From: a virus
DNA: 64,000 nt
Strand: one strand, 5' to 3'
Virus record (IMG/VR): IMGVR_UViG_3300042516_004811
Span: 32,001-96,000 of that record
Part shown: positions 1 to 64,000 of the stretch, piece by piece
Numbering within the stretch: the first letter of the stretch is position 1
Layout of the letters: each line of letters opens with the position of its first letter
The notes under the pieces: model-generated
Told to the model about the DNA's origin: nothing
The model's input: the letters and a program-made list of their open reading frames with translations, nothing else
Database searches by the model: none
Translations under genes and position numbers: made by a program

Positions 1-48
1 ATGGCCTATTAGGTTGGCCTAACCTTTGTGGCTTTCCACCACCGTCAA

Positions 49-780
49 TCACTTCCTTGAGTCATTGATTAGCGGTAGGAGGAACCAGCCCCTCTCCCAC
101 ATCATACCGATGGCGGAGTACCCAATGATGTCTAGGTACGTGTCGGTAACACTTTCGTTAGCCGACTCCCCGCCACGGAAGAGGTGAAGATTTTTCAGTC
201 TGGCAATCTTGTCATGGCAGCGCACGAGTAGACCGTCCAGGCCAAACCGACTGATGTTCTCTGGACCGTAGTCAGTCTGCTTACGAATCAGGGTTTGTGT
301 AATTTCTTCGCGGAGCATCCAGCTATCCAGGACGCCGGCCGATGCAGAATTTCCAAAATCTGGATGTTTTGCCATCTGGGCGTCGAGTGCATTCTTCATT
401 AAATCGCTATTTTGAATGCCGGCAGCCGCAGCAATCGAGCCAAGAATTCGCCATTCTTCAACCCAGTACATCGAGTCACTTGAGAACCACTTCAGATTAT
501 TGAGCATTCCCTCGAACTGAATGTCCAGGAGGTGGAGGCCTTCGAGAATATTGTTCAGTTTTTCATCAATACTGTCGACGCCGGCTGAGCTCACAATTCG
601 TCGATTTTCTTCAGAATTTGAAAACGTGGAGACGTGGCCCAAAACCTTATCTACCGAGTCAAAAATCTGACAAACCACAATCTTGGCAGCATCCTGCCAG
701 CGGTCTGGCTGCTGTGGGTTTATGTCTTCCACCACCGTCAACATCTTATCTACCTGTCCCCCATCGGGAAGTCGTCCCAT
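49..780 (-). CDS. Nucleotide modification associated domain 1 (DUF1599-like) protein
   Basis: C-terminal motif RKQTDYGPENI...LLVRCHDKIARLKNL...NESVTDTYLDIIGYS. Confidence 0.7.
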   Translation of the reverse strand: MGRLPDGGQVDKMLTVVEDINPQQPDRWQDAAKIVVCQIFDSVDKVLGHVSTFSNSEENRRIVSSAGVDSIDEKLNNILEGLHLLDIQFEGMLNNLKWFSSDSMYWVEEWRILGSIAAAAGIQNSDLMKNALDAQMAKHPDFGNSASAGVLDSWMLREEITQTLIRKQTDYGPENISRFGLDGLLVRCHDKIARLKNLHLFRGGESANESVTDTYLDIIGYSAIGMMWERGWFLLPLINDSRK

Positions 781-1220
781 TTCTCGGGCGGATTAATCGC
801 TAGCTCCATCTTAACCATCTCGGCCATCTTCTCCAACTCAGCCACCCACAGGTCTTCGCCCTGCGGTTGGAGCCCCGCTCTCTCTTCATCAAGAAACTCC
901 TGAATATCAATTTGCTTCAAGGATTCAATAATGAAGTCGCGAGAAAATGCTGCGATAATAGAATTCTCGCCACCCCCGCGCATGAGCACTGGGCCCGGCT
1001 TATCATCCAGGGCAGAGGCTGGGACGTGAATGCCGGTCACGACGTACGGTCCATCGGTGTACAGAAAAACAATATTGCTTTCCCCGCTATCAATGTCCTT
1101 GAGTTGACTCTTCACTTCATGCACAACTTCCGCAGGCAAACCAGAGGCGTCCAGCATCTGGGTGAATTCCGTCTTTTCTGTACTGATTCGACGATTGATT
1201 GGGTCCTGGTCTTTGCTCAT
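750..1220 (-). CDS. hypothetical protein
   Basis: 156-aa ORF co-oriented with and overlapping the downstream gene. Confidence 0.65.
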   Translation of the reverse strand: MSKDQDPINRRISTEKTEFTQMLDASGLPAEVVHEVKSQLKDIDSGESNIVFLYTDGPYVVTGIHVPASALDDKPGPVLMRGGGENSIIAAFSRDFIIESLKQIDIQEFLDEERAGLQPQGEDLWVAELEKMAEMVKMELAINPPEKWDDFPMGDR

Positions 1221-1319
1221 TTTGTCTCTTTTTCTGTTGTAGGTCTCGAGTAGCTCTACGTGAGCTCGATGGTAGATGTGTCAAATTTTTGATTTTTTAA
1301 ACATGCCGCAGCCGGCCGG

Positions 1320-1640
1320 TCACTTCCGCCCGATAATGCCGAAGTTGAAAAATGGACTAGATGGCTCATCGCGAGATTGTCCAAATTTTGGAAATCCACG
1401 CGGCCCCTGCGGCTCGTCCGCCTCAAGCTCATCTGGTGAAAAAAGTCCACTTTCATGAACTGTTTCGCTGGCCATGAAGATTGCCCCCCAGTAGCGCACG
1501 CCAAGTTCGAAGTCTTCTTCGCTGTCATGAGTGATTCGAATCTTTTCATAATTCTCGTGACTAGTTTCGATGGTGATGTCGATGTGGTAGACGTTCCCGT
1601 CATTGAACGGCGAAAAGTCCATAATTCTTCCAGCTTTCAT
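1320..1640 (-). CDS. hypothetical protein
   Basis: acidic 106-aa ORF, GGAGG RBS, 4-nt overlap with upstream ORF. Confidence 0.6.
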   Translation of the reverse strand: MKAGRIMDFSPFNDGNVYHIDITIETSHENYEKIRITHDSEEDFELGVRYWGAIFMASETVHESGLFSPDELEADEPQGPRGFPKFGQSRDEPSSPFFNFGIIGRK

Positions 1641-1894
1641 ATGGTTGCCTCCTCTTTGATTTCTTTGTTTTTAAAGACCATGAATCCAGGGATAGCGCTG
1701 TGACCCCAATACCTTGGGTCACAAAAAGCAGGTCCCGTAACCCATGGGTGTGAAAACCTTTCGACAGCATTAATGTCCTGGTCCTCAAGGATTTCTGTCA
1801 TCTCTTTCACGGCAGCGGACATAGCCTCTTCTGGAGATTCTGCTATGACGCTTATGCCGACCAAGACCTGGACGGTGTATTGATGTTTACTCAT
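1637..1894 (-). CDS. hypothetical protein
   Basis: 85-aa ORF with purine-rich RBS (AAGGGGAA). Confidence 0.6.
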   Translation of the reverse strand: MSKHQYTVQVLVGISVIAESPEEAMSAAVKEMTEILEDQDINAVERFSHPWVTGPAFCDPRYWGHSAIPGFMVFKNKEIKEEATI

Positions 1895-1909
1895 TTGGTT
1901 CCCCTTGGT

Positions 1910-2083
1910 TTAGTACTCGCAGCGCTGCCCGCCACAGCTTCCATAGTTCTTACAGAAACTCTGGTAATTGATGCAGTCTGGATTACGCGTGTCCTGCTTC
2001 TGGCTACGTGCGCGTTTGCGCTCAGCTTTGGCGCCACGTGACTTGCCGAACTTGTATGTAACAACAGTTCCTAATAGTCCCAT
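1910..2083 (-). CDS. small hypothetical protein with Cys-rich C-terminus (57 aa, not in ORF track)
   Basis: hand translation MGLLGTVVTYKFGK...DCINYQSFCKNYGSCGGQRCEY*. Confidence 0.45.
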   Translation of the reverse strand: MGLLGTVVTYKFGKSRGAKAERKRARSQKQDTRNPDCINYQSFCKNYGSCGGQRCEY

Positions 2084-2199
2084 GGCACTACCTTATCCAC
2101 CACCGCAGATAATTGCAACCTACAAATTAATCACTCCAGTAAATTCAAAATCAAAAGGTTTAGTGACAAGCGAACATGTGTTCGTCTAGTATTCCTAGT

Positions 2200-2574
2200 A
2201 TGGACAACACCACAAAATTCAACATTTATATACAGGCTCTCGAGCAGTACATCGCCCGAGAAGGTAATTCGAAAATCCCGGCAACTTATGTCGAAAAAAT
2301 CGAAAATTCTGACATCTCACTGGGAGCTTGGGTTGGTTACATCCGTCAGAGATACCGCAAGCAAATTCTTTCTGATTCTCGCATCTCACGCCTGGAACAG
2401 ATTTCAGGTTGGCAGTGGGGTCCGTTCCAGCCAGGGCCGGCAACTGATGCTTCAAGAAATGAAACAATTCGCAATATGCGTGCCGCCGGAAAATCACTCA
2501 GAGAAATTGCGGATGAGTTTGATTTGTCTCGGCAGCGAGTTCACCAAATTATCAAGAAACTAAACATCGCCTAG
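2200..2574 (+). CDS. helicase-associated (HA) domain plus C-terminal sigma-region-4-like HTH; putative DNA-binding regulator
   Basis: LEQYIAREGNSKIP..Y...SLGAWVGYIRQRYR...RISRLEQI.GW.W (HA-like) and GKSLREIADEFDLSRQRVHQII (HTH); start moved to ATG at 2200. Confidence 0.75.
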   Translation: MDNTTKFNIYIQALEQYIAREGNSKIPATYVEKIENSDISLGAWVGYIRQRYRKQILSDSRISRLEQISGWQWGPFQPGPATDASRNETIRNMRAAGKSLREIADEFDLSRQRVHQIIKKLNIA

Positions 2575-2621
2575 TACGTGGTCTTCCACCACCGTCAATT
2601 GGTTACCCGTAAGGAGACATC

Positions 2622-2930
2622 ATGCCGTCAAGAAAACCACATTATGGAAATGCCTTCGGGAGTTTCCCCCGTGCGATAACTGACCCGAAATCTACCGGGG
2701 CTCCAACCCGAGGGAAGGTGCAAAAGCACAGCGGGGCTCCAGTCGGAGCGCAGGCATTTGTCGGCTTTCTGTTTATCGTCGTGGTGAACTCGGCGGTGCT
2801 GTGGACTGGCGCACGGATTCTGCGCTCTGCCGAGGTGGTGTCTTGGAGTCTGTCTCTCGTGGAAGTCGTGAGCCTTGCGATTCTGTGGGTCGTGTGGCGA
2901 GCGATAGACCGAGCCACACATCGGCACTGA
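2622..2930 (+). CDS. hypothetical membrane protein
   Basis: AAGGAG RBS; two hydrophobic segments. Confidence 0.55.
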   Translation: MPSRKPHYGNAFGSFPRAITDPKSTGAPTRGKVQKHSGAPVGAQAFVGFLFIVVVNSAVLWTGARILRSAEVVSWSLSLVEVVSLAILWVVWRAIDRATHRH

Positions 2931-3098
2931 CGAGCCATGAGAGCCTGTCTCTCGTAGCCTGCCAGCGAGCCTCTGTGAGTGTCTGTGGAGCCGTGTGCCG
3001 GTCATCCCACACACAGAGCGTGTAGGTCACAAGAACGCATGTCAGAGCCATGACGGATAGAGCCAGTAGTAGGTAGATAAGTGCCATGAGTGTCCCTC

Positions 3099-3338
3099 TC
3101 ACTCGTTCTCTGCGTAATCGTCATCAAGGTTCATGTAGTCGCCCAACACTGCCAGTAAGTCATACTCGCCCATAGTGAGCGTGTCGTAATCCTTGACTGA
3201 CTTCTCAATGCTGTATCTGCTTTCCGTGATTTCTGCGAGCATGCCCGAGTAGTAGCGAACGAGTTTGGAAATCGTTTCACAGAGTTCATCAAGCAGTTCT
3301 TCTTCTCGTTCTTCTTTGGTAGTTGCTTGCGTGTTCAT
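3099..3338 (-). CDS. hypothetical protein
   Basis: 79-aa acidic ORF with GAGG RBS. Confidence 0.6.
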   Translation of the reverse strand: MNTQATTKEEREEELLDELCETISKLVRYYSGMLAEITESRYSIEKSVKDYDTLTMGEYDLLAVLGDYMNLDDDYAENE

Positions 3339-3587
3339 TTCTAATACCTCTTTTTTTGACTCTATCGTTTATGTTCTGACTTATCTACCTGCATTGCCTG
3401 TGTCTCGTGTGTGGTACTAGGTAGATAAGTTGATTTTTTCGCTCGCCGTTGCCAGCCCCCCGATGGGCTTTCCTGAAAAGGAGCAACACAGTCAGCCCAC
3501 CGAGGGGCGAGCATGGTACAGGTAGATAAGTCCACCTGTCACGCCGAGAGCAGTGGGGCTTGCGCCCCACCACTCCTAGCGAGGCTT

Positions 3588-5144
3588 CTAGGTCAGTGAC
3601 CTGCCCATGTGCTTGCGGTAAGTGTCTTGGAACATGTACGCCCACACCGAGCGAGCCTGACCACCAGTGCGCAGTTTGCGCAGTTGCTCAATGGCTTCCT
3701 CAACATGGGGAACCACGATGTAGCCGTGCTTCTGTGCGTACTCAATGCACTGCATGGAAAGGATTTCAGAGAAAGAGTCTCTGTGTCCACACACTCCACC
3801 GTCTGTGACCCACACAAGCGGAGCGTTCTTGCCTTGACGGTTCTCAACGCCCCAAACTATTGCAGGGTAGTCCACGCCGTTTCCGTGTCCATAGTCAATG
3901 TATTCCACATTCTCAACCATGCGACCCTTGTCAGCGATGACCCACATGTTCGGTGCGGTGTCACTGTTCTTGTCGGAATAGATAGCCACCGTTGCGCCCT
4001 TTGCGTTATCCACGATTTCCACGATTTGTTGTGTCGTGAAAGACATGGAACCGCTTGCGTCAATAATGACCATTCCACCCGAGCCACGGATGTTCTTGTC
4101 AAACACACGCTTTGCAGGGTCGGTCATGTATCGGTGCAGTCTGCGAGGACGGCGACCCATGTTGGTCGCAATGCGCTTCTTGCCGATGTTGCCAACATGC
4201 AAGCGAGGCATTGGCTCACGACTCACACGGAGTTCCGACCACTTAGGAGCAGAGCCGTGGTATTCGGTCGGCTTCATGTCCTTGTGCGGATTTCCATTGC
4301 GGTCGCCTTCACCGTCAGGCTCGCCTTCATTGCTTGGAGACTTATCTACCGACTCATCGGCTTCCTCTCCCTTGCCCTCGCTCTTGTCAGAGCCAGCCTT
4401 GCTCTTGCCTTTGTCACCCTTGCGCTCTTTCGGCGGTGGGAACGAGGCGATTCTGTCCACCCACTCTGCGATTCGCTCAGTGTGTGAGAATCCATGCGGT
4501 GCAAGTCCACCGTCACGCTCAACGCCAGTAGAAGCGAGCGTACCTGTGCGGTGCGCTTTCTTCATTTCTCGCATTGCTCGCTTGCCAATGTCCAGCAGAG
4601 CGTCACCCCATGCTCGGTTGTGCCTACGGATTCCAGTCAGGAACTTCTTGTGACCAGCAGTGCCAGCAGTAGCGAAGCAGGTAGCAACCGCACCTGCCCA
4701 GTCATTTGCTTGCGCAAGCCGTTCACCTGCTTCCATTTCACTTCCGTCAGCGAGTTCCGTCTTGATAGGGAAGCCAACATTTTCAGCGAGGTAGTTCATG
4801 CGAAGTTCCTCAACTGCCACCATTGCAGGTGCAGAGGCAACGCCTCGGGCAACCCACTGCTCCATTTGTTCCTCGGTCGGAGACAACTTGGCATGCATAA
4901 GTTCATGCCCTCGGATAGCCCGAGCGAGTTCGGAGTCGGTCGCAGGTGCAAACATCACACGCTTGTCAATGCTCGTGCGAGGCTCACCACGCACAGGTCG
5001 GCAGTTCTCAACTGTCCAACGCTCATGGGCAACATCGTGTCGCCCGAGCAGGTTCGGTTCGGGCTTGTGCGCCCCCACCTCGGACTTATCTACCGAGGTG
5101 GGGAACGCCTTGCCCGACTTGCTTGGAGTCGGTGTGGTGGACAT
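3588..5144 (-). CDS. HExxH metallopeptidase-like / vWA domain protein (CobT-like partner of MoxR AAA+)
   Basis: GHELMH motif, acidic/Gly linker, vWA MIDAS IIDASGSMS and WVTDG; adjacent to AAA+ gene; start trimmed to MSTTPTP. Confidence 0.8.
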   Translation of the reverse strand: MSTTPTPSKSGKAFPTSVDKSEVGAHKPEPNLLGRHDVAHERWTVENCRPVRGEPRTSIDKRVMFAPATDSELARAIRGHELMHAKLSPTEEQMEQWVARGVASAPAMVAVEELRMNYLAENVGFPIKTELADGSEMEAGERLAQANDWAGAVATCFATAGTAGHKKFLTGIRRHNRAWGDALLDIGKRAMREMKKAHRTGTLASTGVERDGGLAPHGFSHTERIAEWVDRIASFPPPKERKGDKGKSKAGSDKSEGKGEEADESVDKSPSNEGEPDGEGDRNGNPHKDMKPTEYHGSAPKWSELRVSREPMPRLHVGNIGKKRIATNMGRRPRRLHRYMTDPAKRVFDKNIRGSGGMVIIDASGSMSFTTQQIVEIVDNAKGATVAIYSDKNSDTAPNMWVIADKGRMVENVEYIDYGHGNGVDYPAIVWGVENRQGKNAPLVWVTDGGVCGHRDSFSEILSMQCIEYAQKHGYIVVPHVEEAIEQLRKLRTGGQARSVWAYMFQDTYRKHMGRSLT

Positions 5145-5145
5145 G

Positions 5146-5868
5146 TCAGCGAACCTTGTCCACTGCGAGAGCGTCAAGAATCTGCTTGGCACGGCGACCA
5201 AAGGTGAGTTCGCAAGCCCTCTCCATTCCGAGAGACTTCCGCAACTTGTCCAGTGCGAGGAACGCACGGAGCGAGATTCGGTCATCACCAGCGTCAGCCA
5301 TGCGCACTGCGTATCCACGCAGGTCGGGAGACAGAGCCAGCAGAGCCGAGGGGTGAGGCTCGTTGATTCGGATTCGGATAGGGAAACGGTCAGCGAGAGC
5401 CGTGGGCAGTTCACCCATGTTCTCAATGTTCGTGGTCATAACGGCAGAGAAGCCGTTGAGAGGACGCAGGATTTCGCCAGTTTCGGGATGCTCGTAGGAA
5501 GCAGACTCGGGAGAGTCAAGCATTGCGAGCAGGGTAGCGAACACATCGCCACCAGCCTTATCTACCTCATCAACGATGAGGCGACCGCCCTTTGCTCCGT
5601 TGCCTTTCCACGCTTTGAGCGCAGAGCCGTCAAGCCACTGGAAGCCACCATTGTTGGACGGCATGAAACCGCCAGTGACATCCATGTTGGTCATGTCCTC
5701 GGTGCAGACGAGGCGGTATGCGCCAGCCTCGGTGTCTCCGAAATGCAGACCTGCGTAGGTCTTGCCGATTCCAGCAGGACCGAACAGGATGATTCGGTCA
5801 ATGCCAGCGTTGAGTGCGTCCTCAACATCTTTCCAGCACTTGGGTAGTGCTTCGGTGGTGGTGTCCAT
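5146..5868 (-). CDS. MoxR/CobS-like AAA+ ATPase
   Basis: Walker A GPAGIGKT, Walker B LIVDEVD, TTN sensor, ALADRF arginine finger; AAGGAG RBS before ATG at 5868. Confidence 0.9.
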   Translation of the reverse strand: MDTTTEALPKCWKDVEDALNAGIDRIILFGPAGIGKTYAGLHFGDTEAGAYRLVCTEDMTNMDVTGGFMPSNNGGFQWLDGSALKAWKGNGAKGGRLIVDEVDKAGGDVFATLLAMLDSPESASYEHPETGEILRPLNGFSAVMTTNIENMGELPTALADRFPIRIRINEPHPSALLALSPDLRGYAVRMADAGDDRISLRAFLALDKLRKSLGMERACELTFGRRAKQILDALAVDKVR

Positions 5869-6196
5869 TGTTTGCTCCTTTGTAAGCGGTTGGTAGGGAC
5901 AGACACACCATACCATGCATGGTTCAGACTTAGTAACTCTTGACAGCCCGACTTATCTACCTACATAGAAGCCTTGCCAGCATTGGCTCTCCGACTTATC
6001 TACCTACATCAGCGCACACCTCTTATGTGGTGCGTTGCAGGTGGCATGTTGGCGCACGGATGATTCTCCGACTTTTCTAGCCGTCCCCCCATGCCTGCGC
6101 CCACCAGCCTGCGCTGGAGCCCCGCACCGCTCGGGCTTACAACGGGGCTCTTGTGGCCGGCGAGAGATTTATTGACTTTTTGACTTATCTACCTAG

Positions 6197-6685
6197 TCAG
6201 TCGCGTTCGTCTTTACTGACGCTCCACAGCCCGCGTTTCACCTTAACGAAAATCGGACTTTCTGAAACGTACTTCAGTGTTGTCTGGTACGAGAACCCAG
6301 ACTGCTCGACCAGTTGCTCGGTTGTGAACTGTTCCCCTCGATGGCCTTGAGCCCACTTGTCAAAGTTTTCCCATTTATTTGCGCGCTTCTGTGGAGCTTC
6401 TTCCTTCTCACGCTTTGAGCTGTACTTGAGGCTGGAGTAACCGAGGTTGTCCAGCACATACTGTGCTGACTCCTCTGATACCGAGTAACTGCGTAATGCA
6501 GAGATAGGCGAGCCACTGCCACCATCTCGCTGCCAAATCTGAACAACGTACATCCCTCGCAAAATCTCGTTTATGCGAGTCACTTCTTCCTTTGGAACTG
6601 CGAACAAGTTCTTGTATTTCTTCTCGGCCTCACCCCACAGTTGTTCGTGGTGGATGTCAATGACCTCACTTGTTATCTGATTCAT
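6197..6685 (-). CDS. hypothetical protein, possible C-terminal winged helix
   Basis: ORF with GAGGAAGG RBS; FTTEQLVEQSGFSYQTTLKYV...F.KVKRGLW. Confidence 0.6.
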   Translation of the reverse strand: MNQITSEVIDIHHEQLWGEAEKKYKNLFAVPKEEVTRINEILRGMYVVQIWQRDGGSGSPISALRSYSVSEESAQYVLDNLGYSSLKYSSKREKEEAPQKRANKWENFDKWAQGHRGEQFTTEQLVEQSGFSYQTTLKYVSESPIFVKVKRGLWSVSKDERD

Positions 6686-6921
6686 GTTTCCTTCCTCGGA
6701 CTTATCTACGTGTCCACCCAGCATGGTAATGGAAAAATCAACTATTTGACAAATGCTAAGTTCCGCCAGGCAAGTCTTCCCCCACCGTCATTGCCTACCT
6801 TCCCTGGTTTTCCGCCGCAGCCGGCCGCAGGTATGTAAAAAAAACGAAAAATTGAACACGGTTTAAGCCCTAGGGCTCAATCCAGCCGGGGCTCCACACC
6901 GCATTGAGCGAGTTGGGGCAT

Positions 6922-6960
6922 AAAAAAGCGAGAGCCACCATCCCCGTCAGATGGTGGCTC
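6922..6960 (-). terminator. intrinsic terminator
   Basis: GAGCCACCATC/GATGGTGGCTC stem with T-tract on the minus strand, downstream of 7010..7228. Confidence 0.7.
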
Positions 6961-7009
6961 CCTACTAGGTAGATAAGAAGAAAGGAAATAAACACTTATC
7001 TACCAGTCC

Positions 7010-7228
7010 TTAGAGGAAGGTGAACTTGTCACCCGCCTCTGATACGAGTCCAAGGCTACTGCCATTATCCCATTTCACAAACACAGTGCCAATGTCATCT
7101 ATGTGGTCAATGGTTCCCTCGTCACCAGCACGGAGCGTGGTGTATGGGTCGGCAGTGAAATCCAGTCTTATCCTTCGCCCGATGTAGTTGTCACGCATTT
7201 CCTTGATGACGGTCATTATGTGCTTCAC
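7010..7228 (-). CDS. DUF4314-like protein
   Basis: GRRIRL...DPYT.L..GDEGTIDHIDDIGTVFVKWDNGSSLGLV...DKF pattern. Confidence 0.75.
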   Translation of the reverse strand: MKHIMTVIKEMRDNYIGRRIRLDFTADPYTTLRAGDEGTIDHIDDIGTVFVKWDNGSSLGLVSEAGDKFTFL

Positions 7229-7374
7229 TTGTCTGCTCCTTCCAGTTGTTCCTCTTGCAGTACGAGAATCCGCATGTCCAACAACATGTCCACCATTTCA
7301 CTAGTAGAGATAATGTCCCTGCCTGAGCAGGACGCTATTGCGTTGTCCAACATCTTGATGAGTTCGGCGTTCAC
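7225..7374 (-). CDS. small hypothetical protein (49 aa, not in ORF track)
   Basis: GTG immediately after the upstream stop; GTGA overlap with the next gene; MNAELIKMLDNAIASCSGRDII... Confidence 0.55.
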   Translation of the reverse strand: MNAELIKMLDNAIASCSGRDIISTSEMVDMLLDMRILVLQEEQLEGADK

Positions 7375-8061
7375 TTATTTACCTTCCTTTCTTGCTCGGG
7401 CAAGAAGGTCTTGGTACTCGGAAGTACGCAGAGCCATTTCCATGTATTGACAGATAGCGATGAGTGTGTCGGGGATTCGCCCAAACTCGCTGTCCTCTTT
7501 TAGTTCGCAGACCTCTGCCTTTGGTTCGGAGAACTGTGGGATTCCTTGGTCGTCGTACTTGTAGGGAGCAACGCTGTGCCACAACTTGTCTGCACCCCAG
7601 TTGATAGCGGTGATGACATGAGCCTCGCACACATCGGTAAATGGATTCTCCTGAAACTCCTTCTGCAAGTCGCCTCGGTTCATGTTCTTCATGTTCGCAC
7701 GACCTTCTTCGGGGTCGGTGAATGAGCGTGTGTAGCCCTCAACAGCGAGGATGATGAAGTCAAACTTGGCAATGGGCATTGCCTTGACCACATCCTCAAT
7801 GCAGTCCACTACATCCTCTTTGTGAATCAGAGGAATCATTGCAAGGTGGTAGGGCTTGCTCAGACCAACTTCCTGCTGGAACTCAACACAGGTGTCGTGT
7901 TCGGGGTTGGTTTCATTGCTCTCAACAGCGATGAGCATAATCGCAGGATTATCGGACATTGGCTCCGACTTGCACATCTCTATCTTGGCAAACTGTGAGC
8001 GAATAATCACATCCTCTACGAGAATCTGACCGTCCCTCTCAATGGCTTCTTTGGTGTTCAC
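7375..8061 (-). CDS. hypothetical protein, apparent paralog of 58147..58788
   Basis: 228-aa ORF with AAAGGA RBS and its own promoter; shared QxAK, EGY, DL...F, V.E, APY motifs. Confidence 0.75.
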   Translation of the reverse strand: MNTKEAIERDGQILVEDVIIRSQFAKIEMCKSEPMSDNPAIMLIAVESNETNPEHDTCVEFQQEVGLSKPYHLAMIPLIHKEDVVDCIEDVVKAMPIAKFDFIILAVEGYTRSFTDPEEGRANMKNMNRGDLQKEFQENPFTDVCEAHVITAINWGADKLWHSVAPYKYDDQGIPQFSEPKAEVCELKEDSEFGRIPDTLIAICQYMEMALRTSEYQDLLARARKEGK

Positions 8062-8167
8062 AGTGTTTCCTTTCTGTGGGTTGGTGGTAATGGAAGCATA
8101 CCATGTATGGTTCAGACTTATCTACTGACTAATGGGGCTATCTCTCCCCAACGGTCAGCAATGTACT

Positions 8168-8374
8168 TCATCCAATAATGGAGTCAGTGGGGATTCCGAG
8201 TGCCTTGCCAAGAGCAACTAGCGTCTCAACGCTTGGCATGAAGTGACCGTTCTCAATGCGATTTACGGTCTTTCTGTCAATGCCAGCCCGAGAAGCAAGT
8301 TCTATCTGTGACCAGCCTGCGTTCTCACGCAGTTCCTTCACTCGCTTACTAATGGTTTCTTGTGTTTTTGTCAT
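8168..8374 (-). CDS. XRE/Cro-family HTH transcriptional regulator
   Basis: VKELRENAGWSQIELASRAGIDRKTVNRIENG...PSVETLVALGKALG. Confidence 0.9.
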   Translation of the reverse strand: MTKTQETISKRVKELRENAGWSQIELASRAGIDRKTVNRIENGHFMPSVETLVALGKALGIPTDSIIG

Positions 8375-8407
8375 GGGGGTTTCTGTTTCTGTGGAGTTAT
8401 CTACTGA

Positions 8408-9121
8408 TTAGACGCTTGGAATGAAGGACTCCACATACCTTCCTTCCTTGCGTTGTCTGTCTGCCTTCCGCTTCCAAACGAGATACTCGTTCATTACGGT
8501 TTCAGCATCTGTGTACATCATGTCTGTGTTGTTGTTGCGCCAGTCGTTATGTGCTTCGTAATACTCATCCCACAGCATGGTTTCGTCTTTTTCTGTTGCT
8601 TCGTCATACAACTTCTGCAAATCTTCTGGCATGCGGTCAGTGTCAAGGCTTCCTTCCTCAACTGTTTCTCCGTTAGCGATTACTTCCCAACCGCAGAACT
8701 GATGACCTTCTTCATCATAAGAAAGCGAGAACACGAGATTCGGAAACTGCTCAGACACAGACTGAATCAACTTCGTTGCAGGTGACCATGCGCTCTCAAA
8801 TCGCACATGAAGTGGATACGAGTTTTCATCGTCTACTTCCACATTGCATGCACCCCACTTTGTTCCCCACTTCTCTATTGCGTCTGCGTATCCGTCAAAG
8901 CCGTCTGACTCCGTGCTTGCGAACACCGAGAATGTGGTGGTCACATCGTTTCCATCTTTGTCCTTGTGTGTGCTGACTTTCTCAATGCTTCCCCTCGGGT
9001 CAAGAGGAACGAGTCTGTTCAGTTCATAGCACTGCTTCGGTTCACGCATTGCGCTGATGAGTTTCCGCAGTTCACGCTTATTGCCAGCGACCAACATGTT
9101 TGTGTAGCACCAGTTAGGCAT
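8408..9121 (-). CDS. DUF1281/YubB-like ferredoxin-fold protein
   Basis: MPNWC..N, WGTKW and F.SAWSP motifs. Confidence 0.75.
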   Translation of the reverse strand: MPNWCYTNMLVAGNKRELRKLISAMREPKQCYELNRLVPLDPRGSIEKVSTHKDKDGNDVTTTFSVFASTESDGFDGYADAIEKWGTKWGACNVEVDDENSYPLHVRFESAWSPATKLIQSVSEQFPNLVFSLSYDEEGHQFCGWEVIANGETVEEGSLDTDRMPEDLQKLYDEATEKDETMLWDEYYEAHNDWRNNNTDMMYTDAETVMNEYLVWKRKADRQRKEGRYVESFIPSV

Positions 9122-9409
9122 GTCCAGTTCCTTTCGGGTTTAGTTCCATGCGATGTACCATACCAGCACAGGGACAAACTTATCTACCTGACTCATCCAC
9201 CACCGTCATTTGGTTTTTGGAGACTTATCTACCTGTCCCCCCGTGCTCCTCGTCTTTCGGTTGGAGAAAGTTCGTAGTTAGATTTATCTAAATGTCCACC
9301 CACACGAGCGACCTTCGGTGTCACGGCGTGAGCCCCGGCGCTGGTCCGTGCATAGCGGGGCTCCAGCTGGAGTTATCAGATTTCAGGGAAAGTTGGTGGA
9401 CTTATCTAC

Positions 9410-9745
9410 TTAGATGGACTCAACAGGAGAAGCGTAGATAAGTTCCGAGTAGGCAATGCGCCAGCCCTCGTCACTACCTTGCCAAGCGATACGGATAATG
9501 TCACGCACTCCACTTAGGTATCGGAACACTGCATCATCGTCAATGCCAAAATCGTCTAGTTCATCACCCACAGGTGGAGCAGAGAAAGAGACATAGGCGT
9601 AAATGTGGTGGCTAGCCTTTTCTTCCCATTTCAGTGCAACATCAGCACCAACCAGTATGCGCCCCTGCGTTGCCGTGTGATACCAGTGTGTGAACATCAC
9701 TGCGATAGTCCACGCACAACGACGCAAAAAGTTATCTACCCACAT
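9410..9745 (-). CDS. hypothetical protein
   Basis: ORF from MWVDNF with AAGGGG RBS. Confidence 0.5.
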   Translation of the reverse strand: MWVDNFLRRCAWTIAVMFTHWYHTATQGRILVGADVALKWEEKASHHIYAYVSFSAPPVGDELDDFGIDDDAVFRYLSGVRDIIRIAWQGSDEGWRIAYSELIYASPVESI

Positions 9746-9962
9746 TGAGTCCCCCTTCCACGGTACGGAGCGTTGCGTCTGCAACGGCGAGAGCAAGTGT
9801 ACGGGCATCAACGCCATGCTCATCAGAAATCCATGGAAATAGATGACCGTCTCGTATGTCATCCCACATGTTGCACATTGCTTCTACTGGCGTGACACCG
9901 AGAGTGTTGTATTCAGTCCATAGGAAGTCTGTGAGTTCGCCCACGCTCATCGGCTCACTCAT
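9732..9962 (-). CDS. hypothetical protein
   Basis: 76-aa ORF with ATGA overlap to upstream gene. Confidence 0.55.
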   Translation of the reverse strand: MSEPMSVGELTDFLWTEYNTLGVTPVEAMCNMWDDIRDGHLFPWISDEHGVDARTLALAVADATLRTVEGGLNVGR

Positions 9963-10171
9963 TGCGCTACTTCTTCTACCTTGATAGTTGAGATACTGGT
10001 GAGGTTCTTGCGGAAGTCAAATGAGAACTTCATTGCCCAGTAATCCAGCATGACGCTCTGCGCTTCTTCGCAAGCCTCTTTGAGTTTCTTGGGAGAGATA
10101 GAGTCGTCAAAAATGATGTCCTCTGAAATCTCTGTACCACGGATTACGCCCGTAACTCTGTACTTTGCCAC
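9959..10171 (-). CDS. hypothetical protein
   Basis: 70-aa ORF; RBS and GTG start are formed by AAGGAAGGTAGATAAGTG. Confidence 0.6.
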   Translation of the reverse strand: MAKYRVTGVIRGTEISEDIIFDDSISPKKLKEACEEAQSVMLDYWAMKFSFDFRKNLTSISTIKVEEVAQ

Positions 10172-10208
10172 TTATCTACCTTCCTTCCGAATCCGTGCCA
10201 GTCTACTT

Positions 10209-10790
10209 CTAGACCAGCAACTCCTTGACCCAACCAAATCGCTCATCCACTCGCATCGCAGCCAAGCCAGCGTCAATGGCTCGCTGTGCGTTAGTGTCAA
10301 TGGAAGCAACGACAGGCTGACGGTTGAGAACACTCTGAACATCCTTGGCAGTGAGAGCCAAGCCATCTCCAATAAAAGCGACCAGCAGTTCAGTGCTAGG
10401 TGCGAATCGGTTGGCGGTGTTGTGCAGGCTCATGTACTCGTTGCGCACGACACACACACGCTGAACCGTGTAAGCGGTCGGGTACTCCTGTGAGCAGTTG
10501 CGCCCGTTGTCAATGACCACGAAATCGTAGTCGGAAACATTGACAGATGAAATCTTTTCACTGTCACCGACACGCACCATGTCCAAGTTGGGGAACACGC
10601 CCTTGGCAACCTCTCCACGGGAACCAATGGGTAATGCAATATTGAGCCACGGATAAGTGTCGGGGGAGTAGCCCGAATCAACGAGCAGAGTAGAACGCCC
10701 CTTATTCGCAAGAATCAAAGCCAATGAGCAGGCGGTTGTGGTCACTCCCACTCCGCCCTTGTATGAATGAATGTCGTAAATCTGTGTCAT
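10209..10790 (-). CDS. ParA/MinD-like P-loop protein with degenerate Walker A
   Basis: KGGVGVTTTA (canonical KGGVGKTT), TLLVD, YDFVVID. Confidence 0.75.
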   Translation of the reverse strand: MTQIYDIHSYKGGVGVTTTACSLALILANKGRSTLLVDSGYSPDTYPWLNIALPIGSRGEVAKGVFPNLDMVRVGDSEKISSVNVSDYDFVVIDNGRNCSQEYPTAYTVQRVCVVRNEYMSLHNTANRFAPSTELLVAFIGDGLALTAKDVQSVLNRQPVVASIDTNAQRAIDAGLAAMRVDERFGWVKELLV

Positions 10791-10849
10791 GTTTTCCTCT
10801 CGGTAGGTGTTGCTAGTAACTGTACCACTAACGGTTCAGACTTATCTAC

Positions 10850-11236
10850 CTATTCCTCGTCCTCGTCGTCCGACCAAAGTTCGTTTTCGTCCTCTGAATC
10901 GTCCTCAAACTCATCCTCGTCATCGCTGATGAACTGAACGGTCACGGATGAAACTCGTCCGTCCTCTGCGTATTCCACGAATACGGGATACAGGCCGTCT
11001 CCCCAGCCTGATGAGACACACACGCCAGCACCAGTGCCACCATGCTTGTAGAGCAACTGCCCACCACCCTGCTCACTGAGGGAAGCACCGCAGGCTCCGT
11101 TATACGAGTACGGGTGGGTCTCTCCCTCTGACGGCGCAAACTCCTCATCGCTGAGGAAGTCGCTGACATAGCACGGGTCGGTCAGGAGAATCTGTCCTGA
11201 ATCCACTCCGCAGTATCCGATGAGTTTCCGTTCCAT
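10850..11236 (-). CDS. DUF4241-like protein
   Basis: GVDSGQILLTDPCY and SGWGDGLYPV motifs. Confidence 0.65.
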   Translation of the reverse strand: MERKLIGYCGVDSGQILLTDPCYVSDFLSDEEFAPSEGETHPYSYNGACGASLSEQGGGQLLYKHGGTGAGVCVSSGWGDGLYPVFVEYAEDGRVSSVTVQFISDDEDEFEDDSEDENELWSDDEDEE

Positions 11237-11585
11237 TTCTTATCTACCTTTCTTGGTGGGTGATGTGAACGACTGTACCACACACGGTTCAGACTTACAA
11301 AGCGAGTCATCCACCACCGTCATTGTGTTAGGGGGGTGTGTCAGAGTTATTTACCAGCCCCACCAAAAAAGCGAGAAATCTGAAACAGGCATGACTTATC
11401 TACTTGTCCCCCCACGCGCACGGGTTCACCGCCACCCGCAGGGAGCCCCGGCGGTCCACTGCATGTAGCGGGGCTCCAGCCGAACAGGTGGGTATGTGGC
11501 TCGGACTTATCTACCTACCTAGGCAGGGGGGCAGAGTGAGGGTAGATAAGTATGGGGGGCGCACTTATCTACCCTCTACCGCCAG

Positions 11586-11906
11586 TCAGTCGTCCAACCC
11601 TCTCAACTTGCCGCCTCGCACCTCGTAGTCGTGGAGAGCGTCAGCAATGTTCCTACGGTATTCGCCATTCCCGAAAGACCAGCCCTCGGGACGGTCGTAG
11701 GCGGTGAACACAGCGAACGGGTGGAGTGGGTTGTGGGGCAGGAGACACAGCACCACCCACACGGCGTAGGTGTCTATGTCAGAGGGGCGCAACAGCCAGC
11801 ATGCGAGGACGGTGTAGGCGTAGTCACTTGATGTAGGCGTGACCACTTCGCCCACAGAGAGCAGGCGCATGGGATAGGTGTCGGTCGGGGACTTATCTAC
11901 TGACAT
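11586..11906 (-). CDS. hypothetical protein
   Basis: 106-aa ORF directly downstream of the DUF3846-like gene. Confidence 0.55.
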   Translation of the reverse strand: MSVDKSPTDTYPMRLLSVGEVVTPTSSDYAYTVLACWLLRPSDIDTYAVWVVLCLLPHNPLHPFAVFTAYDRPEGWSFGNGEYRRNIADALHDYEVRGGKLRGLDD

Positions 11907-11909
11907 GGC

Positions 11910-12362
11910 TTACTTCCCTTCCAGCCAAGCGTCAAACTCGTCATCGGTCAGAGATACGACCTTCGGACTGGGGTCATCCATGATTCGGGCGACTTCCGCC
12001 TCTACGGTGGTGCGCACTCGCTCATCGTTCAGAATGAGTCCAGCGATGAGATGAAAACGCTCGCCCATGAACTCGGCAGGCACGTCGTAATCGTTTCCGT
12101 CGTACTCGCCACGCTCATTCAGATAGCCAACGACCACACAGTCACCCACGAGAGGACGACCGAACAGAACGCTCGCCACGAGATTCGGAGCAAGACCGAT
12201 GAGCAGTCCCTCGTCGTGGACGTAGCCAGCGAGATTCTCGCCATTGGTCACGCAGTCAATCCAACCGCCAACCAGTGAGTTGATGGTCTGATAGGCGTTC
12301 TCCTCGGGGAGAGTGACGGGTGCGATTCCCCCGTCTGCCTTGATTAGTAGTGCTTGTGTCAT
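11910..12362 (-). CDS. DUF3846-like protein
   Basis: LVGGWID.V...YVHDEG...N..AS....LVGD.VVVG pattern; AAAGGA RBS. Confidence 0.75.
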   Translation of the reverse strand: MTQALLIKADGGIAPVTLPEENAYQTINSLVGGWIDCVTNGENLAGYVHDEGLLIGLAPNLVASVLFGRPLVGDCVVVGYLNERGEYDGNDYDVPAEFMGERFHLIAGLILNDERVRTTVEAEVARIMDDPSPKVVSLTDDEFDAWLEGK

Positions 12363-12721
12363 GTGGATTCCTTTCTCCGTTGGTGACACCTGAACTGTAC
12401 CACCACAGGTTCAGACTTACAAACCGAACTTATCTACTTGCTCCCCCATCCCAGCCTCGCCCTCTCGCGCGGTGGGAGCCCCGGGGTTCTGCCAACTGTG
12501 GCGGGGCTCCAGCTCGGCACGGCTCGCTGGCTGTGAGTGGGGTGGCAGGTAAGAAAGTCGCAGATTTCTGTGGTGGTTGCTTCTTATCTACATTCTCTCT
12601 ACCGCCCTCGCTCACGCTCGGTTGCTCTCGGAGTAATAGGTAGATAAGTCGGGACAAAGAGAAGCCCCACCACTCTCCCCTAAGTAGGTAGATAAGTGGT
12701 GGGGTTCCCTTTGGGGGTCTG

Positions 12722-13135
12722 TCAGGCAGTCGCCTTCTTGGTGGACTTGACTGCCTTCGGCTTGTCTGCGCCCTTCGTGGGTCGCACCAGCACTCGCACA
12801 GAGTGAGAGATTTCCACGCAGGTACGAATGACCTTTGCGGAGATTTCGCCTCGCTCAACTGAGGAGTCCCACGCCTTCGTGTCCACCGTGGGCTTCGTGA
12901 CCTTGCGGAACACGGCAGGAGAGACAGCCTCACGCAGTTTCTCCAAGTTCCACGAACGGCGTTCGGCGGGGGACAGTTTGACCGTCACCTCGTCAAGAGC
13001 CACTTCGTCAAGCCCGTGGCTTGCGAGCGTGTCCAGCAGGATTTGGCGAGCCTCGTCGTGGGCTTCCTCTGCCCTCTCTTTGAGGGTGAGAGCGTCAAGG
13101 TAGCCCTTGACTGCGTTGGTTACTTGCTTGTCCAT
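12722..13135 (-). CDS. hypothetical protein
   Basis: ORF from MDKQV with GAAAGGGA RBS and conserved upstream promoter. Confidence 0.7.
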   Translation of the reverse strand: MDKQVTNAVKGYLDALTLKERAEEAHDEARQILLDTLASHGLDEVALDEVTVKLSPAERRSWNLEKLREAVSPAVFRKVTKPTVDTKAWDSSVERGEISAKVIRTCVEISHSVRVLVRPTKGADKPKAVKSTKKATA

Positions 13136-13630
13136 TTCAGTATCCCTTTCGTGTTGAGTGGTGGACACCACCACTCTACACCACATAGTTCAGACTTCAC
13201 AACTTCCCTTGACACTTATCTACCTAGTCAGGGACAGCCCACACGCCAGCGCACTTATCTACCTTCATTCGCCTCGCACATTTGCCAACTAAGATGACTT
13301 ATCTATGCGCCCCCCCATTCCAGCCAGCCCTCTCCGCACGGCTGGAGCCCCGTTGTTTCGGCAGTTTGGTGCGGGGCTCCTGGCTCGGCTTGCCCGCAAC
13401 CTCAGTACGGGGGGCAGGTAGAAAAGTGGAGATTTCATCACTCAACCAACTACGGCTATCTCGTCTAGCCATTCGCCTCGCAGAGATAGAAGCAGACCTC
13501 GGGTTCGTGGAAGCGCAGAACGCAGAGAACAGAGCAGTCCTCCGCAGAGCCACATTCCACTCGGTTTCAGAGTTATCTACCTCCCCTGAACCTCCCACTA
13601 TCTAGGTAGATAAGTGTCCCCAGACAAGCG

Positions 13631-13667
13631 AAAGGGGGAGTGAGCAACCAACTGCCCACTCCCCCTT
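13631..13667 (-). terminator. probable intrinsic terminator
   Basis: AAGGGGGAGTG/CACTCCCCCTT stem downstream of 13701..14123. Confidence 0.55.
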
Positions 13668-13700
13668 GCTTGGGGCGTTTCCCTTATAGAGAAAGGGAGG

Positions 13701-14123
13701 CTAGAGGTACTCCGCCACGCTCTTGAGTGTGGTTGCCGACACATACTCTTGGTCGGTCATTTCCAGCACTCGGATTGCTTGTTCCAAAGCCTCTCGGTCA
13801 GCCTTCCAGTTCCACTCCTTGTAGAGTTCGGGGGACTCGGGCTCGCTTCCGATAGTGGACTTCGGGAACTCAAAGGTCGCCTGAATGGTCACGACCTTTT
13901 CCTTGTTGTTGGGTCGCCAGCGAGAAGTGGTTGCCTCCGTGACCTTGCCCTTGCCAGCCTTGACAAGTTTCAGCAGGTTGGTGTTGTATGCCTCCACAGC
14001 CTTGTCATACTCGGCTTCCAACTTGTCGTTGTTGGCGAACCGCTTGGCTCGCTCGTCAAGTGCCTTCTTGAGTGCCTCCAAGAGAACACTCACCTTGACT
14101 TTCACCTGAAGTGATTTGGACAT
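13701..14123 (-). CDS. hypothetical protein
   Basis: 140-aa ORF with AAAGGA RBS and conserved promoter. Confidence 0.75.
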   Translation of the reverse strand: MSKSLQVKVKVSVLLEALKKALDERAKRFANNDKLEAEYDKAVEAYNTNLLKLVKAGKGKVTEATTSRWRPNNKEKVVTIQATFEFPKSTIGSEPESPELYKEWNWKADREALEQAIRVLEMTDQEYVSATTLKSVAEYL

Positions 14124-14468
14124 TTCCTTTTCTCCTTACCAACGGCATTTCTCGGTTGTGAACCGCTGGCACAGGCACAGTACCACATACGGGACAGACT
14201 TCATAACTCAACTTATCTACCTGCCTCCCCATTCCCAGCGCACAGCCATTCGCACGGCAGAGCCCCGTTGCTTCTGCGATTACGGCGGGGCTCCGGCACT
14301 CGGCGGTTCTAACTGCGAGCGTGGGTGGGCAAGTAAGAAAGTCGGGAAATAGAAACGCATTTAGTTGGCTCGGAGAGTTATCTACCTTTCTCATTTAGGT
14401 AGATAAGTCGGTAGATAAGTGAAAGCCCCTACCCACTAGGGGCAGGGGCTTCACTCGGGGGGTCTCGG

Positions 14469-14909
14469 TTAGAAGGCTCGCACCAGCAGGTTCTGAACTG
14501 CGTCAGCGAGTGAACCCGTTGCCTGTCCTTCATCCACGACTGGTTCAGTCGGCTCGTCTTGGAAGCGGAGAACGCTCACCACGCTCTCACGGCTGGCGAA
14601 CACGGAGAGACGGACACGCCTCTTGGCAGGGTGTTCGCTCGGTGCGCCTTCGGCTTCGCCCTCGCTGTTGAGTGGCGCCGCCCAGCCTGTCGTGACAAGT
14701 GCTATGTAGTCGGACACCTGCGCCACCTTTACGGCAGTATCGCTGTCCAGCAGGTCGTACACATCCCGTTCGGCGGTAGCGAGCGTCAGGCTCACCTCTC
14801 CGTTCAGGTCAATGTTCACGGAGTAGAGGTGTGCGCTACCCATTTCGTAGCCCACCTCTGCGTCAATGATTTCTTCCGCTCTGGAAGCACTTTCGGTGAA
14901 TGTTGCCAT
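14469..14909 (-). CDS. hypothetical protein
   Basis: ORF from MATFTE with GAAAGGGA RBS; TGWAAP and PSEHPAKRRVRL motifs. Confidence 0.7.
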   Translation of the reverse strand: MATFTESASRAEEIIDAEVGYEMGSAHLYSVNIDLNGEVSLTLATAERDVYDLLDSDTAVKVAQVSDYIALVTTGWAAPLNSEGEAEGAPSEHPAKRRVRLSVFASRESVVSVLRFQDEPTEPVVDEGQATGSLADAVQNLLVRAF

Positions 14910-15308
14910 TTGGTTGTCCCTTTCTCGGTTGGTTGGTTGGACACCACGACAGTACCACATACGGTTCAGACTTAGCAAGGGTGGGACTTATCTACCTAGT
15001 CAGCGAGTGCGCTGGTGAGGTTCTTCCACCACCGTGAATGTCTTGGGGAGAGGTTGTCACGCCCTGCCTCACCGCACGGCTTGACGAACTCGGCAACTTG
15101 ATGCGACTTATCTACTTGCCCACCCCTTCCTGCGCCTCACCGCCCCAGCACGGCGGAGCCCCGGCGGTGATGAGCGTCAGCGGGGCTCCTGCCCACCATC
15201 GGCGCACGGAGAGAAATGTCATCGGCTCGGCATTGGGTCGGACTTATCTACCCCCTCACAGAAAGGGGGAGAGAGAGGGTAGATAAGTGCCGAACGCCTA
15301 CGCTACCG

Positions 15309-15599
15309 CTAGGGGTTGCGTGGCGAGTCTGTGGGGAGATGAATGGTCTGCCAAGTGTCTATGCCTGCCCCGTACATCGCTACCAGCGTGTCAATGACGG
15401 CGAGAACATCGCCAGTACAATGACGGCGAGCAATACCGTCTAGCGTGTCGCCACTCACTACCTCAACGCTACGCACGGCGCAGGAAAAGGTGGGAGGCTC
15501 TACCGCCTTGCGTACCGCCCACACTCCTGCCCACAGCAGGGCGAACACTATGGGCGTGAACACTACGAAACGGCGCACGGTGTACTTATCTACCCTCAC
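15309..15599 (-). CDS. membrane-anchored LysM domain protein
   Basis: N-terminal TM helix followed by VVSGDTLDGIARRHC...IDTWQTIHLP. Confidence 0.7.
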   Translation of the reverse strand: MRVDKYTVRRFVVFTPIVFALLWAGVWAVRKAVEPPTFSCAVRSVEVVSGDTLDGIARRHCTGDVLAVIDTLVAMYGAGIDTWQTIHLPTDSPRNP

Positions 15600-16063
15600 G
15601 CCGTTGCCTCCTGAATAGCGATGCTCTCCCACGGGTGAGCCTTCTCAAAAATGGCAACATCGTTACCGTTCTCGTCTTTCGTAATGCGCCGAACTTCCAA
15701 CCTGTCATCGTGAATGATGTACAGCCACTCGCACCACGCAAGTTCCTTGTCCTCATTGGTGAACCACGCCGAAGGGTCGTAAAGGCTCGTGTCCGTGTGT
15801 GCGTAGCCGTAGCCTGTCACGCAAGCGTGTGCTTCGTAAAGGCTCGGCTCTCCTGCCTCGCTCGGCTTGGCAAGTGGGTCAATGATAGACCACGAAGCGT
15901 GTTCATAGCAGAGCGTGTGTGCCACATTCACTCTGCCGTCTCGTGCTACAAGTTCGCCAAGAACTCCCACAATGCGTTGTGGGTAGTTGTCCCAATGGAC
16001 ATACCTGCCACGCCACCCGTTTCCGCCGTGTGTTGCGTGTGCCACTATTCCTCGTGTTGCCAT
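15596..16063 (-). CDS. conserved-looking phage hypothetical protein
   Basis: MATRG.V...GRYVHWDNYP...G and EWLYI motifs; GAAAGGG RBS. Confidence 0.7.
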   Translation of the reverse strand: MATRGIVAHATHGGNGWRGRYVHWDNYPQRIVGVLGELVARDGRVNVAHTLCYEHASWSIIDPLAKPSEAGEPSLYEAHACVTGYGYAHTDTSLYDPSAWFTNEDKELAWCEWLYIIHDDRLEVRRITKDENGNDVAIFEKAHPWESIAIQEATA

Positions 16064-16382
16064 TGCTTTCCCTTTCTCGTCAGTTGCTATGGACACCACC
16101 ACAGTACCACGCAAGGTTCAGACTTACAAACCCAAACTTATCTACCTGTCACCCCACGCACGAGCCTCTGCCCTCGCACGGCGAGAGCCCCGATGTTTAG
16201 CCGTCTGTGGCGGGGCTCCAGCTCCTCGCTCACACTCACGCCGGCACGGGTGGACGCGTAGATAAGTCGGCAAAGTTCAGTCAAGTTCACGACGCTTGCA
16301 GGTTGGTTGTGTTCATACAGACGCATAGACCTATCTACCCTGCCGTTACTAGACAAGGTAGATAAGTCGTGCGGTTAGTTAG

Positions 16383-16781
16383 TTATTCGTCGTCGGACTC
16401 AAACACGGGGACAACAAGGCTTGCACTGCCAGTTGGAGCATCGTGGTGCGAGAGAGAGAACTCAACTCGGTCAGAGAACACTCGGTAGCGGAGAATCCAT
16501 TCTGAATCCACGGTGATTGCACGAACGAACTCGGAGACGGTGCGAGCCTGAAACACTCCACCAACTTCACGATTCCAAAGACGGATTCCCGAAACTCGGA
16601 AAGTGTCAGATTGTGAAAGAAAGTTGTTCAGACACTCGCCAAAGAAGTACAACTCATCTTCGTAGCAAGTACCGAAACACACGGGAGAATCCGTGAAGGT
16701 ATCGGTTTCTTGGTCGTGCACGGTGCAGGTGCAAGTGTTGGTCAGTTCGCCATAGGCGACTGGCATCTCGGTGGTGGTCAT
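16383..16781 (-). CDS. hypothetical protein
   Basis: ORF from MTTTEMP with GAAAGGGA RBS and conserved promoter. Confidence 0.7.
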   Translation of the reverse strand: MTTTEMPVAYGELTNTCTCTVHDQETDTFTDSPVCFGTCYEDELYFFGECLNNFLSQSDTFRVSGIRLWNREVGGVFQARTVSEFVRAITVDSEWILRYRVFSDRVEFSLSHHDAPTGSASLVVPVFESDDE

Positions 16782-16847
16782 TTCATTCCCTTTCTCGGTG
16801 GTGGACAAGCACAGCGTACCACGCAAGGGTCAGACTTATCTACCTTG

Positions 16848-17102
16848 TTAGTAGGGGTCGTAGTTGTCCCATTCATCTCGCCTACGCTCCAAGTAGCGTT
16901 CTTGGCAGTTGTCATACTCACCACAGGCGTAGAAGTCATCTTGTGACTTGTCAGGATTCTTCGTCAGCCATTCAGCTAAGTCTTCTTCCAGTCCGTCTTC
17001 GTCGTATTCTTCCAGCCAGCGTTCTTCTTGTGATGACAAGCACCCACGCTCACTACCTCTCAACAACCAAGTGTCGTAATCAAGTTGGAACTTCGGTCGC
17101 AC
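16848..17102 (-). CDS. hypothetical acidic protein
   Basis: 84-aa ORF, GGAGAGGG RBS, conserved promoter. Confidence 0.6.
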   Translation of the reverse strand: MRPKFQLDYDTWLLRGSERGCLSSQEERWLEEYDEDGLEEDLAEWLTKNPDKSQDDFYACGEYDNCQERYLERRRDEWDNYDPY

Positions 17103-17355
17103 AATAATCCCTCTCCGTTAGTAGCACAACACAACGCTAACACAGAGTGTTCAGACTTATCTACTCGCCCACCCACACACAGCACTCGCACCTCGCGTAG
17201 CGGGAGCCCCGGCGTGGCTCGCTCTGTGGCGGGGCTCCTGCCCAAGGCGGTGGCAGGTGTGTGAACGGGGAGACAGGTAAATAAGTCGTCATCCCACCAC
17301 AAACTTTCTCGGATTTATTTTGACACTTACCCACGCAACGAACCTTCTAATAGAT

Positions 17356-17526
17356 GTGAAACGCTACTACTTCTCACATTGTGGTTCTCTCCACCCCATT
17401 AGCCGTGACTTGGTGTTTGATGATGACGGTCAGCCCAAGTCGTACTATCCGCTAGTTGCCTGTCCCGTATGCCGAAAGATTTGCTGGCTCACACACGCAT
17501 ACGAGGCTGGCAATGATGATGAGTAG
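17356..17526 (+). CDS. small putative zinc-binding protein
   Basis: HCG...CPVC; TTGACA upstream at 17320; TAG stop lies inside a GTAGATAAGT box. Confidence 0.45.
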   Translation: MKRYYFSHCGSLHPISRDLVFDDDGQPKSYYPLVACPVCRKICWLTHAYEAGNDDE

Positions 17527-17591
17527 ATAAGTACGGGCAGGGGCTTACCTACCTACATAGAACACGCCACATAGGTAGATAAGTCAGGCGA

Positions 17592-17789
17592 TTACTCGCA
17601 CTCGCACTCGCCCCATTCCTCGCCACAGTCGTCACAGAGTTCGTCAGGCTCACGCTCGTAAGGCTCGGAGTCGTAGTCAGGCTCGTCAGCGTAGTAGTCG
17701 GCGTACCTATCCTCTTGCGCCTTGATAATGGACGCTTCCTCGTTCCAATGCGAGTAGTCCCTAATGCTGGAATGACGCTCGTTAGCCAT
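17592..17789 (-). CDS. small acidic Cys-containing protein
   Basis: 65 aa ending CDDC...CEC; RBS and spacer formed by the repeat box. Confidence 0.6.
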   Translation of the reverse strand: MANERHSSIRDYSHWNEEASIIKAQEDRYADYYADEPDYDSEPYEREPDELCDDCGEEWGECECE

Positions 17790-17806
17790 TGTTATCTACC
17801 TACCTT

Positions 17807-18283
17807 TCAGACCTTCTTGGCGCACACAGGACCAATGCCACGCTGGACGCTCTTGCTATCGGTTAGTTCCGCACCGCACACACAGCAAATGCCGTACAGC
17901 GCACCGACTTCTTCCGCTTCTTGGATAGTCAGTCGGTCATTGGCAGACAGACGCTTGATAGCACCGCCTTCATAAACCAAACGCTCGCTCTTGGTAGTTG
18001 CTTCTGGAACGAAACGCAATGCGTAGAGTGCCGTGCCTGCTTGGTTCCAACGCACACGGTAGATGTTTGCGCCGTTGCGGTACATACCAACCTCGGTAAC
18101 AGGGTTGATGTCACCTCGTGCGTTCTCACGCTCACGCTGAATGTTGCGAAGCACGGCTTCTATCTGCTTGGTGGTCAGACTGCCCTTAGTGCGCCATTGG
18201 GTGAACAGGGACGCAAGGAATGAGTTGCGCTCGTGGTTCTCCTCTAAGTAGTCAATGGCTCGGTCAAAGTCATTAGTGGACAT
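17807..18283 (-). CDS. DUF6011-like zinc-finger protein
   Basis: C-terminal GICCVCGAELTD..SVQRGIGPVCAKK. Confidence 0.75.
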   Translation of the reverse strand: MSTNDFDRAIDYLEENHERNSFLASLFTQWRTKGSLTTKQIEAVLRNIQRERENARGDINPVTEVGMYRNGANIYRVRWNQAGTALYALRFVPEATTKSERLVYEGGAIKRLSANDRLTIQEAEEVGALYGICCVCGAELTDSKSVQRGIGPVCAKKV

Positions 18284-18623
18284 AGGTTCCCTTTCTCTTG
18301 GTGGACACTCACAGAGTATCACTAGTGGTACAGACTTATCTACCTAGTCACAGGCTCGGACTTATCTACCTAGTCAGTCACAGTCACCCCCTCGCCCCCG
18401 TCAAATCTCCGACTTTTCTACGCGTCCCCCCACACCCAGCACCTCCCTGCCCCGCAGGGCGGAGCCCCGCACAGTTCGGGCACGGGCCGGGGCTCCAGCT
18501 CGCTGGTGCTGGCTCGGCGTGGATGGGGTGGCAGGTAAATAAGTTTGAGAAAGTTCCAAGCAGATGTCCGATACGGGGACTTAGCGAACCTCAAAGTAAA
18601 TGAGAGAGAGGAACAGACAAGAG

Positions 18624-18863
18624 ATGGACGATTACGACAGATACGACCAAGAGTTGGCTACTTGTGCCGTGCTGTATGACGAGATAAACGAGAACTACAT
18701 CTGTGGATACTGCCTAGACGACTTCTCGTTCTCGCAACTCCACGCCACCTACGGTGGGAACATCCTGCCGATACCCACATTCCGTTCACGCAAGACACGC
18801 AAGCACCTGTGTCACGAGATGTGCGGTATGTGTGGTCTACCAGCGTCACGAGCGTTCTCGTAG
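18624..18863 (+). CDS. hypothetical Cys-rich protein
   Basis: CGYC...CGMCG; GAGG RBS. Confidence 0.5.
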   Translation: MDDYDRYDQELATCAVLYDEINENYICGYCLDDFSFSQLHATYGGNILPIPTFRSRKTRKHLCHEMCGMCGLPASRAFS

Positions 18864-18926
18864 GGGGACAGGGCTTATCTACCCTCCCAGCCCGACGCTA
18901 AGAGGGTAGATAAGTGTCCAGCCTTG

Positions 18927-19442
18927 TCAGCAGATAGAGAAACCGCCAGAGTTCTCCAAGAACTCCACGAACGCACGGACATTCTCCGTGCTGAACGGAT
19001 AGCCAGACTCCCACGACTCTCGTGTGCCTATCCCGTCACAAGCGTTACACCAGCCGTGTGTGCGACCAGTCAAAATCTGAACTTCTACGGACAACTCTTT
19101 GTCGTGTTGCCCCATCTCACGACCAATGTCATCAGTACGGATACCCGTGCCGTCACAGAGGTCGCACTTCTCACGGGGAAGGCTCGCCCTCCACTCGTTG
19201 TATTGACGCTCGTTCTCGGCGGTAGCACCCGTCTCCAACTCGTGGCGCAACTGCTTGGCGAGTTCCAGCGCACCAGACTCATCCAGCCCGTCACCGTCGT
19301 TGTAGTGACCAGACACGCCCTCGCAGAGTTCGGGAGCAACCGTCACGCAGTAGTCCCACAGGGGTCGCCACCACCACACATTGTTGCGGAAGTATTCGCC
19401 CGTCTCGTTGGTCGGCTTCTTGCCGTACACATCCATTCCCAT
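18927..19442 (-). CDS. hypothetical protein with DnaJ-type CxxCxGxG zinc finger
   Basis: YFRNNVWWWRPLW; CDLCDGTG and CNACDGIG. Confidence 0.75.
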   Translation of the reverse strand: MGMDVYGKKPTNETGEYFRNNVWWWRPLWDYCVTVAPELCEGVSGHYNDGDGLDESGALELAKQLRHELETGATAENERQYNEWRASLPREKCDLCDGTGIRTDDIGREMGQHDKELSVEVQILTGRTHGWCNACDGIGTRESWESGYPFSTENVRAFVEFLENSGGFSIC

Positions 19443-19506
19443 TACTTTGCCCCTTTCACTTGGCTCGGTCTTGTGAGCGTACCACACACGGCACAGACTT
19501 ATCTAC

Positions 19507-19677
19507 CTATGCTGATACGGACTCGCTGATGTTGTAGTCACACTCATCCCAAGTCAGGGAGAGGTTGGCTGTCTTGGCAAGGCTGTCAATGTAGGCATTG
19601 ACTATGCGCTCGGCGTGTTCCTCGCTGTCAGCCTCAAACTCATTCACTTCCAGAATGATGTTGGCAGAGAACTTCAT
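19507..19677 (-). CDS. small hypothetical protein (56 aa, not in ORF track)
   Basis: AAGGAG RBS, conserved promoter at 19711-19741; MKFSANIILEVNEFEADSEEHAERIV... Confidence 0.65.
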   Translation of the reverse strand: MKFSANIILEVNEFEADSEEHAERIVNAYIDSLAKTANLSLTWDECDYNISESVSA

Positions 19678-19877
19678 TGGTCTAACTCCTTTGTAGTTGG
19701 TGTGTACGAAACATTACCAGTAAAGGTACAGACTTATCTACTCGCCCCCCGCACCACACGCCTAGCCACCGCAAGGCGGAGCCCCGCTGGTTGCCCGCTG
19801 TAGCCGGGGCTCTTGGCCCCTCGCCCGACTTATCTACCTGTCCTTGTGGGTAGATAAGTGGGCGGGTGCGCCTTGGG

Positions 19878-20162
19878 TCAGGCGGTGATTTCCTGCCAGC
19901 CGACCGACTCGCAACGGAACCGCTTGCCGTCGACCTCAACCTCGTCACCGACCGACAGGGCCGTGTGGGTGCGGTCCTCGGGCAGGACTGGCTCCAGCAG
20001 GTTCCAGAACTCACCTGTGTAGGTGTTGGTGTCGTGGAACACGAACTCGCAAACCGTGCGTTCGTTCACATCTGCGATGCTGGTCCACTTCACGGTGGTC
20101 TGGGTCGGCGTTCCGAAGGCCTTCCAAATCACCGTGATGGTGCGTGTGTCTGTGTCGAGCAT
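19878..20162 (-). CDS. YodL-like hypothetical protein
   Basis: HTALSVGDEVEVDGKRFRCESVGW motif; GAAAGGGGAG RBS. Confidence 0.6.
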   Translation of the reverse strand: MLDTDTRTITVIWKAFGTPTQTTVKWTSIADVNERTVCEFVFHDTNTYTGEFWNLLEPVLPEDRTHTALSVGDEVEVDGKRFRCESVGWQEITA

Positions 20163-20415
20163 TGCTCCCCTTTCTGGCGAGCCCTTCTCGCCTTCCCCTG
20201 AACTGTACCACGCACGGTTCAGACTTATTTACCTGCCTACCCGTTCCCTGGGTTCCCCTGGGGCTGGAGCCCCGTTGGTTCGTGCGATTGGTGCGGGGCT
20301 CCGCCCCCGGCGGGCGTGGGGTGGCGCTGGCTAGCTTGCTGGCACGGGATGGCAAGTAGATAAGTTTGAACCTTGAGTGGTACATTGATGTCAAGCCAAG
20401 AGAAAGGGAAACGAA

Positions 20416-20679
20416 ATGGCAACACTGCAAGAAGCTCCGTACAAGCCAGAGGGTTGTACTTGCCCCCCCGATGTAAATATTTGGGGTAAAGATATTTGTG
20501 CGGTTTGTCGTGATTATCGTGATGCTTGTGACGAAGCAGAAGCTCTCATCACTTATTGCAAGGTTTGTGACGGCGCTCACGATGGTGGCGAATTTGGCGA
20601 ACTTTGCCCAGCGAATGGTCGCCATTGGTTTGAGCCTTCAGACCCACGAGACCTTTACGATGCGGAGGATAGGTTCTGA
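20416..20679 (+). CDS. hypothetical Cys-rich protein
   Basis: conserved promoter plus AGAAAGGGA RBS; CTC...CAVC...CKVC. Confidence 0.65.
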   Translation: MATLQEAPYKPEGCTCPPDVNIWGKDICAVCRDYRDACDEAEALITYCKVCDGAHDGGEFGELCPANGRHWFEPSDPRDLYDAEDRF

Positions 20680-20858
20680 TGCGAGCAACACACAACACCC
20701 CAATCCCACCCGAAGAGCCCGAGTTTCCGATTCCAGACGATTGCGCTTGCGAGGACGGCGTGAACTGGTGCACCGCTTGCCAGCGAGTGCTAGCGGAGCT
20801 GCTGGCACGGCAAGACGAGGAGGAGCGCTCATTTCGCGAACACGACCACGAGGCTTAG
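20679..20858 (+). CDS. small hypothetical protein (59 aa, not in ORF track)
   Basis: TGATG coupling with upstream gene; CAC...CTAC. Confidence 0.55.
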   Translation: MRATHNTPIPPEEPEFPIPDDCACEDGVNWCTACQRVLAELLARQDEEERSFREHDHEA

Positions 20859-21032
20859 CCACGGCAGGTAAATAAGTCCCCCGCTTATCTACCTGTCTGT
20901 CTGTGGCGCGCGCCCGGGGCGGAGCCCCGTTGGCTAGCGCATCCCGCGCGGGGCTCTCCCCCTGGGCCAAGGCTGGCTCGTGCGTGGGGAAGCAAGTAGA
21001 TAAGTCTGTCCCATTGCTGGTAATGTGTTGGC

Positions 21033-21419
21033 ATGACCAAGACCACCGAGTACGACAAGAAGTTCCAAGACAAGTACGGCAATGATGTTCCCAAGGGTGA
21101 TGGCGATTGCTTTGACAAGGCCGTGGAAGTAGCGGAGCGATTTGAGAAGGACTACCCCGATGTTCTCATTGTTCACGGAGAACCGATTGGCACGGGTGGT
21201 GAAGCATTGGGGGTTCGCTTTCCTCACGCTTGGGTTGAGTTGGACCTAAATGGCTTTGCGCTCGTGATTGACGAGTCCAATGGAAACGATGTGACGATTT
21301 CCAGGGATTTCTACTACGCTTTCGGCAACATCGTGGAAGCCGATGTGGTGAGGTACACGCTGACCGAGGCACGGATACAGATGCTGAAGCACAAGCACTA
21401 CGGCCCTTGGCACTGGTAG
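21033..21419 (+). CDS. transglutaminase/papain-like (Cys-His-Asp) domain protein
   Basis: GDCF...HG...HAWVE...VID spacing. Confidence 0.6.
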   Translation: MTKTTEYDKKFQDKYGNDVPKGDGDCFDKAVEVAERFEKDYPDVLIVHGEPIGTGGEALGVRFPHAWVELDLNGFALVIDESNGNDVTISRDFYYAFGNIVEADVVRYTLTEARIQMLKHKHYGPWHW

Positions 21420-21475
21420 ATAAGTCTGAACCTGTAGTGGTACAGTGATGACAGGCCAAGAGAAAGGGAAATAAA

Positions 21476-21628
21476 ATGGCTACACCGAATGAACCCACTG
21501 GGAATTGGAGGGACTACCTCTCTGATGACGAGCCCCTCACGGAGGAGAGCCTGTGGCAGGCAATCGCTGATGCGAACGGGGTGGACTACTCCGAAATCGC
21601 TGACGGCGATTTGGTTGAGTGGCTCTAA
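21476..21628 (+). CDS. small acidic hypothetical protein (50 aa, not in ORF track)
   Basis: conserved promoter plus AGAAAGGGA RBS; [18 protein letters not shown]... Confidence 0.65.
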
Positions 21629-21800
21629 AGAGGTAGATAACAATGACCGTGCGGAGGGGGACCCCCACCCCCTCTAATCGGCCCCCGGAGCCCCGCCATG
21701 ATTCGTTTTCGGGGTGGGCATGTAGATAAGTTGACGAAATCCACAGCCGGTCTGTATCCTGAGCCATCCGGGGTGTAACCCGATACCAGAGGAGAAAACC

Positions 21801-22193
21801 ATGGCTACCAAGCCTGCGAAAAAGACCGCCAAGAAGGCGGCACCAAAGAAGACGGTGGCCAAGAAGCCTGCCGCGAAGAAGCCCGTGGCAAAGAAGTCGC
21901 CGGCCAAGAAGAAGCCTGCAGCCAAGAAGGCAAGCGCGAAGAAGGCGCCTGCCAAAAAGGTTGCTGCAAAGAAGTCGCCGGCCAAGAAGGCTGTCGCAAA
22001 GAAGGCTCCGGCTAAGAAGGCTGCAAAGACTGTTGCCAAGAAGGCTCAGCCGAAGAAGAAGCCGATTGCAAAGAAGCTTGCGAAGGTCATTCCGATTACG
22101 CGTCGTAGCAAGTCGACAACGCGCAAGGATGTGAAATACGTATCCGTTCTCTCTACACCAGTGAGTGACGCGACTCCGGAAAGCAATTCCTAA
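21801..22193 (+). CDS. histone H1-like Ala/Lys-rich DNA-binding protein
   Basis: many PAKK/AAKK repeats; GAGGAG RBS. Confidence 0.8.
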
Positions 22194-22450
22194 TGTCAGA
22201 AGTTGACCAAGAGTCGATTTCGTTTGACGATTGGATTGCTATAGGAATTACCCGTGGATGGTGTGGACCGCCAGTGTGCTACACGCACGACGGTCTCCCT
22301 ACTGCACTTGAGGAAGACGAAGAGTTTGACGAGGGCCACGACCCCTGTATTCACATCGTTCGAATGTACGAAAGCGAGCAGCATAAAGATGCTGTCGAGC
22401 ACGCGCATTCACCTTCGCAATGGCGAAACCACTATACGGAGAACAAGTAG
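22193..22450 (+). CDS. hypothetical protein
   Basis: TAATG coupling; [14 protein letters not shown]...[10 protein letters not shown]. Confidence 0.7.
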
Positions 22451-22695
22451 ATAAGTCGGTCCGAAAATTACGGACAACAAGGACGGCGACCTGCCTTGGG
22501 GGGGCGGGTCGCTTTCTTTGCGTCTGACACAAGAACGGAACGTTTCTTAGGTGGGACAGCAGCAGATTCGGGATTTGGTGCTGGGTCTTGGTCGCGCTTT
22601 GCCATAGCAATAGTTTCCCATAGGTGACTTTTCTACAGGGGAACTCAGGGCGTGTCGATTTTTCGTTTTTTTGTTGTCGACTTGTAGCTCAGATT

Positions 22696-22905
22696 TTAAA
22701 ACAAGCTCGGCTGCATTGCTTCTTCAAGTCTGCGCTCGTCACAGAACTCGTGCTTGTAGTTATGAAGTTCTTCCTGGACACGGCTAATTGTGGTGCCTTT
22801 TGACTTTAGCCACACAACAGCAAGACGAACGGTTGTTCCGTCCTGGGGGCGGATTGGCAAATCGCAGACAATGCAGCGATACATTGCTGGTATTCCTCCG
22901 CTCAT
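22696..22905 (-). CDS. small putative zinc-binding protein
   Basis: CIVC...HEFC. Confidence 0.5.
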   Translation of the reverse strand: MSGGIPAMYRCIVCDLPIRPQDGTTVRLAVVWLKSKGTTISRVQEELHNYKHEFCDERRLEEAMQPSLF

Positions 22906-23161
22906 TAGCGAATCCTGTCTATGGCCCAAAGAAGGCCCATCACGACAAAGAAAACTATCCCAAGGATAATCATTGAATCTCTATTCTCTCGGTTCATGCG
23001 CTACAGGATACATGCCGCATCGCCGGCTTGGCAAATAATGGTAAATGCTGGTATGTTGACTACAAGGGCTGGTGGGGTGCGTTCCACTCCTTTCTCGGTA
23101 CACCTCGGAACGCATCTCGCCGGCCTTACCTATCTACCTATTTATTGCTAGGCTTTTGCCC

Positions 23162-25078
23162 ATGAGGATGTACCTAGAGAATGGCGAAGTAGTACTGGAC
23201 TTTCCGTACGACGCTGGCCAGGTGAATGAAATCAAGAAAATCACTGGAGCCAAATGGGACAAGCTTGGCAAAGTGTGGCGCCTCCCAATCACCTCAATGA
23301 ACGAGGGCAGAGATTTCGCAATGAAGCACGACTTTGAAGTTGCGCTGGATGCAATGAAGTTCTTGGTAGATAAGCCCAAGACAGCCTCAGCAAGGGTATT
23401 CTTGCTGGATGGTTCAATAATAATGAGGTTCCCCTACGAGAGGGTCATCATTAAAGCGGTTAAGCAAATACCCGCAGTCTCGTGGGACAGCAAGAAGTCT
23501 GCATGGCAGGCGCCCCTCTCATCCGTCAAGGAAGTCATCAACTGGGCAGAAACATTCTCCGTCTATGTCGAGCCCGAAGTAATCGCGATAGCAGATGACG
23601 TAACGGAAAAAATGAACGAGTTTATTGAGGCTTCTCGTTCCACGGACGCTGGGGTGCAGGTAGATAAGTTGCAGGGTGACCTACTTCCCTATCAGCGAGC
23701 AGGTGTTGCCTATGCATCAAAAGCACTACGTACATTCATTGCAGATGAGATGGGTCTAGGAAAGACCATTCAGGCACTGGCGACCGTTGAGTATGTCTAC
23801 GACTCGTATCCAGCCGTTGTTGTGTGTCCTCCAAGCCTTGTACTTAACTGGGCGTCTGAATACCGTAAGTGGTTGCCACATCGGAGAGTCGCCACGGTGA
23901 CCAATAGAAAAGAGTTCCCTGACGCTGGCTCCTATGACGTTGTAGTGGTTGGTTATTCCAATCTCGCAACATGGGAGAAGAGTTTGTCTGGTCACCGCTC
24001 GTACATCTTCGATGAGAGTCACTACTGCAAAACGCCAACAGCACAGCGCACTAAAGCAGCAGTCAAGATAGCCCGTAGCGCCCCCAAAGAGGGCATTGTT
24101 CTGTGTCTCACTGGAACGCCAGTAACAAACAGGCCGAATGAATACGCCTCTCAGCTCGAGATTCTTGGAAGACTCAAAGACTTTGGTGGTCTGTGGGGCT
24201 TCTACCGACGCTACTGCGCTGCCTATCAGGACAAGTTCGGTCAGTGGAACATCAGTGGACACTCGCACCTAGATGAACTCAATGAGCGCCTGCGAGGCAC
24301 GTGTTACATCAGGCGTACGAAAGACCAAGTTCTCTCCGAATTACCACCCGTGATTCACAGCAAGATTCTCATTGAGGGCGAGAGCGCGGCGATGAAGGAA
24401 TACAAGAAGGCAGAGAATGACATTCTTGTTTACATCGCAGACAGAGCACGGCAAATGGCAATCGAGCAAGGCAAGCCATCGTACGGTGCCGCCATTGCCG
24501 CAATGATTAGAGCAGAGGCAAACGAGCATTTGGTTCGTTTGTCCGTTCTTCGCCGGCTTTCAGCAAAGGCAAAGATGGAAGCCGCAATGGAATGGATTCA
24601 GGCTCGGGTGGAAAATGGTAAAAAAGTCGTAGTTGCCGCTCACCACAGAGACATCGTGGATGAGATTTCTAGAAAGTATGGCAACCTTCGTATTCAGGGC
24701 GGAATGGCAGTAGAGGAAGTAGAGGACAATAAGCACAAGTTCCAGACACTCTCGGTAGATAAGGCGCCAGTCATCGTTCTTTCGATACAAGCAGCCAAGA
24801 CTGGTCACACTCTCACCGCATCGGAAGAATGCTTGTTCATTGAGTTGCCATGGACACCCGCAGACGTAGACCAGACATACAGCCGTCTTCACCGTATTGG
24901 GCAAAAGGGGAGCGTTACGTCCACCTACATGCTCACTGCTGGCACGATAGACGAGGACATCTATTCACTAATTGAGAACAAGCGTTCAGTAGTGAATGCA
25001 GCAGTAGAGGGCGGAGAAATGGTTGCGGACGATGGAGCGGTTCAGCTCATTCTGAGCATGATTGACAAGATTAGTTAG
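23162..25078 (+). CDS. SNF2-family helicase with N-terminal HARP-like repeats (SMARCAL1-like annealing helicase)
   Basis: IADEMGLGKT, FDESH, LTGTP, IRRTKDQVLSELP, SRLHRIGQ; two N-terminal FPY...IK.I....WD....W repeats. Confidence 0.9.
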   Translation: MRMYLENGEVVLDFPYDAGQVNEIKKITGAKWDKLGKVWRLPITSMNEGRDFAMKHDFEVALDAMKFLVDKPKTASARVFLLDGSIIMRFPYERVIIKAVKQIPAVSWDSKKSAWQAPLSSVKEVINWAETFSVYVEPEVIAIADDVTEKMNEFIEASRSTDAGVQVDKLQGDLLPYQRAGVAYASKALRTFIADEMGLGKTIQALATVEYVYDSYPAVVVCPPSLVLNWASEYRKWLPHRRVATVTNRKEFPDAGSYDVVVVGYSNLATWEKSLSGHRSYIFDESHYCKTPTAQRTKAAVKIARSAPKEGIVLCLTGTPVTNRPNEYASQLEILGRLKDFGGLWGFYRRYCAAYQDKFGQWNISGHSHLDELNERLRGTCYIRRTKDQVLSELPPVIHSKILIEGESAAMKEYKKAENDILVYIADRARQMAIEQGKPSYGAAIAAMIRAEANEHLVRLSVLRRLSAKAKMEAAMEWIQARVENGKKVVVAAHHRDIVDEISRKYGNLRIQGGMAVEEVEDNKHKFQTLSVDKAPVIVLSIQAAKTGHTLTASEECLFIELPWTPADVDQTYSRLHRIGQKGSVTSTYMLTAGTIDEDIYSLIENKRSVVNAAVEGGEMVADDGAVQLILSMIDKIS

Positions 25079-25514
25079 CGTCTTCTTCTTCTGGCGAGAC
25101 GCCACGGAAGATTTCTTCGGCAATCAACTTCGAGTACTTTCTGCGAAGGCGCCAAATCTTCTTGTTCAACTCAATCATTTCACGGCTCATTCGTGCTTTT
25201 ATTATCGCATCATTGTCATAGACACCGTACGTCTTGAACAGAGCATCATGAATGTCAGCATCTTCAATGATGATGTCTGAAATCCAGCCAGCCTTCTTGT
25301 CAATAGCAATCATGAGGTCGCACATACCCTCAACGCCGAACTCATCCCAAATACGATTGGCGATGATGTTGCAAAAATGCGAACGATACATCTGTCGCGC
25401 TTTCTGTGATTGAGACATGAAGTCGGATAGCCAGACGGCAAGTTCTGCCGGTGTAGGCATGTCGCCATCGCCGTCAGAGAGGAACTCGTAAAAGTTCTCG
25501 TCGTCTTCGCTCAT
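25071..25514 (-). CDS. hypothetical protein
   Basis: 147-aa ORF with GAGG RBS. Confidence 0.65.
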   Translation of the reverse strand: MSEDDENFYEFLSDGDGDMPTPAELAVWLSDFMSQSQKARQMYRSHFCNIIANRIWDEFGVEGMCDLMIAIDKKAGWISDIIIEDADIHDALFKTYGVYDNDAIIKARMSREMIELNKKIWRLRRKYSKLIAEEIFRGVSPEEEDAN

Positions 25515-25562
25515 TAGGCCTCGCTATGTCCGTAGATAAGTCAATGATACAGGGAATTGTTA

Positions 25563-26588
25563 TCAACGACTTGACAAGAGGAAATCCTGAGCTTTTATCT
25601 TTGAACGAGTCACCCAAGAATTGTTATCCATTGACGCAAGCGCACGCTCTGTCACTGTTGCATCACGATAGTGGTCAAGGTATTCACCAATAGCATTCAC
25701 TAGTGACCACCCGTTGTACCCATAGCCCTTTGCGTTGTTGTCGTTGTCATACACCGCACGAACAAGTGAAAGCACATTGTCTCTGTTGCGCTTCTGACGC
25801 TCTGTTGCACTTGTTTCCAGTGGAAATACTGCATTCAGTGTTTCGTTCAGTACTTTTGAGCCAGGCGCAACGGGGATTGACAGAAGTTTCTCAGCAGTTG
25901 CTGTAAACGCTTTTGCCCATTCATTGGAGATTTCGAGCACACTGTTTGCTTCTTCAATCGCACGCTCGGCGTTGCGTGTATGACGAGCAGTGAACACTCT
26001 CCGTGCACTGCTAAGACCTGCAACAACAGTGTTCTTGCATACGGCGCGAATACTTGTGTTTGCGAACGTAATCGCCGTCTTTCCGTCGTGCCCATTGCGA
26101 ACTAGTAGATAACGCTCAATCTGGTCATTCACGCCCATTGGGTCAATGACAAGCGCACCTAGGTCAAGAGATGAGAAGAACTCTCTGCCACCATTGAGAA
26201 CACCGCAAGTATCTACTACTGCATCACCCGTAGATGCTCCTGCGATAGCGAGCGCATAGTCAAGACATTCACGATTTTGCTGCACCACGTAGCGTGTGCC
26301 AACCGTTGCAAGACCATTGAACGTGCCGTCACCATTGACACGCACTGTGGCTCTACTGTCTGGTACTAGAACGAGCGAGCCATCAGAGTTTCTGATTACT
26401 TCGCCATTATCGTCACACACTGCTACCCGTGTGGTCACGACATCAAAGTTGGCCTGGGCGGCGGCGAGCATTGCCTCTGCCGTCTGCAAGCCCTTCATTG
26501 GTGTTCCAAGGCGATGCCAAGGGATTTCCCTGTCGGCGTAAGCCATTCTGGCTGTGCCGTCTTCGTTGATTTCTATGTCGTGTGACAT
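25563..26588 (-). CDS. DUF932 family phage/plasmid protein
   Basis: PWHRLG, Y.VQQN, YLLVRNGHDG, IRAVCKNT, RHT, W..VNAI.EY.DH. Confidence 0.85.
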   Translation of the reverse strand: MSHDIEINEDGTARMAYADREIPWHRLGTPMKGLQTAEAMLAAAQANFDVVTTRVAVCDDNGEVIRNSDGSLVLVPDSRATVRVNGDGTFNGLATVGTRYVVQQNRECLDYALAIAGASTGDAVVDTCGVLNGGREFFSSLDLGALVIDPMGVNDQIERYLLVRNGHDGKTAITFANTSIRAVCKNTVVAGLSSARRVFTARHTRNAERAIEEANSVLEISNEWAKAFTATAEKLLSIPVAPGSKVLNETLNAVFPLETSATERQKRNRDNVLSLVRAVYDNDNNAKGYGYNGWSLVNAIGEYLDHYRDATVTERALASMDNNSWVTRSKIKAQDFLLSSR

Positions 26589-26781
26589 TTCGTCTCCGTT
26601 CGCTATTTGCTTGTAGATAAATCTATCTGAAAGTACCCCCTTTCAGGCAGATGATTTCAGGCGGGGCTCCCCCTTGGGGGTGGGTTGGGCGCACGGGGAA
26701 CGGGTAGATAAGTCTGAACCGTATGTGGTACAGTGTTGATAGGAGGCACCAACGCCCCCGAACCGACCGAAAGGGGTCACC

Positions 26782-27081
26782 ATGTCCAGACCAATCATCC
26801 CAGTGAAAGCAGAGGCGATGCCATCGCTTCTCAGCGCATACCTCGCACGAGAAATCGACATGTTCGATGGTCACATCATCCGTGAGTTCCACCAGTTCGC
26901 CCTGCAAGCACAGGACGCGTTTGAGAAGGTCACCCAGACACCAGCGATGGCCGACTTCTACGCATCTTGTCTGCAACAGACAATCGCTCAACTGCTTGCC
27001 ACGACCTGCAAGACCGCAGGACTTCGGAACGCTCAGCGAGCCGTTGATGGCGCAATCACACAGCACACAGACAGCGTGTAG
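26782..27081 (+). CDS. hypothetical protein
   Basis: conserved promoter at 26704-26734, GAAAGGGG RBS, TAG stop inside repeat box. Confidence 0.7.
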   Translation: MSRPIIPVKAEAMPSLLSAYLAREIDMFDGHIIREFHQFALQAQDAFEKVTQTPAMADFYASCLQQTIAQLLATTCKTAGLRNAQRAVDGAITQHTDSV

Positions 27082-27255
27082 ATAAGTCTCGCCAAGCGAG
27101 GGTTCCCTGATTGAGGGGGTGAGCCAATCGGTTCGCCCCCTTTATCTATGGGTAGATAAGTCCAGCAGGAGCCCCGCTGACCAGGGTGAGCTGGGGTGGA
27201 CAGGTAGATAAGTCGAAGAGTTGATTTTTCTCTTTGCATTGTTTATTATGGTGAC

Positions 27256-28506
27256 ATGACTGGTACTGAAAGCCCAAAGGGGTTCACCTCGCCGTTAGAG
27301 GCACATGAAATGCAGACTGAATACCTGGTGTGGCGCAAAGGCCACCCGAGCGCAGACCGACTATTGCACGCATCTCAGTGGACTGCTCAGCAGAATGGAT
27401 TGTTTGAGTCGGTAGTTACATTGGAGAACAGAGAAAAGCAGTTCGCAGACTCGCGCGTTGCTCATAACGTGTGGCGTTTGACGGATGATGAAATCATTTC
27501 CCGTGCAGACACCGTGTACCTATCGGAAGAACTGCACGAATTGGTGCACACAGCATCGGAGTCAATGCCTGATGAAGTTCTTTTTCGCACTGATGTCTAC
27601 ACGCCGTGTGCAATGGTTTTCCTTGAACGCCCAATCCAGGTGAGGGTTCACGCTGGATGCTTATCGGATGACATTGACGAAATAGTAGATAAGGTTCGTC
27701 AATACGGTGGAACCGTTGAGGGAACCCGTAAGTACACGCAGACAGAGGACGGATACCTTGATGGCGTAGACGTTTACGAAATCGTTGCATTTTCGTGGGG
27801 CGATTGCGAGTCAATCTATCCTCACGTGCTTGAATCGGTAGCGAAGCAGTATGGCACTGCTAGTCCTGAATACAAATTCCAACTTGAGTTGGAACACTAC
27901 GAGAAGGAGGAATTGAATCACGCACGTTTTGTTGAAGAGGACGGAACAGAGCACCCGATGAACGCAATCATCGTTGGTGTGTTTGGGCGTATTGTCAGCT
28001 CAGAGATTGACGGTTTGACACTTGCCGTAAGAAACCCACTCATCTCGTTGAAAATGAATCTGATTGACAGTTACTACTTTATGTATGGAGAAGATGGTTT
28101 TCAACTTGAAAATGACTCGTTTGAAGAAGCAATGAATCAGTCAAGTTTTGACCGTTATCGCAGGTCTCGTAGATTCATCGTTGCACTGTTGCGTTTGATG
28201 AATGAGTACGTAGATGTTGAAACAACCCGTGTGCCTCGCCCGTTCTCTCGCAGGGGCGCAAGGGCTGGACGCGTGAACACTGACAGTATCACCACGCTAG
28301 AACTACGCAGGGCGCTCTACGGTGATAGTGATTCAGCAACAGGGCGCAAGGTATCGCTCGCACACCTTGTGCGTGGACACTGGCGTAATCAGTGGTATCC
28401 ATCGCAACAGATGCACCGTGCTCGCTGGATAAATGCGCACCGCAGAGGTGGAAGCGCAACAGATGAAGTGGTAGATAAGCCTCGCATCGTGACAGTGACG
28501 AGGTAG
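27256..28506 (+). CDS. hypothetical protein with C-terminal H.VRGHWR motif
   Basis: 416-aa ORF; HLVRGHWRNQWYP...WINAHRRG; TTGATT-N17-TATTAT ending 6 nt before the ATG (leaderless). Confidence 0.8.
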   Translation: MTGTESPKGFTSPLEAHEMQTEYLVWRKGHPSADRLLHASQWTAQQNGLFESVVTLENREKQFADSRVAHNVWRLTDDEIISRADTVYLSEELHELVHTASESMPDEVLFRTDVYTPCAMVFLERPIQVRVHAGCLSDDIDEIVDKVRQYGGTVEGTRKYTQTEDGYLDGVDVYEIVAFSWGDCESIYPHVLESVAKQYGTASPEYKFQLELEHYEKEELNHARFVEEDGTEHPMNAIIVGVFGRIVSSEIDGLTLAVRNPLISLKMNLIDSYYFMYGEDGFQLENDSFEEAMNQSSFDRYRRSRRFIVALLRLMNEYVDVETTRVPRPFSRRGARAGRVNTDSITTLELRRALYGDSDSATGRKVSLAHLVRGHWRNQWYPSQQMHRARWINAHRRGGSATDEVVDKPRIVTVTR

Positions 28507-28669
28507 CACTACTCACTCAGGAGCCCCGGCTGCTAGCGCCCTCGCGCGTTCGCGCTTCGGTTGCTCTCGGGCAGAGAATGCAAGTAGGTAGATAAGACCT
28601 AGCCCCCACCCCACTTATCTACTAAGCAGGGCAGGGGCAGGACTAGCAAGCGGAGATAGGGAACGCTTG

Positions 28670-29368
28670 CTAGTAGGGCTCGGGCGCGTGTACGGTCATG
28701 CCTGCGCCACACTGCGCGCACTTCATGCCTTCACCCGTGTACTCGGGATAGGACGAATCGTCAGCGCAAGAACCTTCCCACGAAATCCACTCGCCGTACC
28801 ACGAGAGTCCGTGAGTCTCTTCGCCACTGTCACACGTGACGTGATAGGAATCGTTATCGCATGGAAAGTATGACGCGTCACTCATCTCAATGCGGAATGC
28901 GCGCGGACGCGTATAGCCACCGCGAACGTCACAACCCCCGTGAATCTGAATCAGCGCGTACACACGCTCACCGATTGCGAACGTGACACCCTGCAAGGTT
29001 TGCGAGAGTGAATCGTCCCCGTTGTAGGTGTTCCACGTATGCGCCGACGAATCGCGCTCATTGGCGAAATCCTGCATGAGTGAGAAGTACCCGTCATCAG
29101 CATTGTGAGAGCAGAACGAATCCCACTCAGCATTGAGTGAGTCGTCATACTTGACGCGCGCCGTGAGATAGTGAAACACGGAAAGCGTCACGCCGTAGGA
29201 ACTCGCCCACGCTTGCGGTTCGCTCTCAAAATCAGCAAGCACCTTGCCTGCGTTTTTCTCGTAGTGTCTGCCGTAGTAGTCGCCACTATCAAGCATACTC
29301 CTACCCGTATTCTCGGTCAGCATTTCAGCAATGACCTCGGCGGTTTTGGTGTCGGTTGCGGTTGTCAT
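28670..29368 (-). CDS. conserved-looking phage hypothetical protein
   Basis: MLTENTGRSMLDSG..YGR, NTYN, LSQTLQ, QIHGGCDVRGGYT.P. Confidence 0.8.
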   Translation of the reverse strand: MTTATDTKTAEVIAEMLTENTGRSMLDSGDYYGRHYEKNAGKVLADFESEPQAWASSYGVTLSVFHYLTARVKYDDSLNAEWDSFCSHNADDGYFSLMQDFANERDSSAHTWNTYNGDDSLSQTLQGVTFAIGERVYALIQIHGGCDVRGGYTRPRAFRIEMSDASYFPCDNDSYHVTCDSGEETHGLSWYGEWISWEGSCADDSSYPEYTGEGMKCAQCGAGMTVHAPEPY

Positions 29369-29382
29369 GACTTATCTACCTT

Positions 29383-29661
29383 TCAGCGATTACGGAACGG
29401 ATAGGACGGGTGGGCTTGGCGCTCGTGGTTGCGCTCTTCGGCAAGTGCGTTGCTCATTGCGATTGTCATCAGCGTTGCGCCGATTGACCCGAACACTGCG
29501 AACACACCGCCCACGAGCAAGTCGTACAGAGCGTGTGAGTAGTAAGACACTGCCAGCAGAGCAACCCCGAACAACGGGAACGCCCACGACAGGACAGCGA
29601 GAGTGCGCATTACTGTCACGTCTTGCGCTCGGTTTCGGTTGGTGTGGTGTGTAGTAGCCAT
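29383..29661 (-). CDS. hypothetical membrane protein
   Basis: two TM segments, GAAAGGGA RBS, conserved promoter. Confidence 0.65.
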   Translation of the reverse strand: MATTHHTNRNRAQDVTVMRTLAVLSWAFPLFGVALLAVSYYSHALYDLLVGGVFAVFGSIGATLMTIAMSNALAEERNHERQAHPSYPFRNR

Positions 29662-29862
29662 TTTTTCCCTTTCGTTTGGCGACACACTCACCGTATCACA
29701 CGTGGTACAGACTTACAAGTATTTCCCGACTTATCTACCTGCCACCCCACGCCACAGCAAGCCCCAGCCTTGCACCCTGCCGGGAGCCCCGCTGATTAGC
29801 GGTATGCTGACGAGATGCCAGTACTTTACGGACATTCCACAAGCACGGAGGACGGGAACGAT

Positions 29863-30090
29863 ATGAGTGACATCACGCAGTTCACTAAGTGGTTTCACCT
29901 CAATGGCATGGACTTCCAACTAACGAACATCGCTGGCCAATGGAAATGCACTGCGTGGAAACGTGGCGTACCGACGCTTGAAGACGGCACGCCTAGTGAT
30001 TACTGGGCAAGTGGTTCGTGCACGTCAATAGTGAAAGCGATGCTCCGTTGCTACGAGTCAATCAGACACACACAACGCAAGGGAAACTAG
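29863..30090 (+). CDS. hypothetical protein
   Basis: 75-aa ORF with GGAGG upstream. Confidence 0.55.
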   Translation: MSDITQFTKWFHLNGMDFQLTNIAGQWKCTAWKRGVPTLEDGTPSDYWASGSCTSIVKAMLRCYESIRHTQRKGN

Positions 30091-30104
30091 TTATCTACCC
30101 GTAG

Positions 30105-30491
30105 TTAGGTAGTCGGCGGGTCATCGTGCCATTGGCCATCAGGCCAGGCAGTACGAGCGTGGACACCATAGATGTCAGTGCCGAACAGGTCTGTGCCTTG
30201 CCAAGCGTGACGGCAACACGGCACTTCGTCATCGCAAGGGTGACAGTTCGCTCCGAGTTTCTCAGCGAGTCGGGGGAAAAGCTCGAGAAACTTCACAACG
30301 CAATCGTGACAGAAAATCCATTCTCTCGTTCGTTGGTCGCCTGCGAGCACAGGCATCATATCGTCAAATCCACCGTAGTATCCGAATGTGTCAAATGGTA
30401 AGACCCAACCATTATCAGGGTAGATGAGTTGCGAGTTGCACTCAGTGCGTGTGTCGCACGCCGAACACACTGCATAGTTCTTTTCTCTCAT
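30105..30491 (-). CDS. Cys-rich hypothetical protein
   Basis: CSAC...GYYGGFDD...CHDC; leaderless behind a conserved promoter. Confidence 0.7.
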   Translation of the reverse strand: MREKNYAVCSACDTRTECNSQLIYPDNGWVLPFDTFGYYGGFDDMMPVLAGDQRTREWIFCHDCVVKFLELFPRLAEKLGANCHPCDDEVPCCRHAWQGTDLFGTDIYGVHARTAWPDGQWHDDPPTT

Positions 30492-30545
30492 AACTGCGAG
30501 CGTACCACACTGGGGACAAACTTAGCAACCCGTGGCACTTGCGCC

Positions 30546-30917
30546 TTATCTACTGAATGCACCTGAGGTCATTCGTATGAATGTTGAGTAGGCATACTGC
30601 TTGCGTTGGCTTGCGATGTACTGCGCTTCGTACCGCTTCCATCTGTTCATTAGTTCCAGTTCGGTATCCGATGTTGCGATACCTAACTGTCTCTCGGCTT
30701 CCGCCATCAGGGATACCATCTGAAATGGGACACCCGTGGAGCTCCACGGCGTTACGTCGTGCGCACGACAAGCATCAAGCACTTTGGTGGTGAACAGTGC
30801 TGCGAGGTGAATTCTCGTCATTCTTTCACGCTCATCTATCTCAAAGAATGACGGCGCACCAACACTTATGCGTTCACGCAATACCGCATAGGGCGTGACA
30901 AACAGATAGGTGTTCAT
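30546..30917 (-). CDS. hypothetical protein
   Basis: 123-aa ORF; stop codon inside repeat box. Confidence 0.55.
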   Translation of the reverse strand: MNTYLFVTPYAVLRERISVGAPSFFEIDERERMTRIHLAALFTTKVLDACRAHDVTPWSSTGVPFQMVSLMAEAERQLGIATSDTELELMNRWKRYEAQYIASQRKQYAYSTFIRMTSGAFSR

Positions 30918-30954
30918 TGCTCACAACAGTATCACTGCGTGAGAGACGTGTCAC

Positions 30955-31134
30955 CTATCCCCACTTGACCTCATTGCCACTACTCTTTTGTTCAGGCAAC
31001 ACGCTCACTACTTCTATGAGTGCGCCTTGTGTCAAGAGGTTGTACACAGTTGCAACAGCCTCATCAACTGTTGTCGGATTGTCAAGGTCTTTGTGCTTGC
31101 GCACTGCGACTGTTAGTCGGAATGTCTCGCTCAT
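30955..31134 (-). CDS. small hypothetical protein (59 aa, not in ORF track)
   Basis: hand translation MSETFRLTVAVRKHKDLDNPTTVDEAV... Confidence 0.45.
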   Translation of the reverse strand: MSETFRLTVAVRKHKDLDNPTTVDEAVATVYNLLTQGALIEVVSVLPEQKSSGNEVKWG

Positions 31135-31138
31135 TGGC

Positions 31139-31324
31139 TCAGCCTATCGCCTCATAGAACCTCGCAATAGCAACTGCTTGCTCAGGGGAGACACACTCAA
31201 TGGTGTCTACCTGCGTGTGTGAGACGCCATCTGTATCAGTGCTCTTGGCGAACACTTGTACCACACTGCCAAGGGGCAGGGCGTGAATGACCCTGGGTCG
31301 TATGTGGGTCGTTGTTGTATCCAT
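31139..31324 (-). CDS. small hypothetical protein
   Basis: ORF from MDTTTTH; TTGACA...TACTGT shortly upstream. Confidence 0.5.
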   Translation of the reverse strand: MDTTTTHIRPRVIHALPLGSVVQVFAKSTDTDGVSHTQVDTIECVSPEQAVAIARFYEAIG

Positions 31325-31669
31325 ACCGCTCACAGTAGTGGGTGGGTGTGTCAATGTAAAGGGTTCGTGCGACTTATTTACCTGCTCACCCGTGGCACTT
31401 GGGCGACCAATGACTAGGGTAATGGTATGGCATTCGGTCAAGAAGATGGGTGGGAGAGGGCGATACCTGAACGCTCACTGCCTGAGGTAGATGGGCGCAC
31501 TGTTGTCGTGCGTGCCTACACGGCGATAGGTATGGGACTACTAGGGCTTGCCTCACTAGGTGGGTGGTATGTCGGCTGGCTACCCGTGGCGTGTGTGTAC
31601 TCTGCCTTGTTCTACTTCTCTCTGCGTACTTATGACAACGAGCACGATAGTGACTCACCTACTCACTGA

Positions 31670-32150
31670 CGCATTGCTCACTGTATCGCTAGCCTTGCTC
31701 ACTGCTTGTGCGTAACACACTCACACTGCTTGTCTCTCAACACTTCACACACACTCACTTACACTTTGTGTGTTTGCTTGTCGCTTGCTTGCGTGTGTGT
31801 TCGCATCACACTTACAACGGCGTACGTGTGTGCGTGTGTAACACACTGCGTGTGAACACTTGACGCACTATGTATGTATGCGTTTATTGTTTCGTGTCGT
31901 GACATACTTCGTGCGCACTTCGTGTTGCGTTGCGTTGGCAATGGCGTAGGCAAGTTCATAGCACTTCATAGGCACTTCATAGGCACTTCGTGAAGCGCTT
32001 CGTATGTGTTGCGCAATTGCTTGACACACTTTCGTAATCGTTGCGCATTGCGTGTGCGTTGCTACTGCGTTGCGTGTGCGTGTGTGTGTGCGTTGCGTGT
32101 GCGTGTGTGTTGCGCTCACCCCGTGACTCATTGCGTGGCAGTCCATCATT
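31670..32150. repeat. low-complexity TG/CA-alternating region with short tandem repeats
   Basis: GCACTTCATAG tandem at ~31954-31990; GCGTTGCGTGTGCGTGTGTGT twice at ~32067-32111. Confidence 0.85.
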
Positions 32151-32319
32151 GCACGGACGCCGACCCCATGCGCTGTGAGCCCCGCCTACTTTCACTGGCA
32201 CCCCCCAACCGGTGGCCAGCTACTACAGAAATTTTGGACTCCAAATTACTTCACTTAAATTTATCCAAACCTGCCCTAGGAGCCGGCGATAGGGTCGCGG
32301 CCGGCGATAGGATGGCCGT

Positions 32320-32529
32320 ATGACATACGATGAGTTTCTTGCCCTTGTTCACGAAAAGCATGATTCGATGGCCGGCGAATGGCGATTCGGGCAGGCCTAC
32401 TTCAACACCCTCCACGAGGTGGCTCCAGACATCGCAGTAGAGGTAAGAGGTCATGTGCATGACCCGTTTCACAGGGACAAGATTGACCCCATGATTGCTT
32501 CGTTCGTCATGGAACGCATGGATGGCTGA
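32320..32529 (+). CDS. hypothetical protein
   Basis: WRFGQAYFNTL...PDIA..VRG...DPFH motif. Confidence 0.65.
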   Translation: MTYDEFLALVHEKHDSMAGEWRFGQAYFNTLHEVAPDIAVEVRGHVHDPFHRDKIDPMIASFVMERMDG

Positions 32530-32665
32530 CGAGCTAATTGATGTATTGATTGTTTGTTTGATTGTTCTTTTGCTGTTGCTTCTGGTGTTCGTACCCGGGG
32601 GTATGTACCTGTAATCGGTTCCCCAGAGTGGCTCTCTAGCCTTACTGGACCGTCTTAACAGCGTT

Positions 32666-32959
32666 CTAGCTCGTGGAAGAGACAGAAGATAATAAGCGCC
32701 GCGCGAAATTCACCATCGTTCCAGAGCGGTCGTTTAGGAACTCGAAATACTCGTTTCCTGAAGCAAGGAAGCTTGCATAGTGCCGCGCGATTTTGTCGCC
32801 GCCAGATTCTGTGCGTTCCATCCTGTAGAGGTAGGCCCTTTCACCATCAAAAACGACCAACCATTCACTGTTGTCGTTTGTCACAAAGACCATTGACTCT
32901 TTGTATTTGAAGCTCTCTCCGATGGGGTCGAATTCATAGTCGGTGGAATATGTAGTCAT
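32666..32959 (-). CDS. hypothetical protein
   Basis: ORF from MTTYSTD. Confidence 0.5.
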   Translation of the reverse strand: MTTYSTDYEFDPIGESFKYKESMVFVTNDNSEWLVVFDGERAYLYRMERTESGGDKIARHYASFLASGNEYFEFLNDRSGTMVNFARRLLSSVSSTS

Positions 32960-33127
32960 GGGATTTAGGGTAACGCAAATATATGAGCATGTACAGGGTT
33001 CCCGGATAAATTTATCCAAAAAAGAGGGTCGTTCCCAAAAATTTTTTTGGGTATACAGCTTTGTTCTAAAAGCGTTGCTTTTATTGGGGTTGCGGCGGCC
33101 GGCGGGGGGCGCGGGCTAGGGGGTTGT

Positions 33128-33157
33128 TTGCACTTTTTGGGATGTTGGGGGTAAAAT
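33128..33157 (+). promoter_or_regulatory. sigma70/SigA-type promoter
   Basis: TTGCAC-N18-TAAAAT upstream of the rpf-like gene. Confidence 0.55.
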
Positions 33158-33229
33158 AGATGTACCCCAGATATCGGGTGCTCCGGCTACTAACACGAGC
33201 GTCTTATCCACCGAGGTCAGGAAAAACCA

Positions 33230-34096
33230 ATGCAGACTAACCGTCTCTATTCCATTGCCATATATGCCCTTATTCCGTTGCTGGTCGGCTGGTCCTTCTG
33301 GCCACAGACAGAAACGGAAGCAAAGAATGAGGGGGTGAATAGCAATACTGAGATGGTTAAAAAAGCCGAGGTTCCGAAAGAGGAGCCCGAGTCCCCGGCT
33401 CTGGAAGCAGGTCTTTACGACCGCAATCAGCTAACAAAGACGGACAGGCCAAAGCCCAGAATCGAGTTCTGGGACGAGCTGGCCCGCTGCGAGACTGGCA
33501 GCAATTGGCAGAACGGTGGACGCTTTAGTGGTGGTGTCGGAATCATGAATACCGGCACATTTGCTAAGGGTGTCCTTGGACAGGGCCAGATGGGCACATG
33601 GGAGCGCTGGGGTGGTGAGGAATTTGCCCCCACTCCACAGGAAGCCACAAAGGAGCAGCAGATTCTTGTAGGGAATCGCATTGCTCTTTGGGGTTGGGAA
33701 GTAGTAGTTGACCGTGGGCGGGAATTTGCCGAGCGCCATGGTGTCCCACAGATTTATCACTACAAGAAAGAACCAGTTGGCTTTGGCGGCTGGGGCGCAC
33801 TGCCTTGTGCTGGAGGAAAGCCAAAACAGCTATTCCATTACGACGACCCAGATAAGTTGATGCTTATTAAGTACGAGTGGGGCGAGAAGTCAGTTGCTGT
33901 TCTAGACCTTCAGGTGCTTATGGGTATGAAGACCCCAACTGGCGTTTATGATGATGCAACCAGGAAGAAGCACATTGAGGGCCTAAATTACTGGGGACTT
34001 ACGAAAGCTGGTGTTCCGGAGAAGCCGTTAACTCAGCAGGATATTGCTGCGAAAATCAATATGGCTGCAGAAAACCTGGTCTGGTTCTCTAACTAG
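33230..34096 (+). CDS. resuscitation-promoting-factor (Rpf)-like lytic transglycosylase, secreted or membrane-anchored
   Basis: FWDELARCETGSNW...GG.G...TWERWGG..FAP....ATKEQQI with catalytic Glu in CE; N-terminal hydrophobic segment. Confidence 0.85.
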   Translation: MQTNRLYSIAIYALIPLLVGWSFWPQTETEAKNEGVNSNTEMVKKAEVPKEEPESPALEAGLYDRNQLTKTDRPKPRIEFWDELARCETGSNWQNGGRFSGGVGIMNTGTFAKGVLGQGQMGTWERWGGEEFAPTPQEATKEQQILVGNRIALWGWEVVVDRGREFAERHGVPQIYHYKKEPVGFGGWGALPCAGGKPKQLFHYDDPDKLMLIKYEWGEKSVAVLDLQVLMGMKTPTGVYDDATRKKHIEGLNYWGLTKAGVPEKPLTQQDIAAKINMAAENLVWFSN

Positions 34097-34953
34097 ATAC
34101 TTCCTCTAGCAGCAAGTTCGTCGACCATTCTCTGGAGGGCGTTCCTGTAGTGGGGCATCGGCTCAAATCCAGCTTCGGGAGTAAGTCTCGTATTGGCGAG
34201 CACTGAATTCTTCGGTCTTAGTGCTGAGCCAGACACACGCATGTCGACGCTCGAGACGGGCTTGAGAACAACATGCTTTACTTCAGCAATATCGAGTAGG
34301 TCGCGTACAAATTCGTACCACGACACTGAGCCTTCATTTGTTACGTGAAAAATCCCCGCCATGTTATTGCGGGATATTTTCGAAATAACTCGTGCGGCAT
34401 CTGGCGCATACGTGGGATTGCCTATTTGGTCATCCACGAATCTAAGCTCGTCCTGGGTTTTGCAGAGATTTAGAACAGTCTTTACGATGTTATTTCCATT
34501 TGGGCCAAATAACCATGAGACTCGAACGATTGCATCTGTTGGGCGAAGAACAAGCTCTCCGTTTTTCTTGGTTATACCGTACTTGTTTATTGGGAATTGA
34601 CTGTCGCTCTCGACGTATGGTTCATCTTGTCTACCACTAAATACGTAGTCTGTTGAGATGTATGTGACGTGAGCCCCTATTTCATAGGCCGTTCTAACAA
34701 TCATGTCAGTGGCAAGAGTGTTTATTCTCACTGCTTCCCTTGAGTATGTTTCACACTTATCGACACCGGTCATTGCTGCACAGTGAATAATATGAGTCGG
34801 TCTAAGTTCCTGGATAAATTTACCCACAGCTAGCAAGTCTGCTAGGTCGGCATCTTCTCTCGTCATTGGGATAACTTCGTCACCATTAGCGAGACACTCG
34901 GCAACAACTTCACTGCCGAGCTGACCATTAGCGCCAGTTACAAGAACTCTCAC
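34093..34953 (-). CDS. rfbD: dTDP-4-dehydrorhamnose reductase
   Basis: VLVTGANGQLG, ISTDYVFSG, YGITK, VDDQIGNPT. Confidence 0.95.
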   Translation of the reverse strand: MRVLVTGANGQLGSEVVAECLANGDEVIPMTREDADLADLLAVGKFIQELRPTHIIHCAAMTGVDKCETYSREAVRINTLATDMIVRTAYEIGAHVTYISTDYVFSGRQDEPYVESDSQFPINKYGITKKNGELVLRPTDAIVRVSWLFGPNGNNIVKTVLNLCKTQDELRFVDDQIGNPTYAPDAARVISKISRNNMAGIFHVTNEGSVSWYEFVRDLLDIAEVKHVVLKPVSSVDMRVSGSALRPKNSVLANTRLTPEAGFEPMPHYRNALQRMVDELAARGSI

Positions 34954-35918
34954 TTTATTCCTTCTTTTTTCTTGAGTGGCTCCCACCACCACTTGTTATT
35001 TATATACCACCCAACTGTTTCGGCAAGAGCTTCATCTAGCGAACGAGAACGCCTCCAGCCAAGGTCGGAAATTTTTTGAATGTCGACGGAGTATCTTCGG
35101 TCATGACCCTTTCTGTCTTCGACATATGAAATTTTGTCTTCACCAAAATCCGTTAGCTCAAGTATTTTCATCACTAGTTCGATGTTTGGCGTTTCGTTTC
35201 CGGCGCCAATGTTATAAATCTCTCCATCTAGACCCTTGTTTAGCACTAGAAGAATTCCAGAGCAATGGTCGTCTACAAATAGCCAGTCTCTCTCGTTTAG
35301 CCCGTCCCCATATAGTGGAATGTTTTTTCCTTCTAGCAGGTTGGTCACAAATAGCGGTATTGCTTTTTCTGGATATTGAAACGGTCCAAAATTGTTCGTA
35401 CACCGAGTGACTGTTACCGGAAGCCCGTGTGTGTGGTGATATGAAAGAGCTATGAGGTCAGAACCGGCTTTTGATGCTGAGTATGGAGACCGTGGCTCAA
35501 GTGGGTCCGACTCCAGCGATGAACCGACATCTACTGAGCCATAAACCTCGTCTGTACCTATATGGATAACTTTTTCGATACCAACAGCAAGTGCCGTATT
35601 CATCACTACGTTTGTTCCAAAACAATTGGTAAGTATGAAATCATCAGAGCCACTTATTGACCTATCAACATGGCTTTCTGCTGCAAAATGAACAACAACA
35701 TCACACTGCTTCATTGCTTCCCATAGTGATGATGGGTCGCATATGTTTCCATGGACGAAGGAAAACCTCTTATCATCCCTTAGGTCAATCATTGTAGACA
35801 TGTTTCCGGCATAGGTGAGCGCGTCGTATACGACAACTTCATCGTCTGTATTTTTTAACACATGGCGTGCGTAGCTTGAGCCAATAAAGCCAGCTCCGCC
35901 GGTTACTAGTTGTTTCAT
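34950..35918 (-). CDS. rfbB: dTDP-glucose 4,6-dehydratase
   Basis: TGGAGFIGS, HFAAESHVDRS, TDEVYG, SPYSASKA, NNFGP.QYPEK.IP. Confidence 0.97.
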   Translation of the reverse strand: MKQLVTGGAGFIGSSYARHVLKNTDDEVVVYDALTYAGNMSTMIDLRDDKRFSFVHGNICDPSSLWEAMKQCDVVVHFAAESHVDRSISGSDDFILTNCFGTNVVMNTALAVGIEKVIHIGTDEVYGSVDVGSSLESDPLEPRSPYSASKAGSDLIALSYHHTHGLPVTVTRCTNNFGPFQYPEKAIPLFVTNLLEGKNIPLYGDGLNERDWLFVDDHCSGILLVLNKGLDGEIYNIGAGNETPNIELVMKILELTDFGEDKISYVEDRKGHDRRYSVDIQKISDLGWRRSRSLDEALAETVGWYINNKWWWEPLKKKEGIK

Positions 35919-35919
35919 T

Positions 35920-36486
35920 TCAGCGCAAACCGAAATGCGGCATTAAACGCTCGGGAATTTCGTCAATACGAGGATTGTTCATATCCCTTTTAGAAAGAAT
36001 CGGATACTTAACACCCCATTGAGCGTTTATCGCTGGGTCATCCCAAGCAACACCAAGTTCATCGTGCTTGTTGTAGTAACCATCAACCATGTACGTGATT
36101 GTCATATCTGTAAGGGCAGAAAATCCATGAGCAACACCTGGTGGGATGTACACGCCACTGTGGTTATGAAGTCCGGGTCCATCGATTGGTGCGCCAACAT
36201 CCATAATAAGCGTTCTGCCTTTTGTCGATGACCCTACGCGTAGGTCGTGAAGCACTATTCGGCAAGAACCAAAAGGCACATACCAGTAATCTGCTTGGTG
36301 AAGGTGATAATGAAGACCAACGACAGAACCATATGCCCTGTCTGCGCGATTTCCTTGAATCATTTCGCGGGAATTAGGAAACCATTCTCTTCTATATGTC
36401 TCTATGAAGCATCCTCTTTCGTCCTGGAATACATCCGGGATAATGATTGATACACCATTGATTATTTCTGAATCTACTCTCATCAT
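35920..36486 (-). CDS. rfbC: dTDP-4-dehydrorhamnose 3,5-epimerase
   Basis: DERG.F.E, GLHYH, DLR.GS.T, IPPGVAHGF, WDDP...I.W, ILSKRD. Confidence 0.93.
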   Translation of the reverse strand: MMRVDSEIINGVSIIIPDVFQDERGCFIETYRREWFPNSREMIQGNRADRAYGSVVGLHYHLHQADYWYVPFGSCRIVLHDLRVGSSTKGRTLIMDVGAPIDGPGLHNHSGVYIPPGVAHGFSALTDMTITYMVDGYYNKHDELGVAWDDPAINAQWGVKYPILSKRDMNNPRIDEIPERLMPHFGLR

Positions 36487-37547
36487 TGGTCTGCTACCTC
36501 CACTACGCAGTCGTCACCAATCATCATTCGTGTTGATTTTGGCTTTGTTGGTGATGGCATAAGTCTTGCGTTCATACCAATAAGGGAATCAGTCATTCTT
36601 CTTATTTCTCTTACTTCGCTTCCGTCCATCACTACTGAGTTTTCAATCTCTGAATTGATGATTTCACAGTTTGAGCCGATTGCCGTATATGGACCAATAT
36701 AAGAGTCGCGTATTTCCGTTCCAGAACCAATAATTACCGGTCCTGAAATTCTGGAGTTGACAATCGTTACGCCATCCGGAATGGATATGCGCCCCTCAAG
36801 CACTGTCATCAAATCAATATCGCCATCTATGTGTCGCTCAATTGTGTCAAGAACAAGACGGTTGCATTCAAGTAGGGAGTCTTTCTTGCCAGTATCAATC
36901 CACCACCCAGAGAGTGTCTCGTGAAATACTGGCTTACCCGAATCAAGCAACCACTGAATCGCATCGGTAATCTCAAGTTCTCCGCGCGCTGATGGCTTAA
37001 TTGATGCAACCGCTTCGTGAATATCTGGGGTAAACATGTATACGCCGACAAGAGCCATGTCCGATGGTGGATATTCCGGTTTTTCTACAAGGCGAACAAT
37101 TTTTCCAGAGTCATCAAACTGGGCAACACCGAAGCTCTTTGGATTATCAACTTGGCAGAGAAGTATCTTTGCCCCCTCTGATATCCATGTTTCCGTGAAA
37201 GTTGACAACTCCATCTCAATCATGTTGTCGCCTAGGTACATGATGAAGTTTTCTTCACCGAGAAAATCACGAGCTATTGAAACACAATCAGCAAGACCTC
37301 TTGGTATTGATTGCTTCATGTAAGTTATTTCGGCACCAAATTGTTCACCGTTACGAAGTGACTCAATCACATCGGCACCGTTCTTGCCAATAATTACGCC
37401 GATTTCTTTTATGCCGGCCCGAACCATTGATTCAATGGCGTAGTGGATTATTGGCTTATTAGCTATTGGAACGAGTTGCTTCGCTCGTGTGTGCGTTATT
37501 GGTCGCAGTCTGGTTCCATGACCACCAGCAAGAATTAGGCCCTTCAT
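36483..37547 (-). CDS. rfbA: glucose-1-phosphate thymidylyltransferase (long form)
   Basis: GLILAGGHGTRLRPIT...KQLVPIANKP, LGDN, VEKP, PSARGELEITD. Confidence 0.95.
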   Translation of the reverse strand: MKGLILAGGHGTRLRPITHTRAKQLVPIANKPIIHYAIESMVRAGIKEIGVIIGKNGADVIESLRNGEQFGAEITYMKQSIPRGLADCVSIARDFLGEENFIMYLGDNMIEMELSTFTETWISEGAKILLCQVDNPKSFGVAQFDDSGKIVRLVEKPEYPPSDMALVGVYMFTPDIHEAVASIKPSARGELEITDAIQWLLDSGKPVFHETLSGWWIDTGKKDSLLECNRLVLDTIERHIDGDIDLMTVLEGRISIPDGVTIVNSRISGPVIIGSGTEIRDSYIGPYTAIGSNCEIINSEIENSVVMDGSEVREIRRMTDSLIGMNARLMPSPTKPKSTRMMIGDDCVVEVADQ

Positions 37548-37565
37548 GTTTATAAGCCTAGTCGA

Positions 37566-38246
37566 TTAAGGAGCTACCCTGCTGTTATCGACCCATGCTT
37601 GATAGGTGATAGGCATGGTCTCAGCGAAGTATTTCTCCACCTCTTTGGCGTATTCGCGTATTTCCGCCTGGGCATTTTCATCAAGTCTCAAAGAAAGAAA
37701 GTTCATTAAAGAGCGGGCATTTACTGTCCAGTAGAACTGCGTGTACATGGATACTGGCAAAACACTACGAGCAATTTCCTTCGCCACGCCAAGCTCAAGA
37801 AGCAGTGCATAAGAGTTGTATGCAGCCTGATTCATGCCGGCGATTATTTCAACAGCCTGTTCTGCGACTACCTGGTCTACCTGCTCAAACGTGTAGGCCC
37901 CCGGTTTGCCAACCTGCGTCCTTATGGATGATTCATCTGGTACCCAGAAATCGTTTGGCACCTCCGAGTATCTGGCACTGAACTCGTTGAATGAGCCAAT
38001 GCGATGCCTGAACCACTCTCTTGCCACAAACATTGGGCACTTAATATGGAATCGAAATGAGTTGTGCTCAAAAGGGGTCCCATGGCGTTCACGCATGAGA
38101 AACCCGATAAGCCCCTTGTCCTTGCCAGTCATTCCGCCATGTATTTCAGAATTTCGCGCGAAAGAAACCCTGGCCGAGTTAACAACAGACATATCGTCTG
38201 CCATGTGGCCATCTAGGCGCACAAACCCAAAAGCCTCAGAGGACAT
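37566..38246 (-). CDS. thyX: FAD-dependent thymidylate synthase
   Basis: H.TPFEH, REWFRHR..SFNEFSARY, NARSLMNFL.LR....AQ.EIR. Confidence 0.97.
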   Translation of the reverse strand: MSSEAFGFVRLDGHMADDMSVVNSARVSFARNSEIHGGMTGKDKGLIGFLMRERHGTPFEHNSFRFHIKCPMFVAREWFRHRIGSFNEFSARYSEVPNDFWVPDESSIRTQVGKPGAYTFEQVDQVVAEQAVEIIAGMNQAAYNSYALLLELGVAKEIARSVLPVSMYTQFYWTVNARSLMNFLSLRLDENAQAEIREYAKEVEKYFAETMPITYQAWVDNSRVAP

Positions 38247-38251
38247 TTGAA

Positions 38252-38638
38252 TCAGACTCCGCTACGAAGGAACCACTCGTTTTCTGGACAGTACGCATAC
38301 ACTGCCGCCCCGACAATGAATCCAACCATTTCTGGGTCTGCGTAAGCATCTACTGCCATCATTGCGAGCTCAGCAAGCGTCATGCCTTCGTCAATTGAAT
38401 CGCATGCAAGTCTTCCGAACTGAAGAAGAGCGGAATCACCCATCTGTGAATACAGGAACGGGTACTCGTCATAAATAACCTCAAGGTAAAGGTCGTCAAT
38501 TGATTGTGACGGCGGAATGTATGCCGTGGTAGCGGTTGGGCGCTGGCTACTACCAGAGTCCTCTTTCACCTCCACCGTGCAGGCAGAGAGCGCAAGAACG
38601 CCAAGTCCAATAAGAAGTGATGTTGCCATCTTTTTCAC
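38252..38638 (-). CDS. putative lipoprotein (DUF732-like)
   Basis: lipobox LSAC; G..ACD.ID.G...IVGAAV.AYCP. Confidence 0.65.
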   Translation of the reverse strand: MKKMATSLLIGLGVLALSACTVEVKEDSGSSQRPTATTAYIPPSQSIDDLYLEVIYDEYPFLYSQMGDSALLQFGRLACDSIDEGMTLAELAMMAVDAYADPEMVGFIVGAAVYAYCPENEWFLRSGV

Positions 38639-38708
38639 GGTACCCCTCCTGGGATAATTGTTGTGTTTAGTGTCTATCACAATGTGCCAAGTATTGCAAC
38701 CGTCACGG

Positions 38709-38781
38709 TACCCCCAGCAGGGCTCGAACCTGCGACCCACGGATTAAAAGTCCGCTGCTCTACCAACTGAGCTATAGGGGC
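38709..38781 (-). tRNA. tRNA-Lys(TTT)
   Basis: cloverleaf, anticodon loop CTTTTAA, T-loop TTCGAGC. Confidence 0.95.
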
Positions 38782-38786
38782 CAGTT

Positions 38787-39245
38787 TTATGCAGAAACGT
38801 ACTCTATTCCGGCTTCATTCAGTAGATTTAATACCACAGGGAGCTGATTGTATGACGGGTCAAGCCTGTATACAACCCTTTTAACCCCCGAAGAAGCGAT
38901 TAATTTTGCACAGCCCATACAAGGTGAGCCGTTGATTATCAGGGTTGAACCCAGTCTTAGGCCTGGGTCGGACCACAGAAGGGCCCCGGCTTCGGCGTGC
39001 TGGGAAATGCAGTTATCGTAAGCCGAACCGGAAGCAGAGTCCTCGTGGAGACGTGGACAGGCGCCTTCGTTGCAGTGGGCCACTCCCGGCGGCGAACCAT
39101 TGTAGCCAAAGCCAACAACGCGCTTATTTGGAGCGACCACGACGGCGGCATATTGCCTTTTGGCACAGGTAGAAAACTCTTTGGCAGCTCCATCGAGAAC
39201 CCTCATCCACTTTTGTTCGTGTGGAAGAATTGTATTATTGGTCAT
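38787..39245 (-). CDS. dCMP deaminase
   Basis: GYNGSP.G..HC, HAE, PCMGC. Confidence 0.92.
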   Translation of the reverse strand: MTNNTILPHEQKWMRVLDGAAKEFSTCAKRQYAAVVVAPNKRVVGFGYNGSPPGVAHCNEGACPRLHEDSASGSAYDNCISQHAEAGALLWSDPGLRLGSTLIINGSPCMGCAKLIASSGVKRVVYRLDPSYNQLPVVLNLLNEAGIEYVSA

Positions 39246-39418
39246 GCGGTTTCTATTGCGATTAGTAGCCTTATTTGATTATTGGCCTGCACCAGCTCTG
39301 TCCGTAGGCGTTCAATCTCATCGGCGGCTTCAACGCAGGCGAATGGAATAATATTCCCACCCAAGTTCCCACGCAAGGCAGCGATGTTCCGTAGTCGGGT
39401 CACAATGTCATCAGGCAC
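39242..39418 (-). CDS. DIVTRLR-family small protein, copy 4
   Basis: DDIVTRLR...EAADEIERLR. Confidence 0.7.
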   Translation of the reverse strand: MPDDIVTRLRNIAALRGNLGGNIIPFACVEAADEIERLRTELVQANNQIRLLIAIETA

Positions 39419-39857
39419 CACGCACCGCCTTTGGCTTGTCAAAATCTTTCGTCACAGATACCAAGAAGTGATATCTCTCATTAGTAATCAAATCATCCTC
39501 ACGCCATTTATGAATTTGTTCCAGTGACCACGGCTTGTAAGAACCCCCAAATGGAGTTATGGCAGGTACCCATTCGTAGGAGTGATGGTATTTCTCGCCG
39601 CCACAACCATCGCAGAGATGGCGGTTGTCTTTTGCAAAAATTGGCAACATCCATTCGTCACACGAACCAGTTGTTGAAACGACTTTGGCGACTTGCTTGA
39701 TTCCTTTATTCGAGAGAGCCTCGTTCAGCATTTGATTCACTACGCGTAGTCGTTCAATCTCATCAGCGGCTTGAGCGAACATTTCATAGTCGCACCCTTT
39801 GGCATTATTACCGTACTCCCATTCCTGCCGTAGTCGGGTCACAATGTCATCGGTCAT
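39411..39857 (-). CDS. DIVTRLR-family protein, copy 3
   Basis: DDIVTRLR...QAADEIERLR. Confidence 0.75.
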   Translation of the reverse strand: MTDDIVTRLRQEWEYGNNAKGCDYEMFAQAADEIERLRVVNQMLNEALSNKGIKQVAKVVSTTGSCDEWMLPIFAKDNRHLCDGCGGEKYHHSYEWVPAITPFGGSYKPWSLEQIHKWREDDLITNERYHFLVSVTKDFDKPKAVRGA

Positions 39858-40084
39858 TAAAATTTCACCGCCTGTTCGTAATCGTTGAGCAGGTAAGCCT
39901 CTGCTAAAACTTCACTTCCTCGCTTACCGTACTGGTTATATAAACGCCTCGCTAAGTGAAACCACTTATCACGCTCTAAGCGTAATTGTTCAATCTCGGC
40001 AACGGCTTCTTTCATGTCCTCACGACTTCCGAAGTAATCGCCGTCAATGCTTGCCCGTAGTCGGGTCACAATGTCATGGCTCAT
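39857..40084 (-). CDS. DIVTRLR-family small protein, copy 2
   Basis: HDIVTRLR...EAVAEIEQLR. Confidence 0.7.
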   Translation of the reverse strand: MSHDIVTRLRASIDGDYFGSREDMKEAVAEIEQLRLERDKWFHLARRLYNQYGKRGSEVLAEAYLLNDYEQAVKF

Positions 40085-40362
40085 GGATTCTGCGCCCATT
40101 CTGTTCTAGGAATCTGGGAGAGTGGGATTTTATTTAGCCTAGCCATACGCTTGTCCCATTTGACCATCTTTTTGGCTTCTTTCTTGGCTCTAGTTTCAGA
40201 AGTCCAGATAGCACCATTCATAGATGGGATAAGAAGCGCATGAACGCCGTTTTTACGCATCCGTTCGTTGCGCTCTATGGCTGGAGCAAGATACTGGCGA
40301 AATAAATGCTCTCTGTAATACTCGTAACGGTTACGGGCTTCGGGGTTGAATTTATATCTCAT
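40081..40362 (-). CDS. hypothetical basic protein
   Basis: ORF from MRYKFNP with AGGAGG RBS. Confidence 0.55.
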   Translation of the reverse strand: MRYKFNPEARNRYEYYREHLFRQYLAPAIERNERMRKNGVHALLIPSMNGAIWTSETRAKKEAKKMVKWDKRMARLNKIPLSQIPRTEWAQNP

Positions 40363-40549
40363 CACACACCTCCTTGTGTTCGCAGTGTACGCCACGCTCC
40401 GATAGTTCCCATTCGTGAACAAGTGCCTTGATTTGCTCCCGTAGGCGTTCAATCTCATCCATAGCCTCTTGAACTTCACGAGCCATAATCGGGTTACCCA
40501 TCAACACTTCCCGTAAATCTCGTAGTCGGGTCACAATGTCATCCTGCAT
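40352..40549 (-). CDS. DIVTRLR-family small protein, copy 1
   Basis: DDIVTRLR...EAMDEIERLR. Confidence 0.7.
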   Translation of the reverse strand: MQDDIVTRLRDLREVLMGNPIMAREVQEAMDEIERLREQIKALVHEWELSERGVHCEHKEVCDEI

Positions 40550-40663
40550 CCATTTTTTCCTGTTCTTTTTTGTTGCGTCTAACTTCTAAAAAAATAGTCA
40601 CAACTAAATTAATAATTCCTATCGACCATCCTATTAGGTACTTAAGCACATGTCTCCTCTGTT

Positions 40664-40738
40664 TGGTTGGGAAACAAGGACTCGAACCCTGAATAACTGG
40701 ACCAGAACCAGTTGTGTTGCCAATTACACCATTTCCCA
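40664..40738 (-). tRNA. tRNA-Gln(CTG)
   Basis: cloverleaf, loop TTCTGGT, encoded CCA. Confidence 0.93.
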
Positions 40739-40739
40739 G

Positions 40740-40816
40740 TGGTCCGAACGGCAGGATTTGAACCTGCGACCCCCTGCTCCCAAAGCAGGTGCGCTACCAA
40801 GCTGCGCTACGTTCGG
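40740..40816 (-). tRNA. tRNA-Pro(TGG)
   Basis: cloverleaf, loop TTTGGGA, encoded CCA. Confidence 0.95.
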
Positions 40817-40921
40817 CTTTGTCAGCAGTATACGCGTTGTTGTGCTGAGCGGCTACCGCCGTGATTATTTTCAGAATGTTATTATTAATTGTTCGTTGTT
40901 ACTAGAACAGAATTGGATATT

Positions 40922-42313
40922 ATGCTCCTTAAATCACGTAACCTCAAAAGTGCTGCGCTAGCTATCGTCCTTCTTCTTACGGCAGCTGTTGGGTTAACCC
41001 AATCAGCTCCAAAATCAACAGTTTATGCAAGTGCTAGCAGTGGTGGGCCTATTGTTCTTGATGGAATGGACCCCGTTTGTCACGCGTCATATAACGAAAA
41101 TACCGACCAATACATTGCCAAGGTCCTGAAAAGTGTTTATGACCAGTCAATAATGCCGTCAAACACCGGGAAGATTGCAATTCTTGGAATCTCTAACCCA
41201 TTAAGTGCGGGTGGGTGTGGAGGAAACTGGAACACCTTCTTAAGCGGTGATTTTTCTTCTGAATTTTCTACAGCTCCAGTTTATGAGTTTATTACGACGG
41301 CTGCAGAGTTAGAGACCTTCTTTTCAACCACCATCTCCTCTGCTCCGCCAAAAATGCTATGGATTCCTGATGATTGGAGTCGCTCTGGTGCAGTCAGCTC
41401 AATATTCACCGCCAATGCAGAGAAAATAGCTGACTTCGTTAATTCTGGTGGCGGATTGTTTGCAAATTACAATCCATATGGTTGGCTTACCGCCCTTCTT
41501 CCTGGTGCTGTATTCAATGACGGAGGATGCAATGGTGGTCCAGAGGCGACGGCTGATGGAAACACGGACTTCGGCCTAACTAACTCAATTGTTGCAGCCT
41601 GCTGGCATGGGTATTTCACTGGAAATCTTGGGACACTAAAGACCCTGGTTGACTACCCATATCCAGGCCCAACCTCACCACGTGTTGCTGTTTCCGTTGG
41701 TGGTGGAGAAGTTTCACTACCAAGCTCATTCACCTTGTCTATTAGTCCAGATAATCCAGCCGCCGGAACACCTTTAACGATTACCGCCACGGCCCAGACG
41801 CTTGCTGGTGTGCCACAGACTGGCGTCTCTGTAAGCATCACAGTTACCGGTGGACCAGATGCTGGTCAAACATTTACAGCAACAACCGATTCTTCCGGAA
41901 TAGCAACAATAACAATTAATACGTCTTCAACTGGAACAAATGTTTATACGGCAACAGCAACCGTTAACGGTGTTGTTAAGACCGTTTCTATTACGGTGAC
42001 CTGGGCTCCAGCTCCAGAAACAACCGTGCCAGAAACTACCGTTCCGGAAACAACCGTTCCGGAAACCACCGTTCCAGAAACAACCGTGCCAGAGACAACT
42101 ATTCCAGAACCGGAAACAACAGTTCCTGTTCCAACTACCGTTGAGCCGCCAGTGGATTCCCCAACAACAACCCATGACCACTCGTCACATGAGCATGGAC
42201 CGCTTCCGGAAACTGGAGCCAATAGCCGCTCACCAATGAGGGTAGCTGCACTTCTGGTGGCTGCAGGTCTTTTGATTGTTGCGATTCGCAGAAGGCTCAC
42301 CTCAAAAGACTAA
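40922..42313 (+). CDS. LPxTG cell-wall-anchored surface protein with Ig-like domain and PETTV repeats
   Basis: signal peptide, Big_1-like TTDSSG.ATI segment, (PETTV)n stalk, LPETG plus TM helix plus RRR. Confidence 0.85.
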   Translation: MLLKSRNLKSAALAIVLLLTAAVGLTQSAPKSTVYASASSGGPIVLDGMDPVCHASYNENTDQYIAKVLKSVYDQSIMPSNTGKIAILGISNPLSAGGCGGNWNTFLSGDFSSEFSTAPVYEFITTAAELETFFSTTISSAPPKMLWIPDDWSRSGAVSSIFTANAEKIADFVNSGGGLFANYNPYGWLTALLPGAVFNDGGCNGGPEATADGNTDFGLTNSIVAACWHGYFTGNLGTLKTLVDYPYPGPTSPRVAVSVGGGEVSLPSSFTLSISPDNPAAGTPLTITATAQTLAGVPQTGVSVSITVTGGPDAGQTFTATTDSSGIATITINTSSTGTNVYTATATVNGVVKTVSITVTWAPAPETTVPETTVPETTVPETTVPETTVPETTIPEPETTVPVPTTVEPPVDSPTTTHDHSSHEHGPLPETGANSRSPMRVAALLVAAGLLIVAIRRRLTSKD

Positions 42314-42549
42314 GAGTTTTTTGATTCCTTTTGCCCCTGTGAATAAATTGCGTAATCGATAACCTGCTCCAGCGAGGAGTGCTGTTCACCGAGGTACTTA
42401 TTCTCCCCGATGATGGTGGCAAGAAATCCAGCGATATCTTTCCACATCTGAACTTCGTTTTTTAGATTAGTGATTGTTTCGGCAGCTGTGAGAAATGACT
42501 TAAGCCCATGTTCCCAATGCAGTTCAACTAAGTGGTCCTCTAGGTTCAT
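42310..42549 (-). CDS. hypothetical protein
   Basis: 79-aa ORF in a tightly packed operon. Confidence 0.55.
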   Translation of the reverse strand: MNLEDHLVELHWEHGLKSFLTAAETITNLKNEVQMWKDIAGFLATIIGENKYLGEQHSSLEQVIDYAIYSQGQKESKNS

Positions 42550-42552
42550 TCT

Positions 42553-42720
42553 TTATTCGTCCATTTCGTGATTTCGCATGTCAAAAAATGGCTTCAACTC
42601 TTCTTCGGTTGCGCCACGTGCATATGCTACAAGAAACATTTTTTCTGCAAGAATCTTCCACTGCTCAAGCCTATGCTGAGTCTGTAGGTAGCGGGAATAG
42701 GTGACCGACCCCTCACCCAT
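42553..42720 (-). CDS. hypothetical protein
   Basis: short ORF in operon; start uncertain. Confidence 0.45.
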   Translation of the reverse strand: MGEGSVTYSRYLQTQHRLEQWKILAEKMFLVAYARGATEEELKPFFDMRNHEMDE

Positions 42721-42925
42721 TGTCATCATCAGCAATCTCGTAATCATCCATGCTTTCCACGGTGTTGCGAAGTTCATCTTCGGTCATGGATGCGGCTTTA
42801 TCGCTGATACTGAAAATCCATTCACCATCTTCACGTATTCGAGCTTCAATTAGTCCAGCACGATATAAAGACCAAATATCTTTATGAAGGTCATTCATGT
42901 TGTACCCATTGTTATCTTGTGTCAC
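42713..42925 (-). CDS. hypothetical protein
   Basis: 70-aa ORF with GGAGAGG RBS. Confidence 0.6.
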   Translation of the reverse strand: MTQDNNGYNMNDLHKDIWSLYRAGLIEARIREDGEWIFSISDKAASMTEDELRNTVESMDDYEIADDDNG

Positions 42926-42950
42926 TTTCCTCTCCTTCTGTTTCTTGTTG

Positions 42951-43030
42951 TGGGCAAGGAGGGACTCGAACCCTCACTCCTAAGAACTGGTACCTAAAAC
43001 CAGCGCGTCTGCCAATTCCGCCACTCGCCC
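42951..43030 (-). tRNA. tRNA-Leu(TAG)
   Basis: cloverleaf, loop TTTAGGT, variable arm. Confidence 0.93.
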
Positions 43031-43036
43031 TATTTG

Positions 43037-43669
43037 TTACTCGGTATCTATCCCGTAATGATATCTGTCATCGTCGGACGTTCTCCACTTAGAGGCATCC
43101 TCGACATCCCATTGTCTAGTATTTATTAGACGGTCAATCAAGTTACCTTTTTTGGTTGTAAATGACGGGTCAAACATTCTGACCCTATTATTTGGCTGAA
43201 TTGCAAAATTGCCATCATCTCTTAGAATTACATGGCCACATTTGTGTTGCCCCGGATTCATGCTGAATCCAGCATTTGTCTGGTTGTCCTCGGGGTGATG
43301 CCAATCAAGAGTGAACAGGTATTTACCACTGACAAACTCTCCAGACCTGGAGACATACGTCATTCTCATGTTCCTCATGGCCTGGAATTCCGTAACAGTC
43401 ACATATGGGCTGAATGAGTTCCAAAGAACAAGTTCGTGAATATCAACCTCTTTTGTTCCCGGTTCTGCACAGAATGCACTTATTGGCATTCTCCACCAAA
43501 CACCACCATCCTCCATTAGAAAGTGAAATAGAGGGCTCCGTCCCTGTATTGAGGCAACACCAAAAATCATGCATGGGAAGTATTTATCGTGTGAATCTTT
43601 CTGATTCCTTAGATAATTGCCACGTACGTAACATTCGATTGCGGGAATATTGGCATTCAGTTCTGGCAT
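43037..43669 (-). CDS. conserved-looking phage hypothetical protein
   Basis: LNANIP...YVR, RMPISAF, YLFTLDW, HKCGH, FAIQPNNR. Confidence 0.8.
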   Translation of the reverse strand: MPELNANIPAIECYVRGNYLRNQKDSHDKYFPCMIFGVASIQGRSPLFHFLMEDGGVWWRMPISAFCAEPGTKEVDIHELVLWNSFSPYVTVTEFQAMRNMRMTYVSRSGEFVSGKYLFTLDWHHPEDNQTNAGFSMNPGQHKCGHVILRDDGNFAIQPNNRVRMFDPSFTTKKGNLIDRLINTRQWDVEDASKWRTSDDDRYHYGIDTE

Positions 43670-43687
43670 GTGAAAAACACTAGCACC

Positions 43688-44611
43688 CTACTTGGTGCAG
43701 GTGATTGAACGCGAGTCCAGGATATTTCCATCAATATCAATGAAATATGTATTGACAGTCTTTCCACGAATCTCGAGAACAAGTACTCCATGCTCATCAT
43801 CAATCATCTTCATTGACCCTGGAATTGGTTGACCAACACTTCTGAGACCCTTACCGCCAGTTCCAACGACAAACTGAATTGGCTCCATGTCTATTCCCTT
43901 ATAGGTCTCAAATCTCTCATAATGGTGGTCATGCGCTGTAAGCACTAGCGGAACATTATTGCCATCCATCAGGTCAAAGATTTCGGAAACAACCATGTTG
44001 CTGCCATGGTTTCCTGAAGAGTATCTAGGTTGATGCATCATTGGAATTACACACTGCTGACCATATTTGTTTAGCTCAGCTCCGAACCATGCGTATTGCT
44101 CTGAATCACGAGAACAGTCAACGTCACTGCACTGGTCATTGGTATTAAGGCCAACAAGAACCCAGTCGTTGTTGAGAAGTCTTGAGTAATACCCGGATGT
44201 TCCAAAGCGCTCACCCCACTTGGCGTAGTAACCACGCGCCCCACCTTCTGCATACTCATGATTCCCAGGGATGGGCATTGAGATTGGAATAATGTCTTGC
44301 CAAATAATGCCGAAGTTTCTATCGAAGTTTTCAACCGTATGGCTGTTGTACTGAATATCCCCAAGAAGAAGGGCATAGTCGGGGTCAATGGTTCTTACTA
44401 ACTGAGCCACCCGCTCATCAGCACAGTCATAATCTCCAGAATTCCTTTGCGCCTGACTGCAGGAAATGTCACCAACCGCGACAAGGGTCAGGACCTCTTC
44501 AACCTGTGGTTCAGTTGTTGTACTGGCTTGCTCTGCGTCATCGGAAGAGCTACTGCATGCTGCAAGCAAAACGCTAGAAGCAATCGCTACAGAAATGATT
44601 TTCTTCTTCAT
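43688..44611 (-). CDS. calcineurin-like metallophosphoesterase lipoprotein (acid/alkaline phosphatase-like)
   Basis: lipobox LAAC; GD, GDIQY, GNHEY, HQPRYS, AHDHHYER. Confidence 0.88.
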   Translation of the reverse strand: MKKKIISVAIASSVLLAACSSSSDDAEQASTTTEPQVEEVLTLVAVGDISCSQAQRNSGDYDCADERVAQLVRTIDPDYALLLGDIQYNSHTVENFDRNFGIIWQDIIPISMPIPGNHEYAEGGARGYYAKWGERFGTSGYYSRLLNNDWVLVGLNTNDQCSDVDCSRDSEQYAWFGAELNKYGQQCVIPMMHQPRYSSGNHGSNMVVSEIFDLMDGNNVPLVLTAHDHHYERFETYKGIDMEPIQFVVGTGGKGLRSVGQPIPGSMKMIDDEHGVLVLEIRGKTVNTYFIDIDGNILDSRSITCTK

Positions 44612-44677
44612 TGAATTACCCTCCATGGGTCTAGGTATTTGGAATATTACATGCATCTGTTGACAACATCAACACGA

Positions 44678-45475
44678 CTAGCCACTGGTGACGTAAATAA
44701 TGTCACCGTTTGTGCGCTCTCTCCCCCTGCCAAGTGGGTTATTTACTACCAAACCCTTGCTGTACATCACGGACGAGCCCCCACCATCAAGGTTGTAGGC
44801 GGTTTTACAACCCTGAGAAGCGAATAGTTCAGCGAACTCCCCAAGAGTCATGCCCATGCTGTATCCAGGGCTTCTACCATCAACAACTATAAGTACAAAC
44901 TTATTTTTTTCAACCATACAAATCCCTGTTCTTGGATGTCGGCCATTTATAGACCTGCCAGTATCGACCTCGTAATAGTCGTCGATGCCTTCTGGAATTT
45001 GCCATTCATCTATGAGCACTGGCCCGAATGAAAATGAATTTAGGACACCAGCCGCATTAAGTGACTCTACGGATATTTCTTTTTCTTTGTAGATAATCAT
45101 TTCCCCAGATGAAGTTATGGACATCCCATCACGCTTCGGCTTGTTTATGAGGACTTTTCCACCCCTGATAATCACGCCATTATTTCGATATGTAAAGAAA
45201 TCACCATTGATAGCCAGCTCTGCCCCGGCATCTCTTGCCACCTCAGATGTATGACCCCTGGCGACCATTGAACCCATATCTCGCGGGTCTCCAAGCTCCA
45301 CTTCCGCAACATAATAGGTAACGGCTTCTTTGCCGCTACCAACAGACCTCGTTGTAATGGATATTGCTGTTTTATCTTCAATTGTGGTTGAAGTCTGCTG
45401 AATGTCAACACTTTTCGAGCTGCACGATGCAAGCAGAAAACTGAACCCAATAACGATGGTCAATCGCTTATTCAC
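44678..45475 (-). CDS. phosphodiester glycosidase (NAGPA/DUF2233-like) lipoprotein
   Basis: lipobox LASC; AINGDFF, HPRTGI, VVDGR, AYNLDGGGSS; start trimmed to avoid the tRNA. Confidence 0.88.
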   Translation of the reverse strand: MNKRLTIVIGFSFLLASCSSKSVDIQQTSTTIEDKTAISITTRSVGSGKEAVTYYVAEVELGDPRDMGSMVARGHTSEVARDAGAELAINGDFFTYRNNGVIIRGGKVLINKPKRDGMSITSSGEMIIYKEKEISVESLNAAGVLNSFSFGPVLIDEWQIPEGIDDYYEVDTGRSINGRHPRTGICMVEKNKFVLIVVDGRSPGYSMGMTLGEFAELFASQGCKTAYNLDGGGSSVMYSKGLVVNNPLGRGRERTNGDIIYVTSG

Positions 45476-45493
45476 AGTGTCATCCTTGTGTAC

Positions 45494-45583
45494 TGGCGGA
45501 AGAGGAGGGATTTGAACCCCCGGTCCGCGCAAACGGACTCCTGTTTTCAAGACAGGTGCATTCGGCCGCTCTGCCACTCTTCC
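45494..45583 (-). tRNA. tRNA-Ser(TGA)
   Basis: cloverleaf with long variable arm, loop CTTGAAA, GCCA end. Confidence 0.95.
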
Positions 45584-45598
45584 AGATTCTTATGTTAG

Positions 45599-45672
45599 TG
45601 GGCCCTGTGGGACTTGAACCCACGACCAACGGATTATGAGTCCGGCGCTCTAACCAACTGAGCTAAGGGCCC
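45599..45672 (-). tRNA. tRNA with CAT anticodon (Ile2-like or elongator Met)
   Basis: cloverleaf, loop CTCATAA; GGGCCCT acceptor resembles bacterial tRNA-Ile2. Confidence 0.9.
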
Positions 45673-46154
45673 TAGTTTTTGGAAGCTAGTTCACTTATCT
45701 CCTTAAGTGCAATTTTGGGCACAAAATAAGCAGCTGGCCTATTTCCGTGCGTTTGGAGGTAATTGCTATTCTTTGCCTCAAGGCCGGAAATGTATCCCCA
45801 AATTCTGTAAACAGGGCATTTTCCGGTCACCAGAACATAAATATCATCGTCGTAGTCGTCTGGCCTTACTATGAGTTCATATGAGTGCGATGACCTAGTT
45901 CTAACCTGTATTGTTGCTCCGACATCGGCGTCTTTAAACGTGTCAATCCCACCATCCCAGTAAACGTTAAGGAACTTACTAACAGCCATCTCTCCACAGG
46001 CACCTTCGATATGTTCGCTCCATCCCAGCCCTGTAAAACCATGATTATCGGCACTGCCGCGACGTATCGAAGTTAATTGTCGCAAGCGACCGATTTCGGA
46101 TGCCATCGCATATTCGTGCCAGGAAAGTTCAACCTGGATAAATTTATTTGTCAT
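45672..46154 (-). CDS. hypothetical protein, possible PD-(D/E)XK-like fold
   Basis: GACGEMAV...ADVG..IQVR. Confidence 0.65.
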   Translation of the reverse strand: MTNKFIQVELSWHEYAMASEIGRLRQLTSIRRGSADNHGFTGLGWSEHIEGACGEMAVSKFLNVYWDGGIDTFKDADVGATIQVRTRSSHSYELIVRPDDYDDDIYVLVTGKCPVYRIWGYISGLEAKNSNYLQTHGNRPAAYFVPKIALKEISELASKN

Positions 46155-46157
46155 ATG

Positions 46158-46229
46158 TGGGCGCTGAGGGTCTCGAACCCCCGACCTACTCGGTGTAAAC
46201 GAGTTGCTCTACCGCTGAGCTAAGCGCCC
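46158..46229 (-). tRNA. tRNA-Val(TAC)
   Basis: cloverleaf, loop TTTACAC. Confidence 0.93.
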
Positions 46230-46239
46230 CGAGTTCTTA

Positions 46240-46542
46240 TTAAAACAAACTATCGTGAGTCTCTGCTATTAATTTGTTTCTTGATGCATGAACCTGGGTC
46301 TTCTGGAATTCCGACTCGGACACCTCAACGAATGTCCACCATTCTTCGGTCATGTTGTTATCTGTTTCCCACGGCCGAGAGTGAATGCGTTCCTTCAGTA
46401 TGAGTCTCTTCTCTACTTGTCTTCCTGGCATTTTTTCTTCGCCATAGTAGATATTCATGTGGTCACCAGCTTGGGGTTTTCTTGTTTGCCATCGCACAAA
46501 AACTGCCTGACCACCATTAAATTCGACCAATTTCATACTCAT
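46240..46542 (-). CDS. hypothetical protein
   Basis: 100-aa ORF with GAGGGG RBS. Confidence 0.6.
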   Translation of the reverse strand: MSMKLVEFNGGQAVFVRWQTRKPQAGDHMNIYYGEEKMPGRQVEKRLILKERIHSRPWETDNNMTEEWWTFVEVSESEFQKTQVHASRNKLIAETHDSLF

Positions 46543-46598
46543 TAATTCCCCTCAATTTTTATTATGCGACATTGGCTAGTTGACGCGCACGGCAAACT

Positions 46599-46829
46599 TT
46601 ATCTAGGTTTTTGGGAAATTTCAATTCTCGCAATACACCGACCAGGCTCATCGCACACGTATGCGGTTTTGCCATTGTCCAGGCGAATGATGACCATGTA
46701 CTCTCTCGGCCTGTAGTAACCACAAGAGGCGCATTTCGCTGTTTCTAGAAATGCACCAACCGCCCTTAAGCCACCCCACAGGCCGGCGAGTGAAGCAAAG
46801 ATGGCCAAGACAAAAACAGTGTTGCTCAC
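46599..46829 (-). CDS. hypothetical membrane protein with zinc ribbon
   Basis: TM helix plus CASC...C...C. Confidence 0.55.
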   Translation of the reverse strand: MSNTVFVLAIFASLAGLWGGLRAVGAFLETAKCASCGYYRPREYMVIIRLDNGKTAYVCDEPGRCIARIEISQKPR

Positions 46830-46987
46830 TTCTTTCCCTTTTCCGAATCGTCAAGGTACTTGACAAGTGCCTCCCTAATAACTGAGCCAGTGGACAATTT
46901 GTTTTTTGCTGCGGCATCCTGAATGCGTTGATTCAGCTCCTCTGAGACATGAAGAACAAGTTTTGTGTATTGTTTGTTATTGGTCAT
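46826..46987 (-). CDS. ribbon-helix-helix (CopG-like) protein (53 aa, not in ORF track)
   Basis: KLVLHVSEELNQRIQDAAAKNKLSTGSVIREALVKYL; GAGG RBS. Confidence 0.65.
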   Translation of the reverse strand: MTNNKQYTKLVLHVSEELNQRIQDAAAKNKLSTGSVIREALVKYLDDSEKGKK

Positions 46988-46997
46988 AATTCCTCAG

Positions 46998-47072
46998 TGC
47001 TGAAGGTGGGATTTGAACCCACGTGTACCCCTACGGTTTCTACACTTTATAAGAGTGAGCCGATACTTCAGC
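46998..47072 (-). ncRNA. atypical tRNA-like RNA lacking a D-arm, TAT (Ile) anticodon
   Basis: perfect acceptor GCTGAAG/CTTCAGC+A, T-arm GTGGG-TTCAAAT-CCCAC, anticodon hairpin CACT-CTTATAA-AGTG. Confidence 0.7.
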
Positions 47073-47084
47073 CAAAGCTGATTT

Positions 47085-47414
47085 TTAATTGTCAGCTATG
47101 GCTATTCGTATTCGTTCAATGAGACTGCTTTTCCCATAACCAGTAATAGGAACCCTACCCACGTATGAGCCTTCCTTGATGACGACAAGAGCCGGGATTG
47201 ACTTAATGTCGTACTTAACAGCGAACTCCGGATAATCCTCGATGTTCATTTTGAAGATTGTTACTTCTGATGAAATCTCACCAGAAACTTCTTCCAAGAC
47301 TGGAGCGATTTGCTTACATGGACCACACCATGGAGCCCAAAAATCAACTACTACCGGAGTCTGGGAGGAGCCGACAAGTTCGTCGTAGGTGTCTGGAGTT
47401 AATTCGGTAATCAT
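47085..47414 (-). CDS. trxA: thioredoxin
   Basis: VVVDFWAPWCGPCK, SIP. Confidence 0.93.
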   Translation of the reverse strand: MITELTPDTYDELVGSSQTPVVVDFWAPWCGPCKQIAPVLEEVSGEISSEVTIFKMNIEDYPEFAVKYDIKSIPALVVIKEGSYVGRVPITGYGKSSLIERIRIAIADN

Positions 47415-47430
47415 GATTTGACTATACATC

Positions 47431-47841
47431 CTAGGCGGGCCAGAAATACGGCATCTCGGGATTTTCGCCCCATCCAAACTGGGAATAATGACTGAAATCT
47501 TTTCTCAGTAGATTTGCACGATGCGATGAGTGGACTCGCTCGTCTCCCCACCAAAAAGGCATATCAGATGCGTCCGGCTCTCCGTAGGAGAGAATCTTTT
47601 CCCGACATGTGTCTTTATACCCCCTTGCTATCCATGCATCACAAATTGCGACACCATAAGCAATTAGGCCGTTAATGTTGTCTGCCCACATCTTTGCCGC
47701 TGGATGATTTTTCCACCCAAGTGACACATCGAGATTGCAGCGAATAAGTTGAAATGTTTCAACTCGCTGTTTGCCGAGACGGGCTCTATCAAGAACCATT
47801 CCAGATTCACAAATATCCGCATAAGGAACGAATGTCTGCAC
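47431..47841 (-). CDS. pyrimidine dimer DNA glycosylase-like (MSMEG_6728-type) protein
   Basis: MQTFVPY...LD..RLGKQRVE..Q, W.NHPA..MW, RGYKDT, SHRANLLRKD. Confidence 0.8.
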   Translation of the reverse strand: MQTFVPYADICESGMVLDRARLGKQRVETFQLIRCNLDVSLGWKNHPAAKMWADNINGLIAYGVAICDAWIARGYKDTCREKILSYGEPDASDMPFWWGDERVHSSHRANLLRKDFSHYSQFGWGENPEMPYFWPA

Positions 47842-47868
47842 TTCCCCTCCAGAGTGTTAGTAGATGAG

Positions 47869-48315
47869 CTAATCGTATGCTGAGTTTGTCAACATGTCAA
47901 GAACATTTTCTGTCATCAACAGAAAACCGCGAGCTGGATTATCCGCACCACCAAGGTTGCGTTTTGTTGACTCATTAAATAGTGCAGTATTAGCACGGAG
48001 ATATCTTTTTAATCTGGATACAGAGATAATTACAAATGCTCCGTCCGGAGAATATATGTAAACCCACCACTTAGCAGTCGTAATGTTGATTCCGCTAGGA
48101 ACCCATACTTGCTCGCCATCAACTCGCAACCCCCTGGGGTTTTGGTTGGTTTCGACAACCATACGCCCATTTCTGTATCGGTCGCTTTTTACTTCAAAAT
48201 CTCCACCCTCAAGCGAATCAAGGAATCCGGATACAAGAGTTTCCCCCTCTTGTCCGTATGCAAGGTCTGCCCTGAAGTCAAAAGTCCGTGCAGGTATGTC
48301 AAATTCAGCAGCCAC
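47869..48315 (-). CDS. PD-(D/E)XK-like phage protein
   Basis: DL.YG..GE, FEVKSD, SGI..T.A.WW. Confidence 0.65.
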   Translation of the reverse strand: MAAEFDIPARTFDFRADLAYGQEGETLVSGFLDSLEGGDFEVKSDRYRNGRMVVETNQNPRGLRVDGEQVWVPSGINITTAKWWVYIYSPDGAFVIISVSRLKRYLRANTALFNESTKRNLGGADNPARGFLLMTENVLDMLTNSAYD

Positions 48316-48343
48316 AGTTAGTACCTTCTTGTTGGGGCTGGAT

Positions 48344-48577
48344 TTACTCTTCGTCGAGCGGACCAGTGGTATTCAGTGTAGCGACGATAGCGCCCGATGC
48401 GTCAAGTGATTCTGATATGTCAGAAAAAACTGAATCGACAATCATCATCGACAGGTCTTCTGCTGAAAGTCTTGCCTCCATGAGGTCGTCCTGACTGCCG
48501 TCACCTTTATCGATAACTTCATAAATTACGTTATAAATACTGTCACTAAGTTTAAGTTTTGCTTCTGGGTTCGGCAT
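48344..48577 (-). CDS. hypothetical protein
   Basis: acidic ORF; TACGCT ends 7 nt before the ATG. Confidence 0.55.
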   Translation of the reverse strand: MPNPEAKLKLSDSIYNVIYEVIDKGDGSQDDLMEARLSAEDLSMMIVDSVFSDISESLDASGAIVATLNTTGPLDEE

Positions 48578-48639
48578 GGTTGACAGCGTACTACATCCGT
48601 GGATATAGTGATGTCCCAACCCGTGAGTTCAGGAGAAAA

Positions 48640-49125
48640 ATGAATACATCACCAATCACTGTCATCGGTAATCTTACCGCTGACCCAGAGGCAACATTCA
48701 CCACTTCAGGCCAGATGAAGCTGACTTTCACAGTCGCCGCTTCTCACATCTGGTACGACAATGATGGTGCCAAGCAGGAAAAGACCAGCTTCTTTAATGT
48801 TGCCGCATGGCGATATGTCGCAGAGAACGCAGCCAAAACCCTCGAAAAGGGAATCGGAGTCATCGTATATGGTCGCCTTGAACAGCGCTCATACGAGGAC
48901 AAGGAAGGCAATAATCGCTCATTCATTGAGCTAGTTGCCGAGGAGGTTGGAATTTCCACCCGTTCAATCGAAGAGGTTACCCGCCGTACCTCTAGTGGAA
49001 ACACGCAGCAGGGCGGTCAGCAGCGCCCACAGGGCAATCAGCAGCGTCGTCAGCGTCCAGCCACCCCGGCTGGCGTTGGTGCCTCAACAATCCCTGGCAT
49101 GGACTCATCAGAAGAGCCCTTCTGA
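48640..49125 (+). CDS. ssb: single-stranded DNA-binding protein
   Basis: ITVIGNLTADPE, V.GRLEQRSYE, Gln/Gly tail, acidic EEPF terminus. Confidence 0.95.
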   Translation: MNTSPITVIGNLTADPEATFTTSGQMKLTFTVAASHIWYDNDGAKQEKTSFFNVAAWRYVAENAAKTLEKGIGVIVYGRLEQRSYEDKEGNNRSFIELVAEEVGISTRSIEEVTRRTSSGNTQQGGQQRPQGNQQRRQRPATPAGVGASTIPGMDSSEEPF

Positions 49126-49140
49126 TATAGCCCCCCCCGA

Positions 49141-49181
49141 AGGGGTCCACCGTGGGAAAACCTGCGGTGGACCCCTTTTTT
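49141..49181 (+). terminator. intrinsic terminator
   Basis: AGGGGTCCACCG/CGGTGGACCCCT stem plus T-tract. Confidence 0.85.
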
Positions 49182-49284
49182 GTGTTCTAAAAATATTTCT
49201 TTGATTGGGGTTGTCCCGGTAGGACATACTGGTTACTATGTCAACACCTAAACAAAACACCTACTGAAAAGGGGAGTTATAGAC

Positions 49285-49524
49285 ATGTCTGAATATGACA
49301 AGCTCAAGCAAAAGGGAATGGGTAGAGGAAGGCCTCGCCATACTCCGGAACAAAAGGCAGAATCTCAGGCTAGAAATGCTGTTCGTCAAGAGGCGCGCAG
49401 GAGAGCACACCTGGTTCTAAAGAACAGACACTCGGGTGAGTTCACGGAAATTTATGAGCAGGAACTCAAGGCTCTTGCTTCAGAAAACTCCCCCGCAAAA
49501 AGGACAAAAAGCACTCGTAAGTAG
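49285..49524 (+). CDS. small basic protein with AT-hook-like GRGRPR
   Basis: GGGGAG RBS; GRGRPR motif. Confidence 0.7.
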   Translation: MSEYDKLKQKGMGRGRPRHTPEQKAESQARNAVRQEARRRAHLVLKNRHSGEFTEIYEQELKALASENSPAKRTKSTRK

Positions 49525-49728
49525 TTGATTGCGGTGGGGTCGAGTATTACTCGGCCTCATCGCTTTCATTTTCGCTACCACTTTTTTTGGCGAGCCTATT
49601 CTTTGTGTGCTCGTAGATGGCAATCATGTCCATCATCTCTTCGTAGCCTTCACGTCTTTCGGTGTCGCCAATTTCTGCAACATAGTCGAGGTCAGCGTCA
49701 TCTAGACCAATCCATGGAGTTGTCATAT

Positions 49729-49905
49729 CTACTCCCTTTCTCGTCTTCTTGTTCGTTTTATGACTTTTTTCTTTGACTGGCCGTATTCAACTTCTAGCCA
49801 ATCATCAAAGTCTTCATATGCCCCAGGGCTTGACTTTACGTATCTTTCGTACTCGGCTAGTAGCTCGATGTACTCATCATCATCCTGGTCAAACGACCTA
49901 CCCAT
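49729..49905 (-). CDS. small hypothetical protein
   Basis: ORF from MGRSFDQ directly after the upstream stop. Confidence 0.5.
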   Translation of the reverse strand: MGRSFDQDDDEYIELLAEYERYVKSSPGAYEDFDDWLEVEYGQSKKKVIKRTRRRERE

Positions 49906-49906
49906 T

Positions 49907-50401
49907 TTAACTTCTCGCATTCCTTCCGGCAGTCTCTGCTGCTTCTGTATTTCTAACAAACTGTTCGCCTCTACGGCTGCCAAGAATTTTTTTACGATTT
50001 GTGGCTCTTCGTTGTGCTGGGGTAAGCCTAGACCATGCCTTAGCAGGGAGGTATCTCCTCGTCCCACCTTTTCTGATAGCTGGCTTATTATCTGATGTCG
50101 TCCATCTTTCTTTTGTCCACTTTTTTAGCGAACGCTGATTCTTTCCCAGCTTGCCCCTGTATCCGCCACCAGCTTTTCTGTATTCCATTGCGAGCATCTG
50201 TGCTTTTCTGGCTGACCATTGCCCTGGTTTGCCACCTTTAGACCCAGCCATAATTCTTTTTTTCAGACGTTCACGCAATTCTGGCTTTGTGTATGTCATG
50301 TTTGCGGCTTTAACCAGAATTTCTGGAGCTTCATTAACGAACGAGTCGATACTTTCCTCAACCCATGCCGCTGATTCGCCTACTGATTTAAATTCTCTCA
50401 T
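49907..50401 (-). CDS. DUF5872-like basic phage protein
   Basis: YTKPELRERLK..IMAGSKGGKPGQWSARKAQ.LA.EY..AGGGY. Confidence 0.7.
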   Translation of the reverse strand: MREFKSVGESAAWVEESIDSFVNEAPEILVKAANMTYTKPELRERLKKRIMAGSKGGKPGQWSARKAQMLAMEYRKAGGGYRGKLGKNQRSLKKWTKERWTTSDNKPAIRKGGTRRYLPAKAWSRLTPAQRRATNRKKILGSRRGEQFVRNTEAAETAGRNARS

Positions 50402-50422
50402 TTGTATTTCCTCTGTATTTTA

Positions 50423-53400
50423 CTAAGCCGACCACGGTGCTTCGCCGGGTTCCAGACCAAGCATTCGATAAACATCATCTAGCAGTTTTTTATTGATTGC
50501 CTGATTCTTGACATCTGGATTTGGATGAAAGAATGCACTGAATCCCTCGGCAATCATCTCCCTGCCGTTTGTGTGGGCATACGTTGTTAGTGTTCTTGGT
50601 ATTGATGGAGTCGCCTCTAGGGGCATTCCGTCCCTGTGAGCTTTGCCAATCAACTCATCAACTTCGGCATTTTCATACATTTCAGCAATTCTTATAACAA
50701 GTGGCATTCTAGAGCTAGGTACTTGTTCTCCGCCGTACTTGACTCCGGTAACTGATTTCGCCGTGCGCTCATTTTCGCGCAGTGCTCTTTTCTGAAGCCA
50801 ATGGCCATACTCGTGAGAAAGCGTAGATGATGCTGCTATGTCAATATTTGCCCTTCCCGGTCTAACAACGTGATTGGCATCTGCAATCAATGGGGATGTC
50901 TCAAAGTCTGGGTCATTTGACATCTGGTCAACAATCAGTTTTCTATTGAATGAAATAAGGTCTTTGCCAGTGAATTGTATACCCCTAACGAACGGCTCAC
51001 TTTTTAAACCACGAGACTGCATTATTTGTTCTCTTTTAGCCTTTAGCGCTGGCTGATTCTCATAAAGCGATGCACCTTCTGGCGTAAGCATCACAAACAT
51101 GGGGGCACCAAAGTTCTCAAATGCCCACTTCAGTGACGGGCTGGCCTCAAGAGAAGACTCAACAAGTTCTCTAATCTTTTCAGTCGATTCTTCTGAGTAG
51201 TCGCCCTTAATCCACGGACTCCTCTTCATTGACTCAATCAAGTTGTTTTTAAATGCATCCACAAAGCCTGGATTTTCACCATCTCGGGCAGGGAAGTAAT
51301 CATCAAGCAGCATTTCTATGTACTGTTCATGGGATTCGGGAACAACAAGCTCTGCAATCTGTTTTGAGCTTAAGCCTTTTAGCCATGTTGAACTATTTCT
51401 AATAAATCGTTCCTCACCGCCAGGTTTGCTATCTCCGTATTTACGTGCTTTTGTCTTGGTTGCCCCAGATGAAAGTTTGTCTCCATCGGACTCATTGGCT
51501 AACGCGTCAAGGTAAGACTTCTTGTCTTCTTCAAATTTTGCTACTTTTTCGTCAAATTCTTTTTTACGCTTCTCCACAAACTCGCGTCGCGTATCTGGCT
51601 TTATTGCGTCAGCTGTCCAGCCATTTTCTATGGCCCTAGCAATGAGGTTCTCCATAACCATGGCTGCCGCTTCAGCATCAGCGTCGGCTGTGTGGTGCTT
51701 GTCACCAAGCTCGACATCCAGGTATTCCGTTATGGCCTTAAGACTGCTGGATGCACGTCTTTCTCCGTCGCGGCCGACCATTGATGGCCCATCTTGGTTT
51801 TCTGGCGTCCACTTTGGCAAGGTCATGGCGGACATGTCCATGGTGTCGATGTACCCAGTTGGTTGCCAATCTATGCCGTTTTCCTTGAGTTCATCTTCGA
51901 GAACGTTTTTATCGAAAGCTGCATTCTGGAGGCCAAGTATTGCACCAGCTCCAGCAAACTCAGCAAATTGTCTATGAGCGTCAGATAAAGACATCTGAGT
52001 AGATAGCCATTCGTCAGTAAGGTTCTCACCACCTGGACCACGGAGATACTGTCTCGACCATTCGCCAAGTGGTTCGCCTGGATTTATAAATACATTAAAT
52101 CGGTCAACTATTTTGCCATCTCTTACTTTGACGGCACCAAGCTGAACCGGTTTGCCATTTGCCGAGCTTTTGCCAAACTCATCAAAAACTAACCCAGTTG
52201 TTTCATAGTCAATCCATACAACATCTCGGCCACGGTACTTTTCTGCGAATTCTTGCCAGTCTTTAACTCCATCGAAATATTCTTCCGCTCCGCCAATAAG
52301 TGGACCGTATGCCGGTGGACGTGGATACTGTGGAGCTTTGCCGCTAAAAAGAACCTCACTTCTACCAGTGTCAGAACCGAGCTTCCCAGAATTTGAATTT
52401 AGCAAATCTTCATATTCGTCTCGGCGCATCGAGTAGCCGGTTTCCTTTAATCCGTGCCATTTTGAATTATTGCCGAGTCGCGCTATTGAGTTTTCGCTCA
52501 TTTCACCAAGCCAGTTGGCACCAATGAAAGAGCCAGATAAATTTGTGCCCTTGTCAATTTGCTCAATTGAACCACTCGGTGTATTTGCGTGAAGCTCAAC
52601 ATTTGCGCCTAGTTCTGAGGCAATCTTTAGAATTGCACTTGTTTCGGTTTTATTCCCGTACTCACCCGCAGTGAATATGTGTTTTGCACCCATTTCCCTG
52701 AGAGTTTGTGACACAAGGGAGTCGACGTCTTCCGTATCTGGATTTTCTAAAACTTTTATGGATTTCTTTGGAAGCCTCAATGGTTCATTGGGTGGTGGAA
52801 CGAGCCCAACATCTACAGGATTTAAGGCATCAATGGAGCCGGGATTCATTTCAAGAACGTCTGAAAGCTTGGATACTATGATGTACCTGTTTTCGCCCTC
52901 GTCGTTTCTCTGCCTCATAAGATGGCCGCCGGCAAGGTGGTTCATTGCAAAATGAATTGTTTCCCTATCGTATGTTGCATCCTGGCCATCTAGATTCTTG
53001 AGAACCCAATCACCAAGAGGCCTAAGCATCAAATTGCCATCTTCGTCGAATTCCGGTTCATATTTGGTTTCATGAACTAGATATAAATCATCAATCGAGA
53101 GGTTGTCGAGACCGGCTCTTTTTAGGTCCTGCTGAACATCTTCTCTGTTGTATGACTGAAGATATGTCGCAGCTCTTTCTTCTTTTGCCTTATCTGCAGC
53201 AGCTTTTCCCACTTTGGCAAATTCATCGAATATGCTCATTGCCTCGGAGTCACCGCGCGACCCAGCATATAGAAGTGCCTCTATGTATGTAGGTTCTTCG
53301 TCGCCGGCAACTTCTGCTGACGATTTCGCATAAGCCCACTTTTTTGCTATTTCTTGCCCCTCTTTGGAGTCTGCTGGCAATCCTGAAATAACATAAGGGT

Positions 53401-54055
53401 TCATGGGTACGATTTTTGCATCACCGTCGTAGTAACCGGGGTCATCGGCCATTGATGCAGGACGTTCTGGTATGCCGAAGATAACCTTCTCGTCACCGAT
53501 TGACCATTCACGGTATTCCTGACGTAGAAATGAATCAGACTCACTTGGCTTTTTTGCGACCGAAAATCCGCCATCACGCATACCAATAATTCCCTTGTTG
53601 GGAGAGGTGCTAAGTGAGCCATCTTTCAGGTTTCTGTCTATCTCTTCGACTACTGGACGCTCGCGAAGTTTTCCACTGGAAAGAAATATTGACTCTATTT
53701 CGCGGCTTGACTTAGGGGCGTTTGGTTTTACGTTGGGATTTTTTCTATTCCCATTAGGTACCCCAGGGCTGTTCCCATTCCCGCTCGGGACCCCCATCCA
53801 TCTGGGGTTCGTGGTTCCTTCATCAACCCAGCCATCGCCGTCGATGTCTCTCGTTGTTCCCGTTGGGCGGCGTTTTCCTGGCTTGCCCCCAGTGGGTAGG
53901 TCAACATTGTTGTTTCGACCCCTATTTCTTCCAATTGATGGTCTATCTATTGCGCGACCAAGGAGTCGACGGCCAATTGACTTCTCCTCATGACCTGCAC
54001 GCTTTCCACGACGTGACTCATCAAAGGGAATAGGGAATTCTTTATTCTCAGACAT
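50423..54055 (-). CDS. 1210-aa multidomain protein with DEDDh (DnaQ-like) exonuclease and C-terminal HExxH metallopeptidase-like domain
   Basis: IDYETTG, QNAAFD, HHTADAD; HEYGH...YA.TN.REMIAEGF. Confidence 0.8.
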   Translation of the reverse strand: MSENKEFPIPFDESRRGKRAGHEEKSIGRRLLGRAIDRPSIGRNRGRNNNVDLPTGGKPGKRRPTGTTRDIDGDGWVDEGTTNPRWMGVPSGNGNSPGVPNGNRKNPNVKPNAPKSSREIESIFLSSGKLRERPVVEEIDRNLKDGSLSTSPNKGIIGMRDGGFSVAKKPSESDSFLRQEYREWSIGDEKVIFGIPERPASMADDPGYYDGDAKIVPMNPYVISGLPADSKEGQEIAKKWAYAKSSAEVAGDEEPTYIEALLYAGSRGDSEAMSIFDEFAKVGKAAADKAKEERAATYLQSYNREDVQQDLKRAGLDNLSIDDLYLVHETKYEPEFDEDGNLMLRPLGDWVLKNLDGQDATYDRETIHFAMNHLAGGHLMRQRNDEGENRYIIVSKLSDVLEMNPGSIDALNPVDVGLVPPPNEPLRLPKKSIKVLENPDTEDVDSLVSQTLREMGAKHIFTAGEYGNKTETSAILKIASELGANVELHANTPSGSIEQIDKGTNLSGSFIGANWLGEMSENSIARLGNNSKWHGLKETGYSMRRDEYEDLLNSNSGKLGSDTGRSEVLFSGKAPQYPRPPAYGPLIGGAEEYFDGVKDWQEFAEKYRGRDVVWIDYETTGLVFDEFGKSSANGKPVQLGAVKVRDGKIVDRFNVFINPGEPLGEWSRQYLRGPGGENLTDEWLSTQMSLSDAHRQFAEFAGAGAILGLQNAAFDKNVLEDELKENGIDWQPTGYIDTMDMSAMTLPKWTPENQDGPSMVGRDGERRASSSLKAITEYLDVELGDKHHTADADAEAAAMVMENLIARAIENGWTADAIKPDTRREFVEKRKKEFDEKVAKFEEDKKSYLDALANESDGDKLSSGATKTKARKYGDSKPGGEERFIRNSSTWLKGLSSKQIAELVVPESHEQYIEMLLDDYFPARDGENPGFVDAFKNNLIESMKRSPWIKGDYSEESTEKIRELVESSLEASPSLKWAFENFGAPMFVMLTPEGASLYENQPALKAKREQIMQSRGLKSEPFVRGIQFTGKDLISFNRKLIVDQMSNDPDFETSPLIADANHVVRPGRANIDIAASSTLSHEYGHWLQKRALRENERTAKSVTGVKYGGEQVPSSRMPLVIRIAEMYENAEVDELIGKAHRDGMPLEATPSIPRTLTTYAHTNGREMIAEGFSAFFHPNPDVKNQAINKKLLDDVYRMLGLEPGEAPWSA

Positions 54056-54108
54056 TCAAAGCAATAATACCATTGCTTTGGTGCTCAATAAATTTAGGTA
54101 ATTTAGTG

Positions 54109-54432
54109 CTATAACCTTTGACGGCAGCGGGTGCAAACCTTTTTGCCGCCGGCCCATGGATAGAAGCGGATGAGGTCAATCGGGTGAGGGCAGTCAAGGA
54201 CATTTGAGGCTGACTCATTCAATGCCTTACGAATCCATGCAGAGAGTGTCATTGCTTCTTTTTCAGCTGCGCTTTTCCAGCGCTCTCTTTCTGCTTCATT
54301 TGTCCGTATGAGGACCTGCTTGTCGGCTGGCCCCTCTTCGTCAATATTGCTTGTAGCAATGGTCGGCTCAATAGATTCCGCAACCTTGTCCATTGCTGCG
54401 CGAATATTTGAATGTTCTGGGTTATTGCTCAT
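54109..54432 (-). CDS. RHH-like DNA-binding protein with C-terminal zinc motif
   Basis: QVLIRT...ERERWKSAAEKEAMTLSAWIRKALN; C.H...CTRC. Confidence 0.6.
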   Translation of the reverse strand: MSNNPEHSNIRAAMDKVAESIEPTIATSNIDEEGPADKQVLIRTNEAERERWKSAAEKEAMTLSAWIRKALNESASNVLDCPHPIDLIRFYPWAGGKKVCTRCRQRL

Positions 54433-55096
54433 CGCCGTCCTCGTCTTCATCATAACCTATCTCAAGATACTCGTCCGTAGCGGAACCTTCTATCCCAACT
54501 ATTTCGGCATCAATAATCTCTGCTTGGTCAGCACCCAGGAGAGACTTAATCGTGCCCTCTGGCAGAACGCCAGCAATGGCCATGAGTTCCAGAAGTTTCT
54601 TTGCTTCAGATTCGGCATCGAATCCCGTGGCTGGTTTATTCAGTCCTGGCTGTCCAGCGATAACTGCACGTATTGCTGAACTATTTGTATCCACATTGAC
54701 ATTCAAGTTCGTCTGTTCCATGCCAAGAAGTTTTGTTCTTCTATCCATAATAGAAAGAACCTGCTGTATTGCTTTTAGGTCTGGTTCAACTTGCATTTCT
54801 GTTCCGTCATCCATCTGGACTCTTCGGTGCTGTGTCATTGGCCAGATTGCCTGCTGGAGGTTGTCCAATCTTTCTAGCTCCATTCGAAGAACCTCTGGAT
54901 AAGCAAGGATGGTTTCGCGATTCATCTTTTCTAGCTGTCTCTGAATTGACCTAGAGACAGAACTGGTCGACATACCAAATCTTCTGGCTATTTCGTTTAC
55001 GGACGTGCCGGCCTGACGCATCTTAAAAATGCGCATATCCCTCTCATTGAGGAATTCTTTCGTTTGTATTGGTTTTGGCTTGTTGTCTTCGCTCAT
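54422..55096 (-). CDS. HTH protein, terminase small subunit-like
   Basis: RQAGTSVNEIARRFGMSTSSVSRSI; ELERLD.LQ..IWP...DLKAI..VL.IMDRR.KLLG. Confidence 0.6.
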   Translation of the reverse strand: MSEDNKPKPIQTKEFLNERDMRIFKMRQAGTSVNEIARRFGMSTSSVSRSIQRQLEKMNRETILAYPEVLRMELERLDNLQQAIWPMTQHRRVQMDDGTEMQVEPDLKAIQQVLSIMDRRTKLLGMEQTNLNVNVDTNSSAIRAVIAGQPGLNKPATGFDAESEAKKLLELMAIAGVLPEGTIKSLLGADQAEIIDAEIVGIEGSATDEYLEIGYDEDEDGDEQ

Positions 55097-56928
55097 TTGT
55101 CTTTGCCGACCGTCATGAATTCGAGCACCTCGAATGGGAAAGTCTTTCCCCTCTTCATTTTAGTCGGCCATTGACGCTCGTCACGGGCACCTCGGAAATG
55201 TCTAACATCGTAGACGTAATCACCGAGAGCCATTGGGTCTGGCTGCAGCGAGATACCGAATTCGGGCCACCTGGACCATACGGCAGAACCAAATGGTCTT
55301 AAATCTCTGCTTGACATACTTGTACCCAATGGTGCGTGATGCTCAATCCATAGGGCACATCTGTACACAGTCCTGATTGTGTCAAGATATTTGGCGACCT
55401 CAATAGCAATTGATTCCGATGTTCTCCCACCTGGGTCTAGGAATGCTTTGTATAGAGGTCCTATAACAAGGAGCTCTGGCCTCACCTCATCCAGTGCTTC
55501 TTCCAGTATTGCCCTATCTGCGGCCTTGAGTAGGTCCATTCCCGATGGCTTGGTCAGCAGGTGAGCGTCAAGTCTGGATGTGCGTGCCATTCCCATGGCT
55601 CTCTCCGCTATTCCGCGAGATGTTCTACGAATAATTCTGTCTGGGTTTTCTAGGTCAACAGTAAGTGTTTTAATTCTTGGCATCGGCTGGAAAGAAAAAG
55701 GATGAATGCCGGCAGAACAAAGAATCCCAACTTGTCGTGCGAGCATTGTTTTACCAACACCCTCTGCGGCAACAACAATAACCCTTTCGGAACGCTCCAG
55801 CAGACCAGGGATTACCCACTCATACTTTTCACCAGTTGTCTCCTGGAGGAAGTCATTCCAGTGAACGAGCCTTCCTGTGTCGAGAACGAAAGAAACAGTA
55901 GCCGTCGAAAGAATTAGATTGCTCTTTAAAATCTTCTGCTTTATATCGATATCATCTCTTTGCAGAAGTTCTTGCAGCTTGTGTAATGCCTGCTCTTCTG
56001 GTGAAAGTTCTTCTACCTCTATTACTTCATCTATGAGTGGGGTGGTGCTAGACGATTCTTCGCTAAAGCTTTCCATATACTCAAGGTCATCGATTCCTAG
56101 GCCGGCGGAAAGATGGTCCGTAATGTCTTTGTGCTTGGGTGTATACCAAACCTGCGCACTACACCCAGCGTTGGTTAATTCATCAAGCACCTGTTGTGCG
56201 TGCTTCTTGCCCGCTTCATCATTGTCAGCAATGATTTCTACTGTTGCCCCCGCTAGGGCTTCTGTGTGGATATCCATCCAGCTACCAGCACCATTAGGCA
56301 TAGTGGTTGCGATAATCCCAACATCAATGAGGGTGTTGGCATCCTTCTCGCCCTCAACAACCCAGATAGGGAAGCCTTGCTGCTTTGCCGTCAATACTGC
56401 TGGGAGATTATAAAGAGGTCGAGGTATGTCGCCAAGCGAGTACTCCCATCCACCAGCGCCATCAGGCTTCCTTTGCCTAAAGGTTTTCTTGCCATTCTCA
56501 TCCACGTAGCGCAGTTTCTGAAAAAGTAAAACACCGTTCTCGTCCAGGTAGTCGTATGACTCAACAAACTTTGGTTTAGATTGCGGCAGGATATTCAGAT
56601 TTTTTTCTGTTTTTTCTGGTTGCTTGAGAGTGCGGATTGGTGCTGGCGCTTTACTGCCGAATCTATCGATAGAAAAGCTTTCAGAACTCGGTGGCATAAG
56701 GTCTGCTGGTTTGAGACTAACAGCATCACAAATCTGCTCAAAGTTGCAGCCAGAACCACGGTGACAAGTTACAAGAACACGACCGTCGTTACCCTCAGAG
56801 ATTGAAAGCGATGGGTTGTCGTCATCACTTCTGCAGGGGCAACTAGAAACCCAACCCTTGCCAGACTTTCTTACATTTTGAAGTCTGCTAAGGAAGTTCT
56901 CTGTTTGTTCTGATGGGTGATTACTCAT
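55093..56928 (-). CDS. primase-helicase (Zn finger, TOPRIM, RecA-like AAA_25)
   Basis: CPC..DD.PSL...CH.G.GC; VVEGEKD; IIADNDEAG; AAEGVGKT. Confidence 0.9.
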   Translation of the reverse strand: MSNHPSEQTENFLSRLQNVRKSGKGWVSSCPCRSDDDNPSLSISEGNDGRVLVTCHRGSGCNFEQICDAVSLKPADLMPPSSESFSIDRFGSKAPAPIRTLKQPEKTEKNLNILPQSKPKFVESYDYLDENGVLLFQKLRYVDENGKKTFRQRKPDGAGGWEYSLGDIPRPLYNLPAVLTAKQQGFPIWVVEGEKDANTLIDVGIIATTMPNGAGSWMDIHTEALAGATVEIIADNDEAGKKHAQQVLDELTNAGCSAQVWYTPKHKDITDHLSAGLGIDDLEYMESFSEESSSTTPLIDEVIEVEELSPEEQALHKLQELLQRDDIDIKQKILKSNLILSTATVSFVLDTGRLVHWNDFLQETTGEKYEWVIPGLLERSERVIVVAAEGVGKTMLARQVGILCSAGIHPFSFQPMPRIKTLTVDLENPDRIIRRTSRGIAERAMGMARTSRLDAHLLTKPSGMDLLKAADRAILEEALDEVRPELLVIGPLYKAFLDPGGRTSESIAIEVAKYLDTIRTVYRCALWIEHHAPLGTSMSSRDLRPFGSAVWSRWPEFGISLQPDPMALGDYVYDVRHFRGARDERQWPTKMKRGKTFPFEVLEFMTVGKDK

Positions 56929-57289
56929 CCCTCAAGGCCACCTGTTCACGCGAGACCATGATAAAGGGCTCACGAGGAACCATTTGAATTTTGAGAAGTC
57001 GTCTAATGGCGTTCCGTTCACGCTCAGTCTTTCCTCCCCATATTCCATGCCCCTCATGATATAACGCATAACTGAGGCATTCAAGTTTTTTGATACAGCC
57101 GAGACAAATCCTCTTCGCCGCTTTCCCATCCTCAATAGCCTTTTTGTAATTCTCTGAGTAGTTGCCTTCATCACTACGAGATGCGTGCGGATACCACATT
57201 CTTGGGTCATGACCCTTGCATGCGCCATCTCGCGGGGGCTCATCGATTCTTGTAATCCTGTTTATTCCGTGGATTACTTCTTCGTACAT
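56921..57289 (-). CDS. whiB: WhiB-family Fe-S transcription factor
   Basis: GAC...AKRICLGC....ECL.YAL...GIWGG.TERER. Confidence 0.92.
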   Translation of the reverse strand: MYEEVIHGINRITRIDEPPRDGACKGHDPRMWYPHASRSDEGNYSENYKKAIEDGKAAKRICLGCIKKLECLSYALYHEGHGIWGGKTERERNAIRRLLKIQMVPREPFIMVSREQVALRDE

Positions 57290-57325
57290 TGCCCCTCCAT
57301 GTTCAGTTCAACCTGTTTGTGAATG

Positions 57326-57736
57326 CTACCTGCTGTCAACAATCCTTGCTACATCTCGTGCAGATAAGTAAATAGTTGCGCTCCTGATAATCAGTTCGCC
57401 AGCAATATCTTCTGAGGCAATATCTACAGCATCAAGTGGGACACCGAGTCTCTGTGCTATTGCGGCTCTCGATGATTCTATTTTTAATTCTTGGTCGGCA
57501 AGATTTGGCTCGTAGGCAACAAGTATCCCAGGGCGTGAAAGCGCCTTTATCTCTTGTTCTTTTTGTTCAGCCTTGGGACACCACGTGCACGCAAGTTCTG
57601 GCGTTGAAGCCGCACGTTTGCGCTCCTCGACGTGACCACAGGAGAGAAAGTGTCTGTAGATGACGTTACCCCAAGAACCAGCTCTCTCAATTTTTGTGAC
57701 AGACCGTCTTGGAGCTTTTCTTCGCTCCGTGGTCAT
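57326..57736 (-). CDS. hypothetical zinc-binding protein
   Basis: LSCGH...CTWC. Confidence 0.65.
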   Translation of the reverse strand: MTTERRKAPRRSVTKIERAGSWGNVIYRHFLSCGHVEERKRAASTPELACTWCPKAEQKEQEIKALSRPGILVAYEPNLADQELKIESSRAAIAQRLGVPLDAVDIASEDIAGELIIRSATIYLSARDVARIVDSR

Positions 57737-57744
57737 GTATTTTT

Positions 57745-58050
57745 TTAGCGACCGAAGAGTCGGCTAAACAGTGAGCGCTTTTTTGCTGGCTTCGCTGGGG
57801 TGGTTTGTTCAATCATCTTATTTTGAATGATGTTATTTTGAATGATTGGCTTGCTGTGTGTCACGGGAGCAATGGAAGCCTCAAAAGAAACGTTTTCCAC
57901 CGTCTTGGGGGTTGCTGAAGTTTTGGATGCTGCAGCCTTCTTTGCCGGAGCAGCCTTCTTTGCCGGAGCAGCCTTCTTTACTGGGGCTTTTTTCTGTGCA
58001 GCTTTCTTTGGGGCTGCTGTCTTTTTTGCTGGTTTTTTGTCATTGGCCAT
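57745..58050 (-). CDS. Ala/Lys-rich (H1-like N-terminus) protein
   Basis: KKAAPA repeats; amphipathic SLFSRLFGR C-terminus. Confidence 0.65.
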   Translation of the reverse strand: MANDKKPAKKTAAPKKAAQKKAPVKKAAPAKKAAPAKKAAASKTSATPKTVENVSFEASIAPVTHSKPIIQNNIIQNKMIEQTTPAKPAKKRSLFSRLFGR

Positions 58051-58146
58051 GCCGGAAATACTAATACACAAGAGTGCTGTTGTCTGCAAATATTCGTCGA
58101 TTAAGTATTTACGGAAAAATTTTAAAAGGGGATTTAGTATCTTTCT

Positions 58147-58788
58147 GTGCAGGAGTACGTCAGTGAAATAAGTAAGATGGCCCTCGCCCTAACATCTGGA
58201 CAGATGGCCAAGGATGAGGCTGTCAAGGAACACGGTGTTGGCGAGGAGCTGGCTGTCCATTTTTTAGGATGGGTGGGAGACAGTTTGGGGCTGATTTGCC
58301 AGATGGGAGAATCCCTCTCCAAGAGCGACAAAGAGGACCGATTTGCCGCGTCCATGAACCTATGTAGCATCCTTAGGCAGTATTGGTGGATTACGGCGAT
58401 AACCATGGTTTCTGAGGGCTACTGCTCCCTGGACAGGGCGGCCACTGGGGACACCGACCTTGCCGAGGCCTTCGTGGACCCAACAAAACCAGTCATGGAG
58501 TGCCTCACCGTCATGCACGCCGGACTAGATGATGGTGGAAGGATTAGTCCAGTGTCAATGGTTGCCGCACCATACAGGATGGGTGTTGGGAAAAACGTAA
58601 TGTGGAACGACATTTTGGTTTATCCAGAAAAGGCCGACTCCCACATCAAGAACGCCAAATACCCAACCATGATTCGCAGGTCACTCATGGTGCAGCCAGT
58701 AGAAGAGGTTACGTCGGCCCACTTGGTGCAAGTCAGGGATGAAATAAATGAAATCGGCTTTCTAATGCAAGAATTTTTTGACGTATAA
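58147..58788 (+). CDS. hypothetical protein, apparent paralog of 7375..8061
   Basis: 213-aa ORF with QMAK, SEGY, DLAEAF, VME, APY. Confidence 0.75.
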   Translation: MQEYVSEISKMALALTSGQMAKDEAVKEHGVGEELAVHFLGWVGDSLGLICQMGESLSKSDKEDRFAASMNLCSILRQYWWITAITMVSEGYCSLDRAATGDTDLAEAFVDPTKPVMECLTVMHAGLDDGGRISPVSMVAAPYRMGVGKNVMWNDILVYPEKADSHIKNAKYPTMIRRSLMVQPVEEVTSAHLVQVRDEINEIGFLMQEFFDV

Positions 58789-58798
58789 TTTATTGACT

Positions 58799-59125
58799 AT
58801 GGGAGCATTCTACGATAGCCCTGCCTTTGGGGGGGAGGAATCCGAGTCTGGGGAGATTCATGGCATCCCGTATTTGAGGGCGGCTAGGAAGCCATGTCTT
58901 GTTTGTGGTCACCCAACTGGTGACTGCACCGGGGATTCTGGTCCGCCAGAAACTATTTGGGGGTTCAATACAAATTCAACCCTGGATAAAAAACTGACTT
59001 TTTATGTTGAAGAAGATTATTACGAAGAGCGTCAAATTGCGCCCGGTTTAGTGACGCGGATACTTATCCACAAGAAGGGGAAACACATACCCCTTGAGGA
59101 AGCAAAAAATCTAGGACTCATTTAA
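58799..59125 (+). CDS. hypothetical protein
   Basis: CLVCGHPTGDC motif. Confidence 0.65.
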   Translation: MGAFYDSPAFGGEESESGEIHGIPYLRAARKPCLVCGHPTGDCTGDSGPPETIWGFNTNSTLDKKLTFYVEEDYYEERQIAPGLVTRILIHKKGKHIPLEEAKNLGLI

Positions 59126-59216
59126 AAATTACTATAGTCCCTCGACTTTTTCACTATTCATTCTTGCGCTACACTCGGTGTTCCACTGTTGAACACCTAG
59201 CAAGCGAAAGATAAAA

Positions 59217-61142
59217 ATGAGCGTAATTAGCGACGAATTTGTAAACACCTATAACGGCAAGCCAATACCTTGGGGTTTTAATGGCATGGGGGAGATTGTT
59301 TTTCTCCGTACGTATAGCCGCACCAAAGAAGATGGAACACTCGAAACCTGGGCTGACACAATCCAGCGCGTTATAAATGGCGCAATTGAAATTGGAGTCC
59401 CCTACACACAAAAAGAAGCTGAAGAACTTTTTGACCACATGTACAACCTTCGTTGCTCAATGAGCGGACGAGCATTGTGGCAACTTGGAACACCTATGGT
59501 TAAGAAGTTTGGTGGAGCATCGCTCAATAACTGTTATTTCGTAAACGTTGAAACAATCGAGGATTTTGAGTTCTTGTTTGACATGCTCATGCTTGGCGGT
59601 GGTGTTGGATTCTCTGTTGAGCGCTCCAAGATTCATGACCTGCCAAAAATCAAGACAGGTGTAACGATTACGCATGAACGCACTAATGATGCGGACATCA
59701 TTGTTCCGGACTCACGAACCGGTTGGCGTCGCCTTCTTCACGGCGTACTAAAGTCATACTTTGACACCGGTAAGTCATTCTCATACTCCACGATTCTGGT
59801 TCGCGAATTTGGAGCACCACTCAAAACGTTTGGTGGAACTGCCAGCGGACCTGGCGCGCTCATTGATGGAATAGCAGATATCTGTAAAGTGCTAGACAAC
59901 CGTGTTGGCAAGAAACTTCGCTCTGTTGACGTGCTAGATATTTGCAACATCATCGGGCGCATTGTTGTCTCTGGTTCATCTCGCCGCTCGGCTCAGATTT
60001 CAATGGGTGACCCAGATGACGTTTTGTTTCTCCGAGCCAAAAACTGGGCGTCTGGTTCCATTCCGGCATGGAGAGCAAACAGCAACAACTCCCTCTACGC
60101 GGATGGCTGGAATGAAATCCCCTCCGAGCTATGGAAGGGTTATGACGGTTCTGGTGAACCATACGGTTTGGTAAACAGAAAACTTGCTCGCACGTATGGA
60201 CGTCTTGGAGAGAAGCGTCCAGACCCAACAATCGAGGGCTTCAACCCTTGTGCCGAAATTGCCCTTGGGGACGGCGAGTCGTGCAATCTAGCAACGGTTT
60301 TCCTTCCGAATATCACATCAGAGAAGCAGTTGCACAGCATTGCTCGTTTGCTTTACATGACACAGAAGCACATCACGCGTCTGCCCTATCCATATGAGAA
60401 GACAACTTCGATTGTTCGTCAGAACGCTCGTCTTGGGCAGAGCATCACTGGAGTTCTTCAGTCAACGGAGAAGCAGTTGTCATGGCTCGACGGCACTTAT
60501 CAATATTTGCGCGATATCGATAAGGAATATTCAGCAAAGAATGGTTTCCCTGAGTCAGTCAGAATAACGACGGTTCAGCCATCCGGCACACTTTCTCTGC
60601 TGCCTGGGGTTACTCCTGGAATTCACCCAGCTTTCGCTAGTCACTACATTCGTCGTGTTCGGTTCGGTGCCTCTGACCCATTGGTTGAGGCATGCCGCAA
60701 GCGTGGATACAAGGTTCAGTGGGACGTCGGCCTTGATGGGCGTGAGGACCATACGCGTTTCGTTGTTGAATTCCCTTGCATGTCACCAGAGGGTTCAGTT
60801 CTCGCAAAAGATATGACAGCAATCGAGCAGCTTGAGTGGGTTAAGAAAATGCAGACACAGTGGGCAGATAATGCAGTTTCTGTGACTGTTTATTACCGTA
60901 AAGAAGAGCTTGATGACATCAAGTCATGGTTGAGCCAGAACTATGACAAAGGCGTAAAATCTGTTTCGTTCCTCTTGCATAGTGACCACAACTTTGCCCT
61001 ACCTCCATATGAGGAAATTACGGAAGAGCAATACACGAAGACTGTTTCGAAGATTAATTTCGACCTACCTTTGGTCCAGAGCAAGTTTGACGCAGAGTTC
61101 GATTTAGAGAATTGCGCAACTGGAGCCTGCCCGGTAAAGTGA
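59217..61142 (+). CDS. nrdJ: class II (adenosylcobalamin-dependent) ribonucleotide reductase
   Basis: RTYSR, SLNNC, LGGGVG, RRSAQI, NPCAEI, TTVQPSGT, C-terminal CATGACP; no beta-subunit gene adjacent. Confidence 0.93.
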   Translation: MSVISDEFVNTYNGKPIPWGFNGMGEIVFLRTYSRTKEDGTLETWADTIQRVINGAIEIGVPYTQKEAEELFDHMYNLRCSMSGRALWQLGTPMVKKFGGASLNNCYFVNVETIEDFEFLFDMLMLGGGVGFSVERSKIHDLPKIKTGVTITHERTNDADIIVPDSRTGWRRLLHGVLKSYFDTGKSFSYSTILVREFGAPLKTFGGTASGPGALIDGIADICKVLDNRVGKKLRSVDVLDICNIIGRIVVSGSSRRSAQISMGDPDDVLFLRAKNWASGSIPAWRANSNNSLYADGWNEIPSELWKGYDGSGEPYGLVNRKLARTYGRLGEKRPDPTIEGFNPCAEIALGDGESCNLATVFLPNITSEKQLHSIARLLYMTQKHITRLPYPYEKTTSIVRQNARLGQSITGVLQSTEKQLSWLDGTYQYLRDIDKEYSAKNGFPESVRITTVQPSGTLSLLPGVTPGIHPAFASHYIRRVRFGASDPLVEACRKRGYKVQWDVGLDGREDHTRFVVEFPCMSPEGSVLAKDMTAIEQLEWVKKMQTQWADNAVSVTVYYRKEELDDIKSWLSQNYDKGVKSVSFLLHSDHNFALPPYEEITEEQYTKTVSKINFDLPLVQSKFDAEFDLENCATGACPVK

Positions 61143-61148
61143 TTGTAA

Positions 61149-61185
61149 GTGGCCACCCCGAAAAGTACGAACTCGGGGTGGCCAC
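61149..61185 (+). terminator. GC-rich hairpin after nrdJ (terminator or processing site)
   Basis: GTGGCCACCCCGA/TCGGGGTGGCCAC; no T-tract. Confidence 0.5.
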
Positions 61186-61193
61186 CAACAAAT

Positions 61194-61269
61194 GCGTCGG
61201 TGGCCAAATGGATAAGGCAACAGACTTCTAATCTGTCGATTGCAGGTTCGAGTCCTGCCCGACGCGCCA
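61194..61269 (+). tRNA. tRNA-Arg(TCT)
   Basis: cloverleaf, loop CTTCTAA, encoded CCA. Confidence 0.95.
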
Positions 61270-61304
61270 TTTTGACAGCGTGGGGTGCGTAGCCCAGCAG
61301 CAGG

Positions 61305-61385
61305 GGGCTAGTGGTGGAATGGCATACACGGAGGACTTAAAATCCTCTCCCGAAAGGGATGCGGGTTCAAATCCCGCCTAGCCCA
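61305..61385 (+). tRNA. tRNA-Leu(TAA)
   Basis: cloverleaf, loop CTTAAAA, variable arm. Confidence 0.93.
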
Positions 61386-61404
61386 CAAGGTAGTATTCAA
61401 TCAT

Positions 61405-61480
61405 TGGCGAGTAGCTCAGTTGGCAGAGCGGAGGACTGTTAATCCTTTGGTCGCAGGTTCGAGCCCTGCCTCGCCAGCCA
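61405..61480 (+). tRNA. tRNA-Asn(GTT)
   Basis: cloverleaf, loop CTGTTAA, GCCA end. Confidence 0.95.
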
Positions 61481-61512
61481 AATAAATACCGTATAAGGTG
61501 TACAATGTTCGG

Positions 61513-61875
61513 ATGGCTGAATTCGAACCAACAGAGAGACTTGGTGACTTTAAGGATATATTGTCCCGGTTCCAGTCTGGTTTTCCCGCAATAATAGATT
61601 GCGAGCATGGGTGGAATGAAATTATCGCCAACTGCCATCAGGAGTTAAAAACAATAGATGACGAGTATACGATTGCCCAGATTAAAGAGAAATTTGGAAC
61701 ACTCAGGTATTACTTTTCTTCTAGTAACCCATCTCTTTACAAGCAGATGTGTGGGGTTGTTTCTAAATATGAAAAGATGTCTTCTTCGACATGCGAGCTC
61801 TGTGGTTCTCCTGGGGCAACCAGGAACTCTGGCTACATCAAGACGCTATGTAATGAGCACGCGAAAACTAATTAG
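61513..61875 (+). CDS. conserved-looking phage hypothetical protein
   Basis: GW..II...QIKEKFGTLRYY...S..TCELCG.PG...TLC..H. Confidence 0.75.
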   Translation: MAEFEPTERLGDFKDILSRFQSGFPAIIDCEHGWNEIIANCHQELKTIDDEYTIAQIKEKFGTLRYYFSSSNPSLYKQMCGVVSKYEKMSSSTCELCGSPGATRNSGYIKTLCNEHAKTN

Positions 61876-62696
61876 CGCTTAGCTTTTCTCGCTTTAGCCA
61901 TTTGTCGTGACGCCCTGTTCATTCTGGCCATGACGGATTCGTCACCAGCAAACATTCGGTCGCCTTTCATAAAAGATGGGGAAAGCATCAACATTGCTTT
62001 CCTGGTCTCATCGCGAAGTGTGGTTACCGATTCGTCTGTAACTAGCTCTTCCGGGGTATAGAGTTCACTAATTACACCAATACCGGTGAGGTCCGTATCA
62101 TGAATACTGTGGTCAGCCGATTTTCTTTGTGTCGAGCTAAATATTGACAAACTAAATTCTTCGGGATTTTCTGACTTCTTCTTAACCTTACTATAACGCT
62201 CAAGAAGTCTTCTCCCCTTTGCTGCAAGCTTTGCTGCATCTTCCATATTTTTGGGTACTGGTTCACCCCATGCTGCGGCAGAGAGCGCAAGCCTTGTAGC
62301 TCTACCTTTTTCGTCAACCATTGGCCCGGATGGATTCGTGAAGAAGCGTGTTAGGAAGGAGCCCTTCCTTCTCATCTTTTCTGGAGTATTTGCTGGCCCC
62401 ATTACTCCGGGTTTTAGGTTTGCCCCTTCTTTGCGCTTGAAGTAGGCGCGCCCAGCAGCAGTGAGACCACCCTTGGGGTCTTTGAGTCTTTTCTTGGCTG
62501 CCTTGCCTTCAATGCAGTCATTTAAGATTTTCCCACCGTAGTATTCATCGAATATCGGCATCATTGAATCGCTCTTTAGTTCGACTATTGACTGCTCAGC
62601 AATTAGGGCAAGTTCTTCTTCGACGTCTATGGCGTCAGAAATATTAAGAAGCTGCTCAAAGAGGGAGTCAAGATTCTCGTTATTGGTTTCATCCAT
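61872..62696 (-). CDS. DUF6321-like phage head-region protein
   Basis: DPKGGLTAAGR..FKRKEGANLKPGV...RKGSFL.RF. Confidence 0.65.
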   Translation of the reverse strand: MDETNNENLDSLFEQLLNISDAIDVEEELALIAEQSIVELKSDSMMPIFDEYYGGKILNDCIEGKAAKKRLKDPKGGLTAAGRAYFKRKEGANLKPGVMGPANTPEKMRRKGSFLTRFFTNPSGPMVDEKGRATRLALSAAAWGEPVPKNMEDAAKLAAKGRRLLERYSKVKKKSENPEEFSLSIFSSTQRKSADHSIHDTDLTGIGVISELYTPEELVTDESVTTLRDETRKAMLMLSPSFMKGDRMFAGDESVMARMNRASRQMAKARKAKR

Positions 62697-62733
62697 ATAG
62701 CTACATTATCCCATGAAAGTTGTTTGTAGATAG

Positions 62734-62776
62734 AAAAGAACCCTGGGGTTCCGGTTTCCCGTTGCCCCAGGGTTCT
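62734..62776 (-). terminator. intrinsic terminator after the major capsid gene
   Basis: AGAACCCTGGGG/CCCCAGGGTTCT with T-tract on the minus strand. Confidence 0.75.
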
Positions 62777-62804
62777 CTCTTGCGTTGCTACGCGTTGGTC
62801 GTTA

Positions 62805-64000
62805 TCAGACAGGTGCGCTGTCGAATGACACCTTCACGAAGGCCTCTGGACGCTTCACCGCTAGGGCTAGGCGCTGCTCGGCCAAGATGACGATGGCGTT
62901 GCGTACGAAGAAGTCTGAGTGCTGTTCCGAAATACGGATGCTGGCTTCCTCGCGGTCGTACAACTGAGCGCCGGTACCGAAGGCACCAACAAGAGCAGTG
63001 CCCTCATCGATGGCTGGGGTGTCCACCAGCGGCATGCGCCAGACCTTTGGCTCACCACCCATCGCAACCGAAACTGCGATTAGGTACTGACCCTGCTCGT
63101 CCTTCGTCAGTTCGATGTCTTCCCAGTCGTTCGGGTGTAGAACAACACCGCTTGGCTCGTAGTAAGCCAGGAACGAGAGGGTAGCAGCACGACGAATTGC
63201 GTCAGCCTTGGTGTCAGCAACTGGAGCGGTTTCTCCATCTGACCATGCGTATTCCTGAATGTTTGGTGTGTTGAGCACGCCGAGAAGGTTCTCGCCGGTT
63301 CCGTCACCGTTCAGAATCTGGTTGTCTTCGAGGAGACGCAGACCGTACATTAGCTCGTTGTCGATGATTGAGCGCAGCTGTGGCTCATCGGCAAGAACGT
63401 TGCGGTGTGCTGCTTCCCAGTGTGCGAGTGTGCGCACTGGAGCCTGCTCGCCAACGAAAGCGAATGACGACTGTGGCTTGATGCCGAAGGTCGCGCTCGC
63501 TGCGCCGGTTCCACGCTCTGCAACTGTCGCAGCGTTGTTTACGCCATGACCAGCCTCAAGTGTGGTGAACCCGAGCTGACGGAAGTACTCGATAACCGCT
63601 GCGTTTGTGCGACGGACCGGGAAAAGGTCACGAACGCGCTTGGTACGCATTGGAGGAGTAACGATTGCGTCACGCTGAACTGAACCAAGGCCAGTGGTGA
63701 TGTCACCGCTTGGCATACCTGAGAAGACGTCCTTGACGTTGTAACCACCTGAGAAGCTGGTGAGGGAAGCCTTCACCTGCCATGGAGCGGCCATGTTTGC
63801 GCCATTACGTCCACCGTTGAGGGCCTTGAACTCAGCTGACTCAAGGAACATCTGGCCGATGCTCTTGATTTCACGTGATGTCAACTGGGTGAGGTCAGCG
63901 GCAGCAGCAGCATAGGCTGAAGAAACCGAGTCACCTGCTGGCTGATTTGACCAGCTGTCAACGTTTTCGATGGTCTGAAGGTCCGAAAGAAGCGACTTGA
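62805..64000 (-). CDS. HK97-fold major capsid protein (5' end outside window)
   Basis: VRTLAHW...LADEPQLRSIIDNEL.YGL...EDNQILNGDG, F.RN...ILAEQRLALAV.RPEAFV; frame is open to the window edge. Confidence 0.95.
   Translation of the reverse strand, partial: KSLLSDLQTIENVDSWSNQPAGDSVSSAYAAAAADLTQLTSREIKSIGQMFLESAEFKALNGGRNGANMAAPWQVKASLTSFSGGYNVKDVFSGMPSGDITTGLGSVQRDAIVTPPMRTKRVRDLFPVRRTNAAVIEYFRQLGFTTLEAGHGVNNAATVAERGTGAASATFGIKPQSSFAFVGEQAPVRTLAHWEAAHRNVLADEPQLRSIIDNELMYGLRLLEDNQILNGDGTGENLLGVLNTPNIQEYAWSDGETAPVADTKADAIRRAATLSFLAYYEPSGVVLHPNDWEDIELTKDEQGQYLIAVSVAMGGEPKVWRMPLVDTPAIDEGTALVGAFGTGAQLYDREEASIRISEQHSDFFVRNAIVILAEQRLALAVKRPEAFVKVSFDSAPV

Follow-up and report, generated by a model that had tools for sequence, protein, structure and literature searches.

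A short asymmetric word, found as a dense array in the left half of the analysed window (the whole stretch of 64,000 nt), most likely serves as a docking site for a regulator specific to the phage, because each related phage carries its own spelling of the word at the same places. We read the array, with about even confidence, as an operator- or stoperator-type array for a phage-encoded reader, which would control a block of small early-type genes. Selection on the word is evident from the sequence, as are its placement, its orientation and the way it co-varies with lineage; we infer that its reader is a protein, encoded by the phage, and acts as a repressor. A limited literature search found no published description of this word family.

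Phage and genome context

The window belongs to the 151,107 bp genome of an uncultured lake phage of actinobacteria, which is present in runs from about 17 studies and reaches a contig depth of about 200x in one of them (run X7). The genome encodes a WhiB-like protein, and therefore points to actinobacterial hosts:

56921-57289, minus strand: WhiB-like protein, 122 aa, with a variable C-terminal tail

The phage looks virulent, and neither a tyrosine integrase nor a Phage_integrase domain was found in its genome. Comparison with the isolated phage collection yielded nothing at the nucleotide level, and the hits to exonuclease domains were weak. Among the data sets listed as containing the phage there was no RNA set. 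Within the array no Rfam families or tRNAs were found, a ParA-like N-terminus at 10209-10790 was a weak match only, and ESM Atlas gave no usable result for the 156-aa protein at 750-1220.

Count, extent and orientation of the word

The window contains 89 exact copies of the 8-mer TTATCTAC/GTAGATAA, whereas shuffles predict 0.92 and never gave more than 4. A previous sequence-only reading had counted by eye about 87 copies in the first ~30.5 kb, where about one is expected by chance, and a single outlier beyond the left half; exact counting places 88 copies at 647-30553 and the outlier, as described, at 45089. The whole genome holds 100 copies: 88 in 32.6-62.6 kb (genome coordinates), seven spread thinly over 18.8-31 kb and five elsewhere. 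Thus 95 of the 100 lie inside 18.8-62.6 kb, and the copies of the relatives are confined likewise. The genome-wide count, which the same reading had proposed, did not show a similar density elsewhere, and its suggestion of a recognition signal marking one ~30-kb domain is supported. The full word extends over about 13 nt and reads (t/c)aGGTAGATAAGTc in gene orientation; conserved information is limited to these ~13 nt, with unconserved flanks and no dyad symmetry.

647-30553, both orientations: array of 88 exact 8-mer boxes, full word (t/c)aGGTAGATAAGTc
647-19857, minus strand: domain A, leftward genes; 45 boxes reading GTAGATAAGT on the minus strand and 18 reversed
20356-28595, plus strand: domain B, genes mostly rightward; 19 plus-strand boxes and one reversed
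28615-30553, minus strand: domain C; five of five boxes on the minus strand
14399-14418, plus strand: tandem box pair, boxes 14399 and 14411, 12 nt start to start
45089-45096, minus strand: isolated 8-mer within a gene, where the rest of the full word is missing on its flanks; chance predicts about one copy per window

Copies do occur in both orientations, as had been noticed, yet not as a random mix, and they fall into three transcription domains (45 and 18, 19 and 1, and 5 and 0 copies with and against the domain). The analogy with L5 stoperators drawn by the sequence-only reading stands as the closest known one; however, the contrast in orientation that it attached to the analogy falls away, since 69 of the 88 copies (78%) follow the local direction of transcription here too. 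In six genomes, the copy and its nearest gene run in the same direction in 72-85% of cases. Domain B boxes stay plus-oriented even next to or within the minus-strand genes at 25071-26588. The boxes are arranged as singles, which are the majority, about 10 inverted pairs and a tandem pair, all of them arrangements previously claimed.

According to our own gene calls, 66 of 85 copies (78%) are intergenic, although about 70% of the array is coding. Placement is at regulatory positions, namely promoters and gene ends, and not even along the DNA. Among the 40 population variants listed, a minor part of the total, one is located in a box, about as often as chance would give.

Boxes at promoters, gene ends and within genes

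Of the 20 core promoters in the array, 18 have an exact box upstream at a distance of 24 nt or less. These early core promoters are conserved and follow the actinobacterial sigma-A pattern, with an extended -10. The box may be fused to the promoter or separate from it:

10819-10849, minus strand: example of a promoter-fused box; box 10842-10849 is followed by the core promoter AGTCTGAACC-N5-GTGGTACAGT, a Shine-Dalgarno sequence and the ATG at 10790
12394-12437, minus strand: box 12430-12437, 11 nt upstream of a separate core promoter at 12417-12394
20202-20386: switch point from domain A to domain B, where a GC-rich hairpin at 20266-20302 lies between two back-to-back core promoters

At the switch point, the leftward promoter (20225-20202) has a box with one mismatch and the rightward promoter (20363-20386) is fused to box 20356. 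Box-to-promoter spacing varies from genome to genome (-2, 6, 7-8 or 10-12 nt), so the box is separable from the conserved core promoter. The box was also considered as the -35 element of the promoter, and this was rejected because the 16-nt spacing to the -10 is present in only 12 of 85 copies and the spacing of the relatives differs. The modal distance of boxes to a start codon is 46-70 nt, which spans promoter and 5' UTR.

Gene ends are the other common position: 18 of 81 boxes fall between -12 and +10 nt relative to a stop codon of the same orientation, and six boxes overlap the stop codon. Four of six tested inverted pairs, directly after stop codons, fold at -22 to -33 kcal/mol with z values of -5.5 to -7.6. 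Furthermore, GGAGCCCCG hairpins are represented by 29 half-sites where 0.35 would be expected; after each come a box and a core promoter, and this unit of terminator hairpin, box and promoter recurs about every 1 kb.

11542-11572: inverted box pair straight after the stop of gene 11586-11906, forming an RNA hairpin (-24.6 kcal/mol, z -5.5)
18875-18913: inverted box pair behind the gene that ends at 18927, folding into a hairpin (-32.9 kcal/mol, z -5.9)
12415-12560, minus strand: imperfect palindrome, one of several of ~130-150 nt, consisting of a degenerate reversed box, a C-rich arm, the GGAGCCCCG hairpin at 12475-12510, a G-rich arm and a box
23366-24762, plus strand: three in-frame boxes at 23366, 23660 and 24755, each coding V-D-K, in the SNF2 helicase gene 23168-25078

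Private spellings in related phages

Seven related genomes show 27-70 copies each of their own variant, nearly exclusive to each and grouped in one 30-40 kb block apiece; relatives as a whole number 400 or more. At least 10 spellings of the word exist among relatives whose SNF2 proteins are 61-77% identical, and the related phages place their own spellings at the same kinds of position. Between two phages with 76% nucleotide identity, 25 of 27 aligned boxes are intact, compared with 13.6% of background 10-mers, while flank identity is 75%. As judged from such alignments, the word is under purifying selection. Two relatives differ by a parallel A-to-G change at 19-20 of 23-29 orthologous sites. 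The SNF2 codons at the box encode V-D-K in this phage, I-D-K (with its own box) in one relative and I-P-x in all others; the codon comparison argues that protein-coding sequence is bent to hold the word. Boxes within genes arose by point substitution, without indels.

Proposed action of the word

According to the stoperator-type reading, a bound reader would block initiation at the early promoters as well as read-through between and within cassettes. The early block could thereby be shut off as a whole, either at a later stage of infection or during a carrier or immune state, and each lineage would have drifted to its private spelling jointly with its reader. Several points speak against this reading. 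No reader was identified, and the DNA-reading segments of the aligned DNA-binding proteins stay the same whatever the box type. A box directly upstream of a promoter suits an activator equally well; about one-fifth of the copies are reversed, whereas reversed stoperator sites of L5 do not repress; and the phage is apparently virulent and without a tyrosine integrase, unlike the temperate Cluster A phages.

If the reading is true, stoperator-style silencing would extend beyond temperate mycobacteriophages, at a larger scale, to large, apparently lytic phages that are abundant in lakes. The many natural spellings and the parallel changes at orthologous sites amount to a natural experiment on the joint evolution of a DNA-binding specificity and its ~100 targets. 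The word also marks early promoters and cassette borders in an uncultured phage group, and provides a simple marker for lineage typing.

Search for the reader

No reader was identified among the DNA-binding proteins aligned across box types, nor was a gp71-like repressor. The DNA-reading segments of the aligned HTH, winged-helix and ribbon-helix-helix proteins are unchanged across box types, and two HTH proteins encoded in the window were set aside for this reason:

2200-2574, plus strand: protein of 124 aa with an HA domain and a C-terminal sigma-r4-like HTH; recognition helix invariant across all box types
8168-8374, minus strand: Cro/C1-type HTH protein of 68 aa; recognition helix invariant across box types

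The winged-helix protein at genome positions 24239-24679 and the ribbon-helix-helix and TerS-like HTH proteins were discarded likewise, their DNA-reading segments being the same whatever the box. Other candidates failed on different grounds. The WhiB tail is variable, without clear correspondence to box type; the 228-aa neighbour of the Cro-like gene is acidic and has no PDB match; and the apparent H/Y covariation of a 147-aa protein (25071-25514) with box position 9 breaks when this phage is added. An acidic paralog pair (genome 130514-131261) is closer between two word-sharing phages but is not DNA-binding-like. A column-pattern covariation analysis, with 8 genomes and about 60 typed loci, was dominated by hypervariable columns and had too few independent lineages. 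A hypervariable winged-helix protein is a weak candidate: it is only 25% identical between two phages that have the same 10-mer core, and so does not track the core word.

Relation to the DnaA box

The word and the DnaA box are both asymmetric and have the core GATAA (TTATC) in common. All copies read TTATCTACC, which has T for the consensus C at position 6 and C for A at position 9 of TT(A/T)TNCACA. The whole genome contains only three consensus DnaA 9-mers and no DnaA C-terminal domain. Perfect DnaA boxes are present in four distant relatives (L093, L087, L078 and L216); in L093 and L087 they form co-oriented tandem pairs, 3 bp apart, upstream of early promoters. Since true DnaA boxes hold this position in distant relatives, the word probably descends from DnaA boxes of the host, and this link suggests a route from a host-read signal to a phage-private one. 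The resemblance, already pointed out in the sequence-only reading, is thus more than cosmetic; the idea of host DnaA reading or titration offered with it is not supported, given the two departures from consensus and the spellings of relatives that are further off.

It is improbable that the sites, as low-affinity boxes, are still read by host DnaA, whether to titrate it, to tie early transcription to its status or to retain the DNA during entry. This would agree with a word that is a DnaA box with two changes, with the perfect paired boxes upstream of the early promoters of distant relatives, and with the precedent of T5, where eight DnaA boxes in the injection-stop region are proposed to hold entering DNA (bioRxiv 10.1101/866236). 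However, the two departures are found in every copy, consensus 9-mers are nearly lacking genome-wide, and the spellings of close relatives are mutually exclusive, further from the consensus, strongly selected and changed in parallel. A conserved host protein does not explain such selected private spellings, so host DnaA is an unlikely reader. The word also differs from the DnaA boxes of oriC, datA and T5 in being lineage-private and mostly single instead of in closely spaced arrays, and in having at least 10 spellings where one word would be shared across phages of related hosts. Tentatively, and with some doubt, we suggest that host DnaA boxes upstream of early promoters were captured by a phage-encoded reader of an unrecognised kind, so that the whole early-gene block runs on a private code, and that this reader and its ~100 sites diversified into at least 10 exclusive specificities, which may act as immunity or incompatibility groups among co-occurring freshwater actinophages.

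Alternative readings

The positions of the boxes at promoters could instead reflect activation, in which a factor that the phage encodes or that arrives with the virion would bind the box and help the host RNA polymerase at promoters with a poor -35, in the manner of the T4 MotA box or of class II activation. The box is present at 18 of 20 promoters and, when fused, spans about -41 to -28, in place of the TTG-type -35 of unfused promoters. We consider this unlikely, because a promoter lies downstream of only ~23% of boxes, the copies at stop codons, in genes and in inverted pairs are left unexplained, and box-promoter spacing differs within one helical turn between genomes. Moreover, extended -10 promoters work without a -35, and so do not need one.

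An action of the word in RNA, as a hairpin arm (terminator or stabiliser), as a target of a phage RNase or RNA-binding protein, or as a stop signal in several frames, seems quite improbable. It would fit the polarity of the word with transcription, the inverted pairs that fold stably just after stop codons and the six boxes overlapping stops; variants T1-T6 also keep TAG-N-TAA, and the common form TAGGTAGATAA has a stop in each of the three frames. Single copies nevertheless predominate; a copy placed after a terminator hairpin and ahead of the next promoter, or fused to a promoter at -41 to -28, lies outside the transcript of that promoter; and a need for stop codons would not by itself fix 13 letters. 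We give still less credence to the word as a recombination joint or mobile cassette end, in which word and palindromes would be PeSL- or MITE-like elements spreading and shuffling gene cassettes and the spellings would come from copy-and-paste homogenisation. The hairpin, box and promoter architecture repeated about every 1 kb, metagenome contigs with alternative joints near boxes (e.g., 6204 to 18330 and 19792 to 20338) and the PeSL precedent (PMC2839356, PMC4122927) are compatible with it, but the contig joints are short-flanked and may be assembly artefacts. In addition, the in-gene boxes were made by point substitution and not by indels, the word of 10-13 nt is homogenised while its flanks are not, and the genome has no tyrosine recombinase.

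Comparison with known systems

An integron attC array, with its IntI tyrosine recombinase and promoterless cassettes, differs from the present one, which has no Phage_integrase domain and whose cassettes carry their own promoters. The start-associated sequences of Cluster K phages are 13-bp asymmetric repeats, in one orientation, in the non-structural part of the genome; they are located 3-7 bp from start codons and include the Shine-Dalgarno core, and their function and reader are unknown (PMC3203893). Only six of 81 boxes of the present word are within 25 nt of a start codon. The PeSL of T4-type phages combine a stem-loop and an early promoter between small accessory genes of a plastic region (PMC2839356, PMC4122927), and the repetition of stem-loop and early promoter between small genes is also found here. 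However, PeSL consist of a host-type terminator and a promoter, without an additional private 13-mer that changes along with the lineage or is embedded in coding sequence.

The sites of Cluster A phages (L5 gp71, Bxb1 and TipsytheTRex repressor) are asymmetric 13-mers, found in promoters and short intergenic spaces with transcription polarity; their motifs vary between related phages, and their 20-36 copies are spread genome-wide (PMC9283540, PMC6550527). The present array has about 100 copies, confined to one 30-44 kb early-type block instead of the whole genome; about 20% of them are reversed, many forming hairpins at gene ends, and it belongs to a 151-kb, apparently virulent phage without tyrosine integrase, whereas Cluster A phages are temperate. 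A probable origin from DnaA boxes also sets the present word apart. Both systems share more than 20 copies of an asymmetric word of ~13 bp, an orientation linked to transcription, placement at promoters and short intergenic sites, motifs specific to the lineage, and actinobacterial hosts.

Copy number and extent of the box

The box is a repeated and oriented DNA word, and its 8-mer TTATCTAC/GTAGATAA occurs 89 times in the window, against 0.92 copies expected from shuffles and a highest shuffle of four. All but one of these copies (88/89) are located at 647-30553, referred to here as the array, and the remaining one at 45089, in agreement with the counts and examples of the sequence-only reading. 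The concentration held when the exact count covered the source record, a 151,107-bp virus genome with direct terminal repeats in which the window spans bases 32001-96000: 88 of its 100 copies are found at 32.6-62.6 kb, seven are sparse over 18.8-31 kb and five lie elsewhere.

Alignment of all 100 copies in one orientation shows a conserved extent of about 13 nt, (t/c)aGGTAGATAAGTc, beyond which the sequence is background, and the 13-nt word has no dyad symmetry. It carries TAG and TAA in two reading frames, and its frequent form, with TAG immediately upstream, has stops in all three; six boxes of this phage overlap the stop codon of a gene. The private spellings T1-T6 of relatives retain TAG-N-TAA, two stop codons in different frames, and the TAG of the word arises from the G-to-A change which separates it from the DnaA box. 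The G+C content is 50-57% in the box array (window 1-32000) and 45-48% in the replication/tRNA region (34000-64000).

Orientation and placement

Box orientation is non-random and follows gene direction in three domains:

647-19857, leftward-gene domain: 45 boxes read GTAGATAAGT on the minus strand, 18 are reversed
20356-28595, mostly rightward block: 19 boxes versus 1 by orientation
28615-30553, third domain: 5 boxes versus 0 by orientation

According to our own simple gene calls, on which all placement counts are based, 66 of 85 boxes are intergenic, although the array is about 70% coding. Most coding copies (15/19) are co-oriented with the gene that holds them, and the SNF2 helicase gene (23168-25078, plus strand) contains three boxes, each coding V-D-K. 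Only about 23% of the boxes have a downstream promoter; 18/81 fall between -12 and +10 nt relative to a co-oriented stop codon, and a start codon is found within 25 nt of only 6/81. Of six inverted box pairs tested, four form hairpins of -22 to -33 kcal/mol (z of -5.5 to -7.6).

Cassettes, hairpins and promoters

The box region is a series of small-gene cassettes, whose junctions typically show, in this sequence, a stop codon, often a reversed box or inverted pair, a GC-rich hairpin, the core promoter, and a leader of 25-40 nt with a Shine-Dalgarno sequence before the ATG. The hairpin GGAGCCCCG-N17-19-CGGGGCTCC (29 half-sites against 0.35 expected, spanning window 869-29791) is the middle of an imperfect palindrome of 130-150 nt between cassettes, with a degenerate reversed box at one outer end and a G-rich arm plus a box at the other. 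Because these hairpins lack a U-tract, they may be I-shaped terminators.

The core promoter reads (A)AGTCTG(a/t)aCC-N5-gTGGTAnnnT; its extended -10 is of a type common in actinobacteria. Pattern search, by which all promoters were defined, found 20 in the array, and 18 of them have an exact box at most 24 nt upstream, fused to the promoter through the shared letters TAAGTCTG in 11 cases; one of the other two has a one-mismatch box. This early promoter (window 5930-30522) is also conserved in relatives, including G005-G009, and in several relatives an inverted repeat, GTACC-N5-6-GGTAC, overlaps its extended -10, a possible operator for an invariant helix-turn-helix (HTH) protein such as the Cro-like one.

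The block encodes DUF932, DUF3846, DUF4314, DUF6011, an AAA ATPase, SNF2 and many orphan genes, a content that fits an early, anti-defence type block whose early transcription is presumed. No RNA data set is listed as containing the phage. In lake metagenomes, alternative contig joints and loose ends adjoin boxes and promoters (window 6204/18330, 19792/20338 and 19347-19826), which suggests strain differences at the cassette level, although these joints have short flanks and may be assembly artefacts.

Relatives and selection on the word

About 400 IMG/VR relatives of the SNF2 protein were found, and one 19.7-kb contig represents the same phage (99.6% identity). Relatives whose SNF2 protein is 61-77% identical show similar arrays, each with its own spelling, among them ACTAGATAAGT, AATAGATAAGT, GAGTAGATAACT, CTAATAGATAACT and GGTGTAGGTAAGT. 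In seven further genomes the own variant is nearly exclusive, with 27-70 copies in one block of 30-40 kb each. Across six genomes (this phage and five of the seven), 73-87% of boxes are intergenic and 72-85% point the same way as the nearest gene. The core promoter is kept in all genomes examined, while its distance from the box is -2 nt in this phage and 6, 7-8 or 10-12 nt in others; this variation rules out the box as the promoter -35 and makes it a separate element beside the promoter.

Two phages that share a spelling but are only 76% identical in nucleotide sequence keep 25 of 27 aligned boxes intact, compared with 13.6% of background 10-mers and a box-flank identity of 75%. Two relatives with different spellings (77% identity) show the same A-to-G difference at 19-20 of 23-29 aligned sites; thus, orthologous sites changed in parallel and their flanks did not. 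At 23660, the SNF2 codons spell V-D-K in this phage and I-D-K in one relative, which in each case fits the word of the phage itself; in all other relatives they spell I-P-x, without an indel. Taken together, these comparisons speak for direct selection on the 13-mer, exerted by a putative trans-acting reader whose specificity differs between lineages, and against a host-determined site or simple mobile-element spread.

Relationship to DnaA boxes

The distant relative L093 has 10 TTATCCAC in 20 kb, most of them perfect 9-mer pairs, co-oriented, 3 bp apart and directly upstream of its repeated early promoters. The boxes of L087 are arranged alike, and tandem clusters of perfect DnaA boxes occur in L078 and L216. 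The word of this phage differs from the DnaA box by two substitutions, C6 to T and A9 to C (TTATCCACA frame), the spellings of relatives lie further from the consensus, and only three consensus DnaA 9-mers occur in the genome. We take the word to be a probable descendant of DnaA boxes that is no longer a DnaA site. The resemblance behind the DnaA titration alternative of the earlier reading stands, given relatives with perfect boxes, whereas titration of DnaA by the off-consensus word is not supported. No DnaA C-terminal domain was found in the genome. A comparable case of DnaA boxes in the pre-early region of a phage is the injection-stop region of T5, where their function is likewise hypothetical (bioRxiv 10.1101/866236).

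Candidate readers

Pfam scans for reader candidates gave:

2200-2574, HA-domain and HTH protein
8168-8374, Cro-like HTH
genome 24239-24679, winged-helix protein
54109-54432, ribbon-helix-helix protein
56921-57289, WhiB-like protein
TerS-like HTH

All except the WhiB-like protein were rejected, since their DNA-reading segments are invariant across phages with different words; those of the Cro-like and HA proteins are invariant even in phages without this word family. The WhiB-like protein supports an actinobacterial host; its tail varies, with no clear match to box type.

Adjoining the winged-helix gene, a 160-amino-acid protein (genome 23743-24225) is confidently modeled (pLDDT 90) as an N-terminal winged helix with long helices after it, and its best PDB matches are all PadR, MarR or MntR regulators, with weak E-values of about 0.01. 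It is 22-30% identical between box types and the neighbouring phosphoesterase 81-96%; hypervariability beside a conserved neighbour is typical of immunity repressors. Because the versions in this phage and in a relative with the same 10-mer core are only 25% identical, we consider the 160-amino-acid protein a weak and rather unlikely candidate. The number of independent lineages was too small for covariation screens to decide. No tyrosine integrase was found in the phage. A pair of very acidic small paralogs, possibly DNA mimics, lies in the late module, encoded on the other strand (genome 130514-131261; L135:14514-15261); they are hypervariable, with 63% identity between two same-word phages against 51% expected from the genome tree.

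Possible function of the array

The word is a polar 13-mer that occurs at promoters and gene ends as well as within long genes, and its spelling is specific to the lineage. These features fit what has been published on L5-type operators and stoperators; there, a monomeric repressor halts initiation at promoters and elongation at intergenic sites, orientation-dependently (PMC9283540, PMC6550527). By this analogy, a putative reader at the boxes would silence and insulate the early block, a stoperator-like role to which we give about an even chance. We prefer it because it covers more of the observed box positions than an activator model, which accounts only for the promoter-proximal quarter and is unlikely. 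Residual reading of the boxes by DnaA is less likely again, an RNA-level element slightly less likely still, and a recombination joint the least probable of these.

Other features of the genome

A third repeat, GACGGTGGTGGA, occurs seven times on the minus strand at window 35-15036, where 0.26 copies are expected. In many distant relatives no word is more frequent than this motif (TTGACGGTGGTGGAAG), and at genome 30.6 kb it makes up a near-consensus promoter, TTGACG-N16-TATAGT. A 700-nt stretch without any ORF of at least 65 amino acids (genome 30194-30906; L132:18194-18906) lies immediately upstream of genes that resemble replication initiators and helicase loaders (genome 29320-30194) and is possibly an origin or control region. 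The tRNA genes are:

window 38707-46229 and 61194-61480, ten tRNA genes: Lys, Gln, Pro, Leu (two), Ser, Met, Val, Arg and Asn

Comparison with known systems

A limited literature search found no published description of the array. It falls outside the Cluster A mycobacteriophage system as defined, since its sites are regional here and genome-wide there; furthermore, no repressor like gp71 was identified and the phage appears virulent. SAS differ from the boxes, whose distance to start codons does not fit. PeSLs resemble the surroundings of the boxes in combining a terminator hairpin with a promoter, but have no private word.

Follow-up and report, generated by a model that had tools for sequence, protein, structure and literature searches.

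A polar composite repeat of about 130 bp separates small early-gene units in an uncultivated phage and its relatives

A ~130-bp composite repeat, real and tightly spaced, separates the small early-gene units of an uncultivated phage with a 151-kb genome, as well as those of its relatives. We analyzed a window of 64,000 nucleotides from this genome and found that the composite element is polar, with a conserved core flanked at set distances by shorter boxes (Table 1). Judging from the sequence, it is most likely a protein-bound boundary and upstream promoter element, and not a mobile cassette site.

The core of the repeat, GGAGCCCCG-N17-19-CGGGGCTCC, occurs 13 times in the window with 1-3 mismatches at most, and a scan of the whole 151,107-bp genome found no further such core outside these sites, all of which lie between 6116 and 20957. 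From 11.4 to 21 kb, the cores follow each other at 488-1317 bp, in agreement with the ~0.5-1.3 kb given by the initial annotation. The box, ACTTATCTAC, has 117 matches genome-wide at ≤1 mismatch, ~100 of them in the 0-32 kb part of the window; at ≤2 mismatches, the window holds 153 against 36 expected. Twelve of the 13 cores have a plus-strand box on their left, with 33-39 nt between box end and core, and eight of the 13 have an inverted box that starts 34-40 nt to the right, whereas random placement (20,000 trials) gave means of 0.34 (maximum 5) and 0.33 (maximum 4), respectively. The 43-47 and 44-46 bp reported initially are the same distances, taken from the outer edge of an 8-bp box. A full motif scan thus showed the box-core spacing to be far tighter than chance, and confirmed the recurring element of fixed geometry that had been proposed. 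The two-fold symmetry attributed to it holds for eight copies but not for the other five. In four of these (9329, 11442, 15155, and 19778), a short box hairpin (ACTTATCTAC-loop-GTAGATAAGT) replaces the inverted box on the gene-distal side, while the 6116 copy carries only a same-sense box there. The range of 6068-21006 first assigned to the element contains the 13 cores, but degenerate or partial copies also occur beyond it, at 21687, 26662, 27168, and 29783. Lone half-sites exceed chance as well (nine versus 1.4 expected in the studied phage, G000, with similar figures in four relatives).

Table 1. Elements, partial copies and associated signals, numbered from the first letter of the window.
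Feature	Coordinates	Strand	Description
e6116	6071..6192	-	Proximal box variant 6071-6080, core 6116-6151, distal same-sense box 6183-6192; no inverted distal box
Terminator	6930..6962	-	Ordinary intrinsic terminator, 14-bp stem and T run
e9329, type II	9282..9443	-	Proximal box variant 9282-9291, core 9329-9364, distal short box hairpin 9400-9443
e11442, type II	11394..11551	-	Proximal box 11394-11403, core 11442-11477, short box hairpin 11505-11551
Example cassette promoter	12395..12437	-	Downstream of element; box, TTTGTAAGTCTGAACC, N5, TGGTACAGT; then RBS GGAGAAAGGA, ATG near 12352
e12475, type I, symmetric	12428..12558	-	Proximal box 12428-12437, core 12475-12510, inverted distal box variant 12549-12558
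e13344, type I, symmetric	13297..13427	-	Boxes 13297-13306 and 13418-13427, core 13344-13380
e14259, type I, symmetric	14211..14342	-	Proximal box 14211-14220, core 14259-14294, distal box variant 14333-14342
e15155, type II	15106..15288	-	Proximal box 15106-15115, core 15155-15189, short box hairpin 15242-15288, loop has CCCCCTTTC
e16184, type I, symmetric	16136..16267	-	Boxes 16136-16145 and 16258-16267, core 16184-16219
e17203, type I, symmetric	17155..17286	-	Boxes 17155-17164 and 17277-17286, core 17203-17238; example copy of the initial annotation
e18461, type I, symmetric	18412..18544	-	Boxes 18412-18421 and 18535-18544, core 18461-18496
e19778, type II	19732..19859	-	Proximal box 19732-19741, core 19778-19813, short box hairpin 19828-19859
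e20266, symmetric	20223..20365	.	At strand switch; core 20266-20302; left box heads leftward promoter, right box rightward promoter (TGGTACATT)
e20921, symmetric	20883..21005	.	Boxes 20883-20892 and 20996-21005, core 20921-20957
Compact degenerate copy	21687..21731	+	GGAGCCCCG-N14-CGGGGTGGG joined to box
Lone half-site	26662..26740	+	CGGGGCTCC, then 33 nt, box, extended -10 promoter; core left arm missing
Compact copy	27152-27213		Resembles the 21687 copy
Remnant	29729-29791		Distal half only

Most of the transcription units contain 1-3 genes, and 13 of them are preceded by a core and a TTG/TGGTAYnnT promoter. In the minus-strand array, the order read in the sense direction is the end of the upstream gene, an optional inverted box, the core, ~38 nt, the box, the promoter, and the next gene; the placement of the element just upstream of a conserved promoter was therefore borne out in the minus-strand sense. 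This promoter is sigma70-type with an extended -10 (TTGGGAAGTCTGnnCC-N5-TGGTAYnnT), and at e17203 its -35 region is the proximal box itself. The mirrored half has no -10 element inside the one-directional array. At e20266, boxes head promoters both ways, so this unit is truly bidirectional, and the right box of e20921 heads a plus-strand promoter before the gene at 21033. Intergenic positions account for 86 of 98 boxes, and the box strand flips together with the genes at ~21 kb. Because box orientation tracks the gene strand even between genes lacking a promoter, it is also compatible with an RNA-level or transcription-coupled signal. Among 72 consensus promoters from five genomes, 29 are preceded by CGGGGCT in the sense orientation, its end being 60-91 nt upstream of the -10, and 19 have no half-site within 400 nt, indicating that the element is dispensable for promoter function.

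We compared the studied phage with four IMG/VR relatives of ~150 kb (G002 to G005), each of which carries 10-12 elements at orthologous gene junctions. Near-identity (99.6%) was seen in one relative only, G001, which is a colinear fragment. When 22 symmetric copies from four genomes were aligned, the 7-bp core AGCCCCG/CGGGGCT was the same in all of them and no compensatory change occurred, while the linkers were fixed in length and free in sequence across the four relatives; the 35-40 nt mode recurs in G002 and G003 despite unrelated linker sequences. The box is phage-specific, reading GTAGATAAGT in G000 and G002, GTAGGTAAGT in G003 and G005, and ATAGATAAGT in G004. Outer boxes changed in concert on both arms whereas core spacers were alike by orthologous position, which points away from gene conversion and toward co-evolution with a trans factor. 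The element type was identical in four genomes at four of five junctions compared. In G002 and G003, the position orthologous to the lone CGGGGCTCC half-site at 26662 likewise has a lone site, and the missing partner arm makes a hairpin impossible there. The core also persists, with a C/T variant, in relatives in which the F12 protein is only 36-38% identical.

The core is not an intrinsic (rho-independent) terminator. Its loop is 16-20 nt long with no T run on either strand, and the terminator at 6930-6962 indicates that the ordinary type, with a T run, is in use here. An imperfect hairpin in RNA (or single-stranded DNA) was considered more broadly: read-through transcripts of the upstream unit would fold into a ~135-nt stem, with the box pair as outer stem and the 9-bp GC core as inner stem, that stabilizes 3' ends, is cut by an RNase III-type enzyme or aids termination, like REP/BIME or T7 RNase III sites. 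The eight symmetric copies indeed fold at an MFE of -59 to -70 kcal/mol (z -1.8 to -4.6 versus shuffles). In 22 copies from four genomes, 82.6% of cells are paired as compared to 40-50% with partners slid, and 12 of 21 outer pairs show both-sided changes. Inverted box pairs also occur just after stop codons at many spacings (12-50 nt and ~110 nt), canonical terminator-like sites are scarce between the units of the G000 array (one strong and one weaker, the latter with no proper T run), and the core spacer is strand-polar, its 3' half being A-rich and T-poor on the sense strand (134 A versus 36 T in 49 copies).

However, when 5' and 3' arms were swapped between copies within a genome, they folded equally or more stably (G000 native mean -73.2, cross mean -78.3 kcal/mol), so copy-specific compensation is absent. 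G.U pairs were about as frequent as A.C mismatches (31 versus 35 in the outer stem, 3 versus 6 in the core), thus favoring neither strand. The both-sided changes separate genomes and not copies, and in G004 the outer boxes are of different types in all four symmetric copies. Length deviations on one side have no match on the other (47/37, 44/37, 33/53, and 28/38), and the half-site conserved alone in three genomes has nothing to pair with. In the distant relative L131, the core is preceded by intrinsic terminators at a distance of 43-58 nt and is consequently not the terminator there, and the C/T variant produces a C.A mismatch in half of the copies, whichever strand is read. The core is not followed by a T run. 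Rfam returned only tRNAs over the whole window at the gathering threshold and no match within 11000-21500 at E up to 1, consistent with the initial view that the element belongs to no described family. A selected RNA hairpin is thus not supported, and we consider the hairpin explanation unlikely overall, at a minor though appreciable probability.

We also asked which proteins might read these sites. Two HTH proteins are encoded in the region (8168-8374 and 2176-2574); their recognition helices are invariant across phages with different boxes, and both are also present in relatives without the core repeat. Neither of the two behaves as a cognate repressor with a specificity tracking the box. 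Alternatively, the core hairpin or the box could be a promoter for a phage-encoded RNA polymerase (N4-like hairpin) or a Frpo-type single-stranded DNA promoter. Giant proteins of 2070 and 1516 aa with no detectable family, cassette genes that resemble plasmid leading-region sets, and the mutually complementary divergent promoters at e20266 would suit this explanation. On the other hand, searches for a T7-type RNA polymerase and for a sigma domain found neither, every cassette is already served by a good sigma70-type promoter (TTG/extended -10) at the proper distance from its RBS, and the core loop of 16-20 nt comes with a start region that is not conserved. Phage DNA enters double-stranded, unlike DNA in the plasmid leading-region setting of Frpo. 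The element does resemble Frpo/ssi in forming a long imperfect hairpin ahead of early, probably anti-defense-type genes, with overlapping plasmid-typical families. In Frpo, however, the -35 and -10 are both within the stem (PMC11541004), whereas here the -10 sits 13-30 nt beyond the outer stem in all copies but the bidirectional e20266 and e20921. Taken together, we regard a promoter of either kind as very improbable.

The second reading in the initial annotation was an attC-like boundary that shuffles promoter-gene modules. The absence of an integrase, noted at first for the window, holds for the complete 151-kb genome, in which we found no tyrosine or serine recombinase, integrase, resolvase, or Y1 transposase; PF00589 was absent, with all control genomes matched, as was PF01797 (RAYT/Y1 transposase). 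Lacking an integrase, the phage is probably lytic. In the broader form of this idea, the primary role is evolutionary: element and promoter would be recombination substrates that shuffle promoter-gene cassettes, as in PeSLs, with the symmetry also permitting inversions. Related genomes do contain a few such events. The F50 and F51 cassettes lie beside elements at different places and on opposite strands between genomes, the F50 copies being similar from the -10 of their shared promoter onward, and the F21 unit is absent from G004 along with one core. Two unrelated genes have a ~70-nt promoter-leader-RBS unit in common, and the compact copies resemble deletions between G runs. The visible breakpoints fall in the shared promoter, a pattern closer to T4-type PeSL shuffling than to site-specific recombination. 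These observations lend weak support to an attC-like boundary, but gene order is largely colinear in four genomes and the elements keep orthologous junctions even though the genes are only ~70% identical. Moreover, since units have 1-3 genes, nearly every gene adjoins an element, and indels beside elements carry no statistical weight. Homologous recombination also does not require strict conservation of half-sites or spacing. Shuffling as the primary role is accordingly improbable. Even less probable, and the least so of all the explanations considered, is a selfish miniature transposable element (MITE- or REPIN-like) spread through intergenic DNA with the boxes as terminal inverted repeats. 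Terminal inverted repeats of ~20 bp, a uniform ~130-bp length, and multiple intergenic copies would agree with this. Yet no target-site duplication flanks the boxes, the complete genome lacks a transposase as well as the enzymes listed above, the sites are orthologous in diverged genomes with spacers diverging by descent, and five copies are asymmetric.

Several known repeats share part of this organization. PeSLs (promoter-early stem-loops) combine a terminator and a promoter in a short motif whose stems, G/C-rich or A/T-rich, are loosely conserved (PMC2839356, PMC4122927). As with T4-type PeSLs, we observed intergenic repeats of composite build amid the small accessory genes of a hyperplastic region, group-specific motifs, shared-promoter cassettes occasionally gained, lost or moved, and, recurring between small ORFs, a stem-loop joined directly to a sigma70-like early promoter. 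Unlike them, the element extends over ~130 bp and is positionally conserved, with few indels seen in the genomes compared. Its inverted repeat of 7-9 bp is invariant, encloses a 16-20-nt spacer and lacks a T run, and a linker fixed at ~38 bp leads to outer boxes that mirror each other. In Cluster A mycobacteriophages, stoperators and operators are asymmetric sites present in dozens of copies (PMC9283540, PMC6550527). Only the box resembles them, as an asymmetric, phage-specific 10-13-bp site found at promoters and in short intergenic gaps, in an orientation following transcription. However, boxes here number ~100 in 30 kb of a probably lytic phage, and also form inverted pairs and the outer arms of a larger symmetric element. 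REP/BIME/REPIN sequences are likewise extragenic mosaics of inverted palindromic units with set-length linkers after genes, and the units here can form long hairpins at the energies given above. In contrast to those families, the element is phage-borne and tied to a downstream promoter, has no RAYT/Y1 transposase and no sequence or Rfam match, and shows neither strand bias nor copy-specific pairing. Finally, attC sites are comparable in that they mark the boundaries of single-gene cassettes with imperfect inverted repeats, 60-140 bp in length, whose outer boxes are conserved and whose center varies, but here the inner repeat is conserved, each cassette has a promoter, the cassettes are largely colinear, and no integron integrase or tyrosine recombinase is present.

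With a probability slightly short of even, we place the element among promoter-linked intergenic repeats of phages such as PeSLs, stoperators, and BIMEs, as a DNA-level nucleoprotein boundary and upstream module. The initial annotation had offered a fixed-geometry site for two proteins as its other reading, and at the sequence level this would fit most findings, including the invariant AGCCCCG, the lone half-site in three genomes, the concerted phage-specific boxes, linkers conserved in length and not in sequence, and the lack of any sign of a selected hairpin. Other findings point against a nucleoprotein complex. Besides the HTH helices that do not change with the box, the promoters without a half-site, and the box orientation between genes lacking a promoter, the half-site-to-half-site spacing varies over 14-24 bp, a range that a rigid dimer would not easily accommodate, boxes pair in a stem-like manner at variable distances, and the core-to-promoter distance is not fixed in L131. 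In the nucleoprotein model, the element would punctuate the early or accessory gene array at the DNA level and regulate it from upstream. The invariant half-site (CGGGGCTCC on the sense strand) is set ~36-39 bp upstream of a phage-specific, -35-like box. This box either serves as the -35 region of a sigma70-type promoter with an extended -10 or lies immediately before it, and the promoter is presumably used by the host RNA polymerase. A second half-site and a mirrored box at equal distance create the two-fold symmetry of eight copies, and both halves head divergent promoters at the strand switch. One conserved factor may read the AGCCCCG half-sites, while the boxes may be read by another factor that is specific to each phage, alone or with RNA polymerase. 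Both could then assemble into a fixed-geometry complex between the end of one unit and the next promoter, thereby insulating, activating, or shutting off units. Repetition of the promoter and element sequences would also allow promoter-gene cassettes to be shuffled occasionally by homologous recombination, as a by-product.

The window covers bases 32001-96000 of an IMG/VR virus record. This record, 151,107 bp long with direct terminal repeats, had no close relative among GenBank phages when searched by DNA and by polymerase protein. The first 32 kb of the window form an array of small genes. Between approximately 3 and 20.3 kb these lie on the minus strand; from 20.4 kb up to approximately 30 kb, the plus strand carries most of them. 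The core of the repeated element, the inverted repeat GGAGCCCCG-N17-19-CGGGGCTCC, is present there in 13 copies. They span positions 6116 to 20957, and the rest of the genome has none. The outer box, the 10-mer ACTTATCTAC, was found 117 times in the genome with at most one mismatch, and about 100 of these sites are within the array. The box changes strand with the genes, so that its sense strand reads yAG-GTAGATAAGT-c. No further position is conserved over 50 nt on each side, and the literature held only chance matches to the box sequence. A plus-strand box lies to the left of the core in 12 of the 13 copies, with its end 33-39 nt away (0.34 expected at random, at most 5 in 20,000 trials), and in eight an inverted box starts 34-40 nt to the right (expectation 0.33). 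The box-core geometry reported in the initial annotation is thus real and far beyond chance.

On the sense strand, which is the minus strand for most copies, all 13 copies present the core, a G-rich linker of ~38 nt, rTGGGGGGrCAn and GTAGATAAGTC. In eight of them (type I), the mirrored half, ACTTATyTACCTGCCnCCCC, is found as well, ~38 nt away on the upstream side of the core. In four others (type II), its place is taken by a short box hairpin, ACTTATCTAC-loop-GTAGATAAGT; the copy with its core at 6116 has only a same-sense box on that side. The core spacer is polar, with 134 A vs 36 T in its 3' half on the sense strand (49 copies, five genomes). A conserved promoter, tTgGGAAGTCTGnnCC-N5-TGGTACngT (72 instances, five genomes), follows the proximal box on its downstream side; the RBS GAAAGGGG and a start codon come ~35-45 nt after this promoter. 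The box either is the -35 region itself or precedes a degenerate copy, TTGTAAGTC, by 10-15 nt, and AAGTC, the 3' half of the box, belongs to the promoter consensus. At the copies with their cores at 20266 and 20921, the mirrored box heads a plus-strand promoter. The rightward unit of the former has ~70 nt of promoter, leader, RBS and first codons in common with the unit at 21416, this nearly identical stretch preceding two unrelated ORFs (Table). Judging from their sequence, these promoters resemble the sigma70 extended -10 type of the host. A sigma54 reading of TGGTAC-N5-TGGTG was rejected on inspection of the promoter set, the -12 GC being absent or out of register. The short box hairpin between gene families F15 and F14 carries on the sense strand a loop sequence, CCCCCTTTC, complementary to the RBS GAAAGGGGG that the cassettes share; this loop is kept in three genomes.

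Scanning IMG/VR for the core pattern identified four contigs of ~145-158 kb that carry it (G002 to G005), as well as near-identical fragments. G002, G003 and G004 have 10 to 12 cores each in a homologous array, and G005 has three in its first 12 kb, the part examined. The half-site, i.e., one arm of the core, is unchanged in all four, while the abundant box differs by genome (Table). The outer boxes of the composite also follow the genome (CGGCAGGTAGG in G003; two types, ...TAGAGATAGAAAAGT and ...TCGTGATAAAAAAGT, in G004). A linker length of 35-40 nt recurs, with unrelated linker sequences. According to the gene-family map, cores are located at orthologous junctions (upstream of F8, F1/F18, F18/F11, F14/F15, and F12/F21), and the element type is identical across four genomes at four of the five junctions compared. 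Core spacers are alike by junction, such as CCCGAaGCCCgaCCA at F1/F18 in G002, G003, and G005, whereas boxes are alike by genome. Such a pattern would be expected if the box co-evolved with a trans-acting factor, and not from gene conversion. More distant relatives were found by searching with the F12 protein alignment. Contig L125 has eight cores with GAGTAGATAAC boxes, and L131/L137, L132, L139, and L140 (F12 identity of 36-38%) keep AG(C/T)CCCG-N14-24-CGGG(G/A)CT. A recurring inverted repeat was looked for in L128, L130, L136, and L142 and none was found; therefore, the element is confined to a sub-clade. In L131, the core is followed at two places by palindromes and extra direct CGGGGCT half-sites (Table). 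Taken together, the data show a genuine element of ancient standing in its clade, with constraint on both half-site sequence and spacing.

Coordinates and sequences of features in the array and in related contigs
Feature	Genome or contig	Position (strand)	Sequence
Relocated F50/F51 cassettes	L119 vs L117	13447-13929 (-) vs 18059-18556 (+)	
Relocated F50/F51 cassettes	window vs L117	10209-10790 (-) vs 17302-17904 (+)	
Abundant box	G002		GAGTAGATAAGTC
Abundant box	G003 and G005		GGTGTAGGTAAGTC
Abundant box	G004		TAATAGATAAGTC
Second conserved box	window	~9200-9215, ~11300-11315 (minus)	sense GACGGTGGTGGA; + strand TCCACCACCGTC
Second conserved box	L139	~4230-4250	
Second conserved box	L140	~3950-3970	
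Second conserved box	L130, L136		
Shared promoter-leader-RBS-start unit	window	20340-20450 vs 21400-21510	
Short box hairpin, F15/F14	window	15242-15288	loop CCCCCTTTC
Short box hairpin, F15/F14	L117	~11300-11345	loop CCCCCTTTC
Short box hairpin, F15/F14	L119	~11850-11900	loop CCCCCTTTC
Palindromes with extra half-sites	L131	1181-1290 and 6958-7060	ATAACGCG-N2-CGCGTTAT
HTH_3 protein	window	8168-8374	
HA + r4-like HTH protein	window	2176-2574	
Cassette genes	window; genome	6197-26588; 110345-119248	
2070-aa protein	genome, outside window	102423-108635 (minus)	
1516-aa protein	genome	136055-140605	

The symmetric copies fold as ~135-nt hairpins (-59 to -70 kcal/mol, z -1.8 to -4.6), and in an alignment of 22 copies 82.6% of cells were paired, vs 40-50% with slid partners, with changes on both sides at twelve outer pairs. 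An element acting as RNA or as a single-stranded hairpin is a serious rival to double-stranded protein sites. However, these both-sided changes fall between genomes, and arm swaps between copies of one genome give folds that are equally or more stable (native -73.2 vs cross -78.3 kcal/mol in the genome studied here, similar in the others). G.U-type mismatches are as common as A.C-type ones (31 vs 35 in the outer stem, 3 vs 6 in the core), deviations in linker length occur on one side only, and all four symmetric copies of G004 have outer boxes of differing type. Lone half-sites are enriched 4-9 fold, one of them being kept as such upstream of the same promoter in three genomes. Also against a hairpin, the C/T variant of L131 is split evenly between left and right arms (three copies each), which means a C.A mismatch in half of the copies whichever strand is considered, and strong intrinsic terminators are found 43-58 nt upstream of the core in that contig. 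On balance, we consider a hairpin function the less likely of the two. The core was also rejected as a terminator, as it has no T run and real terminators occur nearby. The Rfam search returned no family for the element, in agreement with the initial annotation, which had recognized no described element.

A recombinogenic cassette boundary had also been proposed. No tyrosine recombinase, resolvase or Y1 transposase was found in the complete genome, and no target-site duplication was seen at the elements. Gene order is largely colinear among the genomes compared. The F50 and F51 promoter-gene cassettes occur inverted at another location in another genome, similarity between the F50 copies starting at the -10 of the shared promoter; G004 is without the F21 unit and one core; and some single genes adjoining elements differ between genomes. 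Adjacency of indels to elements was dropped as a test of the cassette idea, as it carries no weight when units of 1-3 genes put nearly every gene beside an element. G001, a 19.7-kb contig 99.6% identical to this genome throughout, simply ends at 15270, so that its apparent divergence there gives no breakpoint information. The few moved or missing units speak for the proposal, but the mostly colinear order and the absence of a recombinase in the complete genome speak against it. These events fit an occasional shuffling by homology between shared promoter and element sequences, probably as a by-product rather than the main function. Comparable homologous shuffling has been described for T4-type PeSLs (PMC2839356, PMC4122927).

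Which proteins might read the element was also investigated. Neither a T7-type RNA polymerase nor a sigma domain was found. The 2070-aa protein had no Pfam, PHROGs, PDB sequence or ESM Atlas match (one Atlas search), and the 1516-aa protein had no PHROGs or PDB-sequence match and only a sub-threshold Pfam match (Gly-zipper_YMGG, 23.7 bits vs a cut-off of 28.9); these null searches weigh neither for nor against a virion RNA polymerase. Two HTH proteins are encoded nearby (Table). Their recognition helices are invariant across phages that differ in box, and both proteins are also present in relatives without the core, making them poor candidates for box readers. They fit better with the second conserved box, GACGGTGGTGGA, which lies directly upstream of some cassette promoters. 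This second box recurs in wider relatives, some of them without the AGCCCCG repeat, and precedes that repeat by ~10 nt in L139 and L140. The first box resembles the operator and stoperator sites of Cluster A mycobacteriophages, which are asymmetric and orientation-tied (PMC9283540).

The cassette genes include DUF4314, DUF1281_C, DUF3846, DUF6011, DUF932, a ParA-like ATPase, and a SNF2 helicase, a set reminiscent of plasmid leading regions. An ArdC-like domain was observed within the head-protease cargo protein. In a single scan, the only bacterial-genome match to the F12 family was L143 (JBMTHB010000261.1, 2.7 kb), binned with a Candidatus Nanopelagicales MAG. It may hint at a freshwater actinobacterial host or be a mis-binned phage contig, and is too weak for naming a host.

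The best-supported reading, which we hold tentatively and at somewhat less than even chances, is a DNA-level nucleoprotein boundary and upstream module built from two mirrored half-modules. The element is a new, more elaborate promoter-linked intergenic repeat of phages, outside every described family. More speculatively, and improbably in our estimate, it would be a two-factor symmetric boundary complex evolved in this clade as a global switch, or else a single-stranded cassette joint. In the former case, every early transcription unit would be bracketed by two putative readers set ~38 bp apart, an invariant one for the half-site and a phage-specific one for the box. A single phage protein could then turn on or off together some 100 sites, comprising promoter -35 regions as well as boxes between genes. 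In the latter, the same architecture would act single-stranded and independently of an integrase. If the boundary complex is true, a large and probably lytic phage would have a global switch of the stoperator kind, along with insulators without described counterpart.

In large uncultivated phages, small early genes form long arrays, and little is known, to our knowledge, about how these are transcribed, insulated and timed. The array studied here has families like those of plasmid leading regions and may include anti-defence functions. The element offers a sharply delimited, conserved cis-architecture that can be tested: the half-site does not vary, the linker is fixed at 38 bp, the box is specific to each phage, and the promoter is of the extended -10 kind. 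At least five genomes of ~150 kb share it. Finding the readers would explain the joint control of about 13 units and about 100 boxes and would provide orthogonal, portable promoter and insulator parts. The promoter-linked intergenic repeats of T4-type phages and mycobacteriophages thus have a counterpart in another lineage, independent of them and more elaborate.

Follow-up and report, generated by a model that had tools for sequence, protein, structure and literature searches.

The short word GGAGCCCCG, with the core AGCCCCG, recurs along the early region of an IMG/VR phage with a 151-kb genome and two WhiB-like genes, and its sites are best read as back-to-back copies of this one word at early-gene borders. 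We give an even chance to the view that the word is an operator-like or boundary site for a putative factor. Such a sequence-specific factor, phage- or host-encoded, would read the word on duplex DNA. In this phage, it would mostly meet two inverted copies 16-20 bp apart, centring a symmetric module. Such modules would mark the limits of some dozen early transcription units and probably serve to insulate or co-regulate them, by a logic that may be likened to that of an operator or a roadblock. We infer that the reader of the word is a protein and that it acts on transcription, either by repression or blocking or by setting a boundary. The window below is the whole stretch of DNA that was analyzed, 64,000 nucleotides of this phage.

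The pattern GGAGCCCCG-N17-19-CGGGGCTCC, with at most one mismatch tolerated, was found 13 times in the window (7 perfect pairs and 6 with one mismatch), with none expected by chance. The exact pattern alone gave 7 matches compared to 0 across 100 shuffles, and the 9-mer GGAGCCCCG has 29 occurrences in the window, where chance would give 0.35. By our gene calls, all 13 pairs are intergenic, and the same pairs are present in a near-identical independent contig (IMGVR_UViG_3300032050_001058). The pairs, none of which is assigned to a strand, are:

6116 to 6151: inverted pair GGAGCCCCG-N18-CGGGGCTCT, intergenic (pattern scan)
9329 to 9364: inverted pair TGAGCCCCG-N18-CGGGGCTCC, intergenic (pattern scan)
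11442 to 11477: perfect inverted pair, N18 (exact-pattern scan)
12475 to 12510: perfect inverted pair, N18, with a minus-strand promoter 57 nt further (pattern and promoter scans)
13344 to 13380: perfect inverted pair, N19 (exact-pattern scan)
14259 to 14294: inverted pair AGAGCCCCG-N18-CGGGGCTCC, with a minus-strand promoter 58 nt further (pattern and promoter scans)
15155 to 15189: perfect inverted pair, N17 (exact-pattern scan)
16184 to 16219: inverted pair AGAGCCCCG-N18-CGGGGCTCC, with a minus-strand promoter 59 nt further (pattern and promoter scans)
17203 to 17238: perfect inverted pair, N18, with a minus-strand promoter 45 nt further (pattern and promoter scans)
18461 to 18496: perfect inverted pair, N18, its spacer apparently inverted relative to other copies (pattern scan, copy comparison)
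19778 to 19813: inverted pair, N18, right arm CGGGGCTCT, with a minus-strand promoter 43 nt further (pattern and promoter scans)
20266 to 20302: perfect inverted pair, N19, at a switch of gene direction, with an early promoter on each side, the minus-strand one at 40 nt and the plus-strand one at 61 nt
20921 to 20957: inverted pair, N19, serving the plus-strand promoter 21002-21026 of gene 21033-21419

An earlier note on this DNA had counted 13 copies with all-different spacers and no T-tract, most of them preceded by a CGCA(C/G/A)GGC-like run. We reproduced its counts exactly (nine spacers of 18 nt, three of 19 nt and one of 17 nt); every spacer sequence is distinct, a T run follows none of the 13 pairs, and the run stands ahead of about 8 of 13 copies. 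The note had further proposed that the sites keep CCGG and AGCT tetramers which neighboring genes avoid. This is in good agreement with our figures for window positions 6000 to 21100, where observed/expected ratios are 0.28 for CCGG and 0.19 for AGCT and the surviving tetramers fall in or at the hairpins in 8 of 14 and 4 of 11 cases, respectively. The sites retain both tetramers in a region otherwise purged of them, which we count in favor of the preferred reading.

Each pair is the centre of a two-fold symmetric module of ~125-130 bp, with a small early gene's terminator on one side and the next gene's promoter on the other. Downstream of the pair come a promoter of the early consensus AAGTCTGAACC-N5-TGGTACAGT, present 21 times in the genome, and then a leader, a ribosome-binding site (RBS) and an ATG. 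The pair-to-promoter distance is 40-61 nt in eight cases and 124-186 nt in five; the nearer arm lies ~75-110 bp upstream of the transcription start, and no start codon comes closer to the pair than about 75 nt. In 11 of 11 minus-sense copies, the promoter-side box is found 35-39 nt from the arm. This anatomy is directly visible in the following examples:

16137 to 16266, no strand: whole 130-bp module, consisting of a CTTATCTAC box, 38 nt, the pair, 38 nt and a GTAGATAAG box
17156 to 17285, no strand: second example of a 130-bp module
12394 to 12418, minus strand: early promoter AAGTCTGAACC-N5-TGGTACAGT, followed by a leader, a GAGAAAGG-type RBS and ATG
20202 to 20226, minus strand: early promoter, minus arm of a divergent pair
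20362 to 20386, plus strand: early promoter, plus arm of a divergent pair
21002 to 21026, plus strand: early promoter with its -10 merely 6 nt ahead of the ATG at 21033

Because eight early promoters have no upstream pair, and because at one junction the whole module is present in three relatives and missing in a fourth (G001), the module is dispensable for promoter activity, which counts against our preferred reading. So does a pair-promoter distance that ranges from 41 to 73 nt with no clear phasing, together with a spacing that varies by +/-2 bp; a rigid dimer or a classical activator would be expected to show a tighter arrangement.

Across the family, the core AGCCCCG does not vary. It is identical in 54 of 54 copies from five genomes, at ~55% identity of the region's proteins, and likewise in 113 distinct pairs gathered from relatives. 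The strong constraint suggested earlier is supported, and it is sequence-specific. A second repeat has diverged between phages, whereas the word stayed letter-perfect. By location, 90 of the 113 pairs lie in co-directional gaps, 14 in divergent and 0 in convergent ones, and 1 lies inside a gene. Their spacers measure 16-20 nt or mostly 24-29 nt, with a few of 31-45 nt and none below 16 nt, and the two main groups differ by about one helical turn. Outside the early region (~120 kb), the word is absent from both strands in four genomes; for a control word, the count is 3-6 per strand. Distant relatives have the pair directly after a T-tract terminator and ahead of a repeated promoter-side motif, and the core also occurs there in terminator loops or coding sequence. 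In the distant lineage of G006, whose complete genome contains 60 copies of the word, and G007, 11 of 12 intergenic copies are found at the 5' boundary of a hairpin loop whose stem varies from copy to copy (6-18 bp) and in some cases starts at the stop codon. This placement looks like single-strand or RNA display; we conjecture that the loop is perhaps the sole free space in very short gaps.

Single arms and a direct repeat accompany the pairs. All half sites listed in the earlier note exist (21687, 26662, 27168, 28520, 29783, 32176 and 2696/2732), and the copies, all on the plus strand, are:

869 to 877: single GGAGCCCCG; the matching sites of G001-G003 lie within a cluster-35 gene
2696 to 2740: direct repeat of CGGGGCTCC, 36 bp from start to start, in a gap between convergent genes
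6887 to 6895: single CGGGGCTCC, ~35 nt past the T-tract terminator of the upstream minus-strand gene
21687 to 21695: single GGAGCCCCG, followed after 15 nt by a GGGGTGGGCATGTAGATAAGT box, upstream of gene 21801
26662 to 26670: single CGGGGCTCC upstream of promoter 26710-26734
27168 to 27176: single GGAGCCCCG with a box 16 nt later, upstream of gene 27256-28506
28520 to 28528: single GGAGCCCCG in a convergent gap
29783 to 29791: single arm accompanied by one box at 29728-29770, ahead of the minus-strand promoter 29690-29714
32176 to 32184: single TGAGCCCCG, core intact

Several exact single arms are kept at the same positions in relatives. Those upstream of the genes matching 27256-28506 and 25563-26588 are found in four genomes, one of them in flipped orientation: G001, G003 and G004 also carry a single arm at the place of 26662-26670, and upstream of their gene matching 27256-28506 they have a single CGGGGCTCC, opposite to the GGAGCCCCG of the window. 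Two genomes share the direct repeat, with 36 bp from start to start; its counterpart in G002 is at 42347/42383. Because of this same-place conservation, the right-hand arms do not behave as the products of a decay toward the right, as had been proposed, and they are functional single sites, not relics. Nor does a fixed-length spacer define the sites, given the spacer range of the family, the single arms and the direct-repeat pair. Taken together with the copies in loops and coding sequence, this indicates that the unit is the 7-9-bp word, as opposed to two arms set at a distance of 27 bp for a rigid dimer. From the idea of a dimeric protein bound to two arms, protein recognition is retained as the best reading, while the rigid 27-bp geometry is not supported.

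The invariant, asymmetric word, kept as single copies in either orientation and avoided elsewhere in the genome, has the features of an operator. In three genomes, one copy takes an operator position at a conserved small-RNA gene, its first base being 2-3 nt beyond the -10. It is possible, but rather unlikely in our view, that the pair acts instead as an RNA or single-stranded-DNA hairpin, namely as a factor-dependent terminator, a read-through barrier or a processing or stabilizing element at the 3' border of early transcripts, with a protein recognizing stem or loop sequence. The arms are indeed perfect inverted repeats, the whole module folds into one long, if imperfect, hairpin with z around -2 to -4, the pair always lies just past the preceding gene's terminator, and the canonical terminators of these phages have similar AGCCCC...GGGGCT stems. 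Solitary copies tend to show AGCCCCG on the sense strand 60-120 nt past a stop codon, and the display of the word in the terminator loops of distant relatives, including the variable-stem hairpins of G006 and G007, keeps an RNA or single-strand reading alive. However, the pairs carry no T-tract and match no Rfam model, and compensatory changes are absent throughout. Stem-adjacent positions show no pairing excess, loop-closing positions pair below chance (18 versus 30.9 expected), inner flanks pair with their own partner no better than with the partners of other copies, and no covariation supporting a stem was found in the copies compared. Outer-stem mismatches do not lean consistently toward G-U when read in sense, and loops below 16 nt are missing although short loops would be more stable. 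Since covariation is lacking, single, flipped and direct copies are kept, both orientations are excluded from the remaining genome and one copy sits at the small-RNA start, we favor duplex DNA over a hairpin.

The arms could also be cassette ends (CGGGGCTCC ... gene ... GGAGCCCCG), with the modules as exchange points and the N16-20 "loop" as the junction of neighboring cassettes, exchanged by homologous recombination as in promoter-early stem-loops (PeSLs) or by a site-specific enzyme as at integron attC sites. We consider this improbable. Integron cassette arrays have imperfect palindromes of ~125 bp, and this similar geometry speaks for exchange, as do units of ~1 kb with mostly one small gene of unassigned function, its own promoter and its own terminator, the cassettes moved or inverted between relatives (clusters 62, 39, 30 and 21), and the junction that lacks its module in one genome. 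Yet the array is mostly syntenic across genomes at ~55% protein identity, the homology block of moved cassette 62 ends before it reaches the flanking pairs, ~95 nt and ~525 nt away from them, and homologous exchange needs more than a 9-bp word. A recombinase binding the arms had been suggested, but neither a tyrosine nor a serine recombinase turned up in the 151-kb genome (no match to PF00589 or PF00239). The small-RNA-promoter copy and the distant coding and loop copies are also left unexplained. There is a slight chance that the word works single-stranded as an addressing system, in which every early unit would carry GGAGCCCCG at the 3' border and its complement at the 5' border. On this reading, the word would be repackaged into terminator loops in one lineage, and its complement would head a conserved phage small RNA that mirrors the early ribosome-binding site as well. 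If so, one RNA or RNA-binding factor could find, silence or process all early transcripts together. We think it very improbable that a conserved phage small RNA starting at or inside CGGGGCUCC pairs with GGAGCCCCG in early transcripts. This would fit the CGGGGCT(C/T)C copy at the start of the small-RNA gene in three genomes and the loop display in G006 and G007. Against it, transcription probably starts inside the word, given its distance from the -10, so that the RNA would carry part of it only; the word is partly paired within the predicted fold of the small RNA; the targets in this phage are mostly cis-paired already and lie in untranscribed spacers; and a BLAST search, weak for this purpose, did not recover the small RNA from distant relatives. 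As to the duplex-reading factor that we prefer, the one small XRE-type protein of the early region (window 8168-8374) is a candidate whose recognition helix is invariant in five genomes (G000-G004), but no homologue of it was detected in the complete G006 with its 60 word copies, which counts against this reading.

Intrinsic terminators have a 3- to 8-nt loop and a GC-rich stem with a T run directly after the stem. The sequence features of the pairs argue against this identity, as the earlier note had also argued: the loops are 17-19 nt, a T run is missing, 0 of 13 were flagged in the terminator scan and separate T-tract terminators stand upstream. Rfam covariance models gave no match at E <= 1 in window positions 1-34000. 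An integron attC array was rejected on the missing recombinase domains and on arms and boxes without RYYYAAC/GTTRRRY cores. N4-type hairpin promoters serve a phage single-subunit RNA polymerase and place a short stem, closed by a 3-nt loop, immediately ahead of the start site. The pairs do not match this type, since no loop is below 16 nt, arms are also conserved singly and the promoter that follows is a separate one of the -10 type. PF00940 had no match in the genome, but as 14 control genomes gave none either, this does not show absence of the polymerase. A CRISPR-like guide repeat was rejected as well: the spacer check proposed earlier, run on the 151-kb phage genome, gave no match above chance (<=3 mismatches) elsewhere. 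We also scanned 185,579 species genomes for a host REP family and saw no sign of one among the matches listed, which show one site per stretch (two in one Paenibacillus stretch), come mostly from high-GC Actinobacteria and fit chance in number by our own estimate.

Of the known systems, PeSLs, stoperators and the P1 C1 operators come nearest. The PeSLs of T4-type phages combine a stem-loop with a conserved early promoter in a cassette (PMC2839356, PMC4122927). The array is similar in its repeated composite intergenic module with a stem-loop upstream of a conserved early promoter, RBS and start codon. As in PeSLs, the module flanks small genes of unassigned function in an early region that is plastic, and start and stop signals are supplied to each gene separately. 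However, PeSL stem-loops are working terminators of varied sequence (PMC2839356, PMC4122927), whereas here the arms are invariant family-wide, the loop is 16-29 nt without a T-tract, separate terminators precede the pairs, mirrored boxes give two-fold symmetry and cassettes are mostly syntenic, not shuffled. PeSL-type crossovers may be represented by the few moved or inverted cassettes and the module missing in G001, with breakpoints that are not placeable in the arms. The attC likeness lies in ~1-kb single-gene units between imperfect palindromes whose inner and outer boxes are conserved while the centre varies; unlike attC arrays, this one has no integrase, a promoter and terminator per unit, no R'/R'' core (GTTRRRY) and synteny in diverged genomes.

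The stoperators of cluster A mycobacteriophages and the C1 operators of P1 are immunity-repressor sites of temperate phages, distributed genome-wide. They share with our sites one short asymmetric word in dozens of copies, single or as inverted pairs, mostly in short intergenic gaps, and one regulator for many units, putative in our case. However, the present sites are confined to the early region of a phage with no known integrase or repressor, with a candidate binder only, and the core is constant between phages, whereas stoperators co-evolve with their repressor. Actinophage inverted repeats with many copies per genome and no assigned function are also known from Cluster O, with a 17-bp palindrome TGTTCGGNNNCCGAACA of invariant 7-bp inverted arms and a 3-bp spacer, often inside genes (PMC4351075), and from Cluster K, whose ESAS are 17-bp inverted repeats with a variable 4- to 13-bp spacer that abut translation starts (PMC3203893, which also mentions stoperators). 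Both differ in sequence and have much shorter spacers, and the start codons here are, unlike those next to ESAS, at least about 75 nt away.

Overall, these data point to a large group of uncultured ~150-kb phages, with Actinobacteria as the probable hosts, that uses one promoter type and one 7-9-nt boundary word for its early genes. The invariance of the word and its exclusion elsewhere point to a conserved regulator or boundary factor, and a simple DNA bait could fish out this putative factor. Found in the stem of a long-loop palindrome, in the loop of a terminator hairpin and as solitary copies inside genes, the word offers, through its lineage-specific repackaging, an unusual natural experiment on moving a regulatory site between contexts. 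It is also a ready metagenome marker for the early regions of these phages, and our scans of IMG/VR yielded 131 related stretches.

The pairs, two inverted copies of a short arm sequence (the word) around a variable spacer, were recounted in the window, giving the same figures as the earlier note. At up to one mismatch there were 13 of them, with spacers of 18 nt (9 pairs), 19 nt (3 pairs) or 17 nt (1 pair), every spacer being distinct in sequence and none followed by a T run; all the half sites that the note had listed were likewise present. The exact pattern GGAGCCCCG-N15-22-CGGGGCTCC matched 7 times in the window compared to 0 times in 100 shuffles, and the 9-mer occurred 29 times against 0.35 expected. 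All 13 pairs were intergenic. In the whole source record (151,107 bp, with 127-bp terminal repeats), of which the window covers bases 32001 to 96000, the 7-bp core of the word, AGCCCCG, had 19 copies on one strand and 18 on the other, all within 30.6 to 64.2 kb. The remaining ~120 kb of this phage (G000) and of its relatives G001 to G003 contained 0 copies of the word on both strands, compared to 3 to 6 per strand for a reversed control word. The spacers at 18461-18496 and 6116-6151 resemble the reverse complement of a weak spacer consensus in the other copies and, judging from these two, it seems that the spacer can invert between the arms.

Scanning IMG/VR for the exact pattern recovered several ~150-kb contigs rich in pairs. 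The related phages G001 to G004 harbor 12 to 14 pairs each at a spacing of about 1 kb (3 were seen in G004, which is a fragment), and these separate matching cassette genes in conserved order. The early-region proteins of G000 share only about 55% identity with those of the others; the 7-bp core was identical in 54/54 copies, and variation was limited to the two outermost stem positions. By collecting 80 further loci via a conserved neighboring gene, we obtained a set of 113 distinct pairs. Their spacers measured 16 to 20 nt in 80 cases, 24 to 29 nt in 25 and 31 to 45 nt in a few, with none of 21 to 23 nt and none shorter than 16 nt. Co-directional gaps held 90 pairs, divergent gaps 14 and convergent gaps none, and 1 pair lay inside a called gene. 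In more distant lineages, the pair is found 5 to 8 nt after a T-tract terminator and 1 to 23 nt before a lineage-specific repeated motif. Megablast returned no close cultured relative, and the helicase shares no more than 33% identity with Arthrobacter phage helicases. The genome encodes two WhiB-like proteins, which fits an actinobacterial host, and ten tRNA genes lie in the window.

Each pair is the center of a two-fold symmetric module that consists of a box (CTTATCTACCTGCCNCCCCA), about 25 nt, the pair, again about 25 nt, and the mirrored box (TGGGGNGGCAGGTAGATAAG). Where both boxes were clear, the module mostly spanned 121 to 131 bp, two being wider (141 and 156 bp). Up to about window 20.3 kb the genes lie on the minus strand, and past this point on the plus strand; in 11/11 minus-sense copies the promoter-side box was 35 to 39 nt from the arm. 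The terminator-like hairpin of the previous gene lies upstream of the module. Inside the box is a second repeat, (G)ACTTATCTACC(T), far more abundant than the word: its core, CTTATCTAC, was present in 85 copies on both strands, nearly all within genome 23 to 63 kb (window about 1-31000). This box repeat varies by phage (GACTTATCTACCT, GACTTACCTACACC, GACTTATCTATTAC and GACTTATCTACTC), with the hairpin arms unchanged. It often forms inverted pairs around terminators, overlaps the -35 area of early promoters, and is loosely DnaA-box-like (7/9 positions). The main features are as follows, in window coordinates unless genome is stated.

5900-30550: interval holding all 21 early promoters of the whole genome, AAGTCTG(A/T)(A/C)CC-N5-TGGTAC(N)GT, extended -10 type
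8168-8374, minus strand: XRE-type helix-turn-helix gene, the sole one of the genome, inside the early region
20266: pair at the gene-direction switch point, with a promoter on both sides
21002-21026: early promoter with just 6 nt between its -10 and the following ATG
Genome 30681-30790, about 1.2 kb before the window start: conserved small-RNA gene (locus L302) whose loop mirrors the early ribosome-binding site

A gene lies downstream of every early promoter, with a leader, a GAGAAAGGGAA-type ribosome-binding site and a start codon in nearly all cases. The promoter consensus is common to relatives at only about 55% protein identity; the spacer region of the promoters is conserved too. A pair was located 40 to 61 nt upstream of 8 promoters and 124 to 186 nt upstream of 5, and the other 8 had none within 200 nt. 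The distances between arm and promoter filled the range of 41 to 73 nt continuously, and helical phasing of the two was rejected. At one junction, G001 keeps only the terminator, box and promoter, while three relatives have the full module there; the module is thus dispensable for promoter function. The cassette genes are small and uncharacterized, with clear Pfam matches only to DUF3846 and DUF6011. We also observed an invariant sequence, TTTCAGATAGATTTATCTA (window 26589-26660), 25 to 35 nt upstream of the start of a conserved 341-aa gene (25563-26588, minus strand) in 5/5 genomes (G000 to G004); it includes a short dyad related to the abundant second repeat.

Several 4-bp palindromes are depleted in window 6000-21100, where observed/expected ratios were 0.07 for TCGA, 0.16 for GGCC, 0.19 for AGCT, 0.20 for CGCG and 0.28 for CCGG, compared to 0.7 to 1.0 genome-wide. 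Such depletion would fit a segment that is first exposed to host restriction. The pairs retain most of the surviving CCGG and one third of the AGCT in the early region. GATC occurs 0 times in the 151-kb G000 genome, against about 475 expected, which means that one restriction or methylation site is avoided throughout.

Is the pair read as a hairpin or as a word in duplex DNA? We found no covariation: the arms are constant, and the positions just outside the stem pair at chance level. The first and last loop positions were paired in 18 cases, fewer than the 30.9 expected by chance; G...G or C...C is typical there. Moreover, in four genomes the genes matching 27256-28506 and 25563-26588 are preceded by single exact arms, one of them flipped in G000, and a direct-repeat pair whose starts are 36 bp from each other (window 2696/2732) is found in G002 too. 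The solitary sites left of the array keep their order and orientation in four genomes. Finally, a copy of CGGGGCTCC occurs at the start of the small RNA, 2 to 3 nt after the -10, and likewise in G001 and G002 (three genomes), which is where a repressor would sit. Because covariation is lacking, unpairable copies are kept, the word is excluded elsewhere, one copy marks the small-RNA promoter and the pairs survive amid the purge of palindromes, we favor a putative sequence-specific reader of duplex DNA. The protein-binding proposal of the earlier note accordingly stands as the best reading, in a changed form and at what we judge an even chance: the predicted unit is a word of 7 to 9 bp and not a rigid site whose arms lie 27 bp from each other.

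The module does fold as one long structure of ~130 nt. However, the reading as a single structured RNA or cruciform of this length was rejected, given that the inner flanks pair equally well with the flanks of other modules; the inner flanks have no preference for their own partner, and therefore the 130-bp symmetry reflects the mirrored boxes and not a selected stem. G-U wobble biased to one strand, which would point to an RNA stem, was discarded for its inconsistent pattern, and the pairs had no Rfam match. Ordinary terminators were rejected as well, since the pairs lack a T-tract, have large loops and follow separate terminators upstream. A bidirectional Rho-type terminator, in which C-rich RNA leads into a pause hairpin, was also dismissed: C is in excess of G in G000 and G002, but in neither G001 nor G003.

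A hairpin signal displayed in RNA or single-stranded DNA, which we consider unlikely but worth keeping in view, draws its support from distant relatives. Of the distant relatives tested, 8/8 were rich in the word (27 to 60 copies compared to 0 to 6 for the control, one GC-richer genome being the exception). In G006 and G007, 11/12 intergenic copies lie at the 5' edge of a hairpin loop, on stems of 6 to 18 bp that differ in each copy; some of these hairpins begin at a stop codon, and more copies lie inside genes. Loop display on variable stems is what an RNA or single-strand signal leads one to expect, and a duplex reader explains it only assuming that the terminator loop is the sole free site in very short gaps. 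In G008 and locus L163, copies are mostly solitary, many in coding DNA in differing reading frames, and G013 has swapped arms (CGGGGCTT-N22-AAGCCCCG). The solitary copies of G000 to G003 tend to carry AGCCCCG on the sense strand, 60 to 120 nt past a stop codon, which would suit a polar DNA roadblock as well as an RNA 3' element. Pairing of the word with the phage small RNA appears very improbable; BLAST, a weak search here, detected no small-RNA homologue in the distant relatives.

Returning to the duplex reader, its identity was sought among several candidates. The recombinase suggested earlier is unlikely, and an integron-like site was rejected, as no tyrosine or serine recombinase was detected in the genome; recombination sites at cassette ends are improbable. 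Neither a single-subunit RNA polymerase nor a sigma-70 domain was detected in the genome, and a phage RNA polymerase or sigma factor was rejected as reader with no match to PF04542 or PF00940, the latter searched without a positive control. The XRE protein has a recognition helix (RKTVNRIEN) identical in five related genomes, and homologues occur in four further word-carrying genomes. Despite this invariant helix, it is not put forward as the binder, as no homologue was detected in the complete G006, which has 60 copies of the word. The reader may also be a host factor. A host REP family seems unlikely, the matches listed in bacterial genomes being scattered single copies. A guide role of the spacers, which the earlier note had meant to exclude, found no backing: with up to 3 mismatches allowed, none of them matched elsewhere in the 151-kb genome better than by chance.

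One asymmetric word in many copies, single or as inverted pairs, is also what stoperators and the C1 operators of P1 use, and the module described here is like them in logic. The closest systems in design are the promoter-early stem-loops (PeSLs) of T4-type phages, which place a stem-loop together with an early promoter beside small accessory genes (PMC2839356, PMC4122927). Unlike PeSLs, however, our module has an invariant arm sequence, a long loop, no T-tract and a separate terminator. Repeats of unknown function are also known from actinophages of Cluster O and Cluster K (PMC4351075, PMC3203893), but these differ from the word in sequence, spacing and position. We found no published description of the word or module. 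Additionally, the product of the gene at 21801-22193 is a repeat protein rich in lysine and alanine (15-nt period, AKKPAAKK-like) that looks like histone H1 or an HU tail.
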